From Desulfatiglandales bacterium (lineage in GTDB: Bacteria > Desulfobacterota > DSM-4660 > Desulfatiglandales > Desulfatiglandaceae), in contig OY759599.1 in NCBI GenBank assembly GCA_963662465.1, forward strand, positions 3,264,001 through 3,328,000: 64,000 nt of DNA, given 5' to 3'. A model generated the notes under the pieces. That model did not search any database. It saw only the letters and a program-made list of their open reading frames with translations, and was not told the origin of the DNA. The position numbers and the translations under genes were made by a program. Position 1 is the first letter of the stretch. The number at the start of each line of letters is the position of its first letter. Positions 1-64,000 of this stretch are shown piece after piece.

Positions 1-963
1 CTGATTTTTCAACAACAACATCAGAACACGGCCCAGATCGTGCAGCAGTCCGATAGTCGCTACTTCCGAAGGATTCGCGGCTCGCGATGCCAGTGAGAGG
101 CCATAAGCGATGTGAGAAATCGCCACGGAGTGGGATTGAATCGCATTGAATTTCGGTGTATTCGGCATGGAGCGCCTTAGCCCTTCGGCGATAATCAATT
201 GGTATATTCTGCTGAAACCGATTAGGACTAAGGCGTGGTTAACATCGGAAACCTTTTGCCTAAGACCGTAATACGCTGAATTAACGGTCTTAAGCACAAC
301 CGCCACTGAAGAAGGATCCTGTTTGATCAGATCAGATGCTTCGCGCAATGACGTATTTTTTTGTGACAACCGAATCAGCAAGGTACTCGCAAAGGATGGC
401 AGCCTGGGGACTTTTTTGATAATCCCCTTGATTATTTCAGATTCTCCGTAATTGACTTCTCCCTGAGATCGCTCGGAATGGATACGATCGATCAGCCGTC
501 GATTCAGAACTTTCAGTTCCCTTTCACTTGATAACATTTGACGGATACGTTCATTGGCCAGATCGTTCAATTTCTTCAGCAGGAATAACTGGGTTTGAGC
601 ATTTAGCGCATTAAAGGCGGCCTCATTTATTGCCATAACCCTGGACGGAACACAGGCGATAACGGACGCCGTCCTAGGAACCTTCTTGGTAAATGCGATT
701 TCTCCAACCCAATCCCCGCTATGGAAGCAGGCAATTTCCCTCGGCTGCCCATTCGTGATTTTGAGGATCTTCAGTTTACCATCCAGCAGCAGGTACACTG
801 TTTGACCCGCGTCTCCCTCTTTCATCAGGTATTCACCGGTCGCCAATTTCCTGATTTCCGAACAGGTATACAGCGTTTTCAGATCTTTTTGGCTAAGTTG
901 GGAAAAGATAGATTGCAGGTTCTTTTTGGATGACCTCTCCAAACTTCTGACGTCATTTGACAT
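1..963 (-). CDS. cyclic-nucleotide-binding + HDOD domain signalling protein (3' end runs off the window)
   Basis: Manual translation from ATG at 963 (absent from the ORF track). cNMP motifs EGDAGQTVYLLLDG and GEIAF..PRTAS; HDOD motifs LPSFAS, DPSSVAVVLKTVNSAYYG, GLLHDLG. Confidence 0.85.
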   Translation of the reverse strand, partial: MSNDVRSLERSSKKNLQSIFSQLSQKDLKTLYTCSEIRKLATGEYLMKEGDAGQTVYLLLDGKLKILKITNGQPREIACFHSGDWVGEIAFTKKVPRTASVIACVPSRVMAINEAAFNALNAQTQLFLLKKLNDLANERIRQMLSSERELKVLNRRLIDRIHSERSQGEVNYGESEIIKGIIKKVPRLPSFASTLLIRLSQKNTSLREASDLIKQDPSSVAVVLKTVNSAYYGLRQKVSDVNHALVLIGFSRIYQLIIAEGLRRSMPNTPKFNAIQSHSVAISHIAYGLSLASRAANPSEVATIGLLHDLGRVLMLLLKNQ

Positions 964-1178
964 TAGATTCTGCCTCGAGGTTAAGCAGTTTACAGTCGTT
1001 TAAAAAAAACCTAAATTATTTGTCCAAACGCGGGTTATTAGCAGCCACCACCTTTTTACCTATTTTATAGAATTTCGCAGGTCAAGTAAACGAAAAAAAC
1101 AATAGTGAATTTTCTTTTTAAAGGCTGGTTTTTAAATTCTTATACAGGGGCCAAAGCGAGAAAAGGGACACCAAATTC

Positions 1179-2333
1179 CTAAGGTGAAGGAATACGCCTC
1201 CCCACGGGCAAACGGATCTTCTGCACCGCCATGAGGCTAATCAAACTCAAGCCCGCGCCCGCCACAAAGGGAATACGGTAATCCACCATCCATAAAATCC
1301 CTCCCAGGGCAGGCAGGAACACGGCGGCGATATGATTGATGGTGAAGCCCACTGCCATGCTGGGCGCGATGTCCTTGGGGTCGCCTATCTTTTGAAAATA
1401 AGTCCGAATGGCAATGGCAAAATTGAAAAAGATATGGTCCAGAATATAGAGGCAGGAAACCAGCATCTTGGAATCAACAGCCGCGTAAGCCATAAAAATA
1501 AAGATCAGGCTGAAATACTCCAGGGACAGGACTTTCCGCTCACCGAAACGGATAATGCATCTTCCCACCATGGGACTTAAAAAGTAATTGATGAGATTGT
1601 TGATGATAAACAACACTGTTACTTCCTGCACCGTAAACCCAAATTTCCGAACCAGCAACAGCACGGCAAAGGCCATAAAAATCTGCCGCCTGGCGCCAGC
1701 CATGAACGTCAGAAAATAATAGAGCCAGTACTTTTTCCGAAAGATCATTTTTTTGTGCTGTAAAACAATGTTTTTGTCCGTGGGATTTTGGGTAAAAGCC
1801 CACATGCCGGCAGCCATAACCAACCCCCCGATCGTCAGGTAAATATCCTTAAAATCCAGAAAACTTGAAATCAGAAAGATGAGAACGCCGACGCCGATAT
1901 TGGACGCGGCGGCAATGCTGCGCAGTTTGCCAAACACCATGGGGCTGGTATGCTCGTCAAAATACTGAAGCGTTAGGGACTGGTTGGTGGTTTCATAATA
2001 ATGAAACCCGAAGCTCATCACCACGGTGGTGACCATCAACCCGGCATAGGAAGGGAAAAACCCCGTAAACGTAAGTCCTATCCCCAAAAACAGGATGGAG
2101 ATAGCGGACAGGCGATGCTCCTTAATGATCATCATGACGAAAACCGCCAGGAGGGTCAAAAACCCGGGAATCTCCCGCACGGACTGGATCATGCCCACCT
2201 GTTCGCCCGTGAGGTTCACCTGTTCCACGGCAAAATTGTTGAACAGCATCATCCAGGCCTGCAATCCGACGGTGGAACTGATGGTCAGCACCAGCAGAAA
2301 CCGGTACATGGAGTTTTGTTTCAGCGGAATCAT
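1179..2333 (-). CDS. MFS transporter
   Basis: Many hydrophobic TM segments, REIPGFL motif; start trimmed to the ATG at 2333 just after the upstream gene. Confidence 0.8.
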   Translation of the reverse strand: MIPLKQNSMYRFLLVLTISSTVGLQAWMMLFNNFAVEQVNLTGEQVGMIQSVREIPGFLTLLAVFVMMIIKEHRLSAISILFLGIGLTFTGFFPSYAGLMVTTVVMSFGFHYYETTNQSLTLQYFDEHTSPMVFGKLRSIAAASNIGVGVLIFLISSFLDFKDIYLTIGGLVMAAGMWAFTQNPTDKNIVLQHKKMIFRKKYWLYYFLTFMAGARRQIFMAFAVLLLVRKFGFTVQEVTVLFIINNLINYFLSPMVGRCIIRFGERKVLSLEYFSLIFIFMAYAAVDSKMLVSCLYILDHIFFNFAIAIRTYFQKIGDPKDIAPSMAVGFTINHIAAVFLPALGGILWMVDYRIPFVAGAGLSLISLMAVQKIRLPVGRRIPSP

Positions 2334-2358
2334 ATGTTCGGGGATACCCAAAACCGTC

Positions 2359-3147
2359 TCAAAGGCAACTTCTCGCCCCTTTGTACCGAGGGGCATAATA
2401 GGAATTGGAAAGGGAATCCATGCGAATGGTCTTGCCTCTTCCCGGTGCATGAACAAATTTTCCGTCCCCCATGTAGATGCCCACGTGGGAAATCCGATTT
2501 CGGCCTGTTATATCAAAAAAAACCAGATCCCCTTCAACCAGATCGGGCTGAGGGAGCGGTTTTCCAACCTGGTACTGTTCTTTTGAGGTACGGGGCAGCG
2601 TAACACCGTTCAAGTGATAAACCGCCATGACCAGTCCGCTGCAGTCAAACCCGTTCTCTGCCGAACTTCCACCCCATCGATAGGGAAGCCCAATAAACCC
2701 ATGGGCCGTAGCCACAATCTCTTTTCTGAGGCCATGGCTTTCGAATTTTTCTTCTTTCCGGACGACCGCATGGTCACTGGGAGGAACCACATAATAATCA
2801 TCGATGATGCCCACACGCACCAGACTTCCGGCATTTCGGCGGGCCTCCATCCAGGAAGAAAAATCACCGAACCGGACCTTGTAAAGGCCCCGTTTCGTAC
2901 GAAAATAGTAGGCGTCTATCCCCCGTTTTTCAAGAGACCGGGTGAGTCTTACTGCATTGTCCAGGGTTCTGAAGGCGCCTACCTGAATGCTGTAACCAGT
3001 CAGCGAGGCTGCTGCCATCGCCCTTGGCGCGGCGGGCGATTGAGACGGTTCCCTGGACGCCTGGGCGCATCCCTCGCTCAAGGCAAGGACACCGAGCAAC
3101 AGCACCCAGGGTTTCAAACACAATAGGATCTTTAGAAAAGTCTTCAA
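2359..3147 (-). CDS. SPOR-domain NlpC/P60 (C40) peptidoglycan endopeptidase
   Basis: Signal peptide, SPOR motif YSIQVGAF, NlpC/P60 motifs PYRWGG..GFDCSGL and HVGIY.G.GKFVHA. Confidence 0.9.
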   Translation of the reverse strand: MKTFLKILLCLKPWVLLLGVLALSEGCAQASREPSQSPAAPRAMAAASLTGYSIQVGAFRTLDNAVRLTRSLEKRGIDAYYFRTKRGLYKVRFGDFSSWMEARRNAGSLVRVGIIDDYYVVPPSDHAVVRKEEKFESHGLRKEIVATAHGFIGLPYRWGGSSAENGFDCSGLVMAVYHLNGVTLPRTSKEQYQVGKPLPQPDLVEGDLVFFDITGRNRISHVGIYMGDGKFVHAPGRGKTIRMDSLSNSYYAPRYKGARSCL

Positions 3148-3159
3148 GCTTCAACGCCC

Positions 3160-3447
3160 TTACTGCCAGGGACTTTCGCCCCCATTCATATCCGGTCTAC
3201 CATAATCGTTTTCCCATGAAGGCGGTGCATCGGGGACCACCTGGTAACGCCATTGGGACGGATCAAACTCCTCCCGAAGATCGGCGCAGGATGACAGGGG
3301 CACGGTAACGCCCAAAATGCCAAAGGCAATGACAGCCGCCTTTGCATTGTTCCTTAACACCTGCATAATGGTTTTTTTATGCCCGCTCATATACGAATGG
3401 ACCTCCTGTTCGTTCTTGACTTGAAAATTCAGATTGGATACCCTCAT
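3160..3447 (-). CDS. small putative lipoprotein (true start probably internal)
   Basis: Hydrophobic stretch ending in lipobox-like LSSC; co-oriented with the NlpC/P60 gene. Confidence 0.45.
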   Translation of the reverse strand: MRVSNLNFQVKNEQEVHSYMSGHKKTIMQVLRNNAKAAVIAFGILGVTVPLSSCADLREEFDPSQWRYQVVPDAPPSWENDYGRPDMNGGESPWQ

Positions 3448-3679
3448 TCATTACAAAAAGGGGATGTTATCCACATCATCAGAGAAAAAAATATTTGTTT
3501 TATACCATCCCGAAACCGAAAATACCAGCGCCAAAAGGTTTTTTTCAAGTATCGGCGTCAGGGGTTTATGAAACGACTTTGCAATTCCATGAAGAGGCAC
3601 TAACTTTAGAAGATAAAGTAACCTTTTCGAAACATCCGGCTCTATAACCCGGAAGACTAATCTTTCAGGGAGGAAATCC

Positions 3680-3892
3680 ATGCCCATCTATGAATTCAAA
3701 TGTAAGAAATGCGGAACCGTTTATGAGTCCCTCTGCTTCCGTTCCAGCGGGGAGGACAAAGGCCCCTGCCCTACCTGCGGCGGGAATGACTGCGAAAAGC
3801 AACTGTCCACCTTTTCTTCCACCGGTTCGAGCCTCAACCTCGGCGGCGCTTCGGCCTCCGGTTCATGCGCCCCGCGCGGCGGTTTTTCCTGA
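3680..3892 (+). CDS. FmdB-family zinc-ribbon protein (possible Sec read-through to TAA at 3901)
   Basis: MPIYEFKCKKCG...CPTCG motif; GGAGG RBS. Confidence 0.9.
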   Translation: MPIYEFKCKKCGTVYESLCFRSSGEDKGPCPTCGGNDCEKQLSTFSSTGSSLNLGGASASGSCAPRGGFS

Positions 3893-3998
3893 GCCGGATA
3901 ATGAAGGCAGCCGTGCGCTGCCCCGAGTACACAATCCCGAAAATAATGGGAGATAAAACCTTTTGGAAACATCTAAACCCCAAAAAAAAGGAAACGAC

Positions 3999-4151
3999 AT
4001 GAGTATCTGGATCATATTACTGGTTATCGTGGGGTGGGTTTTGTTGCAAGCCTACATCCTGCCCAAATTCGGCATTTCCACATGAATGAGAAATAGTTGC
4101 CAGGTCGGCGACAAACAACCCAAACCCATCGATATTCTGGATAAAAAGTAG
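3999..4151 (+). CDS. candidate 50-aa membrane selenoprotein (TGA 4083-4085 read as Sec)
   Basis: AAGGA RBS then MSIWIILLVIVGWVLLQAYILPKFGIST-U-MRNSCQVGDKQPKPIDILDKK; hairpin GTTGCC-AGGTC-GGCGAC 10 nt after the TGA. Confidence 0.6.
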
Positions 4152-4350
4152 CTTCTCTCGGGCCGGGGAGAATTGAAGCTCCGGCCCGCGGAACCGGATG
4201 TAACTTCCGCCGGAAACCCAGTGGAACCGCTATACTGCTTTGCGATGCTTTCCTCGCCTGGGGGATTTTATCAGATTGACGAAATTCCACGTTCCGTGTT
4301 ATTTCCTTATCAAAACATTATCCTCAAAATCAGAAACAGGAGAAAAATCG

Positions 4351-5481
4351 ATGGAAGACAAGAAAGCCGATTTGGCCGGTCCCGGCATCGGTAATTACAC
4401 TGAAATTGAAAGCATCTTACCCGATGACTATGCCTCTTTGCTGAACCCGAAGGAAACCCAGCTTGCCCTTTATGCCGCCAAGGACTACATCGAGGAAAAC
4501 CTGTGCAAGGAACTGAATCTTATCCGGGTCACTGTTCCCCTCATCGTGGACGTGGACAGCGGCATAAACGATTACCTGGACCGGGACGGTTCCAGAACCC
4601 CGATCCAGTTTCACATTTCCAATGACCACGACAAAAATCCCATTGACGCTCAGATTGTTCAAGCCGCTACCAAATGGAAACGGGTCGCCCTCAAACAGTT
4701 CGGTATGAATGTGGGCGAAGGGCTCATCACGGACATGCGGGCCATACGGAAAGATTACTTCCTGGATCACGATCACAGCGCCTATGTGGATCAATGGGAC
4801 TGGGAACTGGCCATCACCGAAGAACAGCGCAACCTGCAACTCTTAAAACAGGTGGTGGAAAAGATATGGAAAGTCCTCAAGGGTGCTGAAACCCACCTGC
4901 AAACGCTTTTCCCCCAGCTCAAAACCGACAAATACCCGGACATGCCGGAAAAACTCACCTTTATCCACGCGGAAGACATCCTGGCCCAATACCCCGACAT
5001 GCCCCGCAAACAGCGGGAGACGGAAATCGTCAAGGAGCACAAAGCGGTCTTCATTTATGGCATCGGCTGGACCCTTGCGGATGGTTATCCCCATGAAATG
5101 CGGGCCGCGGATTATGACGACTGGGCCACGGAAACCACCTCCGAGGACGGTCAGCCCATGCATGGCCTGAACGGCGACATCCTGGTCTGGAACCCCATCA
5201 CGAAACGCCGCCACGAACTGACCTCCATGGGTATTCGCGTCAATGCCCAAACCCTGCGGCAACAGCTTGAAATCACGAACCAGATGGATTTCTTGAAAAT
5301 GCCCTACCACCAGGCCGTGTTGAACAATGACATCCCCCTCAGCATCGGCGGCGGCATCGGACAATCCCGAACCTTCATGCTGCTGCTCAAAAAAGCGCAC
5401 CTGGGAGAAGTGAGCGCCACGGTGTGGCCGAAAGTCCTTAAAACCATGTGTGCGAAGAAAAATATTCATGTGATTGAATGA
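4351..5481 (+). CDS. asnA: aspartate--ammonia ligase (asparagine synthetase A)
   Basis: KWKR, HSAYVDQWDWE, RAADYDDW, LNGDIL, ELTSMGIRV and SIGGGIGQSR motifs; start at ATG 4351 after AGGAG. Confidence 0.92.
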   Translation: MEDKKADLAGPGIGNYTEIESILPDDYASLLNPKETQLALYAAKDYIEENLCKELNLIRVTVPLIVDVDSGINDYLDRDGSRTPIQFHISNDHDKNPIDAQIVQAATKWKRVALKQFGMNVGEGLITDMRAIRKDYFLDHDHSAYVDQWDWELAITEEQRNLQLLKQVVEKIWKVLKGAETHLQTLFPQLKTDKYPDMPEKLTFIHAEDILAQYPDMPRKQRETEIVKEHKAVFIYGIGWTLADGYPHEMRAADYDDWATETTSEDGQPMHGLNGDILVWNPITKRRHELTSMGIRVNAQTLRQQLEITNQMDFLKMPYHQAVLNNDIPLSIGGGIGQSRTFMLLLKKAHLGEVSATVWPKVLKTMCAKKNIHVIE

Positions 5482-5486
5482 TGGGC

Positions 5487-5514
5487 GTTAGCTGTTAGCT
5501 GTTAGCTGTTAGCT
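5487..5514. repeat. heptamer tandem repeat (GTTAGCT)x4
   Basis: Read directly between asnA and the peroxiredoxin. Confidence 0.9.
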
Positions 5515-5589
5515 AGAGCCTCTTAATCATTGCTGTTGTATTGTTAACCCAACAAAAAACCTGAGAAGCATATCACACAAGGAGGTCCT

Positions 5590-6309
5590 ATGGCGGAAGA
5601 GCTGAAAGTAGGATGCGCACGTCCCACCGGAGGGCCGGTGGGAGAACCGGCCCCTGAACCCACCACCCAAGGAGAAACCCCTAAGAAGGAGGAAAAAAGA
5701 ATGATACAGGTTGGCAAAAAAGCCCCCGACTTTACCGCGCCGGGCTACCAAAAAGGAAAATTCGTTAATGTGAAATTATCGGAGTACCTGGGAAAATGGG
5801 TGGTGCTATGTTTTTATCCCGGTGATTTCACCTTTGTCTGAGCCACCGAGATTTCAGCAGTTGCTGAAAAATACCCCGAATTCCAGAAGCTGGGCGTTGA
5901 AGTGCTTTCCATGAGCATCGACAGCATGTTCGTGCATAAAATGTGGAACGATTATGAATTGAGCAAAATGGTAGATGGCGGCGTGCCCTTTGCGATGCTA
6001 TCCGACGCCGGCGGCAGAGTGGGAAAAGTCTATGGGATTTACGACGAGGATGCCGGCGTTGAAACCCGCGGTAGATTCATTATCGACCCCGACGGCATCA
6101 TCCAAGGCTATGAAGTGCTGACCCCGCCGGTGGGAAGAAACGTCAGCGAAAGCCTGCGCCAGATTCAGGCGTTTCAACTGGTCAGGGAATCCAAGGGCGC
6201 CGAAGCCACGCCTTCAGGCTGGAAACCCGGGAAAATGACCCTTAAACCCGGGCCCGACCTGGTGGGCAATGTTTGGAAAGAATGGAAAACCGAAATGGCC
6301 TTTGACTAA
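5590..6309 (+). CDS. prxU: selenocysteine-containing peroxiredoxin (AhpC/TSA family)
   Basis: ORFs 5590-5841 and 5902-6309 are one frame joined by TGA 5839-5841 at the peroxidatic position ([13 protein letters not shown]); SECIS-like hairpin TTTCAGC-AGTT-GCTGAAA 10 nt downstream. Confidence 0.9.
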
Positions 6310-6456
6310 CCCCCGGCAAATCCCTTCAGGGGTGAGGCGACAGCACTGTCGAACCCGCCTCACCCCCCCCCCTGCACTTATAAATATCTCCCATCGGATA
6401 AACGCGAACAGAAGGGCTCTCCCATCTTTTTTGTTATTAAATATTTCAAAAAAAGG

Positions 6457-6501
6457 TTGACAGTTTGCATTTCTTTTTTTACAGTCTAACGACTGTTCGT
6501 T
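6457..6501 (+). promoter_or_regulatory. sigma70 promoter with putative TetR operator
   Basis: TTGACA-17 bp-TACAGT followed by CTAACGACTGTTCGTT; similar architecture at 16479-16524. Confidence 0.65.
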
Positions 6502-6523
6502 TCCAACCTTGATAAAAACGGTT

Positions 6524-7105
6524 ATGCATCAAACCAAAACAAACCAAAAATTAAAAGAAATTCATCGAGCAATTGCTCGTCTCTTTGCACAAAAAGGATA
6601 CCATGCCACGTCCATGCGCGCCATTGCACAGGCACTGAACATGCAGCCTTCTTCCCTTTACCATTATTTCACTGGAAAAGAAGAGATGCTTTTCACCCTG
6701 ATGAACAATGCTATGGATGAGGCCCTGGAAACCCTGAAAACCGTCTGCGAAACGGACTCCCCACCCGAACAAAAGCTGCGGGACATGCTTGACTTCTACA
6801 CCCGGTTTTTTGCCGGCGATCAAGATCGTGAAATCTTGCTCGTAAACGAAATTGACTCTCTCACCGAGGATTACCGAAACATCCTCATCGCCAAACAACG
6901 CAGCTACATTCATCTGCTGAGATCCATATTTGAACAATTAAAGGGTCATGACCTGATGAAGGACATCGATCCGACCGTCGCTACTTTTGCGTTCTTCGGC
7001 ATGGTCCATTATACCATCAAATGGTATCAAAATAACGGACCTGTCAGCATATCGGACTTATCCAATACATTTGTGGAAATATTTACCAGGGGCATTTTAA
7101 AGTGA
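6524..7105 (+). CDS. TetR/AcrR-family transcriptional regulator
   Basis: N-terminal HTH LFAQKGYHATSMRAIA...SLYHYFTGKEEML; C-terminal WY..NGP motif. Confidence 0.92.
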   Translation: MHQTKTNQKLKEIHRAIARLFAQKGYHATSMRAIAQALNMQPSSLYHYFTGKEEMLFTLMNNAMDEALETLKTVCETDSPPEQKLRDMLDFYTRFFAGDQDREILLVNEIDSLTEDYRNILIAKQRSYIHLLRSIFEQLKGHDLMKDIDPTVATFAFFGMVHYTIKWYQNNGPVSISDLSNTFVEIFTRGILK

Positions 7106-7281
7106 CCCCCAGTAGCGTTTAAACGCCAAACGCACGCAAACAAAAATATTTTCACTGAACCATTAGACTATAACGCAGTGTAAAGATATTGGAGTGATAG
7201 TGTAAAGCCTTTACAGTTTTACGGTTTTAATAAGTCTGTAAATGAGTGCGGTATCAGGTAGTTGTTCAACATCTTCATTGT

Positions 7282-7297
7282 TGGCATAGTAATTGCT
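7282..7297 (+). promoter_or_regulatory. sigma54 (-24/-12) promoter
   Basis: TGGCAT-AGTAA-TTGCT with exact GG/GC spacing; upstream palindrome TGTAAAGCCTTTACA (~7201-7215) as possible enhancer site. Confidence 0.65.
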
Positions 7298-7513
7298 TCA
7301 AAATGAATTCACGACAATGATCTTTGACTTCATCAATGGGATGTAAATCTTTTTCAAAATGCAACAGGATTCAAAAACGGGCGGGAACCTCATTTGTGCA
7401 GGTTGTTGCCATGGGTTTCTTTATTCATCGCACATGGATCGAAAACGGTTACAAAAGTTTGGAAGTTCTTCTTTTTGAAGGGTCGTGAGCCAACAGATGA
7501 GACGGAGTTGAGA

Positions 7514-8488
7514 ATGAAACACCTAAAGTACATGATCGTGGTATTGGTGCTGAGTGCATGGGTTAGTGGTTCCGCTGATGCGGCGGAGGGCAGGAAATTC
7601 CTATGGAACAAAGCCTATTTTTACAATTTTTACAGTGTCTCCCCCCTGCCGAGCGGCGACGTATGGGCAGTGGGCAGCAATAGCATGGTCTGCCGGCTAA
7701 ACCCGGAAACATACGAATGGGACATTCAGGAACCCGGACTTCATGGCAACCTGTACAGCGTATCCTTTGTTGACGCCCAAAATGGCTGGATCTGCGGGCA
7801 GGACGGCCAAATTGCCAACACACAAGATGGCGGGAAAACCTGGCAGCTTCAAAAAAGCGGCACCAAGGAACATCTCTTCAGCATTTGTTTCAAAGATACC
7901 GAAAAAGGATGGCTGGTGGGCGCCTACGGCACCATCCTGCATACTCAGGACGGTGGGAAAAACTGGCATGTGCAGGGCGAAAAAGCAGACAAGATTTACA
8001 ACCGCGTCTACTTTCTCGATAGCCAAAATGGCGGGATCGTAGGAGAGTTCGGCACCATCCTCCATACGGAAGACGGCGGTCTCAACTGGACCGAACAAAA
8101 AAGCCCCCTGGGAGAAAAAAACCTGTTCTGCGTATACTTTACCGATTCACAAAATGGGTGGATCGCGGGAATGGACGGCAGCATTCTGAACACCCGGGAC
8201 GGCGGCAACACCTGGGAAGAGATAAAATCGCACATGGTTGAAAATCTTATGAGCATTCAGGTCATGGGAAACAAGGGCTGGACCATCGGACTAAAGGGAA
8301 CATACGGGATGCTCGGAGAAGGCGAGTGGAAGGACGAAACCCACAGGGTTCCCACAAGAGCATGGTTGAAAGATTGTGCTTTTGTTAATGAAAAAACCGG
8401 CTGGCTGGCTGGCAGCGTGGGAACCCTGCTGCATACCCTAGACGGCGGTAAAACCTGGCTTCCCGCTTACAAGTCGGGGAAAAACTAA
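7514..8488 (+). CDS. YCF48/BNR-repeat beta-propeller protein
   Basis: Signal peptide and repeated G..G.ILHT.DGG.TW motifs. Confidence 0.9.
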   Translation: MKHLKYMIVVLVLSAWVSGSADAAEGRKFLWNKAYFYNFYSVSPLPSGDVWAVGSNSMVCRLNPETYEWDIQEPGLHGNLYSVSFVDAQNGWICGQDGQIANTQDGGKTWQLQKSGTKEHLFSICFKDTEKGWLVGAYGTILHTQDGGKNWHVQGEKADKIYNRVYFLDSQNGGIVGEFGTILHTEDGGLNWTEQKSPLGEKNLFCVYFTDSQNGWIAGMDGSILNTRDGGNTWEEIKSHMVENLMSIQVMGNKGWTIGLKGTYGMLGEGEWKDETHRVPTRAWLKDCAFVNEKTGWLAGSVGTLLHTLDGGKTWLPAYKSGKN

Positions 8489-8543
8489 AAGCGCTGAATG
8501 ATAAGATACCGGGAACGTCCCAAGAAAAGAGAGGTGTTGGCAC

Positions 8544-10868
8544 ATGATAGAGAAGATCGCACAATTCATTGTAAACAGAAGATTATTGATCGCCATACTG
8601 GTATTGGCCACCACGGGCTTCCTTTTATACCATGCCCTGCATATCCCCATTAATACATTTTTCCCGGATCTCCTCCCGCAAAACCATTCCTTCGTACAAC
8701 TCATTAAAAAACATCCTAAATTCGGCGGAACCAACAGCGTCATTATTGGGATGGAAGTCAAGGACGGAGATATCTTTACACAAAAAACCCTCCAAAAAAT
8801 CATTGATTTCAGCAACGCGCTTTATTTTCTTCCCAGTGTTGACCGAACCAAGGTGGTATCCCTAGGCGTTAACAAAGTGAGAAATGCCAAAATCACCTCT
8901 TGGGGCATATCCAGTCCTTCCATCCTCTTTCCGGAAGCCCCCAAAACCAAGGAAGGGATTGATCAGCTCAAAGCGGATGTCTACAGCAACCCGGCCTATT
9001 ATGGAAACCTGGTGAGCCTGGATGCCAAGGTTGCCCTGCTCAAGCTGGGGTTTTTTGAAGACAAACTTCAACCCCGCCTCGTGTACAAGGAGTTACAGGA
9101 CCTGAAAAACCGCTTTGAGGACGACAACACCAAAATTCATATTGTGGGCGAACCCTACCTGTACGGGGTTATTTTTTCTTACCTGCCCCAAACCGCCTTC
9201 TTCTTCCTGGTCACCGTTGTGGCCATGCTGTTGATCGCCTTTATCTACACCAGAAGCTTCCGGCTGATCCTCATCCCCTTAAGTTCCGCCTGCATCTGCG
9301 CCATTTGGGGACTGGGCTTCATGCAGCTGATGCACTTCAACCTCGACCCTCTGATCCTGGTGATTCCGCTACTGATCAGCGCCACGGCCCTCAGCCATTC
9401 CATTCAATTTAACTGGCGAATCAATGAAGCCTATGCCGACAGCGGCAACCTTCGTGAGAGCGCCATAACCAGCATCAAAGGTCTTTTTTTCCCAGGCCTG
9501 ACAGGGATACTTACGGACGGAAGTGGTATTTTTCTCATCTCCCTGATTCCCATCCCCCTGATGAACAAACTGGGACTTTCCATGTTTCTATGGTGTTTGA
9601 CCATGATACCGGTCATCCTCATCTTCAATCCCGTGATCAACCTCTATCTGCCGGCCATGAAAAATGTCAAAAGATGGCGAGAACGCAGACGAAAAGGCTT
9701 TATGGAATCGGTCTTGCTGAAAAAGGTCGGGAACCTCAACTGCCGACCCGGCGCGCCCTGGATCATTGCCTGCGTCTTTTTTGTCCTGGCCCTGGTCGCC
9801 TTTTATCTGAACATGGGCCTTCAGGTGGGCGACATTCAGGAAGGCACACCCATCTTGCAGGACTCATCCGAGTACAACCAAGACGTGGAATTCATGGCGA
9901 AGCGTCTTCCCGGCAGCATGAACCCCATGCTGGTGGTGCTGGAAGGAAAAGAAGAGGGGGCCATCAAAGAACCTGAGCTGCTGAACCTGGTGGATCAATT
10001 CCAGGCTCACATGGCCAAGATTCCCGAAGTAACCTACACCCTTTCCATCGTCGATCTGGTCAAGGGGATCAACATGGCCTTCTGGGAAAACAACCCCAAT
10101 TATTTTATTCTGCCCGACAGCGCCAGAGGGATTTACGCCAACCTTCACCTGCTGACCAGCGGCGGCGCCGAACCCGGCGATTACGACACTTATTATGATT
10201 TTGATTTCAAGGATTTGAACATCACCGTATCCTGCCAGAACCACCTGCCCTCCACCATCGAAAAACTCCTGACGTCAGCCAATGAGTTCATCGCCACCCA
10301 CAAAACCGACAAAGCGGAATTCAAGCTGGCGGGAGGCCGCGTGGGCGTGATCGCGGCATTCAATGAATCCATCGTCGTGCATGAAACCACCACTCTTGTG
10401 GCGGCACTGGTACTCACGGGCATCATCGCATCCATCGTCTTTCGGTCATTTTTAGCGGGGATTTTGCTGGTGATTCCCCTTTCCCTGGCATCCTGGTTCA
10501 CCTTTGCCTACATGGCCGTCCAGGGCATCTCCGTCAACCTTCAAACCTTGCCCATATCCATCATTGCCATCGGCATCGGCGTGGATTACGGGGTTTATTT
10601 ATTGAGCCGAATCCGTGAAGAATACGCCAAAAAGCGCAATTTGGACAGCGCCGTAAAGGAGGCCATCGGCACGGCCGGAAACGCCATTGTGCTGACGGCG
10701 ATTATTATCATCGCCGGCGTGGTGTTCTGGAACTTTTCGGACATTAAATTTCAGGCGGACATGGGCCTGCTGTTATCCATCGTAACCCTGTTCCACCTGC
10801 TGGGAAGCCTGCTGCTTCTACCGGCAATGGTTCAAATCATTAAACCGCGGTTTCTGATGAAAAAATAA
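8544..10868 (+). CDS. RND/MMPL-family transporter
   Basis: Two TM bundles with large periplasmic loops; IGIGVDYGVY motif. Confidence 0.88.
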   Translation: MIEKIAQFIVNRRLLIAILVLATTGFLLYHALHIPINTFFPDLLPQNHSFVQLIKKHPKFGGTNSVIIGMEVKDGDIFTQKTLQKIIDFSNALYFLPSVDRTKVVSLGVNKVRNAKITSWGISSPSILFPEAPKTKEGIDQLKADVYSNPAYYGNLVSLDAKVALLKLGFFEDKLQPRLVYKELQDLKNRFEDDNTKIHIVGEPYLYGVIFSYLPQTAFFFLVTVVAMLLIAFIYTRSFRLILIPLSSACICAIWGLGFMQLMHFNLDPLILVIPLLISATALSHSIQFNWRINEAYADSGNLRESAITSIKGLFFPGLTGILTDGSGIFLISLIPIPLMNKLGLSMFLWCLTMIPVILIFNPVINLYLPAMKNVKRWRERRRKGFMESVLLKKVGNLNCRPGAPWIIACVFFVLALVAFYLNMGLQVGDIQEGTPILQDSSEYNQDVEFMAKRLPGSMNPMLVVLEGKEEGAIKEPELLNLVDQFQAHMAKIPEVTYTLSIVDLVKGINMAFWENNPNYFILPDSARGIYANLHLLTSGGAEPGDYDTYYDFDFKDLNITVSCQNHLPSTIEKLLTSANEFIATHKTDKAEFKLAGGRVGVIAAFNESIVVHETTTLVAALVLTGIIASIVFRSFLAGILLVIPLSLASWFTFAYMAVQGISVNLQTLPISIIAIGIGVDYGVYLLSRIREEYAKKRNLDSAVKEAIGTAGNAIVLTAIIIIAGVVFWNFSDIKFQADMGLLLSIVTLFHLLGSLLLLPAMVQIIKPRFLMKK

Positions 10869-10976
10869 GTACTTAAAAGCGAATGACCAAAAACCAACGG
10901 AAAGGAGGTGTATATTTAGTTTTTAAATGGGAAGCGCACGTTCAAATTGACCCAAAAGGAGAGGAGAGAGAAAATA

Positions 10977-12488
10977 ATGAAAAAGAGATGTTCCGTATTG
11001 TTTGTATTAATGGGGCTGATGGTCATGCTTTCTTTCGTGGCCATTCCCAACCTCGGCGCCATCACCCTTGATTCCAAAGGCGACTATGAGCTTGGCGGCT
11101 ATCTGAGAAACACCACCGGCGTAAGGATGGAAGATAGCATTAATCCGACCACTTCCGGCCCCCTTGCCTCCGGCAACAAGGCCTGGAGTTTTTCCATGGT
11201 TCGGACCGAACTGTTTCTCGATTTTTCAGCAAAATTCACGGATGAACTTCGGTTCAATGGAACCGCCAGAGGATGGTACGAGGCGGTTTACGGACTGGAT
11301 ACCGGCGTCAACCAGTATCCCCGGGATCTGGACTCAGTACCCGGCCCCCACGCCAACCCCATGGAAATGGGTTTTGATTTCAGGGAATACTATGTCACCT
11401 ATTCACCGGGAAATTTCGTGGTCAAGGCCGGCAGCCAGCAAATCGCCTGGGGTGAAGCCGACGCCCTGCGACTGGCCGACGTAATCAACCCCCTGGATTT
11501 GAGCTGGTACTGGTCCTTTCCGGCCTGGGAAGAAATCCGCATTCCCCTGACCATGCTGGACGTGGTCTACAACGTACCCGAGTCCAGGCATGACCTGCGC
11601 TTTGAGGCCGTGTGGGTACCGGCTGACTTTCGGCCCCACCAGTTTGCGGCGCCCGGCGGCAACTGGTCCCTTTACAGCGGCGGGTTTGGTCTGCCCGACT
11701 TTGTGGGCACCGCAGTCTTTAACCAAATGAATGAGGATCTTCCCACCAACGACCTGCGAAACGGACAGGGCGGCGTTCGGGTCCGCGGGAAATTCGGTGA
11801 ATGGGATACCTCCCTTTTTGGCTACTACCAGCGGGATCAGATCGGTGTCGCCACCCTGGATCCTCAGGCGGCCCTGAATCCCCAACTTTATCCTTTCAAA
11901 TGGGACTTTCCCCACATCATGAATATCGGCGGAACCTTCAATATGTATTCCTCCATGCTGGAAACGGTGTTCAGAGGGGAAGCGGCCTATGTGATTGATC
12001 AACCCTTTGGAACGAATCTGGGATCCAATAATGGAAACGGCTTTGCGCCCGTCTCCCAATACGGAGAAAGTGATACCTTCGCCTTCATGGTGGGCTTTGA
12101 CAAGAATGTCATGATCCCCGCGCTCAACCGGACCAAGTCCTTTTATTTCAGCGGCCAGTGGTTCAATAAATGGGCCTTGAACCTGGACTCGGACAAGTAT
12201 CTAACCTTTATGGGAGAAAACGACGCCAAGACCTATCAGACGGTTGGAAGCCTGATGATCAACACCGAATATTTTGAAGGTAAAATCATCCCACAAGTAC
12301 TCGGCGTTCATTTTTTCACGTCCGGCAGCGGTTTTTTTGACGGCAGCATTACGTTTAAGCCCACCTACACCTTCAGCATTGCTGCGGGAATCCTCAAAAT
12401 CTGGGGAAACGACAACCAGGCGGGACTCTATTTCGGTCCCATCAAACGCGACGATCAGTTGTACCTGACAGCAAAATGGAGTTTCTAA
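10977..12488 (+). CDS. DUF1302-like outer-membrane protein
   Basis: Signal peptide, G.QQIAWGEAD...DVINPLD motif, C-terminal Phe; typical partner of RND/YCF48/DUF1329. Confidence 0.8.
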   Translation: MKKRCSVLFVLMGLMVMLSFVAIPNLGAITLDSKGDYELGGYLRNTTGVRMEDSINPTTSGPLASGNKAWSFSMVRTELFLDFSAKFTDELRFNGTARGWYEAVYGLDTGVNQYPRDLDSVPGPHANPMEMGFDFREYYVTYSPGNFVVKAGSQQIAWGEADALRLADVINPLDLSWYWSFPAWEEIRIPLTMLDVVYNVPESRHDLRFEAVWVPADFRPHQFAAPGGNWSLYSGGFGLPDFVGTAVFNQMNEDLPTNDLRNGQGGVRVRGKFGEWDTSLFGYYQRDQIGVATLDPQAALNPQLYPFKWDFPHIMNIGGTFNMYSSMLETVFRGEAAYVIDQPFGTNLGSNNGNGFAPVSQYGESDTFAFMVGFDKNVMIPALNRTKSFYFSGQWFNKWALNLDSDKYLTFMGENDAKTYQTVGSLMINTEYFEGKIIPQVLGVHFFTSGSGFFDGSITFKPTYTFSIAAGILKIWGNDNQAGLYFGPIKRDDQLYLTAKWSF

Positions 12489-12560
12489 AAATGTTTCAAA
12501 TGCTCATTTTGAGCATGGCGCTGGTCTTTTACAGTGCAACTTTTTTTGGAGGTAAAAAAG

Positions 12561-13847
12561 ATGAAAAAATGGTTTAAATTTTCGATCTGTTTAATGGCGA
12601 CACTGGGATTTGTATCCCTGGGCAACGCGGAGATGCGGGAACCCATGGACGGGGCCGGATGGCACTATCCCTGGAAAGACACTTACTCGGTATGGAAACC
12701 GGGAAACATGAAGTACGACGAAAAACTGTTCGACCAGGATGTGACGGCGGCCTATGGCTGGGAAGCCGAGGACGTGGACAAAATCAAGAAACTGCTCCCC
12801 CCTGCCCTGTACACCATCATGAAACACCCGGAGGACTGGGGCCCCAGACGGATCAACGTCACTGCCTATATGGAAAATACCGGCTTTCTGTGGAAACGGT
12901 TCCTCAAGGCCACTGAAGAATACAAGGGAACCGCCAAGATTGATAAGGTGGGATGGATTCGCAATTATAAAGCGGGCGTCCCTTTTCCCGACCCCAAAAC
13001 GGGTCTTGAAGCCCTCTGGAACTTCAAGAAACACTTCAGCGAAGACGATCGAATTCTCTCGACGGTCACCATCATCACCAACCGCGGCGGCCAGGTCCGA
13101 TACCAGACTTCCGACGGAAACCTCATGTATTTTGACGGCAGGCTGCAAGTCGACCCCAAACCTTTGTATGAACCCAACCCGAATAACGAAGTGCGGATCG
13201 ACGTGTACGCCAACGCCCATCCCTATGAAATGCGGGGAACCCTGTCGGTCATCACCCAGTACAACAACCCGGACAAGGATGATTCCTTCTGGCTGTACCT
13301 GCCGGCCCTCCGACGCGTACGCCGCCTCTCCGCGGCCCAGAGAACCGACCGACTCCCGGGCGGTCAGGATCTCATGTGGGAAAACTTTGACATCTTCAAC
13401 GGCAACCCCATCAACTACACGGCCAAGCTGCTGGGCCAAAAAGAGATGCTCGCCGTACACAACGGGGATCCCAAAGGAACATGGATTGACGGGAAACACC
13501 TGGCCGGCCCCAACGACTACTACCAGAAGGTGAAAGTTCATATCATCGAAATGACGCCAAAGGATCCGGATTTCCCATTTTCCAAGATGATGCTCTATGT
13601 GGATTCCCAAACCTGGATGCCCTATTACGGGGAATGGTACGACAAAGAAAACAAACTCTATATCTTCTCCATGTTTCAATATGCACCGGGCAAAAACGGT
13701 ATCTTCTGCCCCGTGGTCATGAACCATGTGGACATACAAACCATCCACAGTACCGGATACTGCCCGACCGATCCCAAATACAACACGGGACTGACGCCGG
13801 ACTATTTCAAGGTGGACAACCTGAAAAAGGAATATCCTTCCAGGTAA
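12561..13847 (+). CDS. DUF1329 / outer-membrane lipoprotein-sorting-like periplasmic protein
   Basis: GVPFPDPKTGLEALWN and WLYLPALRRVRRLS motifs. Confidence 0.85.
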   Translation: MKKWFKFSICLMATLGFVSLGNAEMREPMDGAGWHYPWKDTYSVWKPGNMKYDEKLFDQDVTAAYGWEAEDVDKIKKLLPPALYTIMKHPEDWGPRRINVTAYMENTGFLWKRFLKATEEYKGTAKIDKVGWIRNYKAGVPFPDPKTGLEALWNFKKHFSEDDRILSTVTIITNRGGQVRYQTSDGNLMYFDGRLQVDPKPLYEPNPNNEVRIDVYANAHPYEMRGTLSVITQYNNPDKDDSFWLYLPALRRVRRLSAAQRTDRLPGGQDLMWENFDIFNGNPINYTAKLLGQKEMLAVHNGDPKGTWIDGKHLAGPNDYYQKVKVHIIEMTPKDPDFPFSKMMLYVDSQTWMPYYGEWYDKENKLYIFSMFQYAPGKNGIFCPVVMNHVDIQTIHSTGYCPTDPKYNTGLTPDYFKVDNLKKEYPSR

Positions 13848-13948
13848 ACGCTCACACTTTAATTCAAGTGCGGGCATTTGGCGCCCTTTCCAGGCGCCCA
13901 AATGCTCGCCCCTGGTTTTTAACCTAGTTTTTTTGGCGCAAACGGAGG

Positions 13949-14854
13949 ATGGTGATGTACAAAAATATCCTGGTTCCCCTGGATCAATCTCCATTGGCGG
14001 AAGAAGGAATCGAATCCGCGATAACCCTTGCAAAGGCATTTGATTCAACGATTCATTTGCTGTACGTCTTTGAGATCATTCCGCTGTTGAAGCGGGACAA
14101 GGAAGCGGAATACCGAACATTAAAAAGTGAAGGGGAGACGTATCTTTCCGAACTGAAAGAACGGATTTCCGAATTCGGCGTTTCCGTCAAGACCGTCGTG
14201 ATTCCGGGAGACCCGGGGCTCGTCATCTGCGACTATGCGGAAAAAGAAGATATGGACATCATCCTCCTTTCCGCCCGGGGCCGCGGCGAAATTGAACGGT
14301 GGGCACTCGGCTCCGTATCGGATAAAGTGGTGAGGCATTCACCGAAACCCGTATTGCTGGTAAAATCAGCGTCCAGGGATCTTCTTCGCGGTCGAACCAT
14401 CCTGGCCGTGGATGACGAAGCGGACGTTCTGGAAGTCATCGAAGAAGTCCTTGACATGTGCATTATCGATAAGGCCCCCGACCATGAAACGGCGGTGAAA
14501 TGCCTTAAAAACAACCGCTACGACCTTGCAATCCTGGATATCATGGGGGTGGACGGATTTGACCTTTTGAAACGGACGGCAGCAAAAGGAATCCCCACCG
14601 TCATGCTGACGGCCCATTCAGTAACGGAAGAATCACTGAGCAAATCCGCGAAGCTTGGCGCCGTTTCTTTTCTTCCCAAAGAAAAAATGGGAGAACTGGA
14701 AAGCTTTTTAATTGACGTCATCCGAAGCAGCGGAAAACCCGTATGGAAGAAGCTCTTTGATAGGATGTCCCCGTACTTCCGCATGAACTTCGGCTGGAGC
14801 GCCAAGGAAGAGGCGAAACTTCGCGAGGAATTTGAAGCAATCGGAAGAGAATAA
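13949..14854 (+). CDS. universal stress protein fused to a receiver domain
   Basis: YKNILVPLDQS...LGSVSDKVVRHSPKPVLLV (USP) followed by ILAVDDE...ILDIMG...MLTAH...FLPK (REC). Confidence 0.88.
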   Translation: MVMYKNILVPLDQSPLAEEGIESAITLAKAFDSTIHLLYVFEIIPLLKRDKEAEYRTLKSEGETYLSELKERISEFGVSVKTVVIPGDPGLVICDYAEKEDMDIILLSARGRGEIERWALGSVSDKVVRHSPKPVLLVKSASRDLLRGRTILAVDDEADVLEVIEEVLDMCIIDKAPDHETAVKCLKNNRYDLAILDIMGVDGFDLLKRTAAKGIPTVMLTAHSVTEESLSKSAKLGAVSFLPKEKMGELESFLIDVIRSSGKPVWKKLFDRMSPYFRMNFGWSAKEEAKLREEFEAIGRE

Positions 14855-14886
14855 GATACTCAAAAGAAATTGAAAGGAGATTTTCC

Positions 14887-15300
14887 ATGAATAAAAGATA
14901 CAGCAAGAAACTGTCCGTCTTTCTGGCAGCCCTGTTGGTCTTGGGAAGCATCATTTGCGCGACCCAGGCATTTGCCGAAGCCAAGGTTTCCATGGTCGGC
15001 GCCATCCTGGCCCCCGGAGAGAAGGGTGGCGTAAACGCCTATGTATTGTGGACCCAGGCCAAAAAATGGCATTTCAACATCACCAAAATTGACGCCATCA
15101 ATGCGCTTGGCACTTCCCCAGATGGCTGGTCCATCCTCCATGAGGTCAGTCCCAACCAGATCAACATCGTGGGCAATAAGAAACTCCTTAAGGATTTTGC
15201 CGATGCCGCAACCCCCGGCAAGCAATTCCAGATCGATGGCGTCCTGTATGTGGCCGATGGCGTAATGATGATCGGATCCTTTAACGAAATTAAAAAATAG
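14887..15300 (+). CDS. hypothetical secreted protein
   Basis: GGAG RBS; signal peptide ending AFA. Confidence 0.7.
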   Translation: MNKRYSKKLSVFLAALLVLGSIICATQAFAEAKVSMVGAILAPGEKGGVNAYVLWTQAKKWHFNITKIDAINALGTSPDGWSILHEVSPNQINIVGNKKLLKDFADAATPGKQFQIDGVLYVADGVMMIGSFNEIKK

Positions 15301-15383
15301 CACGGGAAAGTGATTGCCCCCCTGCTTAAAATGGGGCGGAAAACGGCCTGAAAGCCGTTTTCCGCTCTGGAAGAACGAACGTC

Positions 15384-16286
15384 ATGAAAACAAATTGTAA
15401 TCTGCATATATACCGTAGCAGTTGTTTTTTCACCCTCCTTTTTTGCCTGATGGCAATGCCGGCCTTCGGCCGGGACAAAACAACCACTGCCGATGAATAC
15501 AAAAAAAAATACGCTGTGATCCAGGAGAAGGCCGTAACCCTCCCTTCGGGGGCGATTTTCAAAATCACCTCCATTGATCAACGTGCACTGAATCAACTAT
15601 TGGGCCGATTGAATCTCTCCATGGATGAGTATAACAGGCTGGTCCATAAGAAATTTGAAAAGATGTCTCCCAAGGAAATCGGTCGGCACATGGACTTCTG
15701 GGAAGCCATGATCGCTCAGTCCGTTGTGGCGCCCGAGATGTGTATTGAGCCGGAAGACGGAAAGCTTGAAGTCCGCCTTCTGACCCCGGAAGACATGGAC
15801 AAACTGCAGGAGGAGATCGGCAAACTCAACACCCGGATACCGGAACTGCCCCTGAAACCCCTGAGTGCAGCGCCAACAAGTCCGGATGCCCCTCAATACA
15901 CCGTCAGCCGATTGCTCATGGACCCTGACAAATACGAGGGAAAGTCGGTGGACGTTTACGGCGAAGTAGACGGTGAATTGAGCGATATCGGCATTTCGCC
16001 CCGGCAGGGCAACAGCGTCAGCCTTCAACGATTTTATCTGACCGACGGCAAAAAAAAGCTTCTGGTAATCAGGTTCTACGTGAAAGACGACCGACTGCAC
16101 ATGAAATCCTTTCTAAGAGATATTTTTCATGGAAAAGACGATTCGGTAAAAGTTCACGTCAAAGACGCTAAATTCACCTCCCAATGGATTAATGAACCGG
16201 TTGTTTTGACCCACGGGAAAAAGATCGACAAAATCAAATCCGCCTGGATGGAAACCGCTCGCCGAAACATTGAAGTCTCAAAATAG
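15384..16286 (+). CDS. hypothetical secreted protein with C-terminal OB-fold-like region
   Basis: Signal peptide; DPDKYEGKSVDVYGEV motif. Confidence 0.65.
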   Translation: MKTNCNLHIYRSSCFFTLLFCLMAMPAFGRDKTTTADEYKKKYAVIQEKAVTLPSGAIFKITSIDQRALNQLLGRLNLSMDEYNRLVHKKFEKMSPKEIGRHMDFWEAMIAQSVVAPEMCIEPEDGKLEVRLLTPEDMDKLQEEIGKLNTRIPELPLKPLSAAPTSPDAPQYTVSRLLMDPDKYEGKSVDVYGEVDGELSDIGISPRQGNSVSLQRFYLTDGKKKLLVIRFYVKDDRLHMKSFLRDIFHGKDDSVKVHVKDAKFTSQWINEPVVLTHGKKIDKIKSAWMETARRNIEVSK

Positions 16287-16430
16287 TTTCTCTTTCTCTA
16301 TTCTTCTGAAAGAAGCTTTCCCTATCAAATTGAAAGACATTTACAGGCCCTTCTTTTCAGCAGGTCGCGATGATACCCAAAAAACAATTAAAATAAGCAC
16401 TTAGCACCCAGCAAAGACGATACTGCGATT

Positions 16431-16524
16431 TGGCATGCTTTATGCTTTTCGAAAGTAGGCAAAGCCGAAAAAAAACGGTTGACAGATTATTGGGTCCAAT
16501 GTAATTATCTAACAATCGTTCGTT
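16431..16524 (+). promoter_or_regulatory. tandem sigma54 and sigma70 promoters with putative TetR operator
   Basis: TGGCAT-GCTTT-ATGCT (16431-16446); TTGACA (16479-16484); CTAACAATCGTTCGTT (16509-16524). Confidence 0.6.
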
Positions 16525-16614
16525 TGTTTACGTGCCCATCCAAAAAGCATGTGAAACGGCAGTGGCTTATGCCGCATAAATAATTGTCTAACCCTTGCAG
16601 GAGGTGTAACCCCT

Positions 16615-18699
16615 ATGAAGTACGTAATCGGCGTGGACGTGGGAGGCACATTTACCGACCTGGTGTGCCTGGATGAACAGGGCAATGCGTTATTAACGAA
16701 AACACCGTCAACACCAGCTGACCCTTCAGTGGCCATCATGAATGGTATTTCCAAGGTATCGGGAATGCTGGGGAAAGACGCTGAGACGCTTTTGAAGGAG
16801 ACATCCAGAATTACGCACGGCACCACCGTGAGCACCAACACCGTCCTCACCTGGACCGGGGCAAAAGTTGGATTGCTAACCACAAAGGGATTCCGCGATA
16901 TCCTGGGCATCCGATTCGGCATCCGGGAAACCCCTTATGATTTTACCGTGCCGCAACCCAATACCTTATGCCCCCGCTATCTGCGCATGCCCATCGAGGA
17001 ACGGATTGATTCCACCGGAAAAGAAGTGCTGCCGTTAAACGAAGACGATGTGCGGAAGGCCTGCGCCTATTTGAAAGCCCAGAACGTTGAAGCCGTTGCC
17101 ATCTGTTTTCTATGGTCTTTTAAATATCCCGAGCATGAAAAACGCGCTCTTGAAATCTGCCGGGCCGAACTCCCCGGCGTGTATTTATGCGCCTCCTGTG
17201 AGATCCAGCCTGAAATCCGTGAATACTGGCGCATGAGTACCACGGTCATCAACGCCTATGTGGGCCCCAAACTGTCCAATTATCTCACCCATCTTTCAGC
17301 AAGTCTCAAAGAATCCGGGTTTTATGGTCAGCTATTGATCACCCAGTCCAATGCAGGGGTTATTTTCCCGGAAGTCGCCATCGAGCAGGCCGTCAGGACT
17401 GTCCTTTCAGGTCCTGCCTGCGCACCTGCCGCCGCAGCTTACGCGGGAAAACCACTGGACTTGAAAGACGTCATTACCGTGGATATGGGCGGCACCAGCT
17501 TTGACGTCTGTTTGATCAAGGACGGCAAACCGGTTACGGCCCTTGAAAGCGCGGTAGGCGGGGTCTACCACATGAAACTCCCTCTGGTGGATGTGCGAAC
17601 CATCGGAACGGGGGGGGGCAGCGTCGCATGGCTGGACAAGATGAATGTACTCCATATGGGGCCGCAAAGCGCAGGCGCGGATCCGGGACCGGCCTGTTAC
17701 GGCAAAGGCGGCCAGGAACCCACCAGCACCGATGCCGATGTGATCCTCGGGTATCTGGACCCGGATTATTATCTGGGCGGTGAAATGACGCTTCATCCCG
17801 ATCTGGCTCGAAAGGCCATCAAAGAAAAAATCGCGGACCCCCTGCAAATAGACGTGACCGAAGCGGCCTGGGCCATGAAGCAGGTCATCGACCATCACAT
17901 GATCGACGGGATCTCCATCGTATCCGTCCAGCGGGGAGAAGATCCAAGAAAGTACACCCTGGTGGTGGCCGGCGGCGCGGGCGCCTCTCATGCGGCCAAC
18001 TTGGCTTCCGTGATCGGCATCAAACGCATGCTCATTACCAGAAGCTCTTCGGTTTTCTGCGCTTTAGGGGGTGTTATTGCGGATGTCCGACACGATTTCG
18101 TGCGATCCGTTCCAGGCGTTACCAGCAAAATGGATTTGGGGAAAATGAACTATGCCTTCGAAGAAATGAAATCCGTGGGCGACGAATACCTCAAAAAGGA
18201 AGAGGTCTCCGTAAAAGACCGCTACTATCACCAATCCCTTGACATGCGTTACAAGGGTCAATATCACGAACTGGAAGTGCCCCTCACCCTGGATTTGGAA
18301 AAAGCGTCGTCGAGCGCCGTTGATGCGGGCATCATTGAAGAACTGGTGGAGCAGTTTCACCAGATGCACGAATCGCTCTACTCATACCGGGATACGGCGG
18401 AGATCGAAATTTTAAATCTCAGGCTGGCCGCTTTCGGAAGAGTCCATACGCCTGAAATCAAAGAAGAGCCCTTCGTCAGCCGGGATTCCGAAAATCATCG
18501 GAAGGGTCAACGGGACGCCTATTTTCAAGAGAGCAATGGTTTCATTTCGACGCCTGTCTACGATGGGGAAACCATGGAAGTGGGCAATGTGGTGGAAGGT
18601 CCCGCCATTGTGGAACTTAAAACAACCACCATCGTGATTCCCCCAAAGGCAAACCTCGAAGTAACACCCTTTGGCAGCTTTCTGGTGGAATTGTCCTAA
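16615..18699 (+). CDS. hydantoinase A / oxoprolinase family subunit
   Basis: GVDVGGTFTD, HGTTVSTN, DMGGTSFDV, SAGADPGPACYG motifs. Confidence 0.93.
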   Translation: MKYVIGVDVGGTFTDLVCLDEQGNALLTKTPSTPADPSVAIMNGISKVSGMLGKDAETLLKETSRITHGTTVSTNTVLTWTGAKVGLLTTKGFRDILGIRFGIRETPYDFTVPQPNTLCPRYLRMPIEERIDSTGKEVLPLNEDDVRKACAYLKAQNVEAVAICFLWSFKYPEHEKRALEICRAELPGVYLCASCEIQPEIREYWRMSTTVINAYVGPKLSNYLTHLSASLKESGFYGQLLITQSNAGVIFPEVAIEQAVRTVLSGPACAPAAAAYAGKPLDLKDVITVDMGGTSFDVCLIKDGKPVTALESAVGGVYHMKLPLVDVRTIGTGGGSVAWLDKMNVLHMGPQSAGADPGPACYGKGGQEPTSTDADVILGYLDPDYYLGGEMTLHPDLARKAIKEKIADPLQIDVTEAAWAMKQVIDHHMIDGISIVSVQRGEDPRKYTLVVAGGAGASHAANLASVIGIKRMLITRSSSVFCALGGVIADVRHDFVRSVPGVTSKMDLGKMNYAFEEMKSVGDEYLKKEEVSVKDRYYHQSLDMRYKGQYHELEVPLTLDLEKASSSAVDAGIIEELVEQFHQMHESLYSYRDTAEIEILNLRLAAFGRVHTPEIKEEPFVSRDSENHRKGQRDAYFQESNGFISTPVYDGETMEVGNVVEGPAIVELKTTTIVIPPKANLEVTPFGSFLVELS

Positions 18700-18723
18700 A
18701 ACTCAGTGAAGGAGGGATGAGAT

Positions 18724-20493
18724 ATGACCGATCAAACCAAAATAAGAGTAAATCCGGCTGATTTTTCAGTCTTGACGTCCGCAGTATTCACCATTGCCCG
18801 TGAAATGGGCGTCAACATGGAGCGAACCGCCAGAGCCCCCATCTACTTCTCGGCCCATGACTTCTGTACATCCATTCTGAATACGGATGCGGAACTCATC
18901 GCCCTGGCCGAATATATCCCCGTCCTGGTGGGCGCCACCCCGTTTGCCGTCAGGGCCATCAAAACCTATTTCCAGGACGACATCAATCCCGATGACGTCT
19001 TTCTCGTCAATGATCCCTATACGCTGGATGGCGGGAACCAGATGGCGGACTGGTGCATTGTTTATCCGGTATTTCATGGGGACGAACACATCCTGTGGAT
19101 TGCCAACAAGGCCCATCAACAGGATACCGGAGGGGGCGCACCCGGCGGCTACAATCCCAATGCCATCGATGTGTATGCGGAAGGTCTCCGGATACCGCCG
19201 TTACGAATTCAACGAAAGGGCCGGGAGCGCAAAAGCGTCATCAACCTGGTTATGACCAATGTGCGGATTCCCGACGTGCAGTACAGTGATTTGCTTTCCC
19301 TCATCGGCGCGGCCAGAGTGGCCGGAAAACGCCTGAACACCCTCATTGACACCTACGGCATGAAAACATTCAAGATGTTTCTGGAAGACCTCCTCACTTA
19401 CGGAGAATTCCTCATGCGGGAAGAGATCACCAAAATACCCGATGGCGTCTACCACAGTGAAGTCAACGGCGATGCGGGCGCCCCCCCCATTGTGTGCCAT
19501 CTGACCATCAAGGGAGACAGCGTCATCGTGGATCTCAGCGACAGCGGCCCCATGAGCAAGGAATACATCAACAGCCCCATTGCCAACACCTACAGCGCCG
19601 TATATCAAGCCATGCTTCAGTCCGTGGGTAAAAAGCTTCAAGTTAGATGCGGCGGATGTTACCGGCCCATTGAAATCCGCACCAAGCCGGGAACCGTTAC
19701 CCATGCCACCTTTCCTGCCACTCACGGGAACTGCACCAATTTCGTGGCCAAACAGATCATTGAATCCGTCTGGGCAGCACTGGCCGAGGTAGCGCCCGAG
19801 GAAACCCCCGGGGGCTGGGGATCCATTCCCTACTGGGTATTCAGCGGCATTGACCCCAGGCGGGGGGAAGGTTACGGTTCCCCCGACTTCCTGTCCTGCG
19901 CGTCCGGCGCCGGCGCCATCTGGGGCACCCAGGGATGGTCCACAAACGGCCCGGTGATCTGCAGCGGCACCCTGTACTACCCCGAAATGGAAGTATGCGA
20001 AAGCCTCTATCCCATGTTCTGGCATCGGTGGGAATGGGCCCAAGACTCGGCGGGCGCGGGGAAATGGCGCGGCGGCATGGGAGTTCATAATGAATGGGTG
20101 GCCGATGCTGATCCTCAACCGGTCTTTTTGCACTATGCCGCGGACCCATTCGATTACGAACCGGCGCCTGCCATCGCCGGCGGAAAACTTCCCCCCAGAA
20201 ACCGAAAGGAACTCTATTTTGCCGATGGACGGGAAGTGAACAATGATGAAGTACGGGAGATCAAATCCTTTGTTCTAGCCAACGGAGACAGGGTTGTAGA
20301 TTTTGTGCAGGGCGGCTGCGGCGTGGGCGACCCCATGGATCGGGATGTGGCGGATGTGAGAAATGATGTCAGGGACGAGCTGGTATCATTTGAAAGCGCC
20401 ATAAATGACTACGGCGTGGCCATTGACCCCGAAACCCTGGAAGTGGATATAAAAAAGACGGAAGCATTGCGGAATGCGCACCGACAACCGTAA
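18724..20493 (+). CDS. hydantoinase B / oxoprolinase family subunit
   Basis: RTA..PI....DF, NDPY...G, AH..D.GG..PG, EGLRIPP, DSAGAGKWRGG, GCGVGDP motifs. Confidence 0.92.
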   Translation: MTDQTKIRVNPADFSVLTSAVFTIAREMGVNMERTARAPIYFSAHDFCTSILNTDAELIALAEYIPVLVGATPFAVRAIKTYFQDDINPDDVFLVNDPYTLDGGNQMADWCIVYPVFHGDEHILWIANKAHQQDTGGGAPGGYNPNAIDVYAEGLRIPPLRIQRKGRERKSVINLVMTNVRIPDVQYSDLLSLIGAARVAGKRLNTLIDTYGMKTFKMFLEDLLTYGEFLMREEITKIPDGVYHSEVNGDAGAPPIVCHLTIKGDSVIVDLSDSGPMSKEYINSPIANTYSAVYQAMLQSVGKKLQVRCGGCYRPIEIRTKPGTVTHATFPATHGNCTNFVAKQIIESVWAALAEVAPEETPGGWGSIPYWVFSGIDPRRGEGYGSPDFLSCASGAGAIWGTQGWSTNGPVICSGTLYYPEMEVCESLYPMFWHRWEWAQDSAGAGKWRGGMGVHNEWVADADPQPVFLHYAADPFDYEPAPAIAGGKLPPRNRKELYFADGREVNNDEVREIKSFVLANGDRVVDFVQGGCGVGDPMDRDVADVRNDVRDELVSFESAINDYGVAIDPETLEVDIKKTEALRNAHRQP

Positions 20494-20520
20494 ATAACGC
20501 TGAGACCAAGGAGGTCGAGT

Positions 20521-22113
20521 ATGTTAATTGGCGACGCTCTCAGAAGATCCGCCGGAAATTATCCGGACAAACTTGCCGTCAGGGACGATTATGGAAAATA
20601 TTTTCCCGTCGGAACAGGCTATACCTATCGAGAATTAAATGAAACCGTGAACCGTTTGGGCAATAACCTGCTGGCATTGGGGCTTCAAAAAGGCGATCGG
20701 GTGGCGGTGCAGACCGGCACGGGACTGGGGCCTATTCTTTCCCTGCTGGCCCTTGCCAAAGTAGGGATGGCCATCGCCCCCATCGACAGAACCTTCATGT
20801 CCGAGGAAATCGCCTACCAGGTGGGAGACAGCGGAGCGCGGGCGTTTATCGCCGATGCGGACCTCTTCACAAAGAAAATAGCGCCCATTCGGGACCGGCT
20901 CAAATCCGTGGACTTTTTTATCGGAATCGGAGATGAAAACCCCTGTGAATACAGTTTTGAGGAAATGATTGCCGAAGGGTCAACGGAAGAACCCCAAGTG
21001 GTTGTTGCCAAAGACGATATGGCCACCCTCATTTACACCAGCGGTACTACGGGGAAACCCAAGGGCGCCCCCATGACCCATGGGAAATGGAGTTTCAGCG
21101 CAACCGTTTGGGCCGCTGAACTGAACATCCATCCCTATACCCGATGGGCACTGCTCTTGCCGCTGCATACATCGGGCGGCACCGGTTTGACCTTAACCGC
21201 CGTCACGCGGGGTTGCACGCTGATCGTCAGCAATCCCGACGCAGCCAAGATTCTGGATATCATCCATAAAGACAAGATCACCTTTACCCAGTTCAGCCCC
21301 ACCCTCCTGGCCAATGTGATCCGCCATCCCAATGCCCGCAAAACCGATTTCTCTCACATTGAGCGCTGGTTCACGTCGGCTGCGCCCATCTCCGAAGAGT
21401 TGCTGAAAGAGGGGGCGTCATACCTGGGAGAAAAGTTCGTTCAGTTGTACGGCACCACGGAAACCGCCCTTCTGGGAACGGTTTTACGACCCGAGGAAGT
21501 CAGCGTCACCGGTCCACTGTCAAAACGGATGACCTCCATCGGAAAGGCCTGCCTGGGCTATCAAACCAAGGTGGTTGATTCGGATAACAACCCGGTTGGA
21601 CCTGGCGGTATCGGTGAACTGGCCATTAAAGGCGAAGCAGTTTGCGATGGCTACTGGAACAAACCGGACGCGGACGACTTCCGCGATGGGTGGTGGCATT
21701 CCGGGGATATGGTCAGCATTGATGAAGAGGGTTTTTATTATGTGGTGGACCGGAAAAAAGACATGATCGTCTCCGGCGGCCTGAACGTTTATCCCCGGGA
21801 GGTTGAGGATGTAATTTCTGCCCATGACGCCGTTCATCTGGTGTGCGTCATCGGCATCCCCGATAAAAAATGGGGGGAATCGGTTAAAGCGGTGGTGGTG
21901 CTCAAGGACAACGCTCAGTGTACAGAGGCAGAACTCATCGAATTCTGCGCGAAGCGCATCGCTTCCTATAAGAAACCAAAATCAGTGGATTTTGTCGGCA
22001 TCTCCGAAATGCCCATGACAGGCGGCGGCTACAAGCTGCTGCGGCGGGAATTGCGAGACCGATATCGCGAGCAAAGCGCCAAAACCGGTGGGAAGGCCTG
22101 GGGAGCGGTTTAG
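20521..22113 (+). CDS. acyl/aryl-CoA ligase (AMP-binding family)
   Basis: YTSGTTGKPKG, YGTTE, HSGD, DRKKDMIVSGGLNVYPREVE. Confidence 0.93.
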   Translation: MLIGDALRRSAGNYPDKLAVRDDYGKYFPVGTGYTYRELNETVNRLGNNLLALGLQKGDRVAVQTGTGLGPILSLLALAKVGMAIAPIDRTFMSEEIAYQVGDSGARAFIADADLFTKKIAPIRDRLKSVDFFIGIGDENPCEYSFEEMIAEGSTEEPQVVVAKDDMATLIYTSGTTGKPKGAPMTHGKWSFSATVWAAELNIHPYTRWALLLPLHTSGGTGLTLTAVTRGCTLIVSNPDAAKILDIIHKDKITFTQFSPTLLANVIRHPNARKTDFSHIERWFTSAAPISEELLKEGASYLGEKFVQLYGTTETALLGTVLRPEEVSVTGPLSKRMTSIGKACLGYQTKVVDSDNNPVGPGGIGELAIKGEAVCDGYWNKPDADDFRDGWWHSGDMVSIDEEGFYYVVDRKKDMIVSGGLNVYPREVEDVISAHDAVHLVCVIGIPDKKWGESVKAVVVLKDNAQCTEAELIEFCAKRIASYKKPKSVDFVGISEMPMTGGGYKLLRRELRDRYREQSAKTGGKAWGAV

Positions 22114-22138
22114 ATGGCATCAAATTGAGGAGAAAAAA

Positions 22139-23287
22139 ATGGATTTCGCATTATCATCGGAACAAAAAGATATTCGTCAGGCAGCCAGGGAGTTTGCACT
22201 GGGAGAATTGAAAGACATCGCGGGGACTTGCGATCAGAATGAAACCTATCCCCCCGAACTCATTAAAAAAGCGGGGGAACTGGGCTTCTTAGGCGTCTTC
22301 ATCGATGAAGCTTACGGCGGCGCGGGACTCGGGTTTCTGGAACATGCCATTATCCTGGAAGAATTCTGGCGGGTGGATCCCGGTTTGGGGCAACAGTTGT
22401 GTTCGGTATCCTTTGGCGCGGAGGAATTCCTGCTTTTCGGCACAGAAGAACAAAAACAGAAATTTCTCCCTCCTGTTGCCGAAGGCAAATCCATCATGGG
22501 ATTTGCCATTACGGAACCGGATGCCGGCAGCGATACCCTTTCCGCCGCCACCACTGCCGTACTCGATGGCGATGAATACCGGATCAACGGCAGCAAGGTC
22601 ATGATCGGAAACGGCTCCGAGGGAGATTTTATCCTGATATTCTGTTTGACGGACCCGGAGGAAAAAAAGAGATCCGGACGGCACAGCATTATCGTGGTTG
22701 AAACGGATCGGCCCGGATATGAAGCGGATCCATTGCACGGAAAGATGGGCCTTCGCGCATCCAATACCGCCAACATCTTCCTTTCCGATGTCCGGGTGCC
22801 AAAAGAAAACCTGGTAGGAAAACGGGGCAACGGCTTTGCCCAGCTCATGGCCTTTTTTGACCGTTCCCGCGCCTATGTGGCGGCCCATGGGGTGGGACTT
22901 GCGCAAGGTGCCCTGGATCAGGCCCTGACTCACATTCGCAGCCGGGAACAGTTCGGCCGGAAAATCGGTTCATTTCAATCCACCCAGTTCAAAATCGCCG
23001 AAATGGCCACCAAGGTAGAACTGGCCAGAACCATCACCCATAAAGCCTGCACCCTTTTGGATCAGGGAAAGGGCAATACGGACACAACCGCCATGGCCAA
23101 GATGTTCTCAGGTCGAACAGCAGTAGAAGTGGTGGATGAAGCCTTGCAGCTTCACGGCGGCTATGGTTACTTCAACGATCAGGACATCGAGCGATTCTAT
23201 CGGGCCGCCAAGGTCCTGGAAATTTACGAAGGGGCCAAGGAAGTGGAAAAAATGATCATCGGCAGGAACGTTATCGGGAAGCTTTAA
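22139..23287 (+). CDS. acyl-CoA dehydrogenase
   Basis: FAITEPDAGSD, KMGLRAS, REQFGRKI, LQLHGGYGY, IYEG. Confidence 0.95.
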   Translation: MDFALSSEQKDIRQAAREFALGELKDIAGTCDQNETYPPELIKKAGELGFLGVFIDEAYGGAGLGFLEHAIILEEFWRVDPGLGQQLCSVSFGAEEFLLFGTEEQKQKFLPPVAEGKSIMGFAITEPDAGSDTLSAATTAVLDGDEYRINGSKVMIGNGSEGDFILIFCLTDPEEKKRSGRHSIIVVETDRPGYEADPLHGKMGLRASNTANIFLSDVRVPKENLVGKRGNGFAQLMAFFDRSRAYVAAHGVGLAQGALDQALTHIRSREQFGRKIGSFQSTQFKIAEMATKVELARTITHKACTLLDQGKGNTDTTAMAKMFSGRTAVEVVDEALQLHGGYGYFNDQDIERFYRAAKVLEIYEGAKEVEKMIIGRNVIGKL

Positions 23288-23297
23288 GCTGAATCGG

Positions 23298-23329
23298 CGC
23301 GATCAACCCCAACTCAGGGGTTGATCGCG
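23298..23329 (+). terminator. hairpin, probable terminator
   Basis: CGCGATCAACCCC-AACTCA-GGGGTTGATCGCG, perfect 13-bp stem after the acyl-CoA dehydrogenase. Confidence 0.7.
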
Positions 23330-23689
23330 TTATCACGTTACAAATTCATTGTTTTTCTGATCTCTGCCCCCCCTCAACCTCAGAAATTCCCTATTCCCTA
23401 ATCTATTTTACTTGACTTTGTTTCCATTCCAAGTATCATCCTTAATATGCTGCTGTTCAATCCATGCAAACCCTGAACGATTCGCCGAAGGTTTTCATAT
23501 GGAGCATCCCCTTAAAACCTGTCTGTTCCGCTCCCGGCATGCCTGCCTTTTCCGCCGGGAGCGAAAATCTTTATCAAAGGTTCTGAAAAACGGATAAGCC
23601 GGTAAGGTTAGATGTTTAACTGCCGACTTTGCAGGTCGGTTACGGGATTGATGAGCGAACACATCAGGGCATATCGAATGGAAACAACT

Positions 23690-24685
23690 TCACAAAAGCC
23701 CATCCAAAGGGCTTCGAACTACCGAAATGTCCTTTTCCATTACGTGGGTGTAGATCTCGGTGGTCTTCACATCCGCATGGCCCAACAATTCCTGAACCAC
23801 CCGAATGTTCACCCCGTTTTCAAGCAAATGCGTTGCAAAAGAATGGCGAAAGGTATGACAACCGACGGGTTTTGTAAGCCCCGCCTTTCCAACGGCGGCC
23901 TTCACGGCTTTTTGGAGCCCGGATTCAAGCACATGATGCCGCATTGTTTTACCTGATCGGGGATCCGTGCTGCGTTTTTTTGAGGGAAACACGTATTGCC
24001 AACCCAGGGATTTGGCGGCATTAGGGTATTTGCGAGCAAGGGCGTTCGGAAGATAAACGTCCCCATATCCATCCGCCAGGTCCCGCAGATGAAGATTTTC
24101 AGCCACTTCAACCTGATTTTTCATGAGGGAGTGGAGGGATTCCGGGAAAAGGGTGGTACGGTCCTTACCGCCCTTTGCGGCTCGAACGTAAATCAGCCTG
24201 CGTTCAAAATCAAGATCGCGAATACGCAAGCGGATGCACTCCATTAACCGCAGGCCGCTGCCATACAGGATTTTGGCCATGAGGAGATGTAACCCCTGCA
24301 TGTGTTCCAAAACAATGGAAACCTCCCGTTGGCTCATGACGACCGGGGGGCGGGAGCGTCTTTTGGCGCGGACAGGGTCAAGATCTTCGTCAACCGGAAT
24401 ATCAAGGACTCTTTTGTATAGGAAAATAATCGCATTGAGGGCTTGGCGCTGGGTGGAAGCGGCAACGTGTTGTTGGACCGCCAAATGGGACAGAAAGGTT
24501 TCAATTTCCTTCTTTCCCATATTCCGAGGATGGGTATTGCTCCCATGGTACCTGATATAGCGCATGATCCAATCGCAATAAGTTTGTTCGGTGCGATAGG
24601 CGTAGTGGTGATAGCGTAGAACCTGTCGAACCTGATCCATAAGACGAAGCTTGGGATCCGGTCGGAATTTTTTCGATTTTTCCAT
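23690..24685 (-). CDS. intI: integron integrase
   Basis: Tyrosine recombinase motifs [35 protein letters not shown] plus the IntI-specific insertion [14 protein letters not shown]....WQYVFPS; divergent from the array. Confidence 0.96.
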
Positions 24686-24757
24686 GCTATTGATGATATT
24701 ATTCAATAGATGGAAAAGTCAATAGGGTTTTTTCTATGTTTTGGGCTTTAATATCAC

Positions 24758-24828
24758 AATAGATGGAATTTTTTCCATGCTATAGAGGTAATAGGTAGAA
24801 AATTTTCCACCTATTGGGACTGTTGGAC
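24758..24828 (+). other. putative attI site (crossover G|TT at 24822/24823)
   Basis: GTTGGAC (24822-24828) is the exact reverse complement of the first attC inverse core GTCCAAC (26307-26313); preceded by imperfect palindromes. Confidence 0.65.
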
Positions 24829-24865
24829 AGACCCGCTGGACAGCGGGGGAACTTAACGTCGAAAA

Positions 24866-26065
24866 TTGGTAGAAATAGGTGAAATCGCAGTGGAAACGAC
24901 GATTCAGGGCATCTTTCTTCTTGGCTATGCCCTCTATAATCAGACGCATTGTCTTCCGGAACATATTCGTGAGGCGGCTCATCGTCTGATGTCCTGCCGC
25001 ACGTCCATTCTGGGGGGGCACGTCCAGGCATGTCCGGATGGTCACTTCCAGAGGGTCTGGTATAACTCGTGTAAACACCGTATGTGCCCACTCTGCGCCT
25101 TCACCCAGGTTGAGCGGTGGCTGGCGAAACAAAAGGCCCGACTCCTGAGTGCCGAGCATTTCCACGTTATTTTCACCATCTCCGATGAATTGCATGACTT
25201 ATGGCGGCTGAACCGTAAAGTCATGGCTAATCTGCTGTTCAAAAGCGCGACCGAGACCCTTTCCGAACTCCTTGGAGACCCGAAGCATTTGGGGGCCAAA
25301 GTCGGCATCATTGCCTCGTTGCATACCTGGAGCCGAAAATTGGATTTTCATCCCCATTTGCATTGTTTGGTGACGGCCGGTGGTCTGTCCGCCGGCGAGT
25401 GGATTGCTTCATCAAAAACGTTTCTTCTGCCGTTTGGCATTGTCCGGGCGGTTTTTCGAGGAAAATATCTCCACTATTTGAGAAAAGCCCTTGCCCGTGA
25501 AGAACTGATTCTGCCCGAAGGCATGGGACCGCAGCAGGCGCGAAACCTGTTTAATAAGTTGGGGCGCCGTAAGAAGTGGAACGTTAAACTCAAGGAGACC
25601 TATTCATACGGAGAAGGGGTCTTAATTTACCTGGCCCGGTATCTGAGAGGCGGACCGATCTCAAATAAACGCATCTTCCGCATTGAAAACGGAAACGTCA
25701 CCTTCAATTACGGTCGTGAGCGGGTAAGACTCATTACCTTGCCGATTCAAACCTTTATCGGCCGCTACCTGCAACACGTTCCCCTGGCGAATTCCATGAT
25801 GGTGCGTTCATACGGCCTTTACCATCACAACGCAAAAAAAGAACTGGCACGCTGCCGGGAAATACTGGGACAACCGGCACTTGAAGATACGGAATTTCTG
25901 GACTGGCAGAGTCTGTGGCAGCAGCGAAGCGACGAGCAACCGGATTGTTGCCCAGTTTGCGGGAAACGTCTTATTACGTTGAAAATAGTTGCACCGGTAA
26001 GAAAGTCAAAAAGTCTTCCGAGGTTCAATAAGGACCCGGATACGGTATATGCACAGGCAGCGTAA
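24866..26065 (+). CDS. IS91-family (HUH/Y2) transposase within the first cassette
   Basis: YNSCKHRMCPLC zinc motif, HVIFT, LHTW..KLDFHPHLH, YLARY, R.YGL. Confidence 0.9.
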   Translation: MVEIGEIAVETTIQGIFLLGYALYNQTHCLPEHIREAAHRLMSCRTSILGGHVQACPDGHFQRVWYNSCKHRMCPLCAFTQVERWLAKQKARLLSAEHFHVIFTISDELHDLWRLNRKVMANLLFKSATETLSELLGDPKHLGAKVGIIASLHTWSRKLDFHPHLHCLVTAGGLSAGEWIASSKTFLLPFGIVRAVFRGKYLHYLRKALAREELILPEGMGPQQARNLFNKLGRRKKWNVKLKETYSYGEGVLIYLARYLRGGPISNKRIFRIENGNVTFNYGRERVRLITLPIQTFIGRYLQHVPLANSMMVRSYGLYHHNAKKELARCREILGQPALEDTEFLDWQSLWQQRSDEQPDCCPVCGKRLITLKIVAPVRKSKSLPRFNKDPDTVYAQAA

Positions 26066-26306
26066 AACGATAATAAACATGAGCATATTCAAAAAGGCAC
26101 TTGAATGGCGAGGCGTTTGGTAAAGGGATAAATAACGCGATATTTCAGGGTTTTTGACGGATCATGCAATTGAAAGCAGGAATTTTATCATCCTTAACCG
26201 GCCATGACGGGTTAAAAAGAGGTCACGCGACAGCTGAGAAGCTCCCTTAATCTCCATAGCCGATCTCCTGCTTCCGGCAAAGTATGTGCTGATGACCCGC
26301 GGCTCT

Positions 26307-26437
26307 GTCCAACACCCCGTTGAACTGGAAAACTGGTATTGGGAGATAAACCGAAATGCGTTGGTTCCTACGAAGTCACCAGCTGGAATGATAATATATT
26401 TTTTTGAACCCGTTTTCCAGTTAACTAAACGTTATGT
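26307..26437 (+). repeat. attC site
   Basis: GTCCAAC ... GTTGAACTGGAAAAC / GTTTTCCAGTTAAC ... GTTATGT. Confidence 0.8.
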
Positions 26438-26456
26438 TTTAGAAAAGAGGCCTGTT

Positions 26457-27089
26457 TTGAAATTCCGTTTTGATGTAATTCTCATTTTGATCTTCTTTGC
26501 TCCAATAAATAGTGTAACAATTACATCTGATACTGGTATGACAATTTTCAGCTCTGAAAAAATCATTGATGCAGGATTTCATACACGGACCTATGCACGT
26601 TGGGAGTTCGGAGTAAATGATTCAAAATTCATTATATCAGGCTACACATATATTTCACGAACTGACTCTTTTTTTACTAATAAGTTAAGTGAATGGCGAA
26701 CACCTTTGGACATATCAATAATTCATTTATTTAAAAAAGCACTGTTAAAAGGCTTAGAATGGGACACTGTTGCTAAAAGCAACAATGTGGAGAACTATTC
26801 TAAGGAAATAGACAGCCTTGGCTACAACTTCAATATAATTTTTAAGGTCGATAACAACAAAAGCTATATACATGTTATAAGAAATGAATGGCCATATCCC
26901 CTAATCTTGGAGTGTGTAGATAACTATGACTTCATTAAAAATGCTCAACAATTGATATCTGCTATAGATAGTTTCCCAGATAAATACGAAAAATACAGAT
27001 CTCAAAAGGCGTTGGCAGTGCGTGAAAAGCAAAAAGGAATAAACACTATACAAGAAGAAAAAAAAAGTGTTGATGCTCTATTTGAATAG
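26457..27089 (+). CDS. cassette hypothetical protein
   Basis: AT-rich ORF between two attC; TTG start after AGAGG. Confidence 0.7.
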   Translation: MKFRFDVILILIFFAPINSVTITSDTGMTIFSSEKIIDAGFHTRTYARWEFGVNDSKFIISGYTYISRTDSFFTNKLSEWRTPLDISIIHLFKKALLKGLEWDTVAKSNNVENYSKEIDSLGYNFNIIFKVDNNKSYIHVIRNEWPYPLILECVDNYDFIKNAQQLISAIDSFPDKYEKYRSQKALAVREKQKGINTIQEEKKSVDALFE

Positions 27090-27096
27090 TTGATTA

Positions 27097-27220
27097 CATA
27101 AACTTGCAGTACAGAGGGATAGCAAGGGCGGGCAACTATTGAAAATAGAGGTTTAGCAAAAGACGAATCATTTATGAAGGTCAGTAGAAGCCCTTGCTAC
27201 TCCTGACCGTAGTGTTATGC
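27097..27220 (+). repeat. attC site
   Basis: CATAAAC ... CAGAGGGATAGCAAGGG / CCCTTGCTACTCCTG ... GTTATGC. Confidence 0.7.
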
Positions 27221-27437
27221 CACCCCAACAAGAAGGCAGAAGATGAAGGGAAACCTCTGGAATCGACTGTGTATAAAGAAGTACTCCACGGCGTTTTTGG
27301 TGAACTAACGATCGAGAAGGTGCAACTTTCCAAAAAAGCACTTCAGCGAAGGTCGGAGCAGACTTTTTAAGGGTACTGTTTGTATATAGAAAAGCAAAAG
27401 CAGCACAATGATCATTCGATAATATATCAAAGCAAAA

Positions 27438-28427
27438 ATGGAGCTTACCATGCATTCTGTGATTCTTATTATGGTTGTTTCACTGGTTTTTGTAATTCCA
27501 TCAGAATCTTTTGCGCGGTTCTATAAATGGGTTGATGGAAATGGAAAGGTTCACATTTCAGACAGAGAACCGACCAGACCTGAGAAAGAAATGAATCAAA
27601 GAGAAGCAGAAGATGTAGCGCAAAATTCGAACTTCGATTTCAGAAAAACAAACTGGGGTATATCTAAATACGAAGTTCTTCAAAGTGAGGGTAATAAAGA
27701 CTTTAGAAATAGTGAGTATACTGATTTTGATGAGGAGATCATATGTGAAACCAAAGCTTTCGGAAAAACATGTGTTTTATGTTACGAATTTCTCAAAAAC
27801 AAACTTGTATGCGCAAAATACGCTTTCCTTGGTGATAAGAAAAGAGGAGATATTTCCGTTACCGATTTCGTATATTTTGAGAGACAACTTAGAAAAAAAT
27901 ATGGGGAGCCAAAGGCAGAAAAAACTGATACTTTGCCATACAAAGTGAGTTGGGAAACTGACGCTACAGATATCCAGATTATTTACCGTAAGAATTCAAT
28001 CCCTGGTGTTGATTATCACTGCTGCAATATTGAGTTTAAAAGCAAAAAATTAAAACCTCTTATGGAAAAAAAGTATGCGGAGAATAAAGCGAAACAGCAA
28101 CAAGAATTTGAAAAAATGTTCTCTGAATTTCAGAAAAAAAATAAAGTATCAAATACAGAATACAATGGTGATTTCTCCGATGCAACCAATGTTATAAGAA
28201 ATGACTGTGCAAACAAATGGCAAAATGATTTTAGAATGCAGGAATATTGTATCCAGAAACAGGAAGACGCGCTTATCGCTTTGAAAAAGGGTAAACCAAA
28301 CGATATTCCTTCTGATGTGTTCGCAAAAATAAGATCCGAATGTAAATCTAAATGGGGAAACGATTTTCGAATGAGAGAACATTGTGAAAAGAAACAATGT
28401 TCAGCTTGGCGAAGGCTGAACCATTAG
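27438..28427 (+). CDS. DUF4124-domain secreted protein
   Basis: Signal peptide then FYKWVDGNGKVHISD; C-terminal duplicated C..KW.NDFRM...C..KQ. Confidence 0.75.
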   Translation: MELTMHSVILIMVVSLVFVIPSESFARFYKWVDGNGKVHISDREPTRPEKEMNQREAEDVAQNSNFDFRKTNWGISKYEVLQSEGNKDFRNSEYTDFDEEIICETKAFGKTCVLCYEFLKNKLVCAKYAFLGDKKRGDISVTDFVYFERQLRKKYGEPKAEKTDTLPYKVSWETDATDIQIIYRKNSIPGVDYHCCNIEFKSKKLKPLMEKKYAENKAKQQQEFEKMFSEFQKKNKVSNTEYNGDFSDATNVIRNDCANKWQNDFRMQEYCIQKQEDALIALKKGKPNDIPSDVFAKIRSECKSKWGNDFRMREHCEKKQCSAWRRLNH

Positions 28428-28474
28428 ATTGTTGGATAGCAATTACCAAAAATATTTTTTTAGGGGGTTACCTT

Positions 28475-28789
28475 ATGGCTTTCTGGAGTGATTTTCTCTC
28501 TAAACTGAAACTTTTTGATTTCCAAACTTCTCTCAAAACGGATCAGGCTGGAGCTGTAAATGTTAAGGTTCATAACAATACTTATCACTTACACTATCAT
28601 GATATTCAAGCAGTAGAGAAATTTAAAGCAGCAGCAATAACACCAGATTTTGAACAAGCTGTAAAAGAAGAGGTTGATAGGAAACTGCAACCCTTGAATT
28701 ACATCCTTAGCACACTTTCGCAAGCAGTATCGGGCGAGGTTGTTTTGGCATCAACGCTGGAATCAGCAATAGAAAACATCAAAATGTAA
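28475..28789 (+). CDS. hypothetical protein
   Basis: ORF with AGGGGG RBS in the array. Confidence 0.55.
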   Translation: MAFWSDFLSKLKLFDFQTSLKTDQAGAVNVKVHNNTYHLHYHDIQAVEKFKAAAITPDFEQAVKEEVDRKLQPLNYILSTLSQAVSGEVVLASTLESAIENIKM

Positions 28790-28904
28790 ACTTGGGATGA
28801 ATGAGAATGTGAGGCAAACAAATAGCCTTGTTTATGTAAGTGAATGCAAAAAATAAGTTTATAAGTGCTTGCTAAAGTTGATAGATAACAAAGGAGGAAT
28901 TAAT

Positions 28905-29342
28905 ATGAAACATGCAAATGTTTTGGTAATGATTTTATTTAGCATTATCTTCTTGAATGCGAACGTTTGTAATGCAGATGACATATCGTCAATTAGCAAA
29001 TTGGAATTATATGAAGAAAATACAGACTCAAAACCAGAGATGGATTCACTGAAAATATATGTCATATTTGGGGACAAACATGCTAAAAGAATTAACCCCC
29101 TTGATGGGATCACTATGGATTATACCTGCAAAATTTACAGTTATGAGGGCGGTAAAAAAGGAAACAAAATAAATGAAGATAGAGGTAAGTTGATTTCTGA
29201 AAGAGGATTTACATCGTTTGTAATAAAAATGCCACGCATAGCAGAAAAAAAGAGAGTGTTAGCAGATGTTACTGTTAAACTGCCAGATGGAAGAACCGTG
29301 CAGGGAAAAAGAAGTGATACCTTCGATCCAGAGAAATATTGA
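28905..29342 (+). CDS. hypothetical secreted protein
   Basis: AGGAGG RBS, signal peptide; weakly similar to 29642-30076. Confidence 0.7.
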   Translation: MKHANVLVMILFSIIFLNANVCNADDISSISKLELYEENTDSKPEMDSLKIYVIFGDKHAKRINPLDGITMDYTCKIYSYEGGKKGNKINEDRGKLISERGFTSFVIKMPRIAEKKRVLADVTVKLPDGRTVQGKRSDTFDPEKY

Positions 29343-29405
29343 TTTGCTGAAACAGGTATGTTTCAAAATTTCCTAATTGTGACGAGGCTTAATTGGAGTA
29401 TTCAT

Positions 29406-29457
29406 ACATAACCCAGCGCTGCACCAGATGTCTGATAGTGAGGCGGTCCTGGCGGGG
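29406..29457 (+). repeat. truncated attC (left half only)
   Basis: ACATAACCCAGCGCTGCACCAGATGTCTGATAGTGAGGCGGTCCTGGCGGGG matches the left half of the 86-bp attC family; no right half/GTT follows. Confidence 0.7.
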
Positions 29458-29641
29458 CACGACCATGGGTGTTTTGGATGCAGATTTGGCATTTTATTGC
29501 CTTTGAGTTATTTAGTTAGAATGAGCAATTTTGAATCAGAGCATTTTCCAGGTTTGGGTTGGTAGTCTTTACTCTTTTTGGCTGGTGTCAGGGTGTGGAG
29601 GGATATTAAAACTGATAATGTTAAAAAAGGGAGGTGTCGTT

Positions 29642-30076
29642 GTGAGAATTAGAAAAATTTTGTTTTGCGGAGCTATTCTTGTATCAGCCATTTTTTCCAT
29701 GTTTTCATTATCGACTGCAGAGAAACGACTAGAATCATTGAACTCTGTGGATTTGATAACGGTTAGTTCATATGTCAAAGATGGCGTCTTGAGCATCAAA
29801 TTTTTTTACAAGAATAGAGATGAGGATAAATATGTTTATTGGAAGGAAGGAACGGTAAGTTGCCAGTGTAAAGTTTATGAAGATGTAGGAAACAAGAAAA
29901 AAAAACAAAAGATTATCGGGATAGATAAGAAATTAAAACGTTACGACCAGAGGTTTTATTTGGATGTCCCTAAGCAGTACCTAAATAAAGGGAAAAAGGC
30001 AATCATTGAATGCTCAGTTAATATTGGATACAAAACATTAAACGTAACCGATGGTGGTGTATCTCTGGATGATTAA
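29642..30076 (+). CDS. hypothetical secreted protein
   Basis: GGAGGT RBS, GTG start, signal peptide. Confidence 0.65.
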   Translation: MRIRKILFCGAILVSAIFSMFSLSTAEKRLESLNSVDLITVSSYVKDGVLSIKFFYKNRDEDKYVYWKEGTVSCQCKVYEDVGNKKKKQKIIGIDKKLKRYDQRFYLDVPKQYLNKGKKAIIECSVNIGYKTLNVTDGGVSLDD

Positions 30077-30111
30077 GGCATTACACAGGTAGTAATTAGG
30101 AGCCCTATAAG

Positions 30112-31278
30112 ATGTATTTATTGAATGGTTTTTTGATTTTGTGCCTGTTGCTGTTTAGCTCATTGGATGGATTTGCAAAAGTATATAAATGGGTCGATAA
30201 AAATGGACAGACCCACATTGCAGATAAAAAGGTTCTCGAGGGTTGTCTCAGAGGCGACTGCATAAATGGAACGGGGACCTATTTTCTTGCTGATGGTCAA
30301 AGATATACGGGTGAATTCGAGAACGGAAAGTTTCATGGGCAAGGAATTGCGACTTTTCCTGATGGTAGCGAATATATGGGTGGGTTCAAGAACGGAATAC
30401 CCCATGGACAAGGAATTTTGACCGATTCTGATGGTAGAAGATATGTGGGTGAGTTCAAAGACGGAAAGTTTGATGGGCAAGGAGCTTTGATCGATACTGA
30501 TGGTACGATACGTAAAACAGGAAAACCACTCCCAAAAAACCCAATTTCTGTTATTGACCGAACTAAAGCAAAAAATGATTTGAAGGAGAGCCTATTAAGA
30601 AAATATGGAGATAGCTATTCTACTATTAAGCTTCTGTTAGATTCAGGGATGAAAGCTTATGAATACCTATGTGAAATACCAAGTAACTCAATTAACAATG
30701 GTATCCTAGCAAAACTAAACAGAGAGTATTACCCAAATTTTTCAACAATCGAAATGTTGTATAAATCAAACATAAAAGCATACTCAGAACTTAATCTCGA
30801 AGAACAAAAAAAAGAGGGAATAGATTCACAACCTCATGTCACAGAAATCACAACGTCAACAGAATATAAAACCATGAGCAAACAACTGTTTAGCGCAGGG
30901 AAATTCGATGAGGCTGAAGTCTTTATGAGCAATAGCATTGAGCTAAACAAAAATGATTTGGAAGCTTATTTTATCCGCGCTGTAATCTATCAAAAACTTA
31001 AAAAGAATAAATTAGCCATTAAAGACATTGATCGATGTGTCGAATTAGAACCAACCAATGGCAAGTACTACCACGATAGAGCCATTTTGCTCATAACAGA
31101 GAACAAATTCCAACTGGCATTTGATGATATCAAGACCGCTGAAAGATTAGGTTACATTGGAGAATTGACAGGAAAAATTAAGAACATAGAAAATGATTTT
31201 AATATGCTTCAAATACGTGCACGTTCCGGTAATAAGAAAGCACAGAGTCTTTTAACCGAAAAGGGGGTTAGCTGGTAG
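30112..31278 (+). CDS. DUF4124 + MORN-repeat + TPR protein
   Basis: VYKWVDKNG; repeats Y.GEF.NGKFHGQG; C-terminal AYFIRAVIYQKL...AIKDIDRCVELEP. Confidence 0.82.
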   Translation: MYLLNGFLILCLLLFSSLDGFAKVYKWVDKNGQTHIADKKVLEGCLRGDCINGTGTYFLADGQRYTGEFENGKFHGQGIATFPDGSEYMGGFKNGIPHGQGILTDSDGRRYVGEFKDGKFDGQGALIDTDGTIRKTGKPLPKNPISVIDRTKAKNDLKESLLRKYGDSYSTIKLLLDSGMKAYEYLCEIPSNSINNGILAKLNREYYPNFSTIEMLYKSNIKAYSELNLEEQKKEGIDSQPHVTEITTSTEYKTMSKQLFSAGKFDEAEVFMSNSIELNKNDLEAYFIRAVIYQKLKKNKLAIKDIDRCVELEPTNGKYYHDRAILLITENKFQLAFDDIKTAERLGYIGELTGKIKNIENDFNMLQIRARSGNKKAQSLLTEKGVSW

Positions 31279-31306
31279 ATACAAAAGCGTTAGAAAACAC
31301 TTCATT

Positions 31307-31392
31307 TCATAACCAAACGCTGCACCAGACGCCTGATACTTCGGCGGTCCCGGCGGGGGCCGGAGGAGGCGCTGGTGAGCTTATCGTTCGCG
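31307..31392 (+). repeat. attC site (86-bp family)
   Basis: TCATAAC-CAAACGCTGCACCAGACGCC...GGCGCTGGTGAGCTTATC-GTTCGCG. Confidence 0.9.
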
Positions 31393-31527
31393 CGCGCCCG
31401 TCACAGTAGCATCTACAAAAGGGAATGAAGAGGTTCAGTCGATAAGCGAAAGTGATGGTAGGAACCTGAACAAACCCTGAACAATGGATTTTGGTTGAAA
31501 TTTTTTTTAATTAATGGAGGAGATGCC

Positions 31528-32799
31528 ATGCTCAGAAAGAAATGCATGGTTTTGATTCTTTTCCTGACCTGTTTTATCGGTTTTCCGATTTTTTCGCACT
31601 CCGCAAATCGGACGGCTCTGGTCATTGGAAATTCCAATTATCGCACGGCACCACTGATTAATCCGGTGAATGACGCACGTGATATCGCGCAAGTACTCAA
31701 ATCTCTGGGCTTTGAAGTGATATGCAAGGTCAACGCGGGGAGGCGGGAAACGGAGGATGCGGTGCAGCAATTTCACCGGAATCTGAACCGCGCACAGGTG
31801 GGCTTTTTTTACTATGCAGGTCATGGGATGCAGATCGACGGGAAGAATTACCTGCTGCCGGTGGATATTCAGGTAAAGTCATCAGCCGACATCAAGTACC
31901 GGGCAACTCAGGTGGATTGGATTCTTTCGAAAATGGAAGATTCTGGGAGCAAGGTCAACATTGTTGTTCTGGATGCATGCCGAAACAATCCTTTTCGCGG
32001 CTTTCGCGGAGCGAACGACGGTCTGGTGCCAATTCAGTCGGTGCGGGGTTCCTTTATTGCCTATGCAACATCGCCCGGATCGGTTGCGCAGGACGGCAGT
32101 GGTCGAAATGGTCTGTATACGTCGCACCTGCTACAAAACATCAAGAAGCCCGGTTTGACGGTGGAAGAAGTGTTCCGGGAAGTCCGAAGGAGCGTCGCTG
32201 AAAAATCGAATTTTAAACAAATCCCCTGGGACAGCTCTTCGCTGATGGGAGCTTTCTACATTGCGGGAGCAGGTGGCGGCAATGACGATGACCGCCGCCG
32301 TTTTGAGGAAGACCAGGCGCGACTGGAAAGACAGCGCCGGGAGTTTGAGCAGGCGAAAGCTGAATTTGAACGGAAGCAACTGGAAGCAAAACAACAAACG
32401 GTGGAAGTGGCAAGCTTACCTCAACGGCCGTCCTATTCACATAAAGAAGATACAGATGAATTACAGTTTCTTAAAAAATTAAAAGGTGTTTGGGAGGGGG
32501 AGGGCAAACAATACAACAATAAGAGTTCCTGGACTATCAAAATGAAAATAGCACCAGACGATTATAAAATTGATTATCCCTCATTAAATTGTGGCGGAAA
32601 TCTTATACTTTTATCCCAAACGAATGACCATATTGAATTTAGAGAAAAATTAACTTATGGCCGAAATCGTTGTACGGATAATGGCAAAATTATTATTTCG
32701 AAGTCTGAGAAACACAAGTTAAAATGGCTATGGTATTATTCAAATGGAAAACTTGGCGCTGATAGTGTGTTAACTAATTCAACGATCAGCGCGCCATGA
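31528..32799 (+). CDS. secreted caspase-like (peptidase C14) protein
   Basis: RTALVIGNSNY, YYAGHG and LDACR dyad; signal peptide; coiled-coil linker. Confidence 0.9.
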   Translation: MLRKKCMVLILFLTCFIGFPIFSHSANRTALVIGNSNYRTAPLINPVNDARDIAQVLKSLGFEVICKVNAGRRETEDAVQQFHRNLNRAQVGFFYYAGHGMQIDGKNYLLPVDIQVKSSADIKYRATQVDWILSKMEDSGSKVNIVVLDACRNNPFRGFRGANDGLVPIQSVRGSFIAYATSPGSVAQDGSGRNGLYTSHLLQNIKKPGLTVEEVFREVRRSVAEKSNFKQIPWDSSSLMGAFYIAGAGGGNDDDRRRFEEDQARLERQRREFEQAKAEFERKQLEAKQQTVEVASLPQRPSYSHKEDTDELQFLKKLKGVWEGEGKQYNNKSSWTIKMKIAPDDYKIDYPSLNCGGNLILLSQTNDHIEFREKLTYGRNRCTDNGKIIISKSEKHKLKWLWYYSNGKLGADSVLTNSTISAP

Positions 32800-32844
32800 G
32801 CGCGGGTCGGCAGCCATGAATTCCAGGGACAGCATGTGGGGGTT

Positions 32845-33029
32845 GGGGTCGGACCAACAAAATGTCGAATTTTCAGCAAGTTGAGTTGTAAAACATGGTG
32901 TTTTTAGCCTTTAGAAGCACCTTTTGGCCCCCAAAACATGCTTCTAAGGATTTAGAGTATCAAAGGATGTCAGGCATACACTAAGGAAAACAGGACATGA
33001 CAGGCGTAGGCCACTTTACGGCTTCATAA
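32845..33029 (+). repeat. ~185-bp non-coding repeat, copy 1
   Basis: Aligns with 42104-42292 (GGGGTCG ... CCTTTTGGCCCCCAAAA ... ATGACAGGCGTAG.CCACTTTACGG.TTCATAA). Confidence 0.8.
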
Positions 33030-33080
33030 GTCGAGATCTGGAATCGAAAAGGAGGCACTGTTCAAATAACCAGTTGGAAT

Positions 33081-33167
33081 CGCGAACCAAACGCTCCACC
33101 GGACCCCTGGACGCGGAGGGGTAATCTCGAAGTCCTGTGCGGGGGGCCGGTGAGCTTGTCGTTCGCG
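33081..33167 (+). repeat. attC site
   Basis: CGCGAAC ... CACCGGACCCC / GGGGCCGGTG ... GTTCGC; same subtype as 50598-50683. Confidence 0.9.
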
Positions 33168-35393
33168 TGCGACGTGATGTCGCGTAAGTAGCTGTTTTGT
33201 ATATCAATATAAACCATATAACAAAACCCTGTTTTCTGCAACAGGTATTCTACCGGGACATGCGTCCGGAGTAATCCGGGGGTGTGAAGCTCTCGGGACA
33301 ATGAAGCCCGCGGAATTTTCCGGGAGAGGAAACCGTGAGGGGACCTCAACTCTGCAAGCATCATGCGGTAAGGGAGCTAGAATTGAGCAGTACGGTTAAC
33401 ACATGTGAATCGCTGCAGCGTCGTCACGAGAACAAGCCTAAGATGCTGAAAGGCTTGGACCAAAAAAGGTACGTGGCCAGGAACGGAGGCTGCGAACTCC
33501 TCCGTCGCGGATGTTGTGCCACCGGCGTAAAGGCGGAACCTAACCTGCTCTGGTACTTACGCGGAACATGGTAAGCCCGTAATCCTCCCCACGGGGAAAG
33601 CGAACCGCAAGGTGAGCCCATGGGGTTGCGGGTAAAGGATGTCAGAAAAAGCGAATGCCTCGTTGTAATGATGGGGATACGGATTGAAGGTGTAACTACC
33701 TACATGATCCGGCTCGAAAGAGAGCAGACTTCTGACCGGTGTTCCATTGCGAGATAATCTGTCGAATCTTTAAACAGGGGAAAGCAAATGACGGTGGCCG
33801 TTTTGGCGACTGGTGCACCTTTGGACGGAACAAACTGGTGGAAATCCATAAACTGGAAAACCGTCGGCGAGCACGTTAGAAGACTGCAGGTGCGTATCGC
33901 AAAGGCTGTGAAGGAAAAGCGATGGGGAAAAGTCAAGGTGATACAGTGGCTTTTGACTCATTCGTTTTATGCCAAGTTGTTGGCTATCAAGCGCGTTACT
34001 TCCAACCGGGGTAAACGCACACCGGGAGTGGATAAAGTCATATGGTCCACCCACATTGACAAAATGCAGGCGGTAAACGACCTGCGCCGAAGAGCCTACC
34101 GACCCAAACCGCTGCGCCGAATTTACATACCCAAGAAAAACGGCAAGAAACGCCCATTGGGCATTCCCACAATGAAGGACAGAGCCATGCAGGCGTTGTA
34201 CAAATTGGCGCTTGATCCGGTGGCGGAAACCACCGCCGATCCGAACTCTTACGGGTTCAGACCCTATCGGGGATGTGCGGATGCCATCGGTCAGTGTTTT
34301 ATTTCTCTGGCCAAGCGCCACTCACCCGTATGGATTCTGGAGGGAGATATAAAGGCCTGTTTTGATGAAATCAGCCATCAATGGATGCTCGAAAATATCC
34401 CTATGGATAAACGGACGCTTCAGAAATGGCTGAAATCCGGTTATGTGGAAGGAGGCAAGCTCTATCCAACTTACAGAGGAACCCCGCAAGGCGGGATTAT
34501 CTCTCCAACATTGGCTAATATGGTCCTGGATGGTCTGGAAGCGGCAGCCAAAAGTACCGCCCCGATAAGAATCCAGGGCAATATACGGTCCAAGATAAAC
34601 GTAATCCGTTACGCTGATGATTTCATCATCACCGGGAATTCCAGAGAGATGCTAAATGAGATCAAGCTGGAAATTGAAGCATTTATGGAGCGAAGAGGAC
34701 TTTCGCTTTCAGCGGAAAAGACGTTGATCACAAGGATAGAAGAAGGATTTGATTTTCTCGGACAGAATCCACGCAAATACCAGGGGAAGCTCTTGATAAA
34801 GCCCTCTCGCAAAAACGTGAAAGCCTTTTTAGGCAATATCCGGCAAACAATCCGAAAGCATGCGGCATCAAGAGCCGACATTCTGATTAAAGTACTCAAT
34901 CCCAAAATCAGGGGGTGGGCCAATTACCACAGGCATGTGGTTTCCGGTAGAACTTTCGGGCTTGTAGATCACCGTATCTACAGCTATATTTGGCAATGGA
35001 TGAGGAGGAAACATTCGGGCAAGAGTAAGAGTTGGCTGGTGGATAAATACTGGTCAAAAGGATCTCGCCCGTGGTCCTTTTCAGCGGTGATCAAGGACGG
35101 CTATGCGAAATCCGCCAGAATTGAACTTGAGAAAGCTTACGACGTCAAGATAAAACGCCATGTCAAAATTCGAGGGGATGCGAACCCCTTCGATCCGAAA
35201 TATGAACAATATTTCAGGAAACGATATGCCCAACGCAGTCAGCAGAAGGCAGACAGGCGTAAAGAGCATAAAACGTCACAACCGGGTAGCCCCGAAAGGG
35301 CTTGCCTTTGGAATGCTTGAGCCGTGTGCGTTTAACGGCGCACGCACGGTTCTTAGAGGGCTGGGGGATGGTGACATCCCCTGGCTACTCGAC
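33167..35393 (+). mobile_element. group II intron 1 (IIB-like, RT-encoding)
   Basis: 5' GTGCG; 34-nt domain V with AGC triad (35319-35352); domain VI ending CTACTCGAC. Removal gives GTTCGCC, exact complement of the cassette's own GGCGAAC (38094). Confidence 0.92.
33788..35320 (+). CDS. ltrA: group II intron reverse transcriptase/maturase, no C-terminal HNH endonuclease
   Basis: N-terminal RLQVRIAKA...TPGVD, RPLGIPT..DRAMQ, GTPQGGIISP.LAN, RYADDF, maturase LNPKIRGWANY; ends shortly after ANPFDP with no CxxC/HNH. Confidence 0.95.
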   Translation: MTVAVLATGAPLDGTNWWKSINWKTVGEHVRRLQVRIAKAVKEKRWGKVKVIQWLLTHSFYAKLLAIKRVTSNRGKRTPGVDKVIWSTHIDKMQAVNDLRRRAYRPKPLRRIYIPKKNGKKRPLGIPTMKDRAMQALYKLALDPVAETTADPNSYGFRPYRGCADAIGQCFISLAKRHSPVWILEGDIKACFDEISHQWMLENIPMDKRTLQKWLKSGYVEGGKLYPTYRGTPQGGIISPTLANMVLDGLEAAAKSTAPIRIQGNIRSKINVIRYADDFIITGNSREMLNEIKLEIEAFMERRGLSLSAEKTLITRIEEGFDFLGQNPRKYQGKLLIKPSRKNVKAFLGNIRQTIRKHAASRADILIKVLNPKIRGWANYHRHVVSGRTFGLVDHRIYSYIWQWMRRKHSGKSKSWLVDKYWSKGSRPWSFSAVIKDGYAKSARIELEKAYDVKIKRHVKIRGDANPFDPKYEQYFRKRYAQRSQQKADRRKEHKTSQPGSPERACLWNA

Positions 35394-35455
35394 CGGAAAG
35401 CGCAGTCAGCGGCAGGTCAAGAGTCGGAAAGCGCAGTCAGCGGCAGGTCAAGAGT
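35394..35455 (+). repeat. 31-bp perfect tandem duplication at the intron 3' junction
   Basis: CGGAAAGCGCAGTCAGCGGCAGGTCAAGAGT at 35394-35424 and 35425-35455. Confidence 0.95.
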
Positions 35456-35876
35456 TCCTTTTGTTGGCTACATTGTCTTTTTGGGAGCCAAAACGAAGCA
35501 GAATGGGAGGCGCTTTTTTGGAGTACGTAAGGCTTATCTCAGGTTTTGGGTATCCCAAAATCTTTGAGGCATCCAAAAGGTACCATATTGTATCCTGAAA
35601 GAATCCGTGAGGATTGACGAAATGGATCATTTGGCTGGTTTTCACTGCCTTGTCGTTTACGGTTTCACTTGGCAAGATGGAATGAGTTGGTGTACTTGAG
35701 CGCCATAATGCACGTTGTTCTTTCCTGCATCAGGTTATCTGGCGAATTAATCGCCTCCTTTTATTCTGTGCTTATGTTTGACAGTCATAGCCAAAACATA
35801 AGAAAACCAAATACCACAAAGTTGGCCGGTTGCCATTGACGTCACTGCGAACATTTATCAAGAGAAAGGAGCAATT

Positions 35877-37910
35877 ATGAGATTGAAAAAGGTCATCATC
35901 AAGATTCGGCAAAGTTCTTATTGGCTTGGTGTACTTGCTTTCGGGTTATTCTTGACAACTTGTTCTTCCGATAGCACTTCCAATTTAAAGCAACAGGATG
36001 AGGATTCGCAACTTGACTCCGTCGCTTTCTTTGGCTGGTCCAATGATAACCAATGGGCATTTACACAGCACGTTCGAGGTGGTGGCACCTTGGGCGAAAC
36101 GCTCATGTCAGGCGAATGGCAGGACGATTGGCAGAGCATGGCCCGTTTCAATACCGCAAGCGGACAGTTTATCATGGGGATGAGGCAAACTGAAACTCTG
36201 CACGGTGAGTGGTTCATTCAGACATTGCTGCCCACCAGTGATCTAGGACGGAGCTCAACCGGTACATTTGAACACTACTATGAAACCCTTGTGGGATTTC
36301 GAGTCCCCGGGGGCGGCACATTTATCTTTGGGCAGACCTCCGGAGATGACAATCGCTGGTTTATCCAGGCCATCAATGAAGACGGAACCCTTGGTGCCAC
36401 AACAGACAGCGGGCACTGGGCTCGTTTTTATGCCAATATCACGCCTGTAATCGTTGGATCCTCCCTCTATCTCTTTGGCCAGTCACAGGATGACGACAAT
36501 CGCTGGTTTCTGCAACATGTTCACCCCGACGGTCATTTGGGGGGCGAGACAGATTCCGGGCACTGGCACCACATTTTTACCACCACGCTCGCCGTTCAAA
36601 AGGACGGCAGGACCTATCTCTTCGGCCAGACCTGCAATGAAGATGAGGACAATGACAAATACTACTGGTTTCTGCAAGAGGTACATTCCAATGGGAAGAT
36701 GGGATCGCAAACCGATGCCGGATACTGGGAGCATTACTATCCAACCATGACGACCTTCGCCACGGGTGGCGAAACCTTTATTTTCGGCCAGACAATGAGT
36801 TCAGAACACCGCTGGTTCATCCAGAAAATCGACAGCGGAGGAAGAATGGGCAGCACAACAGACAGCGGACACTGGCGATATTACTATAATTTTGTATTTC
36901 CATATAGTTTTGAAGGATCATACATGTCGCCGTTGCACTGGATGACCAATGACTGGGACGTCATTAAAGACAGGACTTTGAAGGAACTGTCCTTTCCAGG
37001 CGCTCATGACGCCGGAATGTCTACGCATCAAAAATGCTATTGCGGCAATGCTTGCGATACGGTCGCTCAAACCTCGTCCATCAAAGGTCAGTTGGAAGAC
37101 GGGGCTAGATATTTCGACATTCGGCCCATAAGATATCACCCCACTTCCACAGATTGGGGAACACTTTATACAGGGCATTTTGCTTTGTCAAATAGTATGC
37201 TTTACGGTTGTTGCGGTGTATCATTGGAAGATGTGATTACCGATGTGCGGGATTTTTTAAACAATTCGGACAATGCTCACGAACTGGTCATGTTGAACCT
37301 GTCACACTGCTACGTCTATAACGAGGGTTCGTCTGGCTGTGATTGCGATTACGATACGTTCAGTGATGTGCTCGACATCCTTTCAGACGATCTGAGTGAT
37401 TTTATTTTCAAATGTGACGGATGCAATTTACTGGATCTGAAACTCAGCGATATACTCCCGCAAACAGGAGGAGCTGTTATTGTGTTTGCAACAAAAAGCT
37501 TTGCCGATCCGTCAGCCGGCATTTTTAATGGAAACGGGAGTGAAGGTTTAATCTATAACAACTACTCCCATAGCAATGATCTGGACTATATGGAAAATGA
37601 CCAAAAATCCAAGCTTACCACTAAAGCCAATCATGAAGACAAGCTCTTCTTATTGTCGTTTACTCTGACCCTGTCGAATGATCAGGTTGTGAATTGTGCG
37701 GTGGCTCCCGATATGTCGACCAGCATATTGGATTTGGCCAGTTTGGCGGATCCCAAACTGATCAAAATGCTGGATTCGTGGATGTATTACAGCAAGCCGA
37801 TCACACAAATTTGCTTTCCAAACATCCTATATGTGGATGATTTTCGTCCATTCGCAACCCGGGGTGCAAGGTACATGAACAGCCAGTACGGCAATTTGGA
37901 TCCGTCGTAA
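35877..37910 (+). CDS. lipoprotein with ~49-aa Trp-rich repeats and C-terminal PI-PLC X-domain-like region
   Basis: Lipobox-like LTTC; repeats F.FGQ......WF.Q.....G..G..TD.G.W; PGAHDAGM, GARYFDIRP, PNILYVDDF. Confidence 0.78.
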   Translation: MRLKKVIIKIRQSSYWLGVLAFGLFLTTCSSDSTSNLKQQDEDSQLDSVAFFGWSNDNQWAFTQHVRGGGTLGETLMSGEWQDDWQSMARFNTASGQFIMGMRQTETLHGEWFIQTLLPTSDLGRSSTGTFEHYYETLVGFRVPGGGTFIFGQTSGDDNRWFIQAINEDGTLGATTDSGHWARFYANITPVIVGSSLYLFGQSQDDDNRWFLQHVHPDGHLGGETDSGHWHHIFTTTLAVQKDGRTYLFGQTCNEDEDNDKYYWFLQEVHSNGKMGSQTDAGYWEHYYPTMTTFATGGETFIFGQTMSSEHRWFIQKIDSGGRMGSTTDSGHWRYYYNFVFPYSFEGSYMSPLHWMTNDWDVIKDRTLKELSFPGAHDAGMSTHQKCYCGNACDTVAQTSSIKGQLEDGARYFDIRPIRYHPTSTDWGTLYTGHFALSNSMLYGCCGVSLEDVITDVRDFLNNSDNAHELVMLNLSHCYVYNEGSSGCDCDYDTFSDVLDILSDDLSDFIFKCDGCNLLDLKLSDILPQTGGAVIVFATKSFADPSAGIFNGNGSEGLIYNNYSHSNDLDYMENDQKSKLTTKANHEDKLFLLSFTLTLSNDQVVNCAVAPDMSTSILDLASLADPKLIKMLDSWMYYSKPITQICFPNILYVDDFRPFATRGARYMNSQYGNLDPS

Positions 37911-38093
37911 AGAAAGGGCTTGGAGGTTGGAAGCGCCTGAAATTTGTTGGCATTTTGTGAAAGGTGAAGGCAAAATGCCTACCAAACGCCGAAATCTAAG
38001 CGATATATGGCCCAAAAGAGCCCGTAACCCTTTACCATGAAAATACAATTCATTGATATAGCGAAGACCCTTGCCAGAAATGAAGACGGAGTT

Positions 38094-38179
38094 GGCGAAC
38101 CAAACGCTCCACCAGACGCCTGAAAGTCCTGCAGTCCCAGCGGGGGCCGGTGGAGGCGCTGGTGAGCTCGTCGTTCGCT
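38094..38179 (+). repeat. attC site (86-bp family)
   Basis: GGCGAAC ... GTTCGCT with conserved internal arms. Confidence 0.9.
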
Positions 38180-38408
38180 GCCAATATTCATGGCTGGAAG
38201 GAGGCATGTTTTGAAACGCATACTTGTTTTGTCGGTTCAAGTTGTATGCTTTATCTTCTTACTCGTTTCCACAGCATATGCCCAATCTCAAGCCCCGAGT
38301 ACTAGAAATATTGGTGGTCCCCTTTTTGGAGCGGCAATCGCGGCGTTAATCTGTTATCGAGTACGAAAACGAGCAATAGGTGATTGGCTTTTATATTATT
38401 ATATCCAG

Positions 38409-40414
38409 CGCATAAGTCTAAATGTTGTGGGGTTGTATAACCCATCAAAATTAAAAGGCGTTTTCGGTAAACAAGAATGCATTATGAACATTCATAACTT
38501 GAATCCAAGGTAAGTCAAATGTTTGGCCGTTGGCTAATTCAAAGGGACTTTTATGAGCATTTTTTGCGCCAGGTAAAAATGGGACAAAATTCCTGATAGT
38601 CGCATGTGCTCGAAAGAAAAGACTTGCCCATTTCTTATCTCGAAAACTCTCAATTTGTTTTAGTTTACGTTTGATTCCTTTTAAATAATTGTCAACAATG
38701 GAGGTTGTTTGTTTTATCCCATTTCTATTTTTATGAGAGGTATAATGAGTGGCATTTTCTTTTAATTCTACTACCCTCTTTTTTAGTAATGGATGAGAAA
38801 ATGCATCGTCATCTAATGCCTTAATCTTTACTTCCAAGTTAACTTTAGATGTGGATGTTTTCAAAACTTTCTTAAATTTTTTATAAAGCTTGTCCACTTC
38901 TTGGTCGGTACATTTTGATTCTTTTTGATATTTTGATAGTGCATCGTAGAAGTTTTTCAAACAATGACGATGGCAATATCCGACCCAAATGTTATGGAAT
39001 ACGGTCTTGATAGCATTGGTTGAGGCTTTCCACTTATCTTTTGTTACACCAAGGATTTTGAAGTCGATTTTTTGCAAAAAATCCTCAAATGAACCGCACA
39101 GGTTTTCTTCATCAACATGATCAACATAATCGGAGTGCCATACTAATAAATTTTCAGGATCGACCATAACTACAGAATAAGTTCTTAAATTTGGTTCTTT
39201 TTCAAAGCCCTCATCTTCCTGTAGATATCCTGAGCCTTTCACTCCTGCTCTTGTTAGTATTGTTGCAGGATGAAGTGTTCCTGCCCATCGATTCCAGTTC
39301 AAGATGGTTTGTTTGCTTTTGACACTTTTTTTGCCAATAATTTTAAGGCTTTCGATGGCTCCTTGAATGCTCGCATTAAAACGGTACATATTCCGAAATA
39401 CGTGCCCAATAATCTCTATACCAAAATTCTTTTCCCTTGGGAGAAAGCTGGGAACAAGAGAGAACTTTTGTTTGCACTTCCGGCATTGTATCATGCGGAT
39501 TGGGAATGTCTGTTGTTCTCCTCCATTCATTATTGTTTTTCGAGGATTCCCGCGGAAACCAGATAAAATATATTCTTTAGGTCCAGAACATGTTGAATTA
39601 TGGCCTGTGTGGTGATCATATTTATCGAGTTTATCTAATACTTCAATGCGAAACTTCTTACTATCTTTTACGAGAGCATGATAGCTTTCGGTGTTATTAT
39701 AAGGAAAGATATATGTTTGATTTCCTCGTTTAGAAACAAGGTCTTCCATTTTCTTTTTTACATTTTCGATTATGGATTTATCAAAAGATTTTAACATCCC
39801 TATCTCAAATGCAATACTTATTGTACTATCACGACTTTTTACATTATTCAATTTTTTAGTAATATTACTTATCATTGAACGAATTGAATAAAAGATTCTA
39901 ATTTTCTGTCGATCCCGTTGTGTTTTTGGAATGCTTTTTTTCCCTTTTATTGGCTTACAAATATCCCATAATTGACTTATTAACCTACCAAGTTCATCAA
40001 TAAGAGCAGACAATGTTACATAAAAATATTGCAATGATTGAAACATCTCCCTTTCATTGATCCATGATCTGATGGCATTAATGCATTTCTCAATTTCAAA
40101 GAAAATCTCAGGATACTGTTTTGGATCGTAATAACATTGTCTTGCAAGTCTGTTTTGAGCTTTGTCCAACATTGTCAAAGCTCTCTTAATATTATTAATC
40201 ATGTGCAACCTCTCTAATTTAACATAGACTGTTGCACTATGATTATGCACACTTATCAAAAAAAGTCCCTAACTTTTTTCCGCTAAGGCGAATTCAGGAA
40301 AAAATGTTTGGCCTCACGAAATGCGCTTTGATTAGGATATTGATTCGGAACCGTTTAACAGATGAAATAATTTCAATATGTTAGAGTAAACCCCACAACA
40401 TTTAGACTTATGCG
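38409..40414 (-). mobile_element. insertion sequence, 2006 bp, family unassigned
   Basis: Perfect 26-bp TIRs CGCATAAGTCTAAATGTTGTGGGGTT; 8-bp target duplication ATATCCAG (38401-38408, 40415-40422). Confidence 0.93.
38451..40259 (-). CDS. putative DDE transposase
   Basis: Sole long ORF between the TIRs; CRKC, QEDEGFEK, VTKDKW, YCHRH motifs. Confidence 0.8.
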   Translation of the reverse strand: MISVHNHSATVYVKLERLHMINNIKRALTMLDKAQNRLARQCYYDPKQYPEIFFEIEKCINAIRSWINEREMFQSLQYFYVTLSALIDELGRLISQLWDICKPIKGKKSIPKTQRDRQKIRIFYSIRSMISNITKKLNNVKSRDSTISIAFEIGMLKSFDKSIIENVKKKMEDLVSKRGNQTYIFPYNNTESYHALVKDSKKFRIEVLDKLDKYDHHTGHNSTCSGPKEYILSGFRGNPRKTIMNGGEQQTFPIRMIQCRKCKQKFSLVPSFLPREKNFGIEIIGHVFRNMYRFNASIQGAIESLKIIGKKSVKSKQTILNWNRWAGTLHPATILTRAGVKGSGYLQEDEGFEKEPNLRTYSVVMVDPENLLVWHSDYVDHVDEENLCGSFEDFLQKIDFKILGVTKDKWKASTNAIKTVFHNIWVGYCHRHCLKNFYDALSKYQKESKCTDQEVDKLYKKFKKVLKTSTSKVNLEVKIKALDDDAFSHPLLKKRVVELKENATHYTSHKNRNGIKQTTSIVDNYLKGIKRKLKQIESFRDKKWASLFFRAHATIRNFVPFLPGAKNAHKSPFELANGQTFDLPWIQVMNVHNAFLFTENAF

Positions 40415-41171
40415 ATATCCAGCTATATGGCGGAGCATTAATTATTGGAATTATGACTCTTGCCTCCTTAAGCAATTATTACCCTCAAAATTGGGCTGAC
40501 AAACCTCTTTATACCCTCTTCCTTTTATCAACAATCCCCACTTATATAACGAATATTTTTGAAATTACGGTGGCCAGCTTTCTCCTAAGCAAGCGTTTTA
40601 GAAATTCCTCAGCAGTAAATATTTTAAGGATTGTCTTCGTTTTTGCGTTCATTTTCTCAATAGTCGGTATATTCATCGATTTAGCGCATTGGAAAGAAAG
40701 CGTTCCCTTTGATATTTTGGGCCTACTATGGTCGGCTATCTGGTTATTTTATTTCACATTTTCAAAAAGAGTTGATTCAGTGTTTAGGAGAATTGATTGG
40801 GATTATTCATCATTTTCAACTCAAGACCAATTTACTGGTAAAATGGATCAGGTTAAATTTATATTGACACCTGAACAAGTAAAAAAATACCGAAAAAAAG
40901 CCACCTTATACATTGTCATAAGCATCATCGTACTAATTTTCGGTACTCTATTAATATCCCGGCTTGATCAGTCTCTCAAAGGGCTTCAAACGATAGCGGC
41001 AATAATTGTGATGGCTTGGGGTATGGGATGGTATTCAATCAGCAAGGGATACAGCAGGAGTCTGGGTTTATTGTTAGGTCTTTTAAGCTGGATAGGATTG
41101 ATCATTTTGTATTTTTTGGAAAACAAGAATAAACCTGTAACAACATAAAACTTTAACTTTAAGGGTGAGAT

Positions 41172-41654
41172 GTGATCGATAAACAAAGGGAGTACCAACT
41201 CAGGCTGATAGATAAATATAAAGAATCTATCAATGTTTATTGGGGTGCTCTTCTTACGATAAATGGGCTATTGCTTACATTCTTTTCTATAGATTCACTT
41301 TCTTCAAGCGAGCAATGGATAATATTGAATTACTTGCTTGTTGGGTCATGTGTTTTATCTCTATGGCTCCTTGTCTGGAATTTCAAAACAATCAAGAAAA
41401 ACTACCAACATCTTGGATCATATACCATTGATGATTTGCCAGATGTACCTGCGGATATTCTTGAGACGGCAAAAAATGAAGATGAGATGCGAGAATTAGT
41501 GTCCGAGCATACAGCAAAGTCGAGAAAAGACGATTTAAAAAAGGCTGTAAGACATCAGAAAAATATGATGATTAGAGAGAAAATTATTGAATGGCTGTTA
41601 ATAGCGGAAACATTATTAGTTGTGTCGATTATTTTGACAAGAAAATGCAGCTAA
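41172..41654 (+). CDS. cassette membrane protein
   Basis: Three hydrophobic segments; stop TAA lies within the attC inverse core GCTAAC. Confidence 0.75.
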   Translation: MIDKQREYQLRLIDKYKESINVYWGALLTINGLLLTFFSIDSLSSSEQWIILNYLLVGSCVLSLWLLVWNFKTIKKNYQHLGSYTIDDLPDVPADILETAKNEDEMRELVSEHTAKSRKDDLKKAVRHQKNMMIREKIIEWLLIAETLLVVSIILTRKCS

Positions 41655-41712
41655 CAACGGCACTGAGAACAACGCGCAAAAAAACGCACGCCTCGCATGC
41701 CGGGCGTTAGCT
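41649..41712 (+). repeat. attC site (short, 64 bp)
   Basis: AGCTAAC ... CGGCACTGAG / CTCGCATGCCG ... GTTAGCT. Confidence 0.8.
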
Positions 41713-41743
41713 ACCATGAATTACTTATCGTAGAAGGGAAGCA

Positions 41744-42073
41744 ATGGGTTCGTCAAAGCTAGAATTTATTATAGAAATGGCAATCATGTTAGCAATAATC
41801 TTTGTCATTTTCTTCTTGGACAAGCCACCACCTATTTTTCGTTTTATCGCTAGAGGCCTGGTTTCACTAATATGTTGGATCATAGCTTTCTATGCTACCT
41901 TTATTCATGAGGATTATAGTGATTGGGATTTTGAAATTTCTGATTATATTTGGCTTAACAAGATATTTGAATATACAGTAAAGTTTCTTTCGATGATTTT
42001 CTGGACTATTATCCTCTATCTTTTTGCAGTTTACGGCATTGGAGGACAAGGAGGTCCTTGGGAAAATGTATGA
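41744..42073 (+). CDS. cassette small membrane protein
   Basis: Three hydrophobic segments, immediately after attC. Confidence 0.7.
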   Translation: MGSSKLEFIIEMAIMLAIIFVIFFLDKPPPIFRFIARGLVSLICWIIAFYATFIHEDYSDWDFEISDYIWLNKIFEYTVKFLSMIFWTIILYLFAVYGIGGQGGPWENV

Positions 42074-42103
42074 TTCTCTCATGCTTTTATTATTTTAGGG
42101 ATC

Positions 42104-42292
42104 GGGGTCGCCCACAAAAATAGCTAAGAATTCCATTGGTTGAGTCATAAAACACAGTGTTTTTGACCCTTATAAGCGCCTTTTGGCCCCCAAAAACATG
42201 CTTTTAAGGAATCGTAGTAGTATCGAAGCAGTCAGGCGTACACTTGAGGCGTACCTGAGATGACAGGCGTAGTCCACTTTACGGGTTCATAA
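42104..42292 (+). repeat. ~185-bp non-coding repeat, copy 2
   Basis: Aligns with 32845-33029. Confidence 0.8.
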
Positions 42293-42348
42293 CACGATTT
42301 TTGGCGTGAAATGATAAGCCCGGCACTACGAAATCAACGCATTGGAAC

Positions 42349-42434
42349 CGCGAACCAAGCGCTGCACCAGACGCCTGATAATTGGGCGGTCCCAGCGGGG
42401 GCCGGAGGAGGCGCTGGTGAGCTTAACGTTCGAG
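42349..42434 (+). repeat. attC site (86-bp family)
   Basis: CGCGAAC ... GTTCGAG. Confidence 0.9.
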
Positions 42435-43399
42435 TTGCGACACGAAGTCGCTTTAAATATATGTTTTCACAGAAGAATCGTGGAAACCCGGTGTTCCTCC
42501 ACCGGCATCCTAGGGAGGCATGCTGCCGTTGCGCTGATGACGGGGTGTGAAGCCCTCCCGACAATGTACCGAGGACCTTTGAAGTTGGAAAGTCGGGACA
42601 GAAAGCGTGAGTGGACTGTTCCTCTGGAAGCCTCATCCGGATTAGGGCTGGGATTGACTGATATGGTCAGTATATTCAAACACCTGCAGTATCGTAAACA
42701 GCAACAAGCCAAAGAGGCCGATAGGCTTGGACCAAACGGTGTGCGGCCAGGTCGGGAGTCTCGAACGTACGCCCGGCGCGGATGTTGTGCCGCCGGTATA
42801 GGGGGTGGACCTAAGTCAGTTAACAGTATTTATTGCGGAACGTGGTAAGCTCGTAACATCGCCATAAAGTTTTGTGGCAAGCCAACCGTGAGGCAGGCCG
42901 CTGGTGTTGCGGGTGCAAAACGCCTTACCAAGCCAATGCCCTCCTGAATGGGTGGGATACGGAGTTATCTCCGGCCCGAAAGGGAGCTGAATTTTGGCGG
43001 GTGCTCATGCGTGAGATAATTTGAAGAACCTTCTGATGGGAGAATAGCAAATGAGGGGTCTTCGTGACTGGTACACTTCCACAACAAGCTCCAAACTGGC
43101 AACTCATTAACTGGGATGTCGTCAAGAGTAACGTGAAAAGGCTTCAAATGCGTATTGCGCAGGCGGTTAAGGCGCAAAGATGGAAAAAGTGAAGGCTCTA
43201 CAGTGGCTTCTCTCCCATTCCTTCTCTGCGAAGTTATTGGCAAAAAAGGCCAAGAATGTTCGCCTTGCTTAGCCAATAACAACCGCCGGACTCTTCTGAT
43301 GAGAAAGGGTCTTACTGAGGGCTTGAGCCGTATGCTGGGAAACTCGCGTCTACGGTTCTGAGGAGGGAAGGAGGCCGGATGGCCTCCGACCTATCCGGT
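42435..43399 (+). mobile_element. group II intron 2, ORF-less (internally deleted RT)
   Basis: 5' TTGCG; frameshifted RT N-terminal remnant NWQLINWDVVKSNVKRLQMRIAQAVK/KVKALQWLLSHSF (~43051-43250); domain V 43325-43358; domain VI ending CTATCCGGT. Confidence 0.88.
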
Positions 43400-43732
43400 C
43401 GGTGGGGCATCAGTAGCATCCTCAAAAGGAAAGGTGAAAGGCAGTATGTAACGGCAAGCAATTGGAACCACTATAGTTCTTCGCAAATGAAGTGAAACAA
43501 AGAATTCTTAGCAACCACATGATATTGAAATGAAATTGAAATAAAAACAAATCCAAAACTGGTGTCATTCCATTCGCGAGGCACTACAATAAGGAAGAAG
43601 AGTTATTTTGAAACTGCACTGTAAAAAGTCCGTTCGACCCTATAGCATTCTGCCGGATGGGCCAAATAAGGACTGAATCTGCAAAGGAAATATGACGTCA
43701 TTTACGTGGGAAGAAAATATGAACTTAGCGCG

Positions 43733-44077
43733 CTAACGCGCGGGCTTTCTACCTTGCGCATATTTCATTGTTTCTCGATTGCACTGAGGGCAACCGAGAA
43801 TGGGCATAAAGCCTTCCACATTCCTTCCTTCATATTCTGCTTTTGCAATCTCGACGTCTATTATCGCTTCATTTACCTTCATTTCATGCCGGCAATGGGA
43901 ACAACGGTAAGGATATTCCTCCGGAGGAGGGCCGAACGGGAAGTCCTCGCCTTCCACCCCCGCTGTCATTTTGTCCTGTAACCGTGCCGTACCTGTCGTT
44001 TTTGATGTTTTCATATTCGTCATATAAAACTCCATATTTTGGATGCCATATCTTCCATAGCACCATTTCATGGCCAC
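43733..44077 (-). CDS. small zinc-ribbon protein downstream of the IS91-like transposase
   Basis: CSHC and CPQC pairs; start uncertain, overlaps the transposase 3' end. Confidence 0.55.
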   Translation of the reverse strand: MAMKWCYGRYGIQNMEFYMTNMKTSKTTGTARLQDKMTAGVEGEDFPFGPPPEEYPYRCSHCRHEMKVNEAIIDVEIAKAEYEGRNVEGFMPILGCPQCNRETMKYAQGRKPAR

Positions 44078-45332
44078 AATAACGACACAAAAAAGGATCT
44101 TGAGAGCTGATCTCCTTATAACGTTCTCGATATCTTTTCGCTTTTACGACTTGATACGTTCCTTTAATCCCACGCCCCAAAGCCTTCATCCCTTTCCGTA
44201 TTACTTCCGACCATTTCTTAAAAGTTTTCGTAGCCTGTAGCCCATAATAACGAACCCGCTGGAACCCTTTGGGCATTATGTGTTGAACCATTCGACCGAT
44301 AAAAACATCCACTTCCACGGTTTCAACCTTCCTGGATTTTGTCATGTGATCATTGTACCAATAGGTAACATATTGGCCATCATAACTGATTATCCGTCTC
44401 AGAGCTATCGGAGGAGATGCAACATATTTCGCCAAATATCGCGCCAGACCCCCACATGTCTCAGGAACATTACCCTTGCTCACATTGGCTACCAAACCTT
44501 TAGGGTATTTTTTCCACAGCTCATCAATAAGTTTATCGACCGCACTGCTGTTAAAATGGGACTTGAGCATTCTGAATAGATGATACTGCCATTTCTTATG
44601 TATAATCTCATACTTGAAGAACCTTAAATCAAACCAACCGCACAGATCTTCATTTATCCCACCGCTTGTCATGATGATATGCAAATGCGGATTATAATGA
44701 CCGGATCGACCATGCGTTTGAACAACGACGATCGTTCCTATTTTCAGTTTCCGCCGAAGAACCGTTCCGACAACATCCTCCAAACATTCGTACCCGCATC
44801 TCATAAAAGCCGATAACAAACGTCCATCATTTCGAGCCTTATAAAAAACGATTCTCAGTTGCTCGGGAATTGTCAAAACAATGTGACGGTAATTCATGCC
44901 CCCATGAAGCACCCACGGTGAATTTGTTCTAACGCTAATCCATTGATTTGTTTGAATTGATGTGTCCTTCATAAGGTTTTGATATCAAAGGTTTACAAAT
45001 AGAACAAATTTGCCCTGATGAAGCACCCTACTCACTTGACTGACAAAATCGTCAACATATTTCTTGGCGCAGGATAAACAAAAACAGCTCTTGCAACTAA
45101 AACCTATCCGGCGAACATCACCACCGCAATAAACACACCGGTGCTCGCTATATCCGGCGCTTTCCTTGCCGCAACCAAGCATTTTCTGAACCGGATCTTC
45201 ATATTGCGAATTATCATACCCTGGATGATGCTCTTTGAATGATTCCCAATGATCAATAAAAATCGTCCGGAAAGTCTCCTTATCAATTTTTTGGTTTGAT
45301 GGCATATGCATAATGTGCTTTTTTTGACACAT
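43884..45332 (-). pseudogene. IS91-family transposase interrupted by a 104-bp MITE
   Basis: FSCKSCFCLSC, HIVLTIP, YNPHLH, YLAKY, RYYG; both ORF pieces are in the same frame. Confidence 0.88.
44914..45017. mobile_element. 104-bp MITE
   Basis: TIRs CACGGTGAATTTGTTCTA / CAGGGCAAATTTGTTCTA (15/18); 10-bp duplication ATGAAGCACC (44904-44913, 45018-45027). Confidence 0.85.
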
Positions 45333-45376
45333 TTAATGCCATCACTGCAACAACTATTTGATATGCCAAATCAAAA

Positions 45377-45649
45377 ATGGAAATTCCTATGCTTTTGAAT
45401 TACTTTGCAAGCCTTTCATTCTGGGATTGCTATAGAAAACTGCCGAGAGATATTCAAGAACTGGCAGATGAGAATTTCAAACTGCTAAAACGAAACCCGA
45501 GACATCCATCCTTACATTTAAAGAAGGTTGGCAGGTATTGGTCTGCAAGAGTCGGGAGGAGATATCGAACTGTGGCTGTTGAAGTTGAGGAGGGCTTGGT
45601 CTGGTTTTGGATTGGTATACATGCCGAATATGATAAGCTAATTCAGTAA
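45377..45649 (+). CDS. RelE/ParE-superfamily toxin-like protein, no adjacent antitoxin seen
   Basis: FW.CY..LP..IQ..A...F.LL..NP.HPSL..KKVG..WS.RV...YR...WFWIG.H.EYD pattern. Confidence 0.75.
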   Translation: MEIPMLLNYFASLSFWDCYRKLPRDIQELADENFKLLKRNPRHPSLHLKKVGRYWSARVGRRYRTVAVEVEEGLVWFWIGIHAEYDKLIQ

Positions 45650-45754
45650 TTACCTAACCAAACGCGTCACGAAAGAGCAAAATAAGGCGTTATCAATGTC
45701 GAACGGTGCTGAACTGTTTCCATAAAATTCCGTACACTTGAGACCTTCAGAAGC

Positions 45755-45840
45755 GGCGAACCAAACGCTGCACCAGACGCCTGATACTTCGGCGGTTTCG
45801 GCGGGGGCCGGAGGAGGCGCTGGTGACCTTAACGTTGTGC
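45755..45840 (+). repeat. attC site (86-bp family)
   Basis: GGCGAAC ... GTTGTGC. Confidence 0.9.
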
Positions 45841-45979
45841 GTGCGTTGCTCCGAGCGAATAAGGACTGCCGGTAAAGATAATACAATTGAAAAAGGGAAG
45901 CATGATATGAAACACAATTTACCCCCCCCCCCCCGAAAATCCAGATCGGGAAAAGGATGCGGAAACGCGCCTTGCCCGA

Positions 45980-46759
45980 ATGCTCAGAAAACGGATTCGG
46001 ATCAATGAAGCGGGGTTGCACGGTGCGGTTTTCAAGATCGCGGATAGCATTGAAGAACTGGCGGGGTCATATAGGCTGGTTCATGACGCCTATGTGCATA
46101 AGGGGTATATGGACCCGGCACCTTCAGGGATGCGGGTGACCGAATTCACATTGAGCCCGCGCACCACCACCTTTATCGGAAGGCAAAACGGCGACATCAT
46201 CTCCACCATATCCCTTTTCGAGGATTCCAAAGCAGGACTGGCCATGGATGGCATTTACCAGGAGGAGCTGGATAAATTGAGAGAACAGGGGCGTAAGATC
46301 GCTGAGGTGGGGAGCCTGGCTGCTTCACCCGCCAACTGGAACGGAAGGCCTGATGCCACGTTTCACATGTTTAAGATCATGCTCAATTACGCCATGGACT
46401 ATCTCAATCTGGACGATCTGGTGATTGCCGTCAATCCCAGCCAGAAGCATTTTTATGTTTGGGCGCTGCTTTTTGACGAGATCGGCGGGCTGAAATCCTA
46501 TGAATACGTCAAATCCAACCCGGCTGTGGCCATGCGGATGCCTCTGGAAAAGTGTCAATACCGATACCTTGAAGCATACCAAGACCAAACCCTTAATAAA
46601 AATCTTCACCACTTTCTGTTTAAAATACAAAGCCCCCTGGTCCAACTGCCCGATGAAAAGAAACCGCACAGGGTGATGACCCCGCAAACAGCGGAATGGT
46701 TTTGTAAACGCTATGGCGTTGGCCATGAGCCGGAAAAGGCGGTTCAAAATGAACCATAA
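45980..46759 (+). CDS. N-acyl amino acid synthase (FeeM-like GNAT); may start at 45907 across a C13 tract
   Basis: YRLVHDAY..KGY, TISL..DS..GL.MD, IAEVGSLA, DLVIAVNP...FY...LLF, PAVA motifs. Confidence 0.75.
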   Translation: MLRKRIRINEAGLHGAVFKIADSIEELAGSYRLVHDAYVHKGYMDPAPSGMRVTEFTLSPRTTTFIGRQNGDIISTISLFEDSKAGLAMDGIYQEELDKLREQGRKIAEVGSLAASPANWNGRPDATFHMFKIMLNYAMDYLNLDDLVIAVNPSQKHFYVWALLFDEIGGLKSYEYVKSNPAVAMRMPLEKCQYRYLEAYQDQTLNKNLHHFLFKIQSPLVQLPDEKKPHRVMTPQTAEWFCKRYGVGHEPEKAVQNEP

Positions 46760-48260
46760 CACCGTCCAGCTTTTCATGGACGTCCTAGGGACTTCAAATG
46801 TCGTGTTGGACCCCAAGCGGCTGTCTGAAGCCCTGCGCAACACCCTCGGCGTAAGCCGAGAGGTTCCGGGCATCCTGTACCCGTCTTCCGTGTCCCAGGT
46901 GGCAGAGATTGTTGCCATCGCCAATGAACACAAAATACCCCTTTATCCCATCAGCACCGGGCGTAACATGGGCTATGGAGACAAGGCCCCGGTTTTGGAC
47001 GGGAATGTCATTGTGGATTTGAGCAAGATGGATGGTATCCGTGATTTCGACCGGACCCTGGGTAATATCACCCTGGAACCCGGCGTCACCCAGACGGCGC
47101 TTCACGCCTTCCTTACGGAAAACAATGCCCCTTTCTGGATGGACGCGACCGGGTCCGGTTATGATTCCAGTATTGTGGGCAATGCGTTGGACGGCGGTTT
47201 CGGCCACACCCCCAAAGGGAACAAACGGGAGAGCATCTTTGATCTTGAAATCGTCTGCGGAAACGGAACAATACTCAAAACCGGCGACCTTCAAGGCTTC
47301 GGACCGGGCCTGAGGGGGCTCTTTGTTCAATCCAATTTCGGAATCGTCACATCCCTTAAAACCGAGCTGATGCCCATCCCCCAACGATACGAATCCTTTG
47401 TGCTCAAGGTGCCGGAAGACCGGCAGTTGGAGGCATTGATCGATACCGTTCGAATTCTCAGGCAAAACGGGGCACTCACGTCGCTGGTACACATCGCCAA
47501 CGCCACCCGCTCCCTTATGACCACCCATGACATACCCAAGGGGTACGGGAACCGGCTCGTAACCTGTGAGGATGCCATGCGGATCATGTCTTCGCCCATC
47601 CTGAAGGTCGGGTACTGGACGGCCATCGGAGGGCTTTATGGAGCCGTACGGGAAGTTGGCGCAAAAAAGAAGGTCTTGAAGGAAGCCGTCAACGGGATAG
47701 GGAAAATCGCTTTTTTCAGCGATGACAAAATCCGGAAAATAAGTCGGTTGAAGTTTCTGGGTCGGGGCATGGCCAAAAGCATTGATTCCCTGACCTATAT
47801 CCACGGCCTGGGAAAAGGCGTGCCCAACGACATGCAGGTGCGAAACATCAAATGGCGGGTGCAAAACCCCGAGGACATGGGGCTCCTGTTTTTTGCCCCC
47901 AATGTGCCGGCCGAAAGCAAAGCCGTCCGGGACATGGTCAGAACGGCCAAAAGCCTTTACCGAAAACACGGATTCGAGTTTGCCATCACCATCACCTATA
48001 TTCGGCCGGAACAGGTGGCGGGACTCATGAACATCGGATTTGATCAAAGAGACCATACCGAAAGAGCAAGGGCCTTTGAGCTTTACAACAGCCTGAAAGA
48101 GACTTTTTCCGGAAAAGGCATTCATCCCTACCGCCATCATGTCGCGGCCATGGCGGACATTCGGTACGAGCCAGGCAAACGCGAAATGCTGACGGCCCTG
48201 AAAAAAGCCTTTGATCCCAACAACATCATTGCGCCGGGAAGGTACGGTATAGAAAGCTGA
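46713..48260 (+). CDS. FAD-binding oxidoreductase (VAO/p-cresol methylhydroxylase family)
   Basis: PLYPISTGRNMGYG, LEPGVTQ, QSNFGIVT, PYR, DPNNIIAPGRYGI; real start probably the ATG overlapping the upstream gene end. Confidence 0.88.
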   Translation: MALAMSRKRRFKMNHNTVQLFMDVLGTSNVVLDPKRLSEALRNTLGVSREVPGILYPSSVSQVAEIVAIANEHKIPLYPISTGRNMGYGDKAPVLDGNVIVDLSKMDGIRDFDRTLGNITLEPGVTQTALHAFLTENNAPFWMDATGSGYDSSIVGNALDGGFGHTPKGNKRESIFDLEIVCGNGTILKTGDLQGFGPGLRGLFVQSNFGIVTSLKTELMPIPQRYESFVLKVPEDRQLEALIDTVRILRQNGALTSLVHIANATRSLMTTHDIPKGYGNRLVTCEDAMRIMSSPILKVGYWTAIGGLYGAVREVGAKKKVLKEAVNGIGKIAFFSDDKIRKISRLKFLGRGMAKSIDSLTYIHGLGKGVPNDMQVRNIKWRVQNPEDMGLLFFAPNVPAESKAVRDMVRTAKSLYRKHGFEFAITITYIRPEQVAGLMNIGFDQRDHTERARAFELYNSLKETFSGKGIHPYRHHVAAMADIRYEPGKREMLTALKKAFDPNNIIAPGRYGIES

Positions 48261-48293
48261 ACCGTAGGAGATGTTTTGCAGCGTTAACAGGAG

Positions 48294-49078
48294 ATGCTCT
48301 ATATGAAGAAGCTGTTTATGAAACTCCCCGACCCCATCAAGGGTCCCATCCTGCGTAAACGCGTGTGGATCGATGAAAGCAAACTGGACAGGACCACCTT
48401 CAAGATCGCGGATACCGTCGAGGAGCTGGAAAGTGCCTACCGCCTGGTGCATGATGTGTATGTGAAGGAGGGGTACATGGACCCCCACCCTTCCAAAATG
48501 CGCATCACAAAATACAACCTGCTTTCTAAATCCACCACGTTTGTGGGGAAGCACGACGGTCGCGTGGTACTCACCATGTCGCTGATTCCGGATTCGGAAC
48601 ACGGGCTCCCCATGGATTCCCTGTTCAAGAGCGAACTGGATCAAATGCGGAATCGGGGGCGATATATCGCCGAGGTGGGAAATCTGGCCAGTGATCCGAA
48701 TTTCAGAAACCGTAACCAGAATGTGCCCACAGGTATCTGAATATTCATGATCTGGTGATCGCCATCAACCCCAGACATAAATGGTTTTACAGGAATATTC
48801 TCATGTTCAAAAAGATTTCCGGGAAACGGAATTATGATTATGTCAAAGGAGCTCCGGCTGTAGCGATGACTTTGGATCTTGTAACTGCCGAGAATCGATA
48901 TAAACAGACTTATGGAAATTCTACAGGCTACCCCCCCCCCCCCCCGAAACCTTCATCATTTCTTTTTCATGGAAAAAAGCCTTTCAATCCATCTGCCCAG
49001 GGAAACAAAACCCCACATTACCATGAAACCGGAAATCGTCTCCCATTTCAAAAAACATATTTCACAAAACCGCTCGTG
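48294..49078 (+). pseudogene. second FeeM-like acyltransferase, disrupted (internal stop/frame break and C15 frameshift)
   Basis: Similar to 45980-46759 in three frame segments: ...IAEVGNLA; DLVIAINP...PAVAM; RNLHHFFF... Confidence 0.75.
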
Positions 49079-49104
49079 ACCCCGGCGGGCGCTGGAGAAT
49101 ACCA

Positions 49105-49845
49105 ATGGAACGTATCCTGGAACCTGAAATCATGGCGGATAAAGGTGAGGCCGAGGCTTACGACCAGCTAGTTTCGGACCCGCAGGGGGAAATGCTGGAT
49201 ACCTGCTTTGCCCTTTCCGTTTTGGATGCGGCGCCTGCTCACGGCGTCATTCTGGATTTGGGCGTGGGCACTGCCAGAATCCCCATAAACATTCGGCGGT
49301 TTTCCGACCGGCATACCATCTGTGCTTTGGATATCTCCCAGAGCATGCTGGAAATCGCCGCCAAAAATATTGAGACTGGAGAGGCATTGGATATTCACTG
49401 TGTCCGCGCCGACATGAAACGTCTCCCCTTTCCGGATGCCTCCGTCGATATGGTCGTCAGTCATGTGGCCATGCATCATCTTCCGGAGCCCACCCGAATG
49501 CTCAAAGAGGCGGCAAGGGTTCTCAAGCATGAAGGGGCCTTTCTTATCAGAGACCTCAAAAGGCCGCCTAACCGCATAGCCCTTGCTCTGTATGTTCAGA
49601 TTTTCGGGGGGGGGGGGTACAATACGATTCAGAAAAAACTCTACCGGGATTCCCTCATGGCTGGTTTTACCGTACACGAACTGAGGCGAATGGCCGAAGA
49701 TGCGGGCCTCGAAAGATTTACCGTAAAGAAATACTTCATCACCCATGTGGGGATCGAAAGAAAGGCACCGGGAGCCAAACCGGGACCAAAGTTTGAGAAA
49801 AAGGGCGGCAAAGAAAAGTTAATGCAGCGACTTTACAGACGCTAA
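49105..49845 (+). CDS. class I SAM-dependent methyltransferase
   Basis: ILDLGVGTA, LDIS.SML, DMKRLPFPDASVD, MHHLPEP, RVLK..G; in-frame G12 tract. Confidence 0.9.
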   Translation: MERILEPEIMADKGEAEAYDQLVSDPQGEMLDTCFALSVLDAAPAHGVILDLGVGTARIPINIRRFSDRHTICALDISQSMLEIAAKNIETGEALDIHCVRADMKRLPFPDASVDMVVSHVAMHHLPEPTRMLKEAARVLKHEGAFLIRDLKRPPNRIALALYVQIFGGGGYNTIQKKLYRDSLMAGFTVHELRRMAEDAGLERFTVKKYFITHVGIERKAPGAKPGPKFEKKGGKEKLMQRLYRR

Positions 49846-49926
49846 CGCGCAGCATGCCGGGAAGATGGTCAAAAAAACGTTTGCGGAGATGTTGACCGAC
49901 AATAACATATTTGTTATATTCTAAAT

Positions 49927-50262
49927 ATGAAATGGAACATTAAATATTTCAGCTCAAAACTGGAAGAGGAAATTCTTGCCCTCCCGGATGGATTGCTGGC
50001 GCGGTACTTACGATTAACCGATTTGATGGTTGAGTTTGGTCCAAACCTGGGTCCCCCTCATACAAAGTCATTTGGAAATGCTCTTTTTGAATTACGGATC
50101 AAAAGCAAGGAAGGGATCGCCCGCGTTTTCTTCTGCACAAAAACCGGCAGGAAAATCATCATGCTGCATGTTTTCATAAAGAAAACCCAAAAGACGCCAA
50201 AAAAAGAGATAAACATCGCAAGGACCCGAATGAATGAGGTAACGCAAGATGGATCATTCTGA
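49927..50262 (+). CDS. RelE/HigB-like (phage Gp49-type) toxin
   Basis: GPNLGPPHTK...LFELR....IARVFF...MLHVFIKKTQKTP. Confidence 0.88.
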   Translation: MKWNIKYFSSKLEEEILALPDGLLARYLRLTDLMVEFGPNLGPPHTKSFGNALFELRIKSKEGIARVFFCTKTGRKIIMLHVFIKKTQKTPKKEINIARTRMNEVTQDGSF

Positions 50263-50551
50263 ATTGAAGGAAAAGGCGTTAAAGAGAAAAAGTGTTAAAG
50301 CTGCCTATGAGGCCCTCGAAACTGAATTCTCACTGCTCCGTGAACTGCTGAAAGCACGCCAGAATGCGGGCCTGACCCAGGCGGAGATTGCGGAGCGTAT
50401 GGGAACGAAAGCCCCCGCCGTTACAAGACTCGAATCGTCATTAAGCAGCGGAAAGCATTCGCCTTCTATTGCAACCCTTAAGAAGTATGCACAGGCATTG
50501 GGGTGCCGTCTGGAAATAAAGGTTGTCGCCGATAATAACCCATCGCCTTGA
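50249..50551 (+). CDS. HTH (HigA/Xre-type) antitoxin
   Basis: ARQNAGLTQAEIAERMGT...RLES...SPSIATLKKYA.ALG; overlaps the toxin. Confidence 0.88.
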   Translation: MDHSELKEKALKRKSVKAAYEALETEFSLLRELLKARQNAGLTQAEIAERMGTKAPAVTRLESSLSSGKHSPSIATLKKYAQALGCRLEIKVVADNNPSP

Positions 50552-50597
50552 TATCTGTAGAAATAATCACAACGATATCAAATAATTACCTTGAATC

Positions 50598-50683
50598 GCA
50601 CAACCAAACGCTGCACCGGACCCCTAGACGCAACGGGGTAATGGGGACGTTGGGTGCAGGGGCCGGTGAGCTTGTCGTTGGAT
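50598..50683 (+). repeat. attC site
   Basis: GCACAAC (exact complement of GTTGTGC at 45834) ... GTTGGA. Confidence 0.9.
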
Positions 50684-51935
50684 TGCGACACGATGTCGCA
50701 TAGTTTGAGTGTATTCATGTAGTTACATGTAGTACCCGGTATGTTCCTACCGGACCCTACGCAGGCATGCTGCCGTTGCGCTGATGACGGGGTGTGAAGC
50801 CCTGCGGACAACGTACCGAATCGGGTTCAAATGGCGACAGGAGAACCCCTCCGGGAATCCTCCCGGTTAAGGGCTAGGGTCGGATGATATGGTGAAGGTA
50901 TCTGAATGTCTTTAAGCGTCGATTACAAGCGAAGGGCCTACGAGGATTAATAGGTCTTATGCCGCTGCCCAGTGTCAGCGGATGTGGTCAGGTTGCAGGT
51001 CTGCTAACGGCCTGCACGGAACTGTTGTACCACCGGCGTAGAGGGCGCACCTAAGTCATCCACAGGATCAACTATGTGGAACGTGGAAACCCGTTCCCGT
51101 CGCCCCCTTTGGGGGCAGGCTAACGTAAGGCATGCTGTTGGCGGGCCGGAGTAGGAGGCTGAAAAAAGCGAATGCCGGGCTGTAATGGTCCGGATACCGG
51201 GTGAAACATTCCCGGCTCCGTAAGGAGGCAGACGTTCAGCGCGGTGCCCGATTACGTGAACACCGGAGGAATCAGATGAAAGCGGGGAAAGCAGCCAGTG
51301 AAACGGGCGAATGACGGCCCTTGAGGCTGGTGCGCCCCGTATGCCTTTGGCTACTCTGACAACCGGCCTGTAACGTGAAGTGGATGCAAATCCGCGGGAA
51401 TCCCCACCAGGGAAACCTTTTCGGGGGCTTGAGCCACGTGAGGTGAAAGCCTCATGCGTGGTTCTGAGGGTAATAGCGGCATAATACACACCTCCGTACG
51501 TTATTGAAAATTAAAGACTTGTTGTTTTGAGTTTCTTGAAAGCGGGCTCTTTGGAAACCCGGAATGAGCTGCCTTTTTTATCACTTCAGATTCAAGGTCC
51601 TTTTTTGAAATGATCCATGGAGCACCGGAACATACTCGCTTGGCGGGTAGAATCTCATGTTGTATAAGTCTCCAAACTTTGGTGCTGCCAATACCCAGCC
51701 TTTCGCTTGCTTCAGCTACCGTATATTCTTCTCGTCGCTGCCTCTCTCCTTCATGATATACAGGGATATTATGCCTATTTCGAAATGAACGCAACCTTAC
51801 CGGATTCCAGGTATATCCCTTTGTAGTCTTTGTACCCACACGGTTGAGAAAGGCCACGATGTGTTTATCAGGCATAATTCTAGCCAAATCGGCTAAAGCG
51901 TCATTATACGGTTGGATCCATCAGCAGCTTTAGCC

Positions 51936-53798
51936 TCACTGCAATGTGCGAGGAGCACGGCTACTGGCTGCTTTCTTGATGCGATGATTCATCTGATCCG
52001 TCCTAACCAAACGTCTATCTGCTGTCGATAGAGATGCTGTAGAAAGCTGAAGCTCTTTTTTAAGATTCACAATTTCTTGGGAAGGCAGCCATTTATTCTT
52101 CCTATTCCGGTTTTCCATATCTAATTGCGCGAATGCAAGAGGAAGCTGATCGATCGATCCACAAACTATATTGACGTAATCGGCGTGTTCCAGATTATAT
52201 GCCAGAGCCGCTTCTGCCGGTAGATGTTCCAGATCCTGACCAAGATTTTTCCGTCCACTGCGCCGTCGTTCTCCATGCTTCATTGTTCCAAAGAAGTTTT
52301 CGAGCAGTTCGTTGGTTCGACTCATAAGCCGTATGCCGCCGCCTGTTCTTTCCGGCAAACATATGCTGTGCCCCCAAAGACTATCACCATGCGTGTCAAT
52401 ATGTTTGATTATAATATCAATAGCTTCCCGAATATCTTTTCCCGGGCCTCGTTTTGGCCGGCGATCTTTAAGGGCAGTCGTCCATGTTTCAAACTGATAC
52501 CGCATCTCGTTAAGGTCTTCTATTGATTCCTTATCCGGGAGTTCTTTTGCCAACCGCAATTGATTTCGCAGCTCATCGAATAAAGCAGCACGGCGGTGCA
52601 ACTGTTTGACAGTTTGACGAAAGGGCACTTCACAAGAAACCTTCGAAGCGATCCTCCTAAGCCGACGAATCATGCGCACAACATGCTTATCATTCGGAGG
52701 AATGCGAAGAAATGCATCTATTGCTCGCAGAGCAACCATACACCTGTTGAAAAAACTCAAATACGGTCTGTCAAAAGGAAAATCCAGGCCTGAAAGATCT
52801 GCCTTATAGTCGATTATCCACTGTGCTATGTTTCGTACAACGGCAAGGCCATCTCGTCCCGGTGGGAGACGATAGTCATCCCTCTCTTGCCAATCCAGAA
52901 CCGCCTGCCGTGTTTCATTGATCTCAAAGCCTATCTCTCGCCCGATCTCACGGACTAAGTTATTGATTTTAGGTCGTACTTTTGTACGCCGGAAATGGTC
53001 CCGCAAAGCGGAATGGTCAGGTTTTATAAGGTCTTTACCAATGTCGGCAAGAAAGTGTTGATGGCAAGCTAACACGGGTATATCCAATTGCATCTCAGAT
53101 ACGAGTTCGTCGATGGCCGGCGATACCGCGCGTCCCAAGTCGCGCATGGCTCCGCAAGGCGGGCCGAATCGACTGACCGTATCCCGCATGCAGGGTAACA
53201 AAAGATCGGCTCGTTCAGTTGAAATTTTCCAGGCGCCAAGCACCCATTTTCTCCAACCAGCCATCACAACAAATAGGGTCCCTCGACCGGCTTCTCCAGT
53301 GGCATCCACTTGCATCGGCCAACCCCCATCCGCCTCCAGGACCCCTTTCAATTGCTCAGCCCGCACGTGATGAAGTCTGAGCAAGTATTCCAAAAAGTAT
53401 CGTGTCAGATTGCTAACCTCACCGCAAGACAATTTGATGCCGTGCCTTTCCTTTAATTCTGCTTTTATTTCCTCTCTCTGTTTATAGCCGAGCAGCCTAT
53501 TGAGACCCACATAAACCATTACGTCATAACCGACAATGCCGTTTGGCATAATGGTCCGAACGACCGATTCTGCTCTCTTGGTAAACAATGTCCCATCATC
53601 ATTACGGCACCGCTCCGAACATACATGTACCGTTTCCCTAACATTAAACGTACCATGCTCGATGGTCCGTCCTTCATGCACAAACGTTTTTTGTACACGC
53701 ATCGGTCCATTGCAGAGTTCACATACCCCAACCTCATCCTTAGCAGATACAACGATATCCGCTAACCCGACCACTTGTTTAAAACAACTATCATTCAA
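51936..53798 (-). CDS. putative DDE transposase (IS OrfB)
   Basis: CELC, MQVDATGE, AMRDLG, CHQHF, RTNELLENFF motifs inside the TIRs. Confidence 0.8.
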   Translation of the reverse strand: MNDSCFKQVVGLADIVVSAKDEVGVCELCNGPMRVQKTFVHEGRTIEHGTFNVRETVHVCSERCRNDDGTLFTKRAESVVRTIMPNGIVGYDVMVYVGLNRLLGYKQREEIKAELKERHGIKLSCGEVSNLTRYFLEYLLRLHHVRAEQLKGVLEADGGWPMQVDATGEAGRGTLFVVMAGWRKWVLGAWKISTERADLLLPCMRDTVSRFGPPCGAMRDLGRAVSPAIDELVSEMQLDIPVLACHQHFLADIGKDLIKPDHSALRDHFRRTKVRPKINNLVREIGREIGFEINETRQAVLDWQERDDYRLPPGRDGLAVVRNIAQWIIDYKADLSGLDFPFDRPYLSFFNRCMVALRAIDAFLRIPPNDKHVVRMIRRLRRIASKVSCEVPFRQTVKQLHRRAALFDELRNQLRLAKELPDKESIEDLNEMRYQFETWTTALKDRRPKRGPGKDIREAIDIIIKHIDTHGDSLWGHSICLPERTGGGIRLMSRTNELLENFFGTMKHGERRRSGRKNLGQDLEHLPAEAALAYNLEHADYVNIVCGSIDQLPLAFAQLDMENRNRKNKWLPSQEIVNLKKELQLSTASLSTADRRLVRTDQMNHRIKKAASSRAPRTLQ

Positions 53799-53833
53799 AC
53801 GATGCGCCTGATGCCTTAGGTAGACCAGCGTTT

Positions 53834-54526
53834 TCAGCGGAATCTTGACGTTTTTTTTTCTGCTTGAATGCCATGTTCTGAAAAAATCCGGTTCACCTGA
53901 TCGACAGTGACGGCCAATCCCCGAACGGCGAGGCGGGTTGCTATTTCAGATTGAGATACAATAACTTGGCCCGCCTTCAGCGCTTCCACAAGAACAGCAA
54001 TGGTCGTTTCCATTGGGACCGGCCCGACAATTTGAACCCCTTCTTGTATATGTACGCGACGCGCCGCTATTTGCACTTTTCCTTTATCCGGATCTCCATT
54101 GGTATATAAGGAAAGCCCTTCGGATCGGTGCCGACTTATCTGCTGGGATTGAACCAGCCCATGAAGCGTGTTGTGCAACGTGTTGGGAATCCGAATCTTC
54201 AACAAATGCAACAGCTCTTTCGGTGTCATTCCGGCATTCGATAAATGCACAATTTCCACCACAGTCGCTTTTAGCGTGCCGGCCTTTGAAAAGCCGATTC
54301 CCCGATAAAACCACAAACCCCAAGAATCAAACGAAGGAATATCCTCAAGGGTGTAGTAACGACCGGCATCCGTAAAGCTTGTCAAGTATCCGATAAGTTT
54401 AAGCCTCCGGAATACACTCATCCGAGAACTTGTTTTCAGTACATGGAAGAGCTGATTGAGATCTGCGATGTATTTCTTCCTAAACCATTTATGTAAAGCC
54501 TTTTTGGAGTCTTCAGGAGATAACAT
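53834..54526 (-). CDS. IS OrfA, probable DNA-binding part; A9 slippery site at its end
   Basis: Inside the TIRs; ends GCA GAA AAA AAA ACG and overlaps the open -1 frame of OrfB. Confidence 0.75.
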   Translation of the reverse strand: MLSPEDSKKALHKWFRKKYIADLNQLFHVLKTSSRMSVFRRLKLIGYLTSFTDAGRYYTLEDIPSFDSWGLWFYRGIGFSKAGTLKATVVEIVHLSNAGMTPKELLHLLKIRIPNTLHNTLHGLVQSQQISRHRSEGLSLYTNGDPDKGKVQIAARRVHIQEGVQIVGPVPMETTIAVLVEALKAGQVIVSQSEIATRLAVRGLAVTVDQVNRIFSEHGIQAEKKTSRFR

Positions 54527-56610
54527 GTGACCTCTGATACATTTATTTGTTTTCTGTGGCTATTTCCAAATAAATGTATCAAAATGCCAATTGCTTGTCA
54601 ATCCTCCAATTCAATAAAATCAAGTGGTTACTGAAATATAAGGTTTGTTTCCCAGCGTTTGTGTGGTACAATTATGAAAAAAATATCAAAGATAATACCG
54701 TTAATTCAATGGCTTATTGAATCCAACCGTATCCTGACGCTGTAGCAAATCGGATATTATCTTTTTTGTATCAACATCGGTTTTCAATGGGTAACTGGAA
54801 GACTTATTCTTCAGTACCTCCAATTCCGTATGCTCACCCCCTTCCCAGTGAATGATTAATTTGATCTTTTGCTCTTCCAAATAAACAACGATCTCTTTGA
54901 TAACCGTCCGGATTATACGCTTCTTTAAATCCAAAGAGCAACACGGATTATTCCATACACGAGGTAAATCTTGTGACAGATCTCTGATCTCGGTCTCTTC
55001 CTCAGGGGAAAGCGAAGGGGTGTTCGACCCCATAGCGGTAATCTCATTCTCCAACCTTGCTACCTTAACAAGAGCGTCATTCCAATCCTTCTCCAATGTA
55101 GATGCTACCAAACGATTATCAGGGTCCACTGCATTGTATTGACGTTTTGCCCGTAAAGCTTCATAACGCGCTTGTTCCAACTCCAGTTCCCGTTGCCGTT
55201 TCACTGAATCCGATTCATGGTTGATTTTCTTTATCGCCTCTAAAGAAGCTTCTAATCCTATCGGTGATAATACTTTCAAAAGAAAATCCGTAACAGCCCG
55301 GTCAACACGGAATCCACCAAATGATATACACGCCTTTCCTGTCTCGTTACCTCGTTTGCGGCTACACTCATAACGTTTATGAGTTCCATTACGGCCTTGG
55401 TATCGTACAATTAACTTTCTGCCGCAATGACCGCATCTTAACAAACCTCCAAGCAATGCCTTTCCTCCGCGAACAGCTCCTCTCACCACCGGCCTTTTCT
55501 TATTTGTATTTTGAGTTAGTATCTCCATGTTATACTGGTACTCTTCCCATGTGATGTAACCTTCATGGTGATCCAATATTAAAACGTCCCAATCCTTTTG
55601 TTCCTTACGAATACCCTTCCTCAGTCGCTTGCGCCCATTTTCAAAAGTTACCTCTGTTTTAGTCCGGCCATAGACGTAGGCGCCGGCGTAAATTGGGTTG
55701 TTCACTATATGCGACAAGGTATGAGCAGACGGTAGTTTCCACTCTATCCTACGTTCCCCTTTACCGCTGGAAACAACAGCAATCTCAATCTGTTCATCTA
55801 AAAACCAATGATACACCCGACGAAGAGTACCATATTCCTTGAATTTCGTGAATACCAAATCAATGACTTCTTGAATTCGTTTGTCAGGATTCTTTTTCAG
55901 CTTATTATCCCTAGTCTTTATATAGGCTGCCGGTACAGTAAGATATAATTCTCCCCGCTTCGCTTTTTGTTGTATTGCCGCCTGAGAACGCTCCTTTAAT
56001 AGGCTCAATTCCATTGCACTCATTTCTCCCTTTAAGCCCAGGAGCAAACGATCATTTGACACGTTTAGGTCATAAACAGCTCCTTGATCTACAAGAACCG
56101 TTTTTTTAAGTGCACAGATCTCAAGCAACGTATGCCACTCTCGACCGTTGCGGGCCAACCTCGATGATTCAATCGAGAAAATACCCCCTATTCTTCCTTC
56201 ACACACAGATGAAAGAAGATTCTGGAATCCTTTTCTGTCAACGCATCCCGATGCAGTTATTCCCAAATCACTATCTATCATCCATATGTTTTTCTCGTTC
56301 CATCCTAATTCTTTTGCCCTTTCTACCAAGCCATATTGTAAAAGTTGGCTTTCACGATGCTGTAGAACTTGGCCCGGTGTTGACTGACGGATATATATAC
56401 ATGCTTCCCGACTAATATGTTCAGCATTGATTTTATTGCTCATGCTCATTTCCACCTTTCTTTTCTCGAAATGTCAACCGAAAATTGACCTCTTGCGACA
56501 ACCGAATTTTGCCCCCACATGAGTAATTGTAACCTGCGACGCGGTCATAGAAGGCTCCGGTGGCTCCTGCCGAAATATCCATTAAAAGAGCGACCATAAC
56601 CGCACCTTAG

Positions 56611-56817
56611 TCAGCTTCCGACCAGATAATCATCTGGTAAGTCGAGAAAACCCTTTTTCGTCGCTAATTCGAGTTCAATCAAATACCCTATCTCGCCTTT
56701 CATTTTGATCTGTGAAACCATCCACTTCGGTAACCGAATCGTGACGGGGATACGCCTCAGATGTTCAGGACTCCTTTTTCGACCAGCGCCTTTTCGACTC
56801 CCACCTCTCATTTTCAT
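56611..56817 (-). CDS. small putative DNA-binding protein (copy 1)
   Basis: RGGSRKGAGRK then VTIRLP; identical to 61366-61572. Confidence 0.65.
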   Translation of the reverse strand: MKMRGGSRKGAGRKRSPEHLRRIPVTIRLPKWMVSQIKMKGEIGYLIELELATKKGFLDLPDDYLVGS

Positions 56818-57618
56818 CGCTCCTTTTCACCTTCAAATTCGTCCAATATTTTTGAATACCGCGTACGTTTTTCAATTAAACACCTATTTCTATCGGAAAA
56901 TAAGGTATTTATGATTTATAGTTACGATTTTTCTGAGTCGGATTAAGCTGCTTGCTTCAACAACTCCAGTCTCTTGACTGCTTCCAATATCAGACCGCGA
57001 TTTTACGTTAGTGAAACTACTTCTCTTTTCTATTTCTGTTACCCTCAGAATTTTGCCAGAAACCTGACAGAAGCTCTGCAAGGAAATCAATCAATCTATT
57101 TCGTGTTTCTATTGGAATTTCGATCGGTGATGGTAAATAATCCCAAAGCCGAAGTTGATGATATTTTTGTTTCGTCATCTTTCCTCCTTGTTTTCGAATT
57201 GACTTCATCAGGAGGAAACGGTATTTTTCTATTCACTATTAAGCAATATAAATTCTTAAGCGCCCTGATTTCGATAGCGGGTTTTGAGCCGAGGGATATC
57301 TTTTCATACTTTGGATTGGTCATCCACGCAGGTATCAATTCATGGCGACCATCAGGTTTCTTTGTTACAAAACAAGTTTCTCCACGATGGTTTCTGGTAC
57401 CTACCACATAAATTTCTTCACCGGTTCTTGGGTGAAATGGGTAATATACCCGAGTTATAAACTGGTTTTGATGGGCATTATATAGTGGTTCTGAGGGGGC
57501 TCGGGGATGGCAACATCCCCCGGCTACCCGGCCCCCCCCTCAAAATCCAACGATTTACCTTGACAAACAGTCTTACTGTTGTACAATTGTCCAAAAAGCA
57601 TTTAGATGAAGGTAAAAT

Positions 57619-58011
57619 ATGGACATTGTAATTGACACATCAGCACTGATTGCGGTGATCGTTGGTGAACCACAACGTACCAAAATAATAGAAATAACGT
57701 CAGGAAATACACTGATTGGTCCAGGATCTATTCCGTGGGAAATTGGTAACGCATTTTCGGCTATGTTCAAGCGAAAAAGGCTGTCACTTGAGGAAGCGAA
57801 AAAAGGGTTTTCAATCTTCGATAGCATCCCCATTCGATACATTGAGACTGATTTTATAAGTGTTCTAAACATATCAAAACGAGCAGCTATGTATGCATAC
57901 GATGCCTATTTTTTGGATTGTGCATCAAGGCAAAAAGCTCCTCTATTAACATTGGATCGAAGGTTAAAAGCCTCTGCCCAAGATTTTAAAATTGATACCA
58001 TGGAGGTTTAA
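57619..58011 (+). CDS. PIN-domain (VapC-like) toxin
   Basis: IVIDTSALIA, WEIGNA, AYDAYFL, LLTLD; TTGACA...TACAAT promoter upstream (~57560-57588). Confidence 0.9.
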   Translation: MDIVIDTSALIAVIVGEPQRTKIIEITSGNTLIGPGSIPWEIGNAFSAMFKRKRLSLEEAKKGFSIFDSIPIRYIETDFISVLNISKRAAMYAYDAYFLDCASRQKAPLLTLDRRLKASAQDFKIDTMEV

Positions 58012-58012
58012 A

Positions 58013-58231
58013 ATGCAAGTTTATACATATTCAGAAGCTCGTCAAAAGCTTGCTACGGTTCTTGAGCAGGCTGAAAATACAGGTAAAGTGATAATTCGAA
58101 GGAAAGATGGGAGAACGTTCTCCTTGGTTCCGGAAAAAGCTGCTACATCACCACTAAATGTTCCAACAATAAAAGCAAATATAACAACACAAGAAATAGT
58201 TGACATCATTCGCGAAGGAAGGGAAAGGTAG
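58013..58231 (+). CDS. Phd/YefM-family antitoxin
   Basis: YTYSEARQKLATVLEQA...VIIRRKDG; stop codon overlaps the attC. Confidence 0.88.
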   Translation: MQVYTYSEARQKLATVLEQAENTGKVIIRRKDGRTFSLVPEKAATSPLNVPTIKANITTQEIVDIIREGRER

Positions 58232-58313
58232 AACCAAACGCTGCACCAGACGCCTGATACTTGGGCGGTTCCAGCGGGGGCCGGCAGAGGCGCTGGTGAG
58301 CTAGACGTTAGCT
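58228..58313 (+). repeat. attC site (86-bp family)
   Basis: GTAGAAC ... GTTAGC. Confidence 0.9.
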
Positions 58314-59115
58314 TGCGACACGATGTCGCATAGTTTGAGTGTATTCATGTAGTTACATGTAGCACCCGGTATGTTCCTACCGGACCCTACGCAGGCATGC
58401 TGCCGTTGCGCTGATGACGGGGTGTGAAGCCCTGCGGACAACGTACCGAATCGGGTTCAAATGGCGACAGGAGAACCCCTCCGGGAATCCTCCCCGGTTA
58501 AGGGCTAGGGTCGGATGATATGGTGAAGGTATCTGAATGTCTTTAAGCGTCGATTACAAGCGAAGAGCCTACGAGGATTAATAGGTCTTATGCCGCTGCC
58601 CAGTGTCAGCGGATGTGGTCAGGTTGCAGGTCTGCTAACGGCCTGCACGGAACTGTTGTACCACCGGCGTAGAGGGCGCACCTAAGTCATCCACAGGATC
58701 AACTATGTGGAACGTGGAAACCCGGTCCCGTCGCCCCTTTTGGGGCAGGCTAACCGCAAGGCATGCTGTTGGCGGGCCGGAGTAGGAGGCTGAAAAAAGC
58801 GAATGCCGGGCTGTAATGGTCCGGATACCGGGTGAAACATTCCCGGCTCCGTAAGGAGGCAGACGTTCAGCGCGGTGCCCGATCACGTGAACACCGGAGG
58901 AATCAGATGAAAGCGGGGAAAGCAAATGACGGCCCTTGAGGCTGGTGCGCCCCGTGCGCCTTTGGCTATTCTGACAGCTGGCCTGTAACGTGAAGTGGAT
59001 GCAAATCTGCGGGAATCCCCACCAGGGAAACCTTTTCGGGGGCTTGAGCCACGTGAGGTGAAAGTCTCATGCGTGGTTCTGAGGGTAATAGCGGCATAAT
59101 ACACACCTCCGTACG

Positions 59116-61209
59116 TTATTGAAAATTAAAGACTTGTTGTTTTGAGTTTCTTGAAAGCGGGCTCTTTGGAAGCCCGGAATGAGCTGCCTTTTTTATCACT
59201 TCAGATTCAAGGTCCTTTTTTGAAATGATCCATGGAGCACCGGAACATACTCGCTTGGCGGGTAGAATCTCATGTTGTATAAGTCTCCAAACTTTGGTGC
59301 TGCCAATACCCAGCCTTTCGCTTGCTTCAGCTACCGTATATTCTTCTCGTCGCTGCCTCTCTCCTTCATGATATACAGGGATATTATGCCTATTTCGAAA
59401 TGAACGCAACCTTACCGGATTCCAGGTATATCCCTTTGTAGTCTTTGTACCCACACGGTTGAGAAAGGCCACGATGTGTTTATCAGGCATAATTCTAGCC
59501 AAATCGGATATTATCTTTTTTGTATCAACATCGGTTTTCAATGGGTAACTGGAAGACTTATTCTTCAATACCTCCAATTCCGTATGCTCACCCCCTTCCC
59601 AGTGAATGATTAATTTGATCTTTTGATCTTCCAAATAAACAACGATCTCTTTGATAACCGTCCGGATTATACGCTTCTTTAAATCCAAAGAGCAAAACGG
59701 ATCATTCCATACACGAGGTAAATCTTTTGATAGATCTCTGATCTCAGTCTCCTCCTCAGGGGAAAGCGAAGGGGTGTTCGATCCCATGGCGTCAACCTCA
59801 TTCTCCAATCTTGCTACCTTAACAAGAGCGTCATTCCAATCCTTCTCCAATGTAGATGCTACCAAACGATTATCAGGGTCTACTGCATTGTATTGACGTT
59901 TTGCCCGTAAAGCTTCATAACGCGCTTGTTCCAACTCCAGTTCCCGTTGCCGTTTCACTGAATCCGATTCATGGTTGATTTTCTTTATCGCCTCTAAAGA
60001 AGCTTCTAATCCTATCGGTGATAATACTTTCAAAAGAAAATCCGTAACAGCCCGGTCAACACGAAATCCACCAAATGATATACACGCCTTTCCTGTCTCG
60101 GTACCTCGTTTGCGGCTACACTCATAACGTTTATGAGTTCCATTACGGCCTTGGTATCGTACAATTAACTTTCTGCCGCAATGACCGCATCTTAACAAAC
60201 CTCCAAGCAATGCCTTTCCTCCGCGAACAGATCCTCTCACCACCGGCCTTTTCTTATTTGTATTTTGAGTTAGTATCTCCATGTTATACTGGTACTCTTC
60301 CCATGTGATGTAACCTTCATGGTGATCCAATATTAAAACGTCCCAATCCTTTTGTTCCTTACGAATACCCTTCCTCAGTCGCTTGCGCCCATTTTCAAAA
60401 GTTACCTCTGTTTTAGTCCGGCCATAGGCGTAGGCACCGGCGTAAATTGGGTTGTTCACTATATGCGAGAAGGTATGAGCAGACGGTAGTTTCCACTCTA
60501 TCCTACGTTCCCCTTTACCGCTGGAAACAACAGCAATCTCAATCTGTTTATCTAAAAACCAATGATACACCCGACGAAGGGTACCATATTCCTTGAATTT
60601 CGTGAATACCAAATCAATGACTTCTTGAATTCGTTTGTCAGGATTCTTTTTCAGCTTATTATCCCTGGTCTTTATATAGGCTGCCGGTACAGTAAGATAT
60701 AATTCTCCCCGCTTCGCTTTTTGTTGTATTGCCGCCTGAGAACGTTCCTTTAATAGGCTCAATTCCATTGCACTCATTTCTCCCTTTAAGCCCAGGAGCA
60801 AACGATCATTTGACACGTTTAGGTCATAAACAGCTCCTTGGTCTACAAGAACCGTTTTTTTAAGTGCACAGATCTCAAGCAACGTATGCCACTCTCGACC
60901 GTTGCGGGCCAACCTCGATGATTCAATCGAGAAAATACCCCCTATTCTTCCTTCACACACAGATGAAAGAAGATTCTGGAATCCTTTTCTGTCAACGCAT
61001 CCCGATGCAGTTATTCCCAAATCACTATCTATCATCCATATGTTTTTCTCGTTCCATCCTAATTCTTTTGCCCTTTCTACCAAGCCATATTGTAAAAGTT
61101 GGCTTTCACGATGCTGTAGAACTTGGCCCGGTGTTGACTGACGGATATATATACATGCTTCCCGACTAATATGTTCAGCATTGATTTTATTGCTCATGCT
61201 CATTTCCAC
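59116..61209 (-). CDS. large serine recombinase with zinc ribbon and C-terminal HTH (Y4bA-like)
   Basis: YIRQS catalytic motif, SRLARN, NPIYAG recombinase domain, LLRCGHCG...YEC, C-terminal YTVAEASERLGI. Confidence 0.95.
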   Translation of the reverse strand: MEMSMSNKINAEHISREACIYIRQSTPGQVLQHRESQLLQYGLVERAKELGWNEKNIWMIDSDLGITASGCVDRKGFQNLLSSVCEGRIGGIFSIESSRLARNGREWHTLLEICALKKTVLVDQGAVYDLNVSNDRLLLGLKGEMSAMELSLLKERSQAAIQQKAKRGELYLTVPAAYIKTRDNKLKKNPDKRIQEVIDLVFTKFKEYGTLRRVYHWFLDKQIEIAVVSSGKGERRIEWKLPSAHTFSHIVNNPIYAGAYAYGRTKTEVTFENGRKRLRKGIRKEQKDWDVLILDHHEGYITWEEYQYNMEILTQNTNKKRPVVRGSVRGGKALLGGLLRCGHCGRKLIVRYQGRNGTHKRYECSRKRGTETGKACISFGGFRVDRAVTDFLLKVLSPIGLEASLEAIKKINHESDSVKRQRELELEQARYEALRAKRQYNAVDPDNRLVASTLEKDWNDALVKVARLENEVDAMGSNTPSLSPEEETEIRDLSKDLPRVWNDPFCSLDLKKRIIRTVIKEIVVYLEDQKIKLIIHWEGGEHTELEVLKNKSSSYPLKTDVDTKKIISDLARIMPDKHIVAFLNRVGTKTTKGYTWNPVRLRSFRNRHNIPVYHEGERQRREEYTVAEASERLGIGSTKVWRLIQHEILPAKRVCSGAPWIISKKDLESEVIKKAAHSGLPKSPLSRNSKQQVFNFQ

Positions 61210-61365
61210 CTTTCTTTTCTCGAAATGTCAACCGAAAATTGACCTCTTGCGACAACCGAATTTTGACCCCCATATGAGTAATTGTAAGCTGCGACGAAGT
61301 CATAGAAGGCTCCGGTGGCTCCTGCCGAAATATCCATTAAAAGAGCGACCATAACCGCACCTTAG

Positions 61366-61572
61366 TCAGCTTCCGACCAGATAATCATCTGGTAAGTCGA
61401 GAAAACCCTTTTTCGTCGCTAATTCGAGTTCAATCAAATACCCTATCTCGCCTTTCATTTTGATCTGTGAAACCATCCACTTCGGTAACCGAATCGTGAC
61501 GGGGATACGCCTCAGATGTTCAGGACTCCTTTTTCGACCAGCGCCTTTTCGACTCCCACCTCTCATTTTCAT
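61366..61572 (-). CDS. small putative DNA-binding protein (copy 2)
   Basis: AAGGAG RBS; RGGSRKGAGRK, VTIRLP. Confidence 0.65.
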   Translation of the reverse strand: MKMRGGSRKGAGRKRSPEHLRRIPVTIRLPKWMVSQIKMKGEIGYLIELELATKKGFLDLPDDYLVGS

Positions 61573-61771
61573 CGCTCCTTTTCACCTTCAAATTCGTCCA
61601 ATATTTTTGAATACCGTGTACGTTTTTCAGTTAAACACCTATTTCTATCGGAAAATAAGCTATTTATGATTTATCGTTACGATTTTTCTGAGTCGGATTA
61701 AGCTGCTTGCTTCAACAACTCCAGTCTCTTGACTGCTTCCAATATCAGACCGCGATTTTACGTTAGTGAAA

Positions 61772-61963
61772 CTACTTCTCTTTTCTATTTCTGTTACCCT
61801 CAGAATTTTGCCAGAAACCTGACAGAAGCTCTGCAAGGAAATCAATCAATCTATTTCGTGTTTCTATTGGAATTTCGATCGGTGATGGTAAATAATCCCA
61901 AAGCCGAAGTTGATGATATTTTTGTTTCGTCATCTTTCCTCCTTGTTTTCGAATTGACTTCAT
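61772..61963 (-). CDS. small hypothetical protein of the recombinase element (copy 1 at 57017-57208)
   Basis: GGAGG before MTKQKY; identical in both copies. Confidence 0.55.
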   Translation of the reverse strand: MKSIRKQGGKMTKQKYHQLRLWDYLPSPIEIPIETRNRLIDFLAELLSGFWQNSEGNRNRKEK

Positions 61964-62252
61964 CAGGAGGAAACGGTATTTTTCTATTCACTATTAAGCA
62001 ATATAAATTCTTAAGCGCCCTGATTTCGATAGCGGGTTTTGAGCCGAGGGATATCTTTTCATACTTTGGATTGGTCATCCACGCAGGTATCAATTCATGG
62101 CGACCATCAGGTTTCTTTGTTACAAAACAAGTTTCTCCACGATGCTTTCTGGTACCTACCACATAAATTTCTTCACCGGTTCTTGGGTGAAATGGGTAAT
62201 ATACCCGAGTTATAAACTGGTTTTGATGGGCATTATATAGTGGTTCTGAGGG
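61851..62252 (-). CDS. start-less body of a DUF5372-like gene; 5' end supplied by 59086-59110 on circularisation (copy 1 at 57096-57497)
   Basis: YPFHPRTG...IPAWMT motif; frame open across the 13-bp core. Confidence 0.75.
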   Translation of the reverse strand, partial: PSEPLYNAHQNQFITRVYYPFHPRTGEEIYVVGTRKHRGETCFVTKKPDGRHELIPAWMTNPKYEKISLGSKPAIEIRALKNLYCLIVNRKIPFPPDEVNSKTRRKDDETKISSTSALGLFTITDRNSNRNTK

Positions 62253-62325
62253 GGCTCGGGGATGGCAACATCCCCCGGCTACCCGGCGTATTCTTTTAAG
62301 TGTGTCGAGAGATGGAGGAAAAACA

Positions 62326-62697
62326 ATGGGATTGCTCGATTTTATAGGCGGAAAGAATTTTAGGCAATACAAGGTTGCTCTAAATTGTCTCATGGCAAAA
62401 GCAACTTTTGCACAAGCAGATGATGATATGCGGTCTGCTGCGGTTTTTCGTTCATGGCGTGTTCTTGAGAAAATGGGTTTCAGTGACCCGACAAAGAGTT
62501 TTGAAGAAATGTCGGAAAAAGAGAAATGTGCTACCCTTGCTTTTGCTTTCGCGGAAATGGACACTCCACCTCCTTTTGAAAAAGAATCTTGGCAGTATGT
62601 AGCTCGACCTTTCGTGAATATTCTTAATTCAGATATTGCATTTACAGCAGCACAGCGTCATTTAAAAAAAACATATGGTGTTGAGATAGGATTTTGA
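62326..62697 (+). CDS. cassette hypothetical protein
   Basis: GGAGG RBS; stop abuts attC. Confidence 0.75.
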   Translation: MGLLDFIGGKNFRQYKVALNCLMAKATFAQADDDMRSAAVFRSWRVLEKMGFSDPTKSFEEMSEKEKCATLAFAFAEMDTPPPFEKESWQYVARPFVNILNSDIAFTAAQRHLKKTYGVEIGF

Positions 62698-62823
62698 GCT
62701 AACCATGTGTTGCAGTGGATCGGGCGACAGCGCGCCTTCGTTAACCGCTGTCTTTTAACAATCTTTTTCGTTTTCTGGTCGGCTGCCTCGATTCGACGCC
62801 CGCCCACTAACACTACGTTATGG
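62697..62823 (+). repeat. attC site
   Basis: AGCTAAC ... GTGTTGCAGTGGATCGGGCG / CGCCCGCCCACTAACAC ... GTTATGG. Confidence 0.82.
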
Positions 62824-63437
62824 CCAATACAAAAATGAATACTATTGATATAATAAATTCATTACGACTATTTAACGAAAAGGCGGAAAAGCTTGAGCGG
62901 TTGAGTTTCGTTGAAACAATTCGCAAATATAACAGTGGCTTTTCTATCGAAATTAGCAAAAGAAAGGATGGCCTTTACGACCTTATACAAGAAAGGAGAG
63001 GGCCTCTTGAAGAAGCTATTGATGCCTTTGTTTTAACGATAAGATTTTTCATTCAAGATAACGAAGCAATTTCCTTTAAAAATATAGCGTCGTTATATGA
63101 ATGTACTCCTGTAAATAACAAAATCAAAACTGACTTCAATAATATCAGAAAACAACTCAATGATTATCTTGATTCGAATTCAGGAATGGCAATTACCATC
63201 AATGATGAAACTTTAAATCACAGAAATATACTAGATATAATCACTTATGGTAACCTCTCACACGCAAATCCTCAAAAAAAAGAAAAATTTAACTTTTGGG
63301 TTAGAAGTCCTTTAAAAGCTATGTTAGAAAATGATTTCGTGTCTTCATTAACTGTTTTATTTTCAGCAATAAAGTCAATATACAAATTGAACACAATTGT
63401 TATTGATATCCTAGAGGAATCAAAGGATGTTCCGTAG
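62820..63437 (+). CDS. cassette hypothetical protein
   Basis: AT-rich ORF starting at the attC core. Confidence 0.7.
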   Translation: MANTKMNTIDIINSLRLFNEKAEKLERLSFVETIRKYNSGFSIEISKRKDGLYDLIQERRGPLEEAIDAFVLTIRFFIQDNEAISFKNIASLYECTPVNNKIKTDFNNIRKQLNDYLDSNSGMAITINDETLNHRNILDIITYGNLSHANPQKKEKFNFWVRSPLKAMLENDFVSSLTVLFSAIKSIYKLNTIVIDILEESKDVP

Positions 63438-63491
63438 CATTTGGCATCGCTACGAATGATCTGGAGCGACCAGAGTAGTGGAGGATTCAAG

Positions 63492-64000
63492 ATGCCCAGA
63501 GCAGGTGAAACCAACCGATGGCCGCCCAAAACTAACGAAATGCCAAACCTTTTAAGGCCAGACACGAAACTATCCCTCAACGTCGCGTTTAACGCAACTT
63601 TTCGTGCGGCTGGGCCGCTCAATCGTAAAGCCAGAGCACTTTGGATCAATTACGTTCGGTTAGTTGATCAATTGATTTGGGAATACGAGGCTGCCCGTGA
63701 TGCACTACAAGACTATGTGGACACACCTAACACAACGCTGAGCCCATTGTTTCGAGCCATTGCCCATATGGAAACTTTGGTCAACACGATGCGGAGAGCA
63801 ATTCTTTTCGCGCGCAGAATGCGACGTCATAAAGACAGCCCACAAATCGAAAAACTAAACGTCCTGAGCGGAAATGCTGGGGATCGAATTGTAGAAATTC
63901 GCAACGCAATTGAACATCTCGAAAATAAGATTCTGGAGGGCAAGATTACCCAAGGTGAACCAACTACATTATTGGTCCAAAGCGACCGAATTGAATTGCT
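63492..64000 (+). CDS. hypothetical helical protein with RxxxxH motif (partial)
   Basis: GGAGG RBS; open to the window end; IRNAIEH. Confidence 0.6.
   Translation, partial: MPRAGETNRWPPKTNEMPNLLRPDTKLSLNVAFNATFRAAGPLNRKARALWINYVRLVDQLIWEYEAARDALQDYVDTPNTTLSPLFRAIAHMETLVNTMRRAILFARRMRRHKDSPQIEKLNVLSGNAGDRIVEIRNAIEHLENKILEGKITQGEPTTLLVQSDRIEL

What the first reader, a model, noticed from the sequence alone, without database searches (positions are those of the whole stretch)
33161..62287. Non-IIC group II introns inserted on the top strand right after the attC crossover
Seen: four introns start 6-7 nt after the G of the attC core, in cassette orientation: GTTCGC|GTGCG (33167), GTTCGAG|TTGCG (42435), GTTGGA|TTGCG (50683), GTTAGC|TTGCG (58313). 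They have 34-nt AGC-triad domain V and the RT resembles the chloroplast-like lineage without HNH. Known: described attC-targeting introns are class IIC (e.g. S.ma.I2) and insert into the bottom strand, opposite to the cassettes. Inference: a different attC-targeting strategy that leaves the attC essentially intact and makes the intron the 5' passenger of the next cassette, so IntI can move it. I am not aware of a description of this, but could not search.
Basis: partly seen in the sequence, partly recalled or inferred. Interest (0 to 1): 0.88.

Follow-up and report, generated by a model that had tools for sequence, protein, structure and literature searches.

The report
Sense-strand group II introns homing into attC
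Four self-splicing mobile introns of a chloroplast-like lineage sit, in the same direction as the genes, just after the recombination sites of a chromosomal integron, and they belong to a barely described intron clade that finds this spot by base pairing.

Summary
Four group II introns (Rfam) start 6-7 nt after the G of the attC R' box GTT, on the cassette strand of an integron whose IntI gene lies at 23690-24706. They are not class C. The reverse transcriptase (RT) is closest to T.el4h, a IIB1/CL1 intron. It has no endonuclease domain, and domain V is 34 nt with an AGC triad.

The EBS1 loop (NNNAAC) pairs with GTTNNN.

The whole genome holds 28 copies: 21 follow attC or attC-like sites, 4 follow attI-like array heads and 3 stand in tandem behind another intron.

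In an RT tree, introns with a GTT flank concentrate on one side of a well-supported split.

- I3 and I4 end at 57532 and 62287, because a 3.2-kb serine-recombinase element lies between domains V and VI.
- The arrangement is already in print once: UHB.I2, Sonbol and Siam 2021. Earlier notes of this scan also report it on other DNA.

Movement of these introns by IntI is plausible but not shown.

The parts
23690..24706 (-). Integron integrase gene intI (338 aa)
   Evidence: TIGR02249 scores 444.1 bits against a cut-off of 265. Pfam finds Phage_int_SAM_4 and Phage_integrase. The gene is divergent from the attC array, as in canonical integrons.
24822..24852 (+). Possible attI core GTTGGA (24822-24827), abutted by the end of an IS91-family element (CAGACCCGCTGGACAGCGGGGGAAC, starting at 24828)
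   Evidence: Sequence read. The same element end follows GTTGGA at 16 places in the genome that share it; the two further places follow an intron 3' end. The Y2 transposase ORF is at 24866-26065. Calling this an attI is an inference.
31307..31391 (+). attC site without an intron (R' GTTCGC)
   Evidence: Hit of the nhmmer attC profile.
33081..33166 (+). attC site ahead of intron I1 (R'' GCGAAC, R' GTTCGC)
33167..35393 (+). Intron I1, full length (GUGCG...AC). EBS1 GCGAAC at 33492-33497, domain V at 35319-35352.
   Evidence: RF02012 scores 124 bits and RF00029 56 bits. EBS1 loop located. It forms 6 of 6 pairs with GTTCGC.
33788..35320 (+). Intron-encoded RT/maturase, 510 aa, no endonuclease domain
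   Evidence: Pfam finds RVT_N, RVT_1 and GIIM. TIGR04416 scores 365.8 bits. The best solved relative is 6ME0_C (T.el4h), at 570.7 bits over residues 7-485.
38093..38178 (+). attC site without an intron
42349..42434 (+). attC site ahead of intron I2 (R' GTTCGAG)
42435..43399 (+). Intron I2, an ORF-deleted derivative (UUGCG...GU). EBS1 CUCGAAC at 42760-42766, RT remnant at about 43058-43248, domain V at 43325-43358.
   Evidence: RF02012 scores 93 bits and RF00029 52.6 bits. tblastn finds an RT remnant at E 1.7e-12. EBS1 forms 7 of 7 pairs with GTTCGAG.
45755..45837 (+). attC site without an intron
50598..50682 (+). attC site ahead of intron I3 (R' GTTGGA)
50683..57532 (+). Intron I3, ORF-less and interrupted. 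Domains I-V at 50683-51464, EBS1 GCUAAC at 51003-51008, inserted DNA at 51471-57486, domain VI at 57495-57532.
   Evidence: An uninterrupted 825-nt copy elsewhere in the genome aligns to both ends.
58229..58312 (+). attC site ahead of intron I4 (R' GTTAGC)
58313..62287 (+). Intron I4, ORF-less and interrupted. EBS1 GCUAAC at 58634-58639, domain V at 59046-59079, domain VI at 62250-62287.
   Evidence: EBS1 forms 6 of 6 pairs with GTTAGC.
59086..62241 (-). 3.2-kb element inserted between domain V and domain VI of I4, flanked by the direct repeat GGTTCTGAGGG (59075-59085 and 62242-62252). It carries a large serine recombinase gene at 59116-61209.
   Evidence: Pfam finds Resolvase, Recombinase, Zn_ribbon_recom and HTH_17. 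Repeat coordinates. Six copies in the genome, all at the same intron position.
51471..57486 (-). The same serine-recombinase element in I3. Its recombinase gene is split (54701-56455 and 51501-51887) by a nested insertion at about 51893-54742.

Best explanation
The four elements belong to a clade of chloroplast-like (CL1-type, IIB1-like) group II introns that home into integron recombination sites on the cassette (top) strand.

Mechanism proposed:
1. The EBS1 loop of the intron RNA has the form 5'-NNNAAC. It pairs with the R' box 5'-GTTNNN of attC, and with the GTT core of attI-like array heads.
2. The RNA reverse-splices 5-7 nt after the G of GTT. The whole attC and the G|TT crossover point stay intact upstream.
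3. The intron becomes the first part of the downstream cassette.
4. Nearly all recognition lies in the 5' exon, so the same junction can be hit again. This gives head-to-tail intron arrays.
5. The RT has no endonuclease domain, so priming must come from host DNA synthesis.
6. ORF-less copies (I2, I3, I4) would depend on RT supplied in trans by full-length copies such as I1.
7. In the sense orientation, the intron can in principle be spliced out of a cassette transcript.

Shown here: the anatomy, the RT class, the EBS1-IBS1 pairing and its covariation, the enrichment at attC sites, the concentration in one clade, and one filled versus empty site.

Inferred: retrohoming as the process, supply of RT in trans, splicing in vivo, and later transport by IntI.
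For: Integron context:
- IntI scores above the curated cut-off.
- The genome holds 55 attC sites of one family, lying in arrays next to IntI genes: 5 matches to the IntI family score above the cut-off, the fifth covering only part of the profile. Arrays and integrase genes are divergent.

Class:
- The RT scores 570.7 bits to T.el4h, 149 bits to LtrA and 121 or less to class C RTs.
- T.el4h is stated to be a IIB1 intron with a CL1 RT (PMC8643678, passage).
- Domain V is 34 nt with AGC.

Targeting within the genome:
- Of the 28 copies, 18 follow a profile-defined attC. One follows another attC-like palindrome, one a half attC and one another sequence ending GTTAAC.
- Four follow attI-like array heads, and 3 follow another intron's 3' end.
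- 18 of the 55 attC sites are occupied.

EBS1:
- The loop position is fixed by covariation. Relatives not at attC carry other EBS1 sequences that match their own exons.
- In 19 attC-adjacent copies, 44 of 57 variable IBS1 positions pair. The null expectation is 27.0 +/- 3.7, and 0 of 20000 random draws reached 44.

Other genomes:
- GTT-flanked, attC-like 5' exons occur in Desulfobacterales MAGs, in genomes G162 and G163, and in 12 metagenome contigs.
- All 13 introns outside this genome that start TTGCG follow GTTNN(N) (12) or another intron (1).

Tree:
- A 20-row split has SH-aLRT 98. It holds 13 rows with a GTT flank, 3 without, 3 unknown and 1 tandem.
- The other 48 rows hold 4 with a GTT flank, 33 without and 11 unknown.
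- FastTree on all 99 rows gives the same picture.

Precise insertion:
- One cassette begins GTTCTC|GCGCCGAGG in two empty copies. A filled copy reads GTTCTC|intron|GCGCCGAGG.
Against: - No experiment or read evidence of splicing or mobility was obtained. The sequencing runs were available only as contigs and showed no exon-exon joint.
- EBS2 is unresolved. ACAAGC is complementary to GCTTGT of this attC family, but it is also conserved in a relative that is not at attC (L001) and may be structural.
- Some copies pair poorly at the junction. Examples are 3 of 6 pairs at genome 6734663, 4 of 6 at 6379417, and an out-of-register match at 5886487.
- The four copies at attI-like sites have no complement to the EBS2 candidate.
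- 26 of 28 copies have their sense strand on the leading-strand template. The endonuclease-less intron RmInt1 prefers the lagging-strand template (abstract of PMC8914252 in the listing).
- Copies within one genome are not independent, so the permutation P value is overstated.
- Three rows inside the clade have no GTT flank, and four rows outside it do.
- I did not build a phylogeny with class-labelled reference RTs.
Confidence: 0.75

Rival explanations
1. Hitch-hiking only. One or a few chance insertions placed an intron at the head of a cassette. The many copies at attC and attI then arose by IntI-mediated cassette excision and integration, or by homologous recombination between intron copies. 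On this view there is no RNA-guided attC targeting.
For: - The intron lies downstream of the G|TT crossover, so it belongs to the next cassette.
- 5 of the 9 attI-like heads that keep the GGTT core (of 10 in the genome) carry an intron or a 5' intron stub 2-4 nt after GTT, with no complement to the EBS2 candidate. attI is where IntI inserts new cassettes.
- The cassette starting TTCTC-GCGCCGAGG occurs behind different upstream partners, so cassettes do move or duplicate here.
Against: - Different intron subfamilies carry different EBS1 variants (GCGAAC, CUCGAAC, GCUAAC, GUCAAC, CUCAAC). These match the variable bases of their own R' boxes.
- Tandem arrays at one junction need repeated insertion.
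- The trait is shared by clade members in other genomes and metagenomes with unrelated attC families, and EBS1 always ends in AAC.
- The two copies that begin with A share TTGGC but do not share downstream cassettes.
Confidence: 0.1
2. Hairpin-guided homing, as in class C introns. The folded top strand of attC is the main recognition feature, helped by a short IBS1. EBS1-R' pairing would be secondary.
For: - Insertion is always a few nt after the 3' foot of an imperfect hairpin. This is the geometry that the background of Sonbol and Siam gives for class C introns (passages).
- EBS2-IBS2 pairing could not be established.
- Sonbol and Siam speculate about a role for the top-strand hairpin.
Against: - IBS1 (GTTNNN) lies inside the 3' arm of the hairpin, so the stem must open for pairing.
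- Copies at attI-like sites have no evident hairpin upstream.
- Tandem copies follow an intron end, not a hairpin.
Confidence: 0.12
3. The 85-nt repeats are not attC sites but another kind of intergenic palindrome, such as a REP-like element or a terminator. The association with an integron would then be coincidental.
For: - Cassettes here are unusually large (2-7 kb), and some genes lie on the minus strand.
- My simple attC score separates these sites only weakly from random GTT sites.
Against: - The repeats have AAC...GTT ends, an unpaired central stretch and one extra base on the 5' arm.
- They form same-strand arrays that start beside IntI genes, in the canonical divergent layout, at four loci.
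- They are headed by a conserved attI-like sequence ending GGTT.
Confidence: 0.03

Closest known systems
UHB.I2 (Sonbol and Siam 2021, Mob DNA 12:8, PMC7923331; outline and passages read; supplementary figures not read)
   Same: UHB.I2 is a group IIB1 intron with an endonuclease-less CL1 protein. It is inserted in the same orientation as the cassettes, immediately downstream of an attC. Its boundaries are non-canonical (5'-UUGCG..GU-3'), as in I2 here.
   Different: - UHB.I2 is a single copy on one soda-lake metagenome contig.
- Its authors found no conservation of flanking exons among homologues, and they did not propose EBS1-R' pairing or a clade-wide habit.
- Here there are 28 copies in one genome, with full-length and ORF-less subfamilies, tandem arrays, copies at attI-like sites, and a clade seen in other genomes and metagenomes.
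- I could not test sequence relatedness to UHB.I2, because its sequence was not at hand.
Group IIC-attC introns (S.ma.I2 and relatives; described in PMC7923331 background, PMC3001079 abstract and PMC8876359 passages)
   Same: They are mobile group II introns specialised on integron attC sites. They insert next to a core site and occur in arrays with or without a nearby integrase.
   Different: - They are class C introns.
- They insert into the bottom strand, antisense to the cassettes, at TTGT/T in R''.
- They have a short IBS1 of 3-4 bp plus hairpin recognition.
- The introns here are CL1-like, lie on the top strand in sense orientation, insert after R', and have a 6-7 nt EBS1.
Thermosynechococcus elongatus TeI4/TeI3 introns (Mohr et al. 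2010, PMC2882425, passages read; T.el4h structure 6ME0)
   Same: The T.el4h protein is the closest solved RT relative (570.7 bits). That genome also holds a proliferated family of ORF-containing and ORF-deleted IIB1/CL1 introns. The ORF-less copies are mobilised in trans by 'driver' proteins.
   Different: - The TeI4h protein has an endonuclease domain.
- The targets are not integron sites.
- Insertion into other introns occurs as twintrons inside the ORF, not as head-to-tail arrays at one junction.
RmInt1 of Sinorhizobium meliloti (abstracts in the listing)
   Same: It has an endonuclease-less RT and is thought to rely on the replication fork for priming.
   Different: - RmInt1 is reported to prefer the lagging-strand template.
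- Here 26 of 28 copies have their sense strand on the leading-strand template.
- I recall RmInt1 as a class D intron; no call confirmed this.

Membership tests
Group IIB1 introns with a CL1 reverse transcriptase | RT groups with chloroplast-like class 1 proteins | tested here: inconclusive
   The closest solved relative by far is T.el4h (570.7 bits, against 149 for LtrA and 121 or less for class C RTs). T.el4h is stated to be IIB1/CL1 (PMC8643678). I had no class-labelled reference set, so no class-level tree was built.
Group IIB1 introns with a CL1 reverse transcriptase | 34-nt domain V with an AGC catalytic triad | tested here: met
   All four domain V sequences are 34 nt and begin GAGC. RF00029 matches all four.
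Group IIB1 introns with a CL1 reverse transcriptase | An EBS1 loop of about 6 nt pairs with the last 6 nt of the 5' exon | tested here: met
   I1 pairs 6 of 6, I2 7 of 7, I3 5 of 6 and I4 6 of 6. The loop position is confirmed by covariation in relatives.
Group IIB1 introns with a CL1 reverse transcriptase | EBS2-IBS2 pairing upstream of IBS1 | tested here: inconclusive
   ACAAGC is complementary to GCTTGT, but it is also conserved in a relative that is not at attC. The alternative ACGAG gives 5 bp including a wobble pair.
Group IIB1 introns with a CL1 reverse transcriptase | Consensus ends 5'-GUGYG and AY-3' | tested here: not met
   Only I1 meets it (GUGCG..AC). I2 has UUGCG..GU, and I3 and I4 have UUGCG..GC. 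The deviation covaries: among 58 related introns whose two ends could be read, G1 goes with a penultimate A in 44, a pyrimidine at nt 1 with a penultimate G in 12, and an A at nt 1 with a penultimate A in 2.
Group IIC-attC introns | Class C RT and a small class C ribozyme | tested here: not met
   Class C RTs score 121 bits or less, against 570.7 for the CL1 protein. The ORF-less ribozyme is 825 nt.
Group IIC-attC introns | Insertion into the attC bottom strand, antisense to the cassettes, at TTGT/T in R'' | tested here: not met
   All copies lie on the same strand as the array that leads away from intI, and they insert after R'. The defining feature is taken from passages of PMC7923331.
Sense-strand IIB1 introns at attC (UHB.I2 type) | IIB1/CL1 intron without endonuclease, in the cassette orientation, directly after an attC | tested here: met
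   The description of UHB.I2 comes.
Sense-strand IIB1 introns at attC (UHB.I2 type) | Sequence relatedness to UHB.I2 itself | not testable with these tools
Integron (host structure) | IntI-type integrase beside a same-strand array of attC sites | tested here: met
   TIGR02249 scores 444 bits. The window holds 7 full attC copies and 1 partial copy downstream on the opposite strand.

The most novel reading that the evidence does not exclude
A distinct CL1-derived clade of group II introns, often with a pyrimidine at nt 1 paired to a G at the penultimate position, is a dedicated integron hitch-hiker.

- It homes by EBS1 = NNNAAC into the top strand at the R' core shared by attC and attI.
- It is spliced out of cassette transcripts and so does not silence downstream cassettes.
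- Because it lands just past the G|TT crossover, IntI then carries it between arrays and replicons as the head of a cassette.
- In this genome the clade is itself parasitised by a serine-recombinase element that uses the intron's domain V/VI junction as its attachment site.
Probability: 0.35. Interest if true: 0.75.

Novelty: new member of a known kind. Interest (0 to 1): 0.6.

Why it matters
Integron research treats attC-targeting introns as a class C, bottom-strand, antisense phenomenon. A second, unrelated intron lineage uses the opposite strand and RNA-DNA pairing to the conserved GTT core. This points to convergent exploitation of integron sites.

It also gives a natural case of an intron that should be spliced out of cassette transcripts rather than blocking them.

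The EBS1 = NNNAAC rule is simple and testable. It could be used to predict or engineer introns that insert at any attC or attI.

Many identical introns inside arrays provide substrates for rearrangements that do not depend on IntI.

The serine-recombinase element at the domain V/VI junction adds a further layer, a parasite of the intron.

The value is reduced because one instance is already published, and because earlier notes of this scan report the same kind on other DNA.

Tried and rejected
- Sequencing runs. All 24 runs were held as contigs only. Laying four of them on 29000-48900 gave no exon-exon joint across an intron and no clear empty site. An RNA-library contig identical to 34257-34809 shows presence only.
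- Simple attC score (AAC...GTT with arm complementarity). It separates poorly: true attC sites score about 10, and the 99th percentile of random GTT sites is 9. I relied instead on the nhmmer profile, the array context and folds inspected by eye.
- Regular-expression extraction of EBS1. It failed or used the wrong register, so I replaced it with an alignment.
- EBS2 assignment. Left open.
- Test for IntI-type duplication of the two copies that begin with A. They share only intron sequence, so the test says nothing.
- The search for related loci on genome contigs with the single RT gave only 12 loci. The genome search over the order found just 6 other genomes, all at 55% identity or less.
- The first attempt to align RTs failed because L006 has an internal stop. 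I ran it again without L006.
- The search of earlier findings by place and by sequence returned nothing.
- Class C membership, and the reading that the repeats are not attC sites, were considered and rejected (see the rival explanations and membership tests).
- Literature. 'group II intron' + attC + integron gave 28 papers, of which the 25 listed were seen as a search listing. 'group IIB' + attC + 'gene cassette' gave 4 papers; two of these were checked and are irrelevant. Only PMC7923331 describes a non-class-C intron at attC. Papers in subscription journals are not covered by these searches.


Full report
**1. What is in the window**

Rfam finds four group II introns on the + strand. Each has a domain I match (RF02012; 124, 93, 78 and 75 bits) and a domain V-VI match (RF00029; 56, 53, 46 and 45 bits).

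Aligning the 5' flanks shows a common start, G/TTGCGAC. The starts lie at 33167, 42435, 50683 and 58313 and are preceded by GTTCGC, GTTCGAG, GTTGGA and GTTAGC.

Each intron follows a conserved imperfect palindrome of about 85 nt, running from ...AAC-CAAACGCTGCACC to GGTGAGCTTGTC-GTT. The window has 7 full copies and 1 partial copy, all on the + strand. Two motif searches gave 8 and 9 matches, against 1.3 and 0.6 expected from shuffles.

The ORF at 23690-24706 on the minus strand is an integron integrase (TIGR02249, 444 bits against a cut-off of 265). The layout is therefore canonical: intI on one strand and the attC array on the other.

The + strand is the top (cassette) strand. The 5' arm carries one extra base relative to the 3' arm. 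This fits the polarity of extrahelical bases in attC, which I recall from the literature and did not check in a paper here.

**2. Class of the introns**

I1 (33167-35393) encodes a 510-aa protein with RVT_N, RVT_1 and GIIM domains and no HNH domain. It matches TIGR04416 at 365.8 bits.

Among solved structures, the T.el4h protein (6ME0_C) scores 570.7 bits over residues 7-485. LtrA scores 149 bits, and class C RTs score 121, 110, 101 and 99 bits.

A passage of PMC8643678 states that T.el4h (Th.e.I3) is a IIB1 intron encoding a CL1 RT. Passages of PMC2882425 say that the TeI4h protein has an endonuclease domain. The protein here ends before that region.

All four domain V sequences are 34 nt and begin GAGC. 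An uninterrupted ORF-less copy is 825 nt long.

Class C is therefore excluded. The CL1 assignment rests on similarity, not on a phylogeny with class-labelled references.

**3. Corrected anatomy**

- I2 (42435-43399) keeps a remnant of RT residues 5-68 (E 1.7e-12), so it is an ORF-deletion derivative. I3 and I4 keep none.
- I3 and I4 are 98% identical over their first 800 nt. Their real 3' ends are 57532 and 62287.
- A 3.2-kb element lies between domain V and domain VI, flanked by the direct repeat GGTTCTGAGGG. It carries a 697-aa large serine recombinase on the minus strand.
- The uninterrupted 825-nt copy aligns to I4 positions 1-773 and 3928-3975.
- In I3 the recombinase gene is itself split by a nested insertion of about 2.85 kb.

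**4. Target recognition**

The alignment of the 28 genomic copies places EBS1 in a hairpin loop about 320 nt into the intron; relatives from other genomes were aligned separately. The sequences are:

- GCGAAC in I1
- CUCGAAC in I2
- GCUAAC in I3 and I4
- GUCAAC or CUCAAC in other copies

Relatives that are not at attC carry different loops that match their own exons. One example is CUUGUU with the exon AACAAG. This confirms the loop assignment by covariation.

Pairing with the last 6-7 exon nucleotides is 6/6, 7/7, 5/6 and 6/6 for I1 to I4.

For 19 attC-adjacent copies with a readable EBS1, 44 of 57 variable positions (the NNN of GTTNNN) pair. Pairing the same EBS1 sequences with R' boxes drawn from empty attC sites gives 27.0 +/- 3.7, and 0 of 20000 draws reached 44. 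One copy with an irregular junction was left out. Copies are not independent, so this P value is overstated.

EBS2 is not settled.

**5. The whole genome**

The genome is 8.16 Mb in one contig and holds 28 RF02012 matches. A profile built from seven window attC sites finds 55 sites, in arrays next to IntI genes: 5 IntI matches score above the cut-off, the fifth being partial.

| 5' flank of the intron | Copies (of 28) |
|---|---|
| Profile-defined attC | 18 |
| Another attC-like palindrome | 1 |
| A half attC | 1 |
| Another sequence ending GTTAAC | 1 |
| Conserved attI-like sequence ending CACTGGTT | 4 |
| The 3' end of another intron | 3 |

- The attI-like sequence heads attC arrays. It occurs 10 times in the genome, and in 3 places it lies beside an IntI gene or fragment.
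- 18 of the 55 attC sites are occupied.
- One locus just outside the window has three introns head to tail behind a single attC. This is expected if recognition lies in the 5' exon.
- A filled/empty comparison shows a precise insertion. One cassette starts GTTCTC|GCGCCGAGG in two empty copies and GTTGTC|GCGCCGAGG in a third. It reads GTTCTC|intron|GCGCCGAGG in the filled copy.
- Five RT genes are intact, at 97-100% identity, and two are broken.

**6. Other genomes**

- Two Desulfobacterales MAGs with RTs 85% and 82% identical have the intron behind attC-like palindromes of other sequence families.
- Among 209 genomes of the same order, 6 others have an RT match at E <= 1e-100, all at 55% identity or less.
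- In G162 and G163, the introns that start TTGCGACACGATGTC all follow ...CGTTNN. They sit behind long AAC...GTT palindromes that recur across loci in both genomes. Their sister introns that start GTGCGACAAGAAGTC do not. Both genomes encode IntI.
- The metagenome scan returned 79 loci at 51-66% RT identity.

Across all 99 RT rows, the 5' junction state was: GTT 3-8 nt upstream in 21, no GTT in 54, unknown in 23, and tandem in 1.

All 13 TTGCG-start introns outside this genome follow GTTNN(N) (12) or another intron (1). Most GTT flanks fold into attC-like hairpins when inspected by eye.

FastTree gives a split with support 98 that holds 17 GTT, 3 no-GTT, 5 unknown and 1 tandem rows.

IQ-TREE (quick search, LG+G4) was run on 68 rows, after I dropped 30 near-identical rows and one long branch. 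It gives a 20-row split with SH-aLRT 98, holding 13 GTT, 3 no-GTT, 3 unknown and 1 tandem. The remaining 48 rows hold 4 GTT, 33 no-GTT and 11 unknown.

The trees are unrooted. I therefore claim a split, not a rooted clade.

**7. Non-canonical ends**

Among 58 related introns whose two ends could be read:

- 44 have G at nt 1 and A at the penultimate position.
- 12 have a pyrimidine at nt 1 and G at the penultimate position.
- 2 have A at both positions.

I2 (U...GU) and I3/I4 (U...GC) follow this rule. The UUGCG start therefore looks like a covarying variant and not decay.

**8. Replication context**

dnaA lies at 5.77 Mb, at the minimum of the cumulative GC skew. The maximum is at 1.78 Mb.

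On this reading, 26 of 28 introns have their sense strand on the leading-strand template, so the attC bottom strands lie on the lagging-strand template.

Loot et al. 2017 found the opposite orientation in 25 of 30 sedentary chromosomal integrons (passages; their Data Set S1 was not read). RmInt1, another endonuclease-less intron, is reported to prefer the lagging-strand template (abstract in the listing).

How reverse transcription is primed here remains unexplained.

**9. Comparison with what is known**

Class C attC introns insert into the bottom strand, antisense, at TTGT/T in R'' (passages of PMC7923331; PMC8876359).

The arrangement seen here has been published once. UHB.I2 is a IIB1 intron with an endonuclease-less CL1 protein. 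It lies in the cassette orientation immediately after an attC and has boundaries UUGCG..GU. Its authors saw no exon conservation among homologues, and they speculated about the top-strand hairpin. I did not read their supplementary figures, which may show the attC junction.

Two literature searches found no other description.

Earlier notes of this scan report the same kind on other DNA (e1-4224790 and e1-2529727). They also report serine-recombinase elements that target intron RT genes. These are unchecked AI notes, not evidence.

**10. Verdict**

- the EBS1 = NNNAAC rule
- the concentration of the habit on one side of a well-supported RT split
- proliferation to 28 copies, with tandem arrays and occupancy of attI-like sites
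- a precise filled/empty site
- the covariation between nt 1 and the penultimate nt
- the serine-recombinase element at the domain V/VI junction

Transport by IntI remains an inference.

Noticed in passing
window 59086-62241 and 51471-57486; also genome 4984-4987, 5887-5890, 6375-6378 and 6748-6751 kb: A 3.2-kb element carries a large serine recombinase and sits at the same point in six introns, between domain V and domain VI, flanked by GGTTCTGAGGG. The six copies are 98.3-99.8% identical. One lies in an intron with a different (I2-type) 5' body, which argues for independent site-specific integration into the ribozyme. The left end of the element mimics a domain VI, and Rfam aligns to it.
   Followed up: partly
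window about 51893-54742: A nested insertion of about 2.85 kb splits the serine recombinase gene of the I3 copy. It holds ORFs of 620 aa and 230 aa with no Pfam or NCBIfam match.
   Followed up: no
window 24828-26100; genome 3203865, 6746979, 6789544, 3339700, 3354083, and 8 tandem units at 4413960-4425223: IS91-family (Y2 transposase) elements have an end, CAGACCCGCTGGACAGCGGGGGAAC, that abuts GTTGGA of attI or attC cores, or an intron 3' end. Their other end finishes ...AACTAAACGTT. They use the same spot as the introns. One locus has eight 1609-bp units in tandem.
   Followed up: partly
genome 3329531-3334806 (just right of the window) and 441432-440621: Head-to-tail intron arrays stand behind a single attC: three introns in one array and two in the other, with no spacer.
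   Followed up: partly
whole genome: 26 of 28 intron copies, and so their attC arrays, are oriented head-on to replication, with the attC bottom strand on the lagging-strand template. This is the minority orientation among sedentary integrons in Loot et al. 2017.
   Followed up: partly
window 35394-35455: A 31-nt unit (CGGAAAGCGCAGTCAGCGGCAGGTCAAGAGT) is duplicated in tandem directly after the 3' splice site of I1.
   Followed up: no
related loci L015, L021, L048, L056, L062-L070, L075; window I2-I4: The first and penultimate intron nucleotides covary: G1 with A, or a pyrimidine at nt 1 with G. This suggests a compensated non-canonical pair at the intron ends.
   Followed up: partly
genome 3200391; also 3743294 and 3309755: Short stubs of an intron 5' end (for example GTGCGACGT) follow GTTNNN at an attI-like head and perhaps at some empty attC sites. 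They may be footprints of intron loss.
   Followed up: no
genome, about 14 places (for example 455229, 1397602, 6262069): A second, unrelated group II intron family is present. Its domain VI reads AGGGAGGGGAGAGCCAAGAGGCTCTTTCCTACCCCTAT, and it is not at attC sites.
   Followed up: no
window 45980-49845: One large cassette holds FeeM-like N-acyl amino acid synthase genes (one intact, one split), an FAD-linked oxidase and a methyltransferase. Other cassettes encode a caspase-domain protein (31495-32799) and a MORN/TPR protein (30112-31278).
   Followed up: no

Follow-up and report, generated by a model that had tools for sequence, protein, structure and literature searches.

ORF-less group II introns probably spread among the attC sites of an integron using the enzyme of full-length relatives

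The ORF-less group II introns described here probably spread among attC sites by using the enzyme of full-length relatives, which is a known lifestyle of ORF-less introns in a new setting, the attC sites of an integron. We think it likely that this integron was colonised by IIB-type introns that pair with attC, that one ORF deletion founded the intron 3/4 family, which afterwards reached 12 or more sites and was mobilised in trans via a hairpin around the start codon, and that a serine-recombinase element, E', came later. The window is the whole stretch of 64,000 nucleotides that was analysed, and coordinates refer to it unless a contig is named.

To our knowledge, there is one well-studied case of ORF-less intron spread, in a cyanobacterium. 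The present genome would offer a second and richer natural experiment, in which several independent ORF losses spare the same covarying hairpin and so point to the minimal cis element of a satellite intron, and in which two diverged RTs (54% identical) allow specificity to be compared. Base pairing would explain how a IIB lineage homes to attC in sense, a link reported so far from one metagenomic contig, and the arrangement bears on the transcription and rearrangement of integron arrays. If confirmed, a serine-recombinase element that targets introns would represent a novel type of mobile-element interaction.

Group II introns directly follow attC sites of a chromosomal integron

The start of a chromosomal integron lies in the window. 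An IntI-type integrase gene, whose product scores 444 bits against NCBIfam TIGR02249 'integron integrase' (cut-off 265), lies next to an array of attC-bounded cassettes; attI and Pc were not located in this integron. Repeat-family comparison and nhmmer identified 8 attC-like repeats in the window and 54 genome-wide. These repeats are imperfect palindromes with single-base bulges on the ORF-adjoining arm (bottom-strand fold), and cassette ORFs lie alongside them on the plus strand of the window. An intron 5' end stands directly after 18 of the 54 sites. The introns are sense-oriented, on the same strand as the cassette ORFs and downstream of and opposite to intI, and they sit after the GTTNNN of R'.

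23690..24706, minus strand: integron integrase gene intI, divergent from the cassette array (Pfam Phage_integrase + SAM_4)
33083..33166, plus strand: attC-like site directly 5' of intron 1, last 6 nt GTTCGC = IBS1 (repeat family D1/D9, nhmmer, bottom-strand fold, EBS1 pairing)
33167..35393, plus strand: intron 1, 2227 nt, autonomous, 5' GUGCG ... UCGAC 3' (Rfam, Pfam, copy comparison)
33432-33437, plus strand: intron 1 candidate EBS2, ACAAGC
33492-33497, plus strand: intron 1 EBS1, GCGAAC
33775-33823, plus strand: intron 1 start-codon (DIVa-like) hairpin
33788-35320, plus strand: intron 1 RT ORF (RVT_N + RVT_1 + GIIM)
42353..42434, plus strand: attC-like site 5' of intron 2, last 6 nt TTCGAG = IBS1 (repeat family, nhmmer, bottom-strand fold, EBS1 pairing)
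42435..43399, plus strand: intron 2, 965 nt, ORF-less, 5' UUGCG ... CCGGU 3'
42760-42765, plus strand: intron 2 EBS1, CUCGAA
43037-43081, plus strand: intron 2 hairpin, in which two changes break pairs that a sister copy has
about 43051-43240, plus strand: intron 2 decayed RT remnant
50602..50682, plus strand: attC-like site 5' of intron 3, last 6 nt GTTGGA (repeat family, nhmmer, EBS1 pairing)
50683..51470, plus strand: intron 3 5' segment (D1-D5), ORF-less
51003-51008, plus strand: intron 3 EBS1, GCUAAC
51282-51340, plus strand: intron 3 hairpin, 16 nt included
57485..57532, plus strand: intron 3 13-nt repeat (second copy) followed by real D6 and 3' end (57498-57532)
58232..58312, plus strand: attC-like site 5' of intron 4, last 6 nt GTTAGC = IBS1 (repeat family, nhmmer, bottom-strand fold, EBS1 pairing)
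58313..59085, plus strand: intron 4 5' segment (D1-D5), ORF-less
58556-58561, plus strand: intron 4 candidate EBS2
58634-58639, plus strand: intron 4 EBS1, GCUAAC
58913-58955, plus strand: intron 4 hairpin, 16 nt deleted
62240..62287, plus strand: intron 4 repeat copy, then real D6 and 3' end (...CCCGGC; 62253-62287)

Rfam models RF02012 (D1-D4; 124, 93.1, 78.1, and 75.5 bits) and RF00029 (D5-D6; 56, 52.6, 45.8, and 45.3 bits) each gave four plus-strand matches in the window, and all four introns score above gathering for both. Among the four, intron 1 alone has an RT ORF, and it alone has the consensus ends 5' GUGYG ... AY 3' (GUGCG...AC); introns 2–4 begin with UUGCG and end with GU or GC, off consensus. 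Introns 2, 3, and 4 are ORF-less derivatives from two families. Intron ends were fixed by head-to-tail tandem copies and by differing 3' flanks, which were found in 10 of 10 cases of intron 1 type and 9 of 9 of the intron 3/4 and P types (P is an RT-encoding intron described below).

An earlier note on this DNA had described introns 2–4 as about 0.8–1 kb long with all terminal domains and no RT. The lack of an RT holds throughout, but in introns 3 and 4 the terminal domains do not fall within 0.8 kb, as an insert splits D5 from D6. The RF00029 matches ending at 51499 and 59114 join the real D5 to the end of the inserted element, a wrong D6, and score 45 bits vs 57–67 bits in uninterrupted copies; beyond the inserted element, the real D6 and 3' end are reached 6.0 kb downstream in intron 3 and 3.15 kb downstream in intron 4. 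The label 'MITE-like' serves as an analogy only, as these introns have neither terminal inverted repeats nor target-site duplications. In intron 2, the proposed decayed RT N-terminus is indeed present as ~65 decayed codons with an RVT_N-like remnant; the ATG-initiated ORF stops after 19 codons, and the remnant, in a different frame, stops after 28.

EBS1 pairs with IBS1 at 6 of 6 positions (all Watson-Crick) in introns 1, 2, and 4 and at 5 of 6 in intron 3. Across the genome, 22 copies in which the loop was found pair with their own 5' exon at 6/6 positions, G-U allowed (9 copies), at 5/6 (6 copies), or at 4 or fewer (7 copies). Insertion is into the top (sense) strand immediately after attC. 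The EBS1 loop pairs with the conserved attC right arm, which consists of GCTTGT, one spacer base, and the R' core GTTNNN, so that the intron lands 5 nt beyond the integrase crossover point; EBS2 probably also pairs with this arm.

One shared ORF deletion is found at many sites

A genome-wide survey of copies, which the earlier note had suggested, found 28 intron copies in all, including 12 with 5' ends in the intron 3/4 family. A single ORF deletion, seen as one gap run against the RT-encoding introns, is common to all 7 complete ORF-less copies, which occupy different sites with both flanks differing. The suggestion that near-identical introns 3 and 4 at different sites reflect movement after ORF loss is thereby strengthened. 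Copies differ by 1.4–5.6%, and the spread is therefore not recent. Two of the 12 family members look structurally whole, 5 carry E', 1 lacks D5, and 4 are 3'-truncated. Neither whole copy lies in the window, and one of them has two substitutions in the hairpin. Copies of 825 nt without E' are located as follows.

G000:C1:3333982-3334806: 825-nt copy
G000:C1:3353258-3354082: 825-nt copy

The start region of the ORF persists. As had been noticed, intron 4 keeps the motif at the beginning of the intron 1 ORF, GGGGAAAGCAAATGACGG...CTGGTGC (33778- in intron 1, 58915- in intron 4). Intron 3 does have 16 extra nt in this motif, but they are not the insertion they were taken for: the 16 nt are present in 6 of the 7 complete ORF-less copies and in P and are therefore ancestral, with a deletion in intron 4.

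A serine-recombinase element interrupts introns 3 and 4

51471..57484, minus strand: E' in intron 3, between D5 and D6 (Pfam, copy comparison)
51501-51887 and 54701-56455, minus strand: C-terminal and N-terminal parts of the split serine-recombinase gene of this E'
51893-54745: insertion sequence splitting that gene, with an 8-bp target duplication
59086..62239, minus strand: E' in intron 4, about 3.15 kb, with 13-nt direct repeats at 59073-59085 and 62240-62252
59116-61209, minus strand: intact E' large serine recombinase, 697 aa (Pfam Resolvase + Recombinase + Zn_ribbon_recom + HTH_17)

Seven copies of E' are present in the genome, and the element also occurs inside an intron 2-type copy. 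E' copies differ by 0.19–1.14%, their host introns by 1.4–4.0%. Introns 3 and 4, which are probably now inactive, share 3.2 kb of 97–99% identity past the 3' ends first assigned, a block that was overlooked in the earlier note and is shared because E' sits in both. By that note, copies explained by DNA duplication including flanks would speak against mobility; a shared flank was indeed seen at first, and it is explained by E' as a second mobile element entering the two introns separately. E' appears to target the D5 3' strand and would have entered many copies independently, introns 3 and 4 included.

Duplication at the DNA level, whether segmental or by integrase-driven cassette shuffling, would make introns 3 and 4 one duplicated block. 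The shared 3.2 kb would fit such an origin, as would the position of the intron just inside the downstream cassette, where the integrase could carry it. However, high identity is bounded exactly by the intron 5' end and the real 3' end, with different flanks on both sides; the shared block is a separate seven-copy element whose distances do not track those of its host introns; EBS1 pairs with the 5' exon of each individual copy; and intron 1 and its relative at C1:4410075 are 96.7% identical as introns but 75% identical in the upstream flank. DNA duplication is already largely refuted, and we regard it as very improbable. Could a 4-kb composite of ORF-less intron and E' instead have retrohomed whole, with introns 3 and 4 as copies of one composite? 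Proper intron ends bound both composites, and introns 3 and 4 diverge to a similar degree in the intron (1.61%) and in E' (1.14%). Against this account, intron 3 and the copy at C1:5886487 differ by 0.19% in E' but 2.43% in the intron, the copies at C1:6379417 and 6752326 by 0.22% in E' vs 3.54% in the intron, and two E' copies, one of them hosted by an intron of the intron 2 type and the other by a member of the intron 3/4 type, are 0.19% apart. Moreover, E' puts 3 kb between D5 and D6, which should cripple use of the 3' splice site. We consider whole-composite retrohoming quite unlikely and favor separate entry of E' into introns that had already spread.

A wider picture, which we offer tentatively and rate as rather doubtful, is a three-level nest on the integron: IIB introns homing to the attC R' core, ORF-less satellites parasitising their RTs via the hairpin, and a family of small E'-like serine-recombinase elements specialised on conserved intron sequences, the D5 3' strand in the present genome and, at locus L032 of a different genome from this genus, an RT gene in which a 35%-identical relative lies. 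The introns, 5 nt past the crossover, would then each stand first in the following cassette, where both RT and integrase could move them, and since they sit sense in the array they could be spliced out of cassette transcripts. E'-like elements would be hyperparasites, silencing introns and perhaps restoring them through excision.

A start-codon hairpin is a candidate anchor for the RT of a full-length relative

The intron 3/4 family retains a hairpin of ~45–60 nt, with the ribosome-binding site and start codon inside it. DIVa of Ll.LtrB is the high-affinity LtrA site, and by analogy the hairpin may be the DIVa equivalent and RT/maturase anchor of this lineage. Three results concern this hairpin. 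First, in keeping with a TeI3-like history, DIVa and the ORF start are retained, and all 4 of the lineages that lost the ORF independently still have the hairpin (the intron 3/4 family, the intron 2 family, C1:441432, and L023/L024 from another genome). Second, two of the ORF deletions end within about 10 nt of it. Third, in an alignment of 11 sequences, 89.5% of cells pair and both sides change in 8 of 13 pairs. The observed pairing percentage and covariation score were reached by 0 of 500 shuffles and two pair-count measures by 1 and 4 of 500; slid controls pair at 38–47%.

Intact related RT genes are present in the same genome, again as for TeI3. Intact RTs of intron 1 type occur in 5 copies (510 aa; RVT_N + RVT_1 + GIIM) and are 54% identical to the RT of P.

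G000:C1:450963-448698: intron P, a single-copy RT intron (RT 494 aa; RVT_N + RVT_1 + GIIM)

The hairpin of the intron 3/4 family matches that of P, not intron 1, with identity to P of 85–93% at the hairpin, 45–60% on its 5' side, and 30–45% on its 3' side. Judged by sequence, P is the best candidate RT partner for introns 3 and 4, and the intron 1 RT is a second candidate. The closest match of the intron 1 RT is PDB 6me0_C (E 2.6e-170, residues 7–485), which we take to be the TeI4h IEP; E-values are 1.4e-42 for LtrA and 5.8e-34 to 1.6e-30 for IIC RTs. Similarity to these IEP structures assigns the intron 1 RT to a IIB-type lineage. The RT of this intron lineage lacks an endonuclease (En) domain. 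The single-copy status of P, the UUGCG 5' end, the small number of whole copies, the age of the spread, and the mosaic identity to P were counted as points against the preferred reading.

Two other explanations for the retained start region were weighed. It might be a neutral leftover in copies that are inert or splicing-only relics, with the island of similarity to P arising by recombination with P instead of RT binding. Recombination, as opposed to selection on the hairpin, could account for the mosaic identity profile; most copies are broken, and the hairpin of intron 2 has decayed. This explanation nevertheless leaves the hairpin spared by all 4 independent deletions, two of which end so close to it, as well as the changes on both sides of 8 of 13 stem pairs and the presence of one shared deletion at 7 or more different sites, and we think it unlikely. 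Alternatively, a 20-codon ORF and its ribosome-binding site might be kept for translation, for example to provide ribosome traffic to cassettes further downstream. In both introns 3 and 4, a frame of 20 codons does begin with ATG and end at the same TAA, but differences within the frame change amino acids (R-A vs R-M, I/T, A/T, by eye), the frame differs in other ORF-less lineages, the peptide showed no conservation across lineages, and the RNA pairing is the conserved feature, making selection for translation extremely improbable in our estimation.

In the reading that we prefer, the RT of a full-length relative would bind the hairpin, splice the ORF-less RNA, and carry that RNA into new attC sites. 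Mobilisation in trans after ORF loss appears well supported by these comparisons. Among the matches listed to metatranscriptome contigs covering the intron families, there were no exon-exon joints.

Comparison with known systems

In Thermosynechococcus elongatus, 17 ORF-less TeI3 introns have a single DIVb deletion in common, and related IEPs mobilise them (PMC2882425). The present introns closely resemble TeI3 in that a single ancestral deletion took out most of the ORF but left N-terminus remnants and DIVa, and in having many copies at different sites, good EBS/IBS pairing, and RT-encoding relatives in the same genome (PMC2882425). They are unlike TeI3 in their target, the right arm of integron attC, in their UUGCG 5' end, in the several independent ORF-less lineages, and in that most copies are also hit by a serine-recombinase element. 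An En domain is listed for TeI4h but is absent from the RT here (PMC2882425).

IIC-attC introns such as S.ma.I2 are likewise specialised on attC and have an RT without an En domain, but their insertions are in the bottom strand at TTGT/T in R'', in antisense relative to the cassettes, and the attC hairpin replaces IBS2 (PMC3001079, PMC7923331). The introns here insert into the top strand, in sense, after the GTTNNN of R'; their RT is IIB-type, and the ribozyme portion comes to about 690 nt (the non-ORF part of intron 1, 2227 minus 1533). Group IIC-attC identity was considered and rejected, as bottom-strand insertion, a class C RT, and a small IIC ribozyme were all lacking.

In IIA introns, DIVa is critical for IEP binding (PMC2882425). 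Like DIVa of Ll.LtrB, the hairpin lies at the 5' border of domain IV and surrounds a start codon and its Shine-Dalgarno sequence; the intron class differs, and the role of the hairpin here is proposed by analogy.

A further parallel comes from a soda-lake metagenome, where the IIB1/CL1 intron UHB.I2 follows an attC closely on its downstream side (PMC7923331). By description, it resembles our introns in being IIB-type, immediately after attC, and in cassette orientation, and its unusual ends, 5'-UUGCG..GU-3', are exactly those of intron 2 (PMC7923331). It encodes an RT, is present as a single copy on a short contig, and comes with no account of how it is targeted (PMC7923331), whereas the present genome has 28 copies, pairing of EBS1 with the R' core, and ORF-less derivatives.

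Group II introns in a cassette array

Rfam models detected four group II introns in the window, which occupies C1:3264001-3328000 of the 8.16-Mb source genome, G000 (one contig, C1). All four are on the + strand, with RF02012 (D1-D4) scores of 124, 93.1, 78.1, and 75.5 bits and RF00029 (D5-D6) scores of 56, 52.6, 45.8, and 45.3 bits.

Introns of the window
33167-35393, + strand: intron 1, ends GUGCG...UCGAC
33788-35320: RT gene of intron 1, the sole RT among the four introns, with RVT_N, RVT_1, and GIIM domains and no endonuclease domain
42435-43399, + strand: intron 2, ends UUGCG...CCGGU
50683-57532, + strand: intron 3, full extent
58313-62287, + strand: intron 4, full extent (the family of introns 3 and 4 has ends UUGCG...CCCGGC)

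Two observations fix the intron ends. First, introns elsewhere in the genome lie head to tail with zero spacer (e.g., C1 3329531-3331756, 3331757-3333981, and 3333982-3334806). Second, all ten of the intron 1-type 3′ ends listed read ...UCGAC and continue into ten different sequences, and all nine ends of the intron 3/4 type and of P, a single-copy RT-encoding relative of that family, read ...CCCGGC before nine different sequences. Spacer-free arrays of two or three introns occur at C1 3329531-3334806 and 441432-439912, and fit repeated insertion at one attC arm that is left intact upstream of the resident intron.

The intron 1 RT matched PDB 6me0_C, annotated only as 'maturase reverse transcriptase', with an E-value of 2.6e-170, compared with 1.4e-42 for LtrA and ~1e-30 to 1e-34 for IIC RTs; we take 6me0 to be the RNP of the T. 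elongatus TeI4h IIB intron. Because of this affinity and the ~690-nt non-coding RNA of intron 1, the introns are assigned by sequence to the IIB type rather than to IIC-attC. A group IIC-attC identity, the first reading, was ruled out by RT affinity, strand, and insertion point.

Sequence features indicate that the window holds an integron.

Integron features of the window
23690-24706, - strand: integron integrase gene (TIGR02249, 444 bits; cut-off 265)
24866-26065: intact IS91-family (Y2 transposase) gene, adjoining intI and followed by the cassette array
29410, 31311, 33083, 38098, 42353, 45759, 50602, and 58232: attC-like repeats of ~86 nt

The array, on the + strand, comprises mostly low-GC ORFs with the ~86-nt repeat between them. 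When folded, the repeats are imperfect palindromes, with AAC/GTT ends paired around an unpaired 5-nt spacer and single-base bulges on the arm nearest the cassette ORF, a predicted architecture that corresponds to that of attC when the + strand is taken as top. All four introns begin directly after an attC-like site and are oriented like the cassettes.

The array contains several further features. A second IS91-family (Y2 transposase) gene (43884-45332), split into two ORFs, lies directly past intron 2. One long cassette-like block (45980-50551) carries an intact FeeM-type N-acyl amino acid synthase gene, a second FeeM-type synthase gene in two parts (48294-48740 and 48755-49171), an FAD-linked oxidase, a methyltransferase, and a Gp49/HTH toxin-antitoxin pair. 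A 31-nt unit, duplicated perfectly in tandem, opens the 3′ exon of intron 1 (35394-35455). Upstream of the attC sites of introns 1 and 2, a ~190-nt conserved non-coding stretch (32880-33070 and 42139-42350) shows 81% identity over ~150 nt and is also present at two other genomic attC sites. Origin of introns 1 and 2 by an old duplication that included the intron was rejected on the basis of this recurrence and of the ~66% identity of the introns as against 81% for the flank.

Base pairing with the attC right arm

In each intron, a hairpin loop ~320 nt from the start contains a 6-mer complementary to the final 6 nt of its own 5′ exon.

EBS1 loops and 5′ exon ends
Intron 1: loop GCGAAC, exon end GTTCGC, 6/6 pairs
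Intron 2: loop CUCGAA, exon end TTCGAG, 6/6 pairs
Intron 3: loop GCUAAC, exon end GTTGGA, 5/6 pairs
Intron 4: loop GCUAAC, exon end GTTAGC, 6/6 pairs

Over the 22 copies with the loop located by script, EBS1-IBS1 pairing was 6/6 in nine (G-U allowed), 5/6 in six, and ≤4/6 in seven; outside this count are three intron 1-type copies, with the loop read by eye, and three truncated copies without the region. Poorly pairing copies are mostly at tandem or non-attC sites. Upstream of EBS1, all three families have ACAAGC (33432, 42704, and 58556), which complements GCTTGT of the attC right arm one base ahead of IBS1 and is a candidate EBS2. Because EBS1, together with the candidate EBS2, complements the attC right arm, this arm appears to be the homing site, with the R′ core GTTNNN as IBS1. 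The introns lie 5 nt past the G/TT crossover point of attC. An intron 5′ end directly follows 18 of the 54 attC-like sites found in G000, and an intron of another genome (L018; RT 85% identical) likewise follows a site ending ...GGTGAGCTTGTCGTTCGG.

A recombinase element within introns 3 and 4

Self-comparison showed that 50658-51895 plus 54746-57532 repeats 58288-62287 with 97-99% identity. The high identity starts at the intron 5′ end and stops at ...GGTTCTGAGGGGGCTCGGGG...GGCTACCCGGC, corresponding to the 3′ half of D5 and an intron 1-like D6. Both introns are interrupted by an element, E′.

E′ and its insertion sequence
59086-62239: E′ in intron 4, ~3.15 kb, gene on the opposite strand, 13-nt direct repeats at 59073-59085 and 62240-62252
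51471-57484: E′ in intron 3, split by an insertion sequence
51893-54745: insertion sequence, 2853 bp, bounded by imperfect inverted repeats and flanked by an 8-bp target duplication

The E′ gene, antisense to the intron, encodes a 697-aa large serine recombinase (Resolvase, Recombinase, Zn_ribbon_recom, and HTH_17). The 13-nt flanking repeat is the sequence of the D5 3′ strand, placing the insertion between D5 and D6, and two intron copies without E′, at C1 3333982-3334806 and 3353258-3354082 and of 825 nt each, score 57 and 67.5 bits for D5-D6 versus 45 when interrupted. Given E′ between its 13-nt repeats and these uninterrupted 825-nt copies, introns 3 and 4 therefore extend to 57532 and 62287. 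The earlier note had described introns 2-4 as short and RT-less, with all terminal domains; they do lack an RT, but introns 3 and 4 are interrupted by E′ before D6. The 2853-bp insertion sequence is present in G000 as two whole copies and one split copy, and its 620- and 230-aa ORFs had no Pfam or NCBIfam match; the former lies near MULE/Transposase_mut clusters in a protein atlas (score 0.98-0.99), which is a lead only.

G000 contains seven E′ copies, five of them within the intron 3/4 family; those outside the window are at C1 4984147, 5887275, 6375478, 6748386, and 6823248. That E′ entered the introns separately follows from the disagreement between E′ and host distances and from its presence in other intron types. 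The seven E′ copies diverge by 0.19-1.14% and the five intron 3/4-type hosts by 1.4-4.0%; for example, intron 3 and C1:5886487 diverge by 0.19% in E′ and by 2.43% in the host intron. Of the two remaining E′ copies, one lies in an intron of the intron 2 type and the other adjoins a third D5/D6 type. The earlier note had set duplication including flanks against mobility as the source of introns 3 and 4; their shared 'flank' is E′, and is no sign of joint DNA duplication. Tandem duplication by unequal crossing-over was rejected because the PIN/Phd cassette is not repeated after the second copy.

Among 201 sampled genomes of the order, 15, counting G000, have homologs of the E′ recombinase (E ≤1e-50), and a group II D1-D4 match lies near 2 of the 16 homolog loci in other genomes, many of which are on short contigs. 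At one locus (L032), a 35%-identical relative with a similar end motif lies antisense inside an intron RT gene. These two cases hint at a family of elements that may live in group II introns.

Spread of introns after ORF loss

The genome-wide copy survey that the earlier note had proposed placed RF02012 matches at 28 places in G000. The intron 1 family has 11 RT-type copies, five with an intact 510-aa ORF and six with the ORF split by a 313-nt inverted-repeat element, and one ORF-less intron 1-like copy (C1:441432). The 313-nt element occurs outside the window in either orientation (e.g., C1 3346616-3346928, plus five other copies), and its inverted repeats are built on a TTATGCAAAG motif. The intron 2 family has three copies, and P (C1:450963-448698; 2266 nt) encodes a 494-aa RT (RVT_N, RVT_1, GIIM) with 54% identity to that of intron 1. 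The intron 3/4 family has 12 copies, which differ by 1.4-5.6%.

Copies of the intron 3/4 family in G000
Whole: 2
With E′ inside: 5
Most of D5 missing: 1
5′ pieces of 201-392 nt: 4

All seven complete copies have in common one gap run relative to P and intron 1. Thus, the ORF was lost once, before spread, in keeping with the movement after ORF loss that had been proposed.

A hairpin retained around the RT start codon

Compared with P, an ORF-less copy has 80-100% identity over the initial 420 nt, 45-70% over the following 180 nt, 85-93% over ~60 nt around the start codon, and then 30-45%, with recovery in D5-D6. The start-region motif reported as common to introns 1 and 4 is present in both. 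The 16 extra nucleotides of intron 3 are real, but not an insertion as first described; P and six of the seven complete ORF-less copies have them, and intron 4 therefore lost the segment, through which its hairpin came to resemble that of intron 1. For intron 2, the reported decay of an RT N-terminus was borne out. Its alignment with intron 1, at 66% identity, starts 290 nt upstream of the intron and extends through the first 197 nt of the RT ORF. Reading from its own ATG meets a stop after 19 codons, and a different frame holds an RVT_N-like remnant that reaches a stop after 28 codons.

The same start-region fold is found in introns 1 and 4 and C1:441432, with a related form in introns 2 and 3, and consists of a 6-bp outer stem, an AAA loop, GCA/UGC, a start-codon loop (AAUGA), and an inner helix. 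We aligned 11 sequences (five ORF-less from the window or genome, four with an RT, and one ORF-less and one partly deleted from another genome). In this alignment, 89.5% of cells pair and 8 of 13 pairs have changes on both sides, compared with 38-47% pairing in slid controls; none of 500 shuffles matched the observed pairing or covariation score, a count that is not a probability as the sequences are related. In the rows for intron 3 (I3w) and P, the 16-nt segment causes an offset that leaves their outer-stem cells in non-homologous columns. The alignment leaves out L015, from a Desulfamplus MAG with a 50%-identical RT and a differently built start region, and L014, L016, L017, L019, and L024, each of which nearly duplicates an included row or L015.

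The hairpin is kept in all four independent ORF-less lineages, and in two of these homology to the RT-encoding relative stops ≤~10 nt past it. In intron 2, two changes disrupt pairs that its sister copy has. Two loci from another genome (L023/L024), at non-attC sites, are ORF-less introns of ~860 nt, derived from one like intron 1, in which the first 42 codons of the RT remain. Contigs from RNA runs include a form joining 33915 to 43321.

A model for mobility in trans

We propose that the RT of P, which is the best hairpin match to the ORF-less family, or of the five intact intron 1-type copies would bind the hairpin of ORF-less RNA, splice this RNA, and drive its reverse splicing into attC right arms. 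As the RT lacks an endonuclease domain, reverse transcription might be primed from replication. The sense strand is on the leading-strand template in 26 of 28 copies and 10 of 12 clusters (origin placed at the cumulative GC-skew minimum, ~5.5 Mb; dnaA match at 5.77 Mb), a bias that is consistent with replication priming but only a hint, because copies within arrays are not independent.

Two metatranscriptome runs (of nine listed) and two other data sets were compared with window positions 32500-52499. Contigs cover all three intron families, most deeply the intron 3/4 type, with DNA carry-over possible, and one RNA-run contig has D5 directly joined to the real D6. No exon-exon joint was present among the matches listed for this segment, and contigs cannot show splicing.

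Comparison with known systems

ORF-less introns in bacteria are rare and nearly always co-resident with related IEP-encoding introns (review, PMC4424553). The closest case is TeI3 of T. elongatus, with 17 ORF-less introns that have one DIVb deletion in common, retain DIVa along with remnants of the ORF, and are mobilized by related IEPs (PMC2882425). In setting, the closest is UHB.I2, a IIB1 intron directly past attC, in sense orientation, with ends UUGCG..GU (PMC7923331). Canonical IIC-attC introns belong to another class and differ from those of the window in the strand, orientation, and site of insertion (PMC3001079, PMC7923331). At the title and abstract level, with subscription journals outside coverage, we found no description of ORF-less introns at attC or of serine-recombinase elements inside group II introns. 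The introns described here follow a lifestyle already known, in a lineage and setting that are new for it. To this our analysis adds base pairing as an explanation of attC homing, repeated independent ORF losses with one hairpin spared each time, and a recombinase element that targets introns.

What the first reader, a model, noticed from the sequence alone, without database searches (positions are those of the whole stretch)
51458..62252. Large serine recombinase element that integrates into the catalytic core of group II introns
Seen twice: a ~3.15-kb element flanked by GTGGTTCTGAGGG direct repeats sits at the domain V/VI junction (51458/57485 and 59073/62240); deleting it restores a contiguous DV-DVI ending CTACCCGGC. 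Introns 1 and 2 have variant junctions (ACGGTTCTTAGAGGG, ACGGTTCTGAGGA) and are empty. Known: this is the most conserved part of group II introns and DV-DVI spacing matters for branching. Inference: a hyperparasite using a conserved, self-multiplying ribozyme sequence as attB, and acting as a reversible DNA switch on splicing. I know of no description of this target class, but could not search.
Basis: partly seen in the sequence, partly recalled or inferred. Interest (0 to 1): 0.93.

Follow-up and report, generated by a model that had tools for sequence, protein, structure and literature searches.

The report
Recombinase element that targets intron ribozyme core
A small jumping gene driven by a large serine recombinase inserts itself exactly between two catalytic hairpins of another kind of jumping gene, the group II intron, and appears to carry a helper gene that is whole only when the element is cut out as a circle.

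Summary
The 13-mer occurs exactly four times. It flanks two copies of one element at the domain V / domain VI junction of two ORF-less group II introns. Copy 2 is 3,154 bp. Copy 1 is 6 kb only because a 2.85-kb IS-like element has split its recombinase gene.

The genome holds 7 copies (98.9-99.8% alike). Their ends lie in three different intron lineages, and empty sites of the same lineage exist. In public contigs, relatives of the recombinase (70-84% identity) abut a full domain V in 19 of 24 loci with enough flank, covering at least three Rfam intron types. Shared identity at the two ends shrinks to the dinucleotide TG, the first two bases of the DV-DVI linker. That fits a serine-recombinase crossover, not a target duplication.

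New here: a ribosome-binding site and ATG at the left end read out across the att site. Joined to the right end they complete a DUF5372-like gene in 7 of 7 own copies and 19 of 19 public loci with both ends. Its product is predicted to bind the recombinase at the base of its coiled-coil.

Excision, a circular form, and any role as a splicing switch are not shown. I found no published description.

The parts
50683..51470 (+). Host intron 3, 5' part through domain V and the left 13-bp core (attL core 51458-51470)
   Evidence: RF02012 at 50735-50874 and RF00029 at 51429-51499. 95.9% blastn match to the intron 4 5' part.
51471..57484 (-). Element copy A (6,014 bp between the cores), with its recombinase gene broken by a nested IS-like element
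   Evidence: blastn against copy B: 99.5% over 425 bp and 98.7% over 2,740 bp on either side of the insert. Recombinase fragments at 54701-56455 and 51501-51887.
51896..54745 (-). Nested 2,850-bp IS-like element inside the recombinase gene of copy A. It has an 8-bp target duplication, imperfect terminal inverted repeats of about 27 bp, and ORFs of 230 and 620 aa with no family match.
   Evidence: Junctions and a second genomic copy with a different 8-bp duplication. No Pfam, PHROG or NCBIfam hit.
57485..57532 (+). attR core (57485-57497) and domain VI of intron 3, to its 3' end
   Evidence: Sequence. The hairpin with a bulged A is restored on virtual excision.
58310..59085 (+). Host intron 4, 5' part through domain V and the left core (attL core 59073-59085)
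   Evidence: RF02012 at 58365-58505 and RF00029 at 59044-59114.
59086..62239 (-). Element copy B, intact, 3,154 bp between the cores
   Evidence: Six further copies in the genome at 98.7-99.6% identity.
59095..59110 (-). Shine-Dalgarno GGAGG (59106-59110) and ATG (59095-59097), 6 nt after the recombinase stop, reading out of the left end across the att site. This is the 5' piece of the split DUF5372-like gene.
   Evidence: Sequence. Conserved in all 30 public loci that hold the left-end anchor. Frame analysis.
59116..61209 (-). Large serine recombinase, 697 aa, with a C-terminal excisionase-like HTH
   Evidence: Pfam PF00239, PF07508, PF13408 and PF12728. phrog_95 integrase 5.8e-54. Invariant R23-Q24-S25-T26 in 55 aligned relatives.
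61366..61572 (-). orf68, an extra module found only in this genome's version of the element
   Evidence: 0 public loci hold it. 34 weaker relatives lie elsewhere in the genome.
61772..61963 (-). orf63, a conserved small gene of unknown role
   Evidence: tblastn hits in 30 public loci at 41-61% identity. No family match.
61851..62240 (-). Body of the DUF5372-like gene (129 codons plus stop). It has no start codon of its own and its frame is open across attR.
   Evidence: Pfam DUF5372 19.9 bits, below the cut-off of 25. Alignment of 18 relatives. Predicted to bind the recombinase.
62240..62287 (+). attR core (62240-62252) and domain VI of intron 4
   Evidence: Sequence.
23696..24643 (-). Integron integrase gene upstream of the cassette array that holds the introns (context)
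   Evidence: TIGR02249 at 444 bits against a cut-off of 265, at genome 3287696-3288643.

Best explanation
This is a compact integrative element. It is about 2.6 kb in most relatives and 3.15 kb here because of an extra module. Its only enzyme is a 697-aa large serine recombinase.

The recombinase recombines an attP site, formed by the joined element ends, with an attB site that is the DNA encoding the 3' strand of domain V, the 3-nt linker and the 5' strand of domain VI of group II introns. The 2-bp crossover is the TG at the start of the linker, and insertion is always antisense to the intron. The target is conserved, multi-copy and dispensable to the host: here the introns lie in integron cassette arrays. 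The element therefore gains many safe landing sites and disables the intron copy it enters.

Shown:
- the anatomy of the element;
- the site, conserved across many introns and organisms;
- empty sites in the same genome;
- shrinkage of the end repeat to TG.

Inferred:
- that movement goes through an excised circle;
- that the DUF5372-like gene, whose ribosome-binding site and first 6 codons lie at one end and whose remaining 129 codons lie at the other, is translated only from that circle;
- that this protein acts on the recombinase as a directionality cofactor.
For: **Own genome**
- 7 copies at 98.9-99.8% identity.
- RF00029 lies 5 nt from the recombinase stop in 6 of 7. Five are above the gathering score; copy C scores 37.1 bits.
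- Five copies lie in one intron lineage.
- Copy C has its attL in a second lineage, 98.5-100% identical to window intron 2.
- Copy F has its attR in a third lineage.
- The genome has 13 exact cores: 11 at element ends and 2 in empty introns of the same lineage, which score 57.2 and 67.5 bits for RF00029.
- Host intron parts are 96.1-98.6% alike, against 98.9-99.8% for the elements, and the groupings disagree. Elements A and G are 99.81% alike while their host introns are 97.46% alike.
- None of the 13 plus 10 copies of the two commonest intron families, which have other linker sequences, is occupied.

**Elsewhere**
- 46 loci were fetched. 30 hold the left-end anchor and 24 have at least 55 nt of flank.
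- 19 of those 24 show a full DV hairpin ending 2-3 nt from the element, and 1 more shows its 3' half.
- Rfam DV models confirm 17 of the 19 at E <= 0.1, all on the strand opposite the recombinase.
- Host introns match RF02012, RF02005 and RF01999.
- On the other side, 18 of 21 flanks fold as DVI-like hairpins, 13 of them with a single bulged A.

**Crossover**
- In 13 of 17 public loci with both ends, the dinucleotide at fixed distance from both end anchors is TG.
- Shared identity around it ranges from 2 nt (TG only, L059 and L066) to 10 nt, against 13 nt here.
- Copies C and F confine the exchange to positions 7-9 of the 13-mer.

**Split gene**
- Joining the ends in a script gives an open frame from the left-end ATG into the DUF5372-like body in 7 of 7 own copies and 19 of 19 public loci with both ends.
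- Among 16 distinct junction sequences, stops occur in frame 0 in 0, frame 1 in 13 and frame 2 in 16. Only 1 of 16 has a start codon of its own in the right-end part.
- True DUF5372 genes (6 of 301 genomes of the phylum) have a recombinase homologue downstream on the same strand in 4 of 4 loci with enough sequence.
- Complex prediction: score 0.68, best of 3 controls 0.01. That mark was reached by 116 of 157 solved complexes and 2 of 215 mismatched pairs. Runs agree in at least 68% of contacts and partner pLDDT is at least 71.
- The interface covers the zinc ribbon (337-347) and both feet of the coiled-coil (395-412, 482-518, 523-544). [quoted passage not shown]
- No solved relative of the small protein was found by sequence.
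Against: No recombination product was seen.
- There is no attP junction in the assembled genome (7 left ends and 7 right ends, all integrated), in the 94 fetched loci or in viral contigs.
- The empty-form joints in contigs of run X1 can come from the genome's naturally empty introns.

Not all ends lie in introns.
- Copy F's left flank is an IS91-like gene, following a 2,768-bp deletion.
- L050, L052 and L053 (one sequence) have an intron D1-D4 hit 240 bp away but no DV.
- The left flanks of L072 and L073, and the right flanks of L046, L058 and L064, are not intron-like.
- Copy C's two flanks come from different intron lineages, so secondary rearrangements are common.

The occupied introns of the main lineage are somewhat closer to each other (96.1-98.6%) than to the empty ones (95.2-96.8%). 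Some spread together with the intron, or by gene conversion, is therefore not excluded.

On the crossover, 4 of 17 loci do not show TG on both sides. Two are rearranged and two belong to a lineage with a 1-nt offset.

On the split gene, its spacing is also constrained by the att site. The invariant residues at its start overlap the conserved right-end anchor. A cofactor of the classical excision-promoting kind would be of no use if made only after excision. The small protein misses Pfam's cut-off for DUF5372 (19.9 against 25 bits), and its fold search gave nothing significant.
Confidence: 0.85

Rival explanations
1. Intron and element form one composite unit that spreads as an intron, by retrohoming with a reverse transcriptase supplied in trans, or by homologous recombination between intron copies. 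On this view the constant position of the element reflects common descent, not site choice.
For: The five copies in the main lineage share the same 13-bp core on both sides. Their host introns are a little closer to each other than to the empty introns. The genome has intron reverse transcriptases, for example window 33788-35320.
Against: Elements are two to five times less diverged than their host introns, and the two sets group differently. Ends lie in three intron lineages in this genome. In public data they lie in at least 15 distinct DV sequences and three Rfam D1-D4 types. Empty introns of the same lineage exist. Shared identity at the ends falls to TG in some relatives, which descent of a composite would not produce. 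From established knowledge, a 3-kb insert in the 3-nt DV-DVI linker should prevent branching.
Confidence: 0.06
2. The element does integrate at DV/DVI, but the open frame across the joined ends is a by-product of fixed att-site geometry. On this view the DUF5372-like protein is made from integrated copies by another route, is not made at all, or has no role in recombination.
For: The first dozen or so codons overlap the recombinase binding arms, so spacing is fixed for another reason. The invariant residues at the start coincide with the conserved right-end anchor. The promoter-like sites found do not exceed chance: 7 found against 6.4 expected. An excision factor made only after excision makes little sense.
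Against: Stops are absent from this frame in 0 of 16 distinct junctions, but present in 13 and 16 of 16 in the other two frames. Only 1 of 16 has its own start. A Shine-Dalgarno sequence and ATG sit 6 nt after the recombinase stop in every relative with the anchor. The same layout holds in a 50%-identical relative at a non-intron site. The body is conserved, with 25 invariant columns in 18 sequences. Binding to the recombinase is predicted with clean controls.
Confidence: 0.25
3. The element is a regulatory device: reversible insertion and excision switches splicing of the host intron off and on, to the benefit of the host or the intron.
For: Precise removal would restore an intact DV-DVI. Insertion separates DV from DVI by 3 kb.
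Against: No excision product was seen. The 7 copies, the many relatives, a copy killed by an IS, and flanking deletions all look like selfish spread and decay. The host introns are ORF-less copies in an integron cassette array, so little host function hangs on their splicing.
Confidence: 0.04

Closest known systems
Serine-integrase integrative elements (phage and island integrases such as phiC31, Bxb1, A118, SPbeta; recalled, except phiC31, for which the PMC5814800 abstract was read)
   Same: A large serine recombinase with resolvase, recombinase and zinc-ribbon domains. Short att sites and a 2-bp crossover with no target duplication. A single orientation of insertion. [quoted passage not shown]
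   Different: There is no phage or island cargo. The element is multi-copy within one genome. The target is the DNA of a ribozyme core in another mobile element, not a host gene. The recombinase has a fused C-terminal excisionase-like HTH. The candidate cofactor gene is cut in two by integration.
Tn4451/Tn4453 (TnpX) and Tn5397 (TndX), transposons moved by a large serine recombinase (recalled). From recall, the circular form of Tn4451 creates a promoter for tnpX.
   Same: Elements moved by a large serine recombinase that reach several sites per genome. Gene expression is tied to the joined-ends form.
   Different: Those carry resistance cargo and insert at loosely defined sites around a GA dinucleotide. 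Here the site is a defined ribozyme motif with TG. Joining rebuilds a coding sequence, not a promoter. The DUF4368 domain reported as common in multi-targeting recombinases (PMC10083194, passages read) was not among the Pfam hits.
Multi-targeting large serine recombinases (Durrant et al. 2022, PMC10083194; passages read)
   Same: [quoted passage not shown]
   Different: None of the 12 of 18 passages shown to me names a group II intron target. The paper's single use of the word 'intron' was not among them. Its supplements were not read.
Mobile elements that target other repeated or mobile DNA. These include group IIC introns at integron attC sites (PMC7923331, abstract read), insertion sequences at REP elements (PMC1525189, abstract read), and twintrons (recalled).
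   Same: The strategy of landing in conserved, multi-copy, dispensable DNA. The present introns themselves lie in an integron array.
   Different: The mechanism is serine site-specific recombination rather than retrohoming or DDE transposition. The target is the catalytic hairpin junction of a ribozyme.
Integration-dependent immunity of mycobacteriophages, in which attP lies inside the repressor gene (recalled, not checked)
   Same: attP lies inside a gene, so integration changes which protein is made.
   Different: There, integration trims a C-terminal tag from a repressor. Here it removes the ribosome-binding site and first 6 codons from a candidate recombinase cofactor.
Compact serine-recombinase elements noted earlier in this scan inside intron reverse-transcriptase genes and IS66 or IS4 transposase genes (unchecked AI notes)
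   Same: Elements of 2.2-3.1 kb with a recombinase of about 690 aa and two small genes that parasitise other mobile elements. One note reports a gene that is complete only when the ends are joined.
   Different: Those targets are protein-coding motifs. This target is the RNA-coding DV/DVI junction. No look-alike of this recombinase was found in the scan's index.

Membership tests
Large serine recombinases (serine integrases) | N-terminal resolvase catalytic domain with the serine nucleophile motif | tested here: met
   PF00239 at 7e-19, residues 19-169. Y21, R23, Q24, S25, T26 and Q29 are invariant in 55 relatives. That S25 is the nucleophile is inferred from the family motif.
Large serine recombinases (serine integrases) | Recombinase domain and zinc beta-ribbon domain after the catalytic domain | tested here: met
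   PF07508 at 5.4e-12 and PF13408 at 7.2e-08. phrog_95 integrase at 5.8e-54.
Large serine recombinases (serine integrases) | Crossover at a 2-bp core, without target duplication and with fixed polarity | tested here: met
   Shared identity at the two ends ranges from 13 nt down to TG alone. TG is on both sides in 13 of 17 loci. All 17 Rfam-confirmed DV hits are antisense to the recombinase. This is inferred from sequence, not from a reaction.
Large serine recombinases (serine integrases) | Catalyses attP x attB recombination | not testable with these tools
   Needs a plasmid or in vitro assay.
Group II introns (the target) | Domain V and domain VI with a bulged branch-point A | tested here: met
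   RF00029 hits. The restored fold. Natural empty sites score 57.2 and 67.5 bits.
Group II introns (the target) | 5' domains D1-D4 | tested here: met
   RF02012 at 75.5 and 78.1 bits in the two host introns. RF02012, RF02005 and RF01999 in public hosts.
Recombination directionality factors of serine integrases | Binds the integrase at the zinc domain / base of the coiled-coil | tested here: inconclusive
   Predicted only: score 0.68, best control 0.01, with an interface at 337-347, 395-412 and 482-544. The known site is taken from the PMC5814800 abstract.
Recombination directionality factors of serine integrases | Switches the direction of recombination | not testable with these tools
   Needs recombination assays with and without the protein.
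Pfam DUF5372 (PF17342) | Score above the curated cut-off | tested here: not met
   19.9 bits against a cut-off of 25. The genome search with the family gave no match in G000. Synteny is shared: 4 of 4 true members with enough flank have a recombinase homologue downstream.
Tn4451/Tn5397-type and multi-targeting recombinases | DUF4368 domain (said to be common in that clade, PMC10083194) and loosely defined targets | tested here: not met
   DUF4368 is not among the Pfam hits at E <= 0.01. The target here is a defined motif.

The most novel reading that the evidence does not exclude
A widespread family of cargo-less serine-recombinase elements has taken the catalytic core of group II introns (DV, linker, DVI) as its attachment site. 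It senses its own topological state through a split gene. The gene for the protein that binds the hinge of the recombinase's coiled-coil is whole only on the excised circle. The cofactor is therefore made exactly when the element must choose integration, and it is destroyed by the integration it serves. This would be a directionality switch written into the att site itself.
Probability: 0.35. Interest if true: 0.88.

Novelty: new variant of a known kind. Interest (0 to 1): 0.8.

Why it matters
**Target class.** Serine integrases are known to land in host genes or at loose motifs. Here a whole clade is aimed at the most conserved DNA of a self-splicing ribozyme that is itself a mobile element. 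It lies four levels deep: integron array, cassette-site intron, recombinase element, and an IS inside that.

**Biology.** This adds a new class of natural enemy or passenger of group II introns. It also helps explain why these recombinase genes sit on contigs of 2-4 kb in metagenomes.

**Tools.** The family offers dozens of natural recombinase and att-site pairs whose attB sites vary in step with intron DV/DVI sequences. That is useful material for studying how these enzymes read DNA.

**Directionality.** If the split cofactor gene works as proposed, it is a simple and testable solution to the directionality problem of serine integrases. It would also give a function to the uncharacterised family DUF5372.

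Tried and rejected
- **Reads.** All 24 runs offered are kept as contigs. In the four laid, no joint running from the right end back to the left end (a circle) was listed. Two skip joints in X1 (59072 to 62240 and 59083 to 62250, sides of 20 and 31 nt) cannot be told from the genome's naturally empty introns. Contigs drop rare forms, so this says nothing about excision.
- **Joined-ends pattern.** It found nothing in viral contigs, in the 94 fetched loci or in the genome.
- **Rfam on the right junction alone.** RF00029 scored only 12.4 bits, because half a model is present. I used folding and natural empty sites instead.
- **Small proteins.** No PHROG or NCBIfam family matched the three small ORFs or the two ORFs of the nested IS.
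- **Structure of the DUF5372-like protein.** Mean pLDDT is 67.5, with blocks of 87-93 for residues 11-60. It is a four-stranded beta unit plus helices. Foldseek against the PDB gave no match at E <= 0.001. The Tudor- and SH3-like rows at E 0.05-0.25 are not evidence. The profile against PDB sequences gave only chance-level interleukin-8 rows.
- **Promoter and terminator scan of the element.** Results did not exceed shuffles.
- **Target of the 50%-identical relative L078.** The flanking ORF has no Pfam hit, so its target stays unknown. One search failed because I chose frames with stops.
- **Symmetry of attP.** I tried by eye to place the crossover from inverted-repeat symmetry. The result disagreed with the comparative mapping, so I dropped it in favour.
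- **Literature.** Searches found no paper that describes a serine recombinase targeting a group II intron. 'DUF5372' occurs in 0 papers of the library. Subscription-only papers and supplements were not searched.

Full report
**1. What is in the window**

The 13-mer GTGGTTCTGAGGG occurs exactly four times (51458, 57485, 59073, 62240), all on the + strand. Even with two mismatches allowed there are only these four.

Rfam finds four group II introns on the + strand. Introns 1 and 2 have complete DV-DVI hits of 56 and 52.6 bits. Introns 3 and 4 score 45.3 and 45.8 bits, because only DV is genuine there.

The 13-mer consists of the last 7 nt of DV, the 3-nt linker and the first 3 nt of DVI. Removing the DNA between the repeats in a script restores a DV hairpin, a linker and a DVI hairpin with one bulged A, ending CTACCCGGC.

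Copy B is 3,154 bp between the repeats. Copy A is 6,014 bp because a 2,850-bp IS-like element has landed in its recombinase gene. That insert has an 8-bp target duplication and terminal inverted repeats of about 27 bp.

**2. Anatomy of the element**

All genes lie antisense to the intron. From the right end they are:
- the body of a DUF5372-like gene (61851-62240);
- orf63 (61772-61963);
- orf68 (61366-61572);
- a 697-aa large serine recombinase (59116-61209).

The recombinase has Resolvase, Recombinase and zinc-ribbon domains and a C-terminal excisionase-like HTH_17. R23-Q24-S25-T26 is invariant in 55 relatives.

orf63 is conserved in 30 public loci. orf68 is in none, but has 34 weaker relatives elsewhere in this genome. 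It is therefore an add-on, which explains why most relatives are about 0.5 kb shorter.

**3. The whole genome**

The assembly is one contig of 8.16 Mb. It holds 7 copies of the element. RF00029 lies 5 nt from the recombinase stop in 6 of 7.

- Five copies (A, B, D, E, G) lie in one intron lineage, with the exact 13-mer on both sides.
Its right end lies in a DVI of the first lineage, so its flanks are chimeric.
- Copy F has its right end in the DVI of a third lineage. Its left flank is an IS91-like gene. Comparison with two intact units shows that 2,768 bp, including DV, have been deleted.
- Two introns of the first lineage carry the exact 13-mer and are empty.
- None of the 13 and 10 copies of the two commonest intron families, which have other linkers, is occupied.

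Elements are 98.9-99.8% alike and their host introns 96.1-98.6%, and the groupings disagree. Independent integration fits this better than spread of a composite. Some co-spread or gene conversion within the main lineage cannot be excluded.

**4. Other organisms**

Scans for relatives of the recombinase returned 7 genome loci and 39 metagenome loci. Most are on contigs of 2-4 kb.
- 30 hold the conserved left-end anchor, and 24 of these have at least 55 nt of flank.
- In 19 of the 24 a complete DV hairpin ends 2-3 nt from the element. One more has the 3' half of DV. Four do not: L050, L052 and L053, which are one sequence, and L073.
- Rfam DV models confirm 17 of the 19 at E <= 0.1, always antisense to the recombinase. 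The other two have an intron D1-D4 hit a few hundred bases further on.
- Host introns match three different Rfam D1-D4 families.
- On the other side, 18 of 21 flanks fold like DVI, 13 of them with a single bulged A.
- L058 has DV on both sides in inverted orientation, and L064 has a non-intron right flank.

A relative at 50% identity (L078) and relatives at about 35% show no intron next to them. The intron target therefore belongs to the clade at 70% identity and above.

**5. Where the strands cross**

The distance from each end anchor to the junction is fixed. At that place the dinucleotide is TG on both sides in 13 of 17 public loci with both ends. The identity shared by the two junctions ranges from TG alone (L059, L066) to 10 nt, against 13 nt in this genome.

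Copy C shows that exchange lies right of position 2 and left of position 13. Copy F confines it to positions 7-9. Together these point to TG, the first two bases of the linker.

A repeat of variable length that shrinks to 2 bp is what a serine recombinase leaves, not what a transposase leaves. TG is not its own complement, which fits the single orientation.

**6. A gene split by integration**

Six bases after the recombinase stop come GGAGG, 8 nt, and an ATG that reads out of the left end. The DUF5372-like body at the right end has no start codon, and its frame is open across attR.

- Joining the ends in a script gives one open frame, 6 codons from the left and about 108-138 from the right, in 7 of 7 own copies and 19 of 19 public loci with both ends.
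- Among 16 distinct junction sequences, none has a stop in this frame. 13 and 16 have stops in the other two frames. Only 1 has a start of its own.
- The 50% relative L078 has the same layout at a non-intron site.
- The protein scores 19.9 bits against DUF5372, whose cut-off is 25.
- True DUF5372 genes were found in 6 of 301 genomes of the phylum. They have a recombinase homologue downstream in 4 of 4 loci with enough sequence.
- A complex prediction of recombinase residues 180-697 with the small protein scored 0.68, with a best control of 0.01. That mark was reached by 116 of 157 solved complexes and 2 of 215 mismatched pairs. Contacts agree in at least 68% across runs, and partner pLDDT is at least 71.
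- The contacts fall on the zinc ribbon and both feet of the coiled-coil. [quoted passage not shown]

I infer that the protein is translated only from the joined-ends form and modulates the recombinase. Which direction it favours is open. A classical excision factor would be useless there, so an integration-side role, or the shut-off of a separate excision factor such as orf63, seems more likely. None of this is shown.

**7. Surroundings**

An integron integrase gene lies at window 23696-24643 on the minus strand (TIGR02249, 444 bits, cut-off 265). At least eleven co-oriented introns follow over 65 kb, among small cassette-like genes such as toxin-antitoxin pairs. Copy C lies 2 kb from another integron integrase.

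Group IIC introns are known to associate with integrons (PMC7923331, abstract). The nesting is therefore integron array, then intron, then recombinase element, then IS.

**8. What is not shown**

No circle junction and no excision-specific empty site was seen. Only contigs of public runs were available. The joined-ends pattern is absent from viral contigs, the fetched loci and the genome.

The idea of a splicing switch has no support. Copy number, a copy killed by an IS, and flanking deletions look like selfish spread and decay.

**9. Novelty**

Seven full-text searches found no paper describing a serine recombinase aimed at a group II intron, and none mentioning DUF5372.

Durrant et al. 2022 allow for recombinases that target repeated sequences, but the passages I read name no intron target.

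Unchecked notes from this scan report compact serine-recombinase elements inside intron reverse-transcriptase genes and IS66 or IS4 transposase genes. Two of those notes were later marked as partly fallen. The present case would be a sister strategy with an RNA-coding target. No look-alike of this recombinase is in that index.

**10. Verdict**

The main interpretation is supported and extended. The switch idea is unsupported. I rate this a new variant of a known kind, with a testable and unusual regulatory layout.

Noticed in passing
window 51896-54745 (genome 3315896-3318745); second copy at genome 2503357-2506166: A 2,850-bp IS-like element with an 8-bp target duplication (different at the two copies) and imperfect terminal inverted repeats of about 27 bp. 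Its two ORFs (230 and 620 aa) match no Pfam, PHROG or NCBIfam family, so it may be an undescribed transposase family.
   Followed up: partly
window 23696-24643 (-) and the + strand array to beyond the window end; genome 3287696-3354082: An integron integrase (TIGR02249, 444 bits) is followed by more than 65 kb of co-oriented small genes with at least eleven group II introns. Five integrase matches in the genome exceed the curated cut-off. attC sites were not mapped.
   Followed up: partly
genome 4413001-4425229, next to the integron integrase at 4425408-4426355: Eight tandem copies, 1,609 bp apart, of an IS91-like (Y2 transposase) gene unit. They are 84% identical to the gene that flanks copy F. 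This looks like an amplified cassette.
   Followed up: no
window 61366-61572 (-); 34 relatives across the genome, e.g. 174379-174519 and 5960262-5960652: orf68 of the element has 34 relatives at 63-71% protein identity elsewhere in this genome and none in the public relatives of the element. It is probably a module borrowed from another multi-copy element.
   Followed up: partly
genome copies C (4984149-4987302) and F (6823249-6826402); loci L058, L064, L050/L052/L053: Several elements have flanks that do not belong together: chimeric intron halves, a 2,768-bp deletion, and DV on both sides in inverted orientation. Copies of the element seem to drive rearrangements.
   Followed up: partly
L078 1830-4423: A 50%-identical recombinase element has the same split small gene (ATG after the recombinase stop, body without a start at the other end) but no intron at its flanks. 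Its target is unknown.
   Followed up: partly
window 48294-48740 and 48755-49171: Two adjacent ORFs each match part of the FeeM N-acyl amino acid synthase family. This is probably one gene broken by a frameshift, next to an intact FeeM-like gene at 45980-46759.
   Followed up: no
window 42487-43399 versus genome 4983378-4984148: Window intron 2 carries 106 bp that the otherwise 98.5-100% identical host intron of copy C lacks.
   Followed up: no
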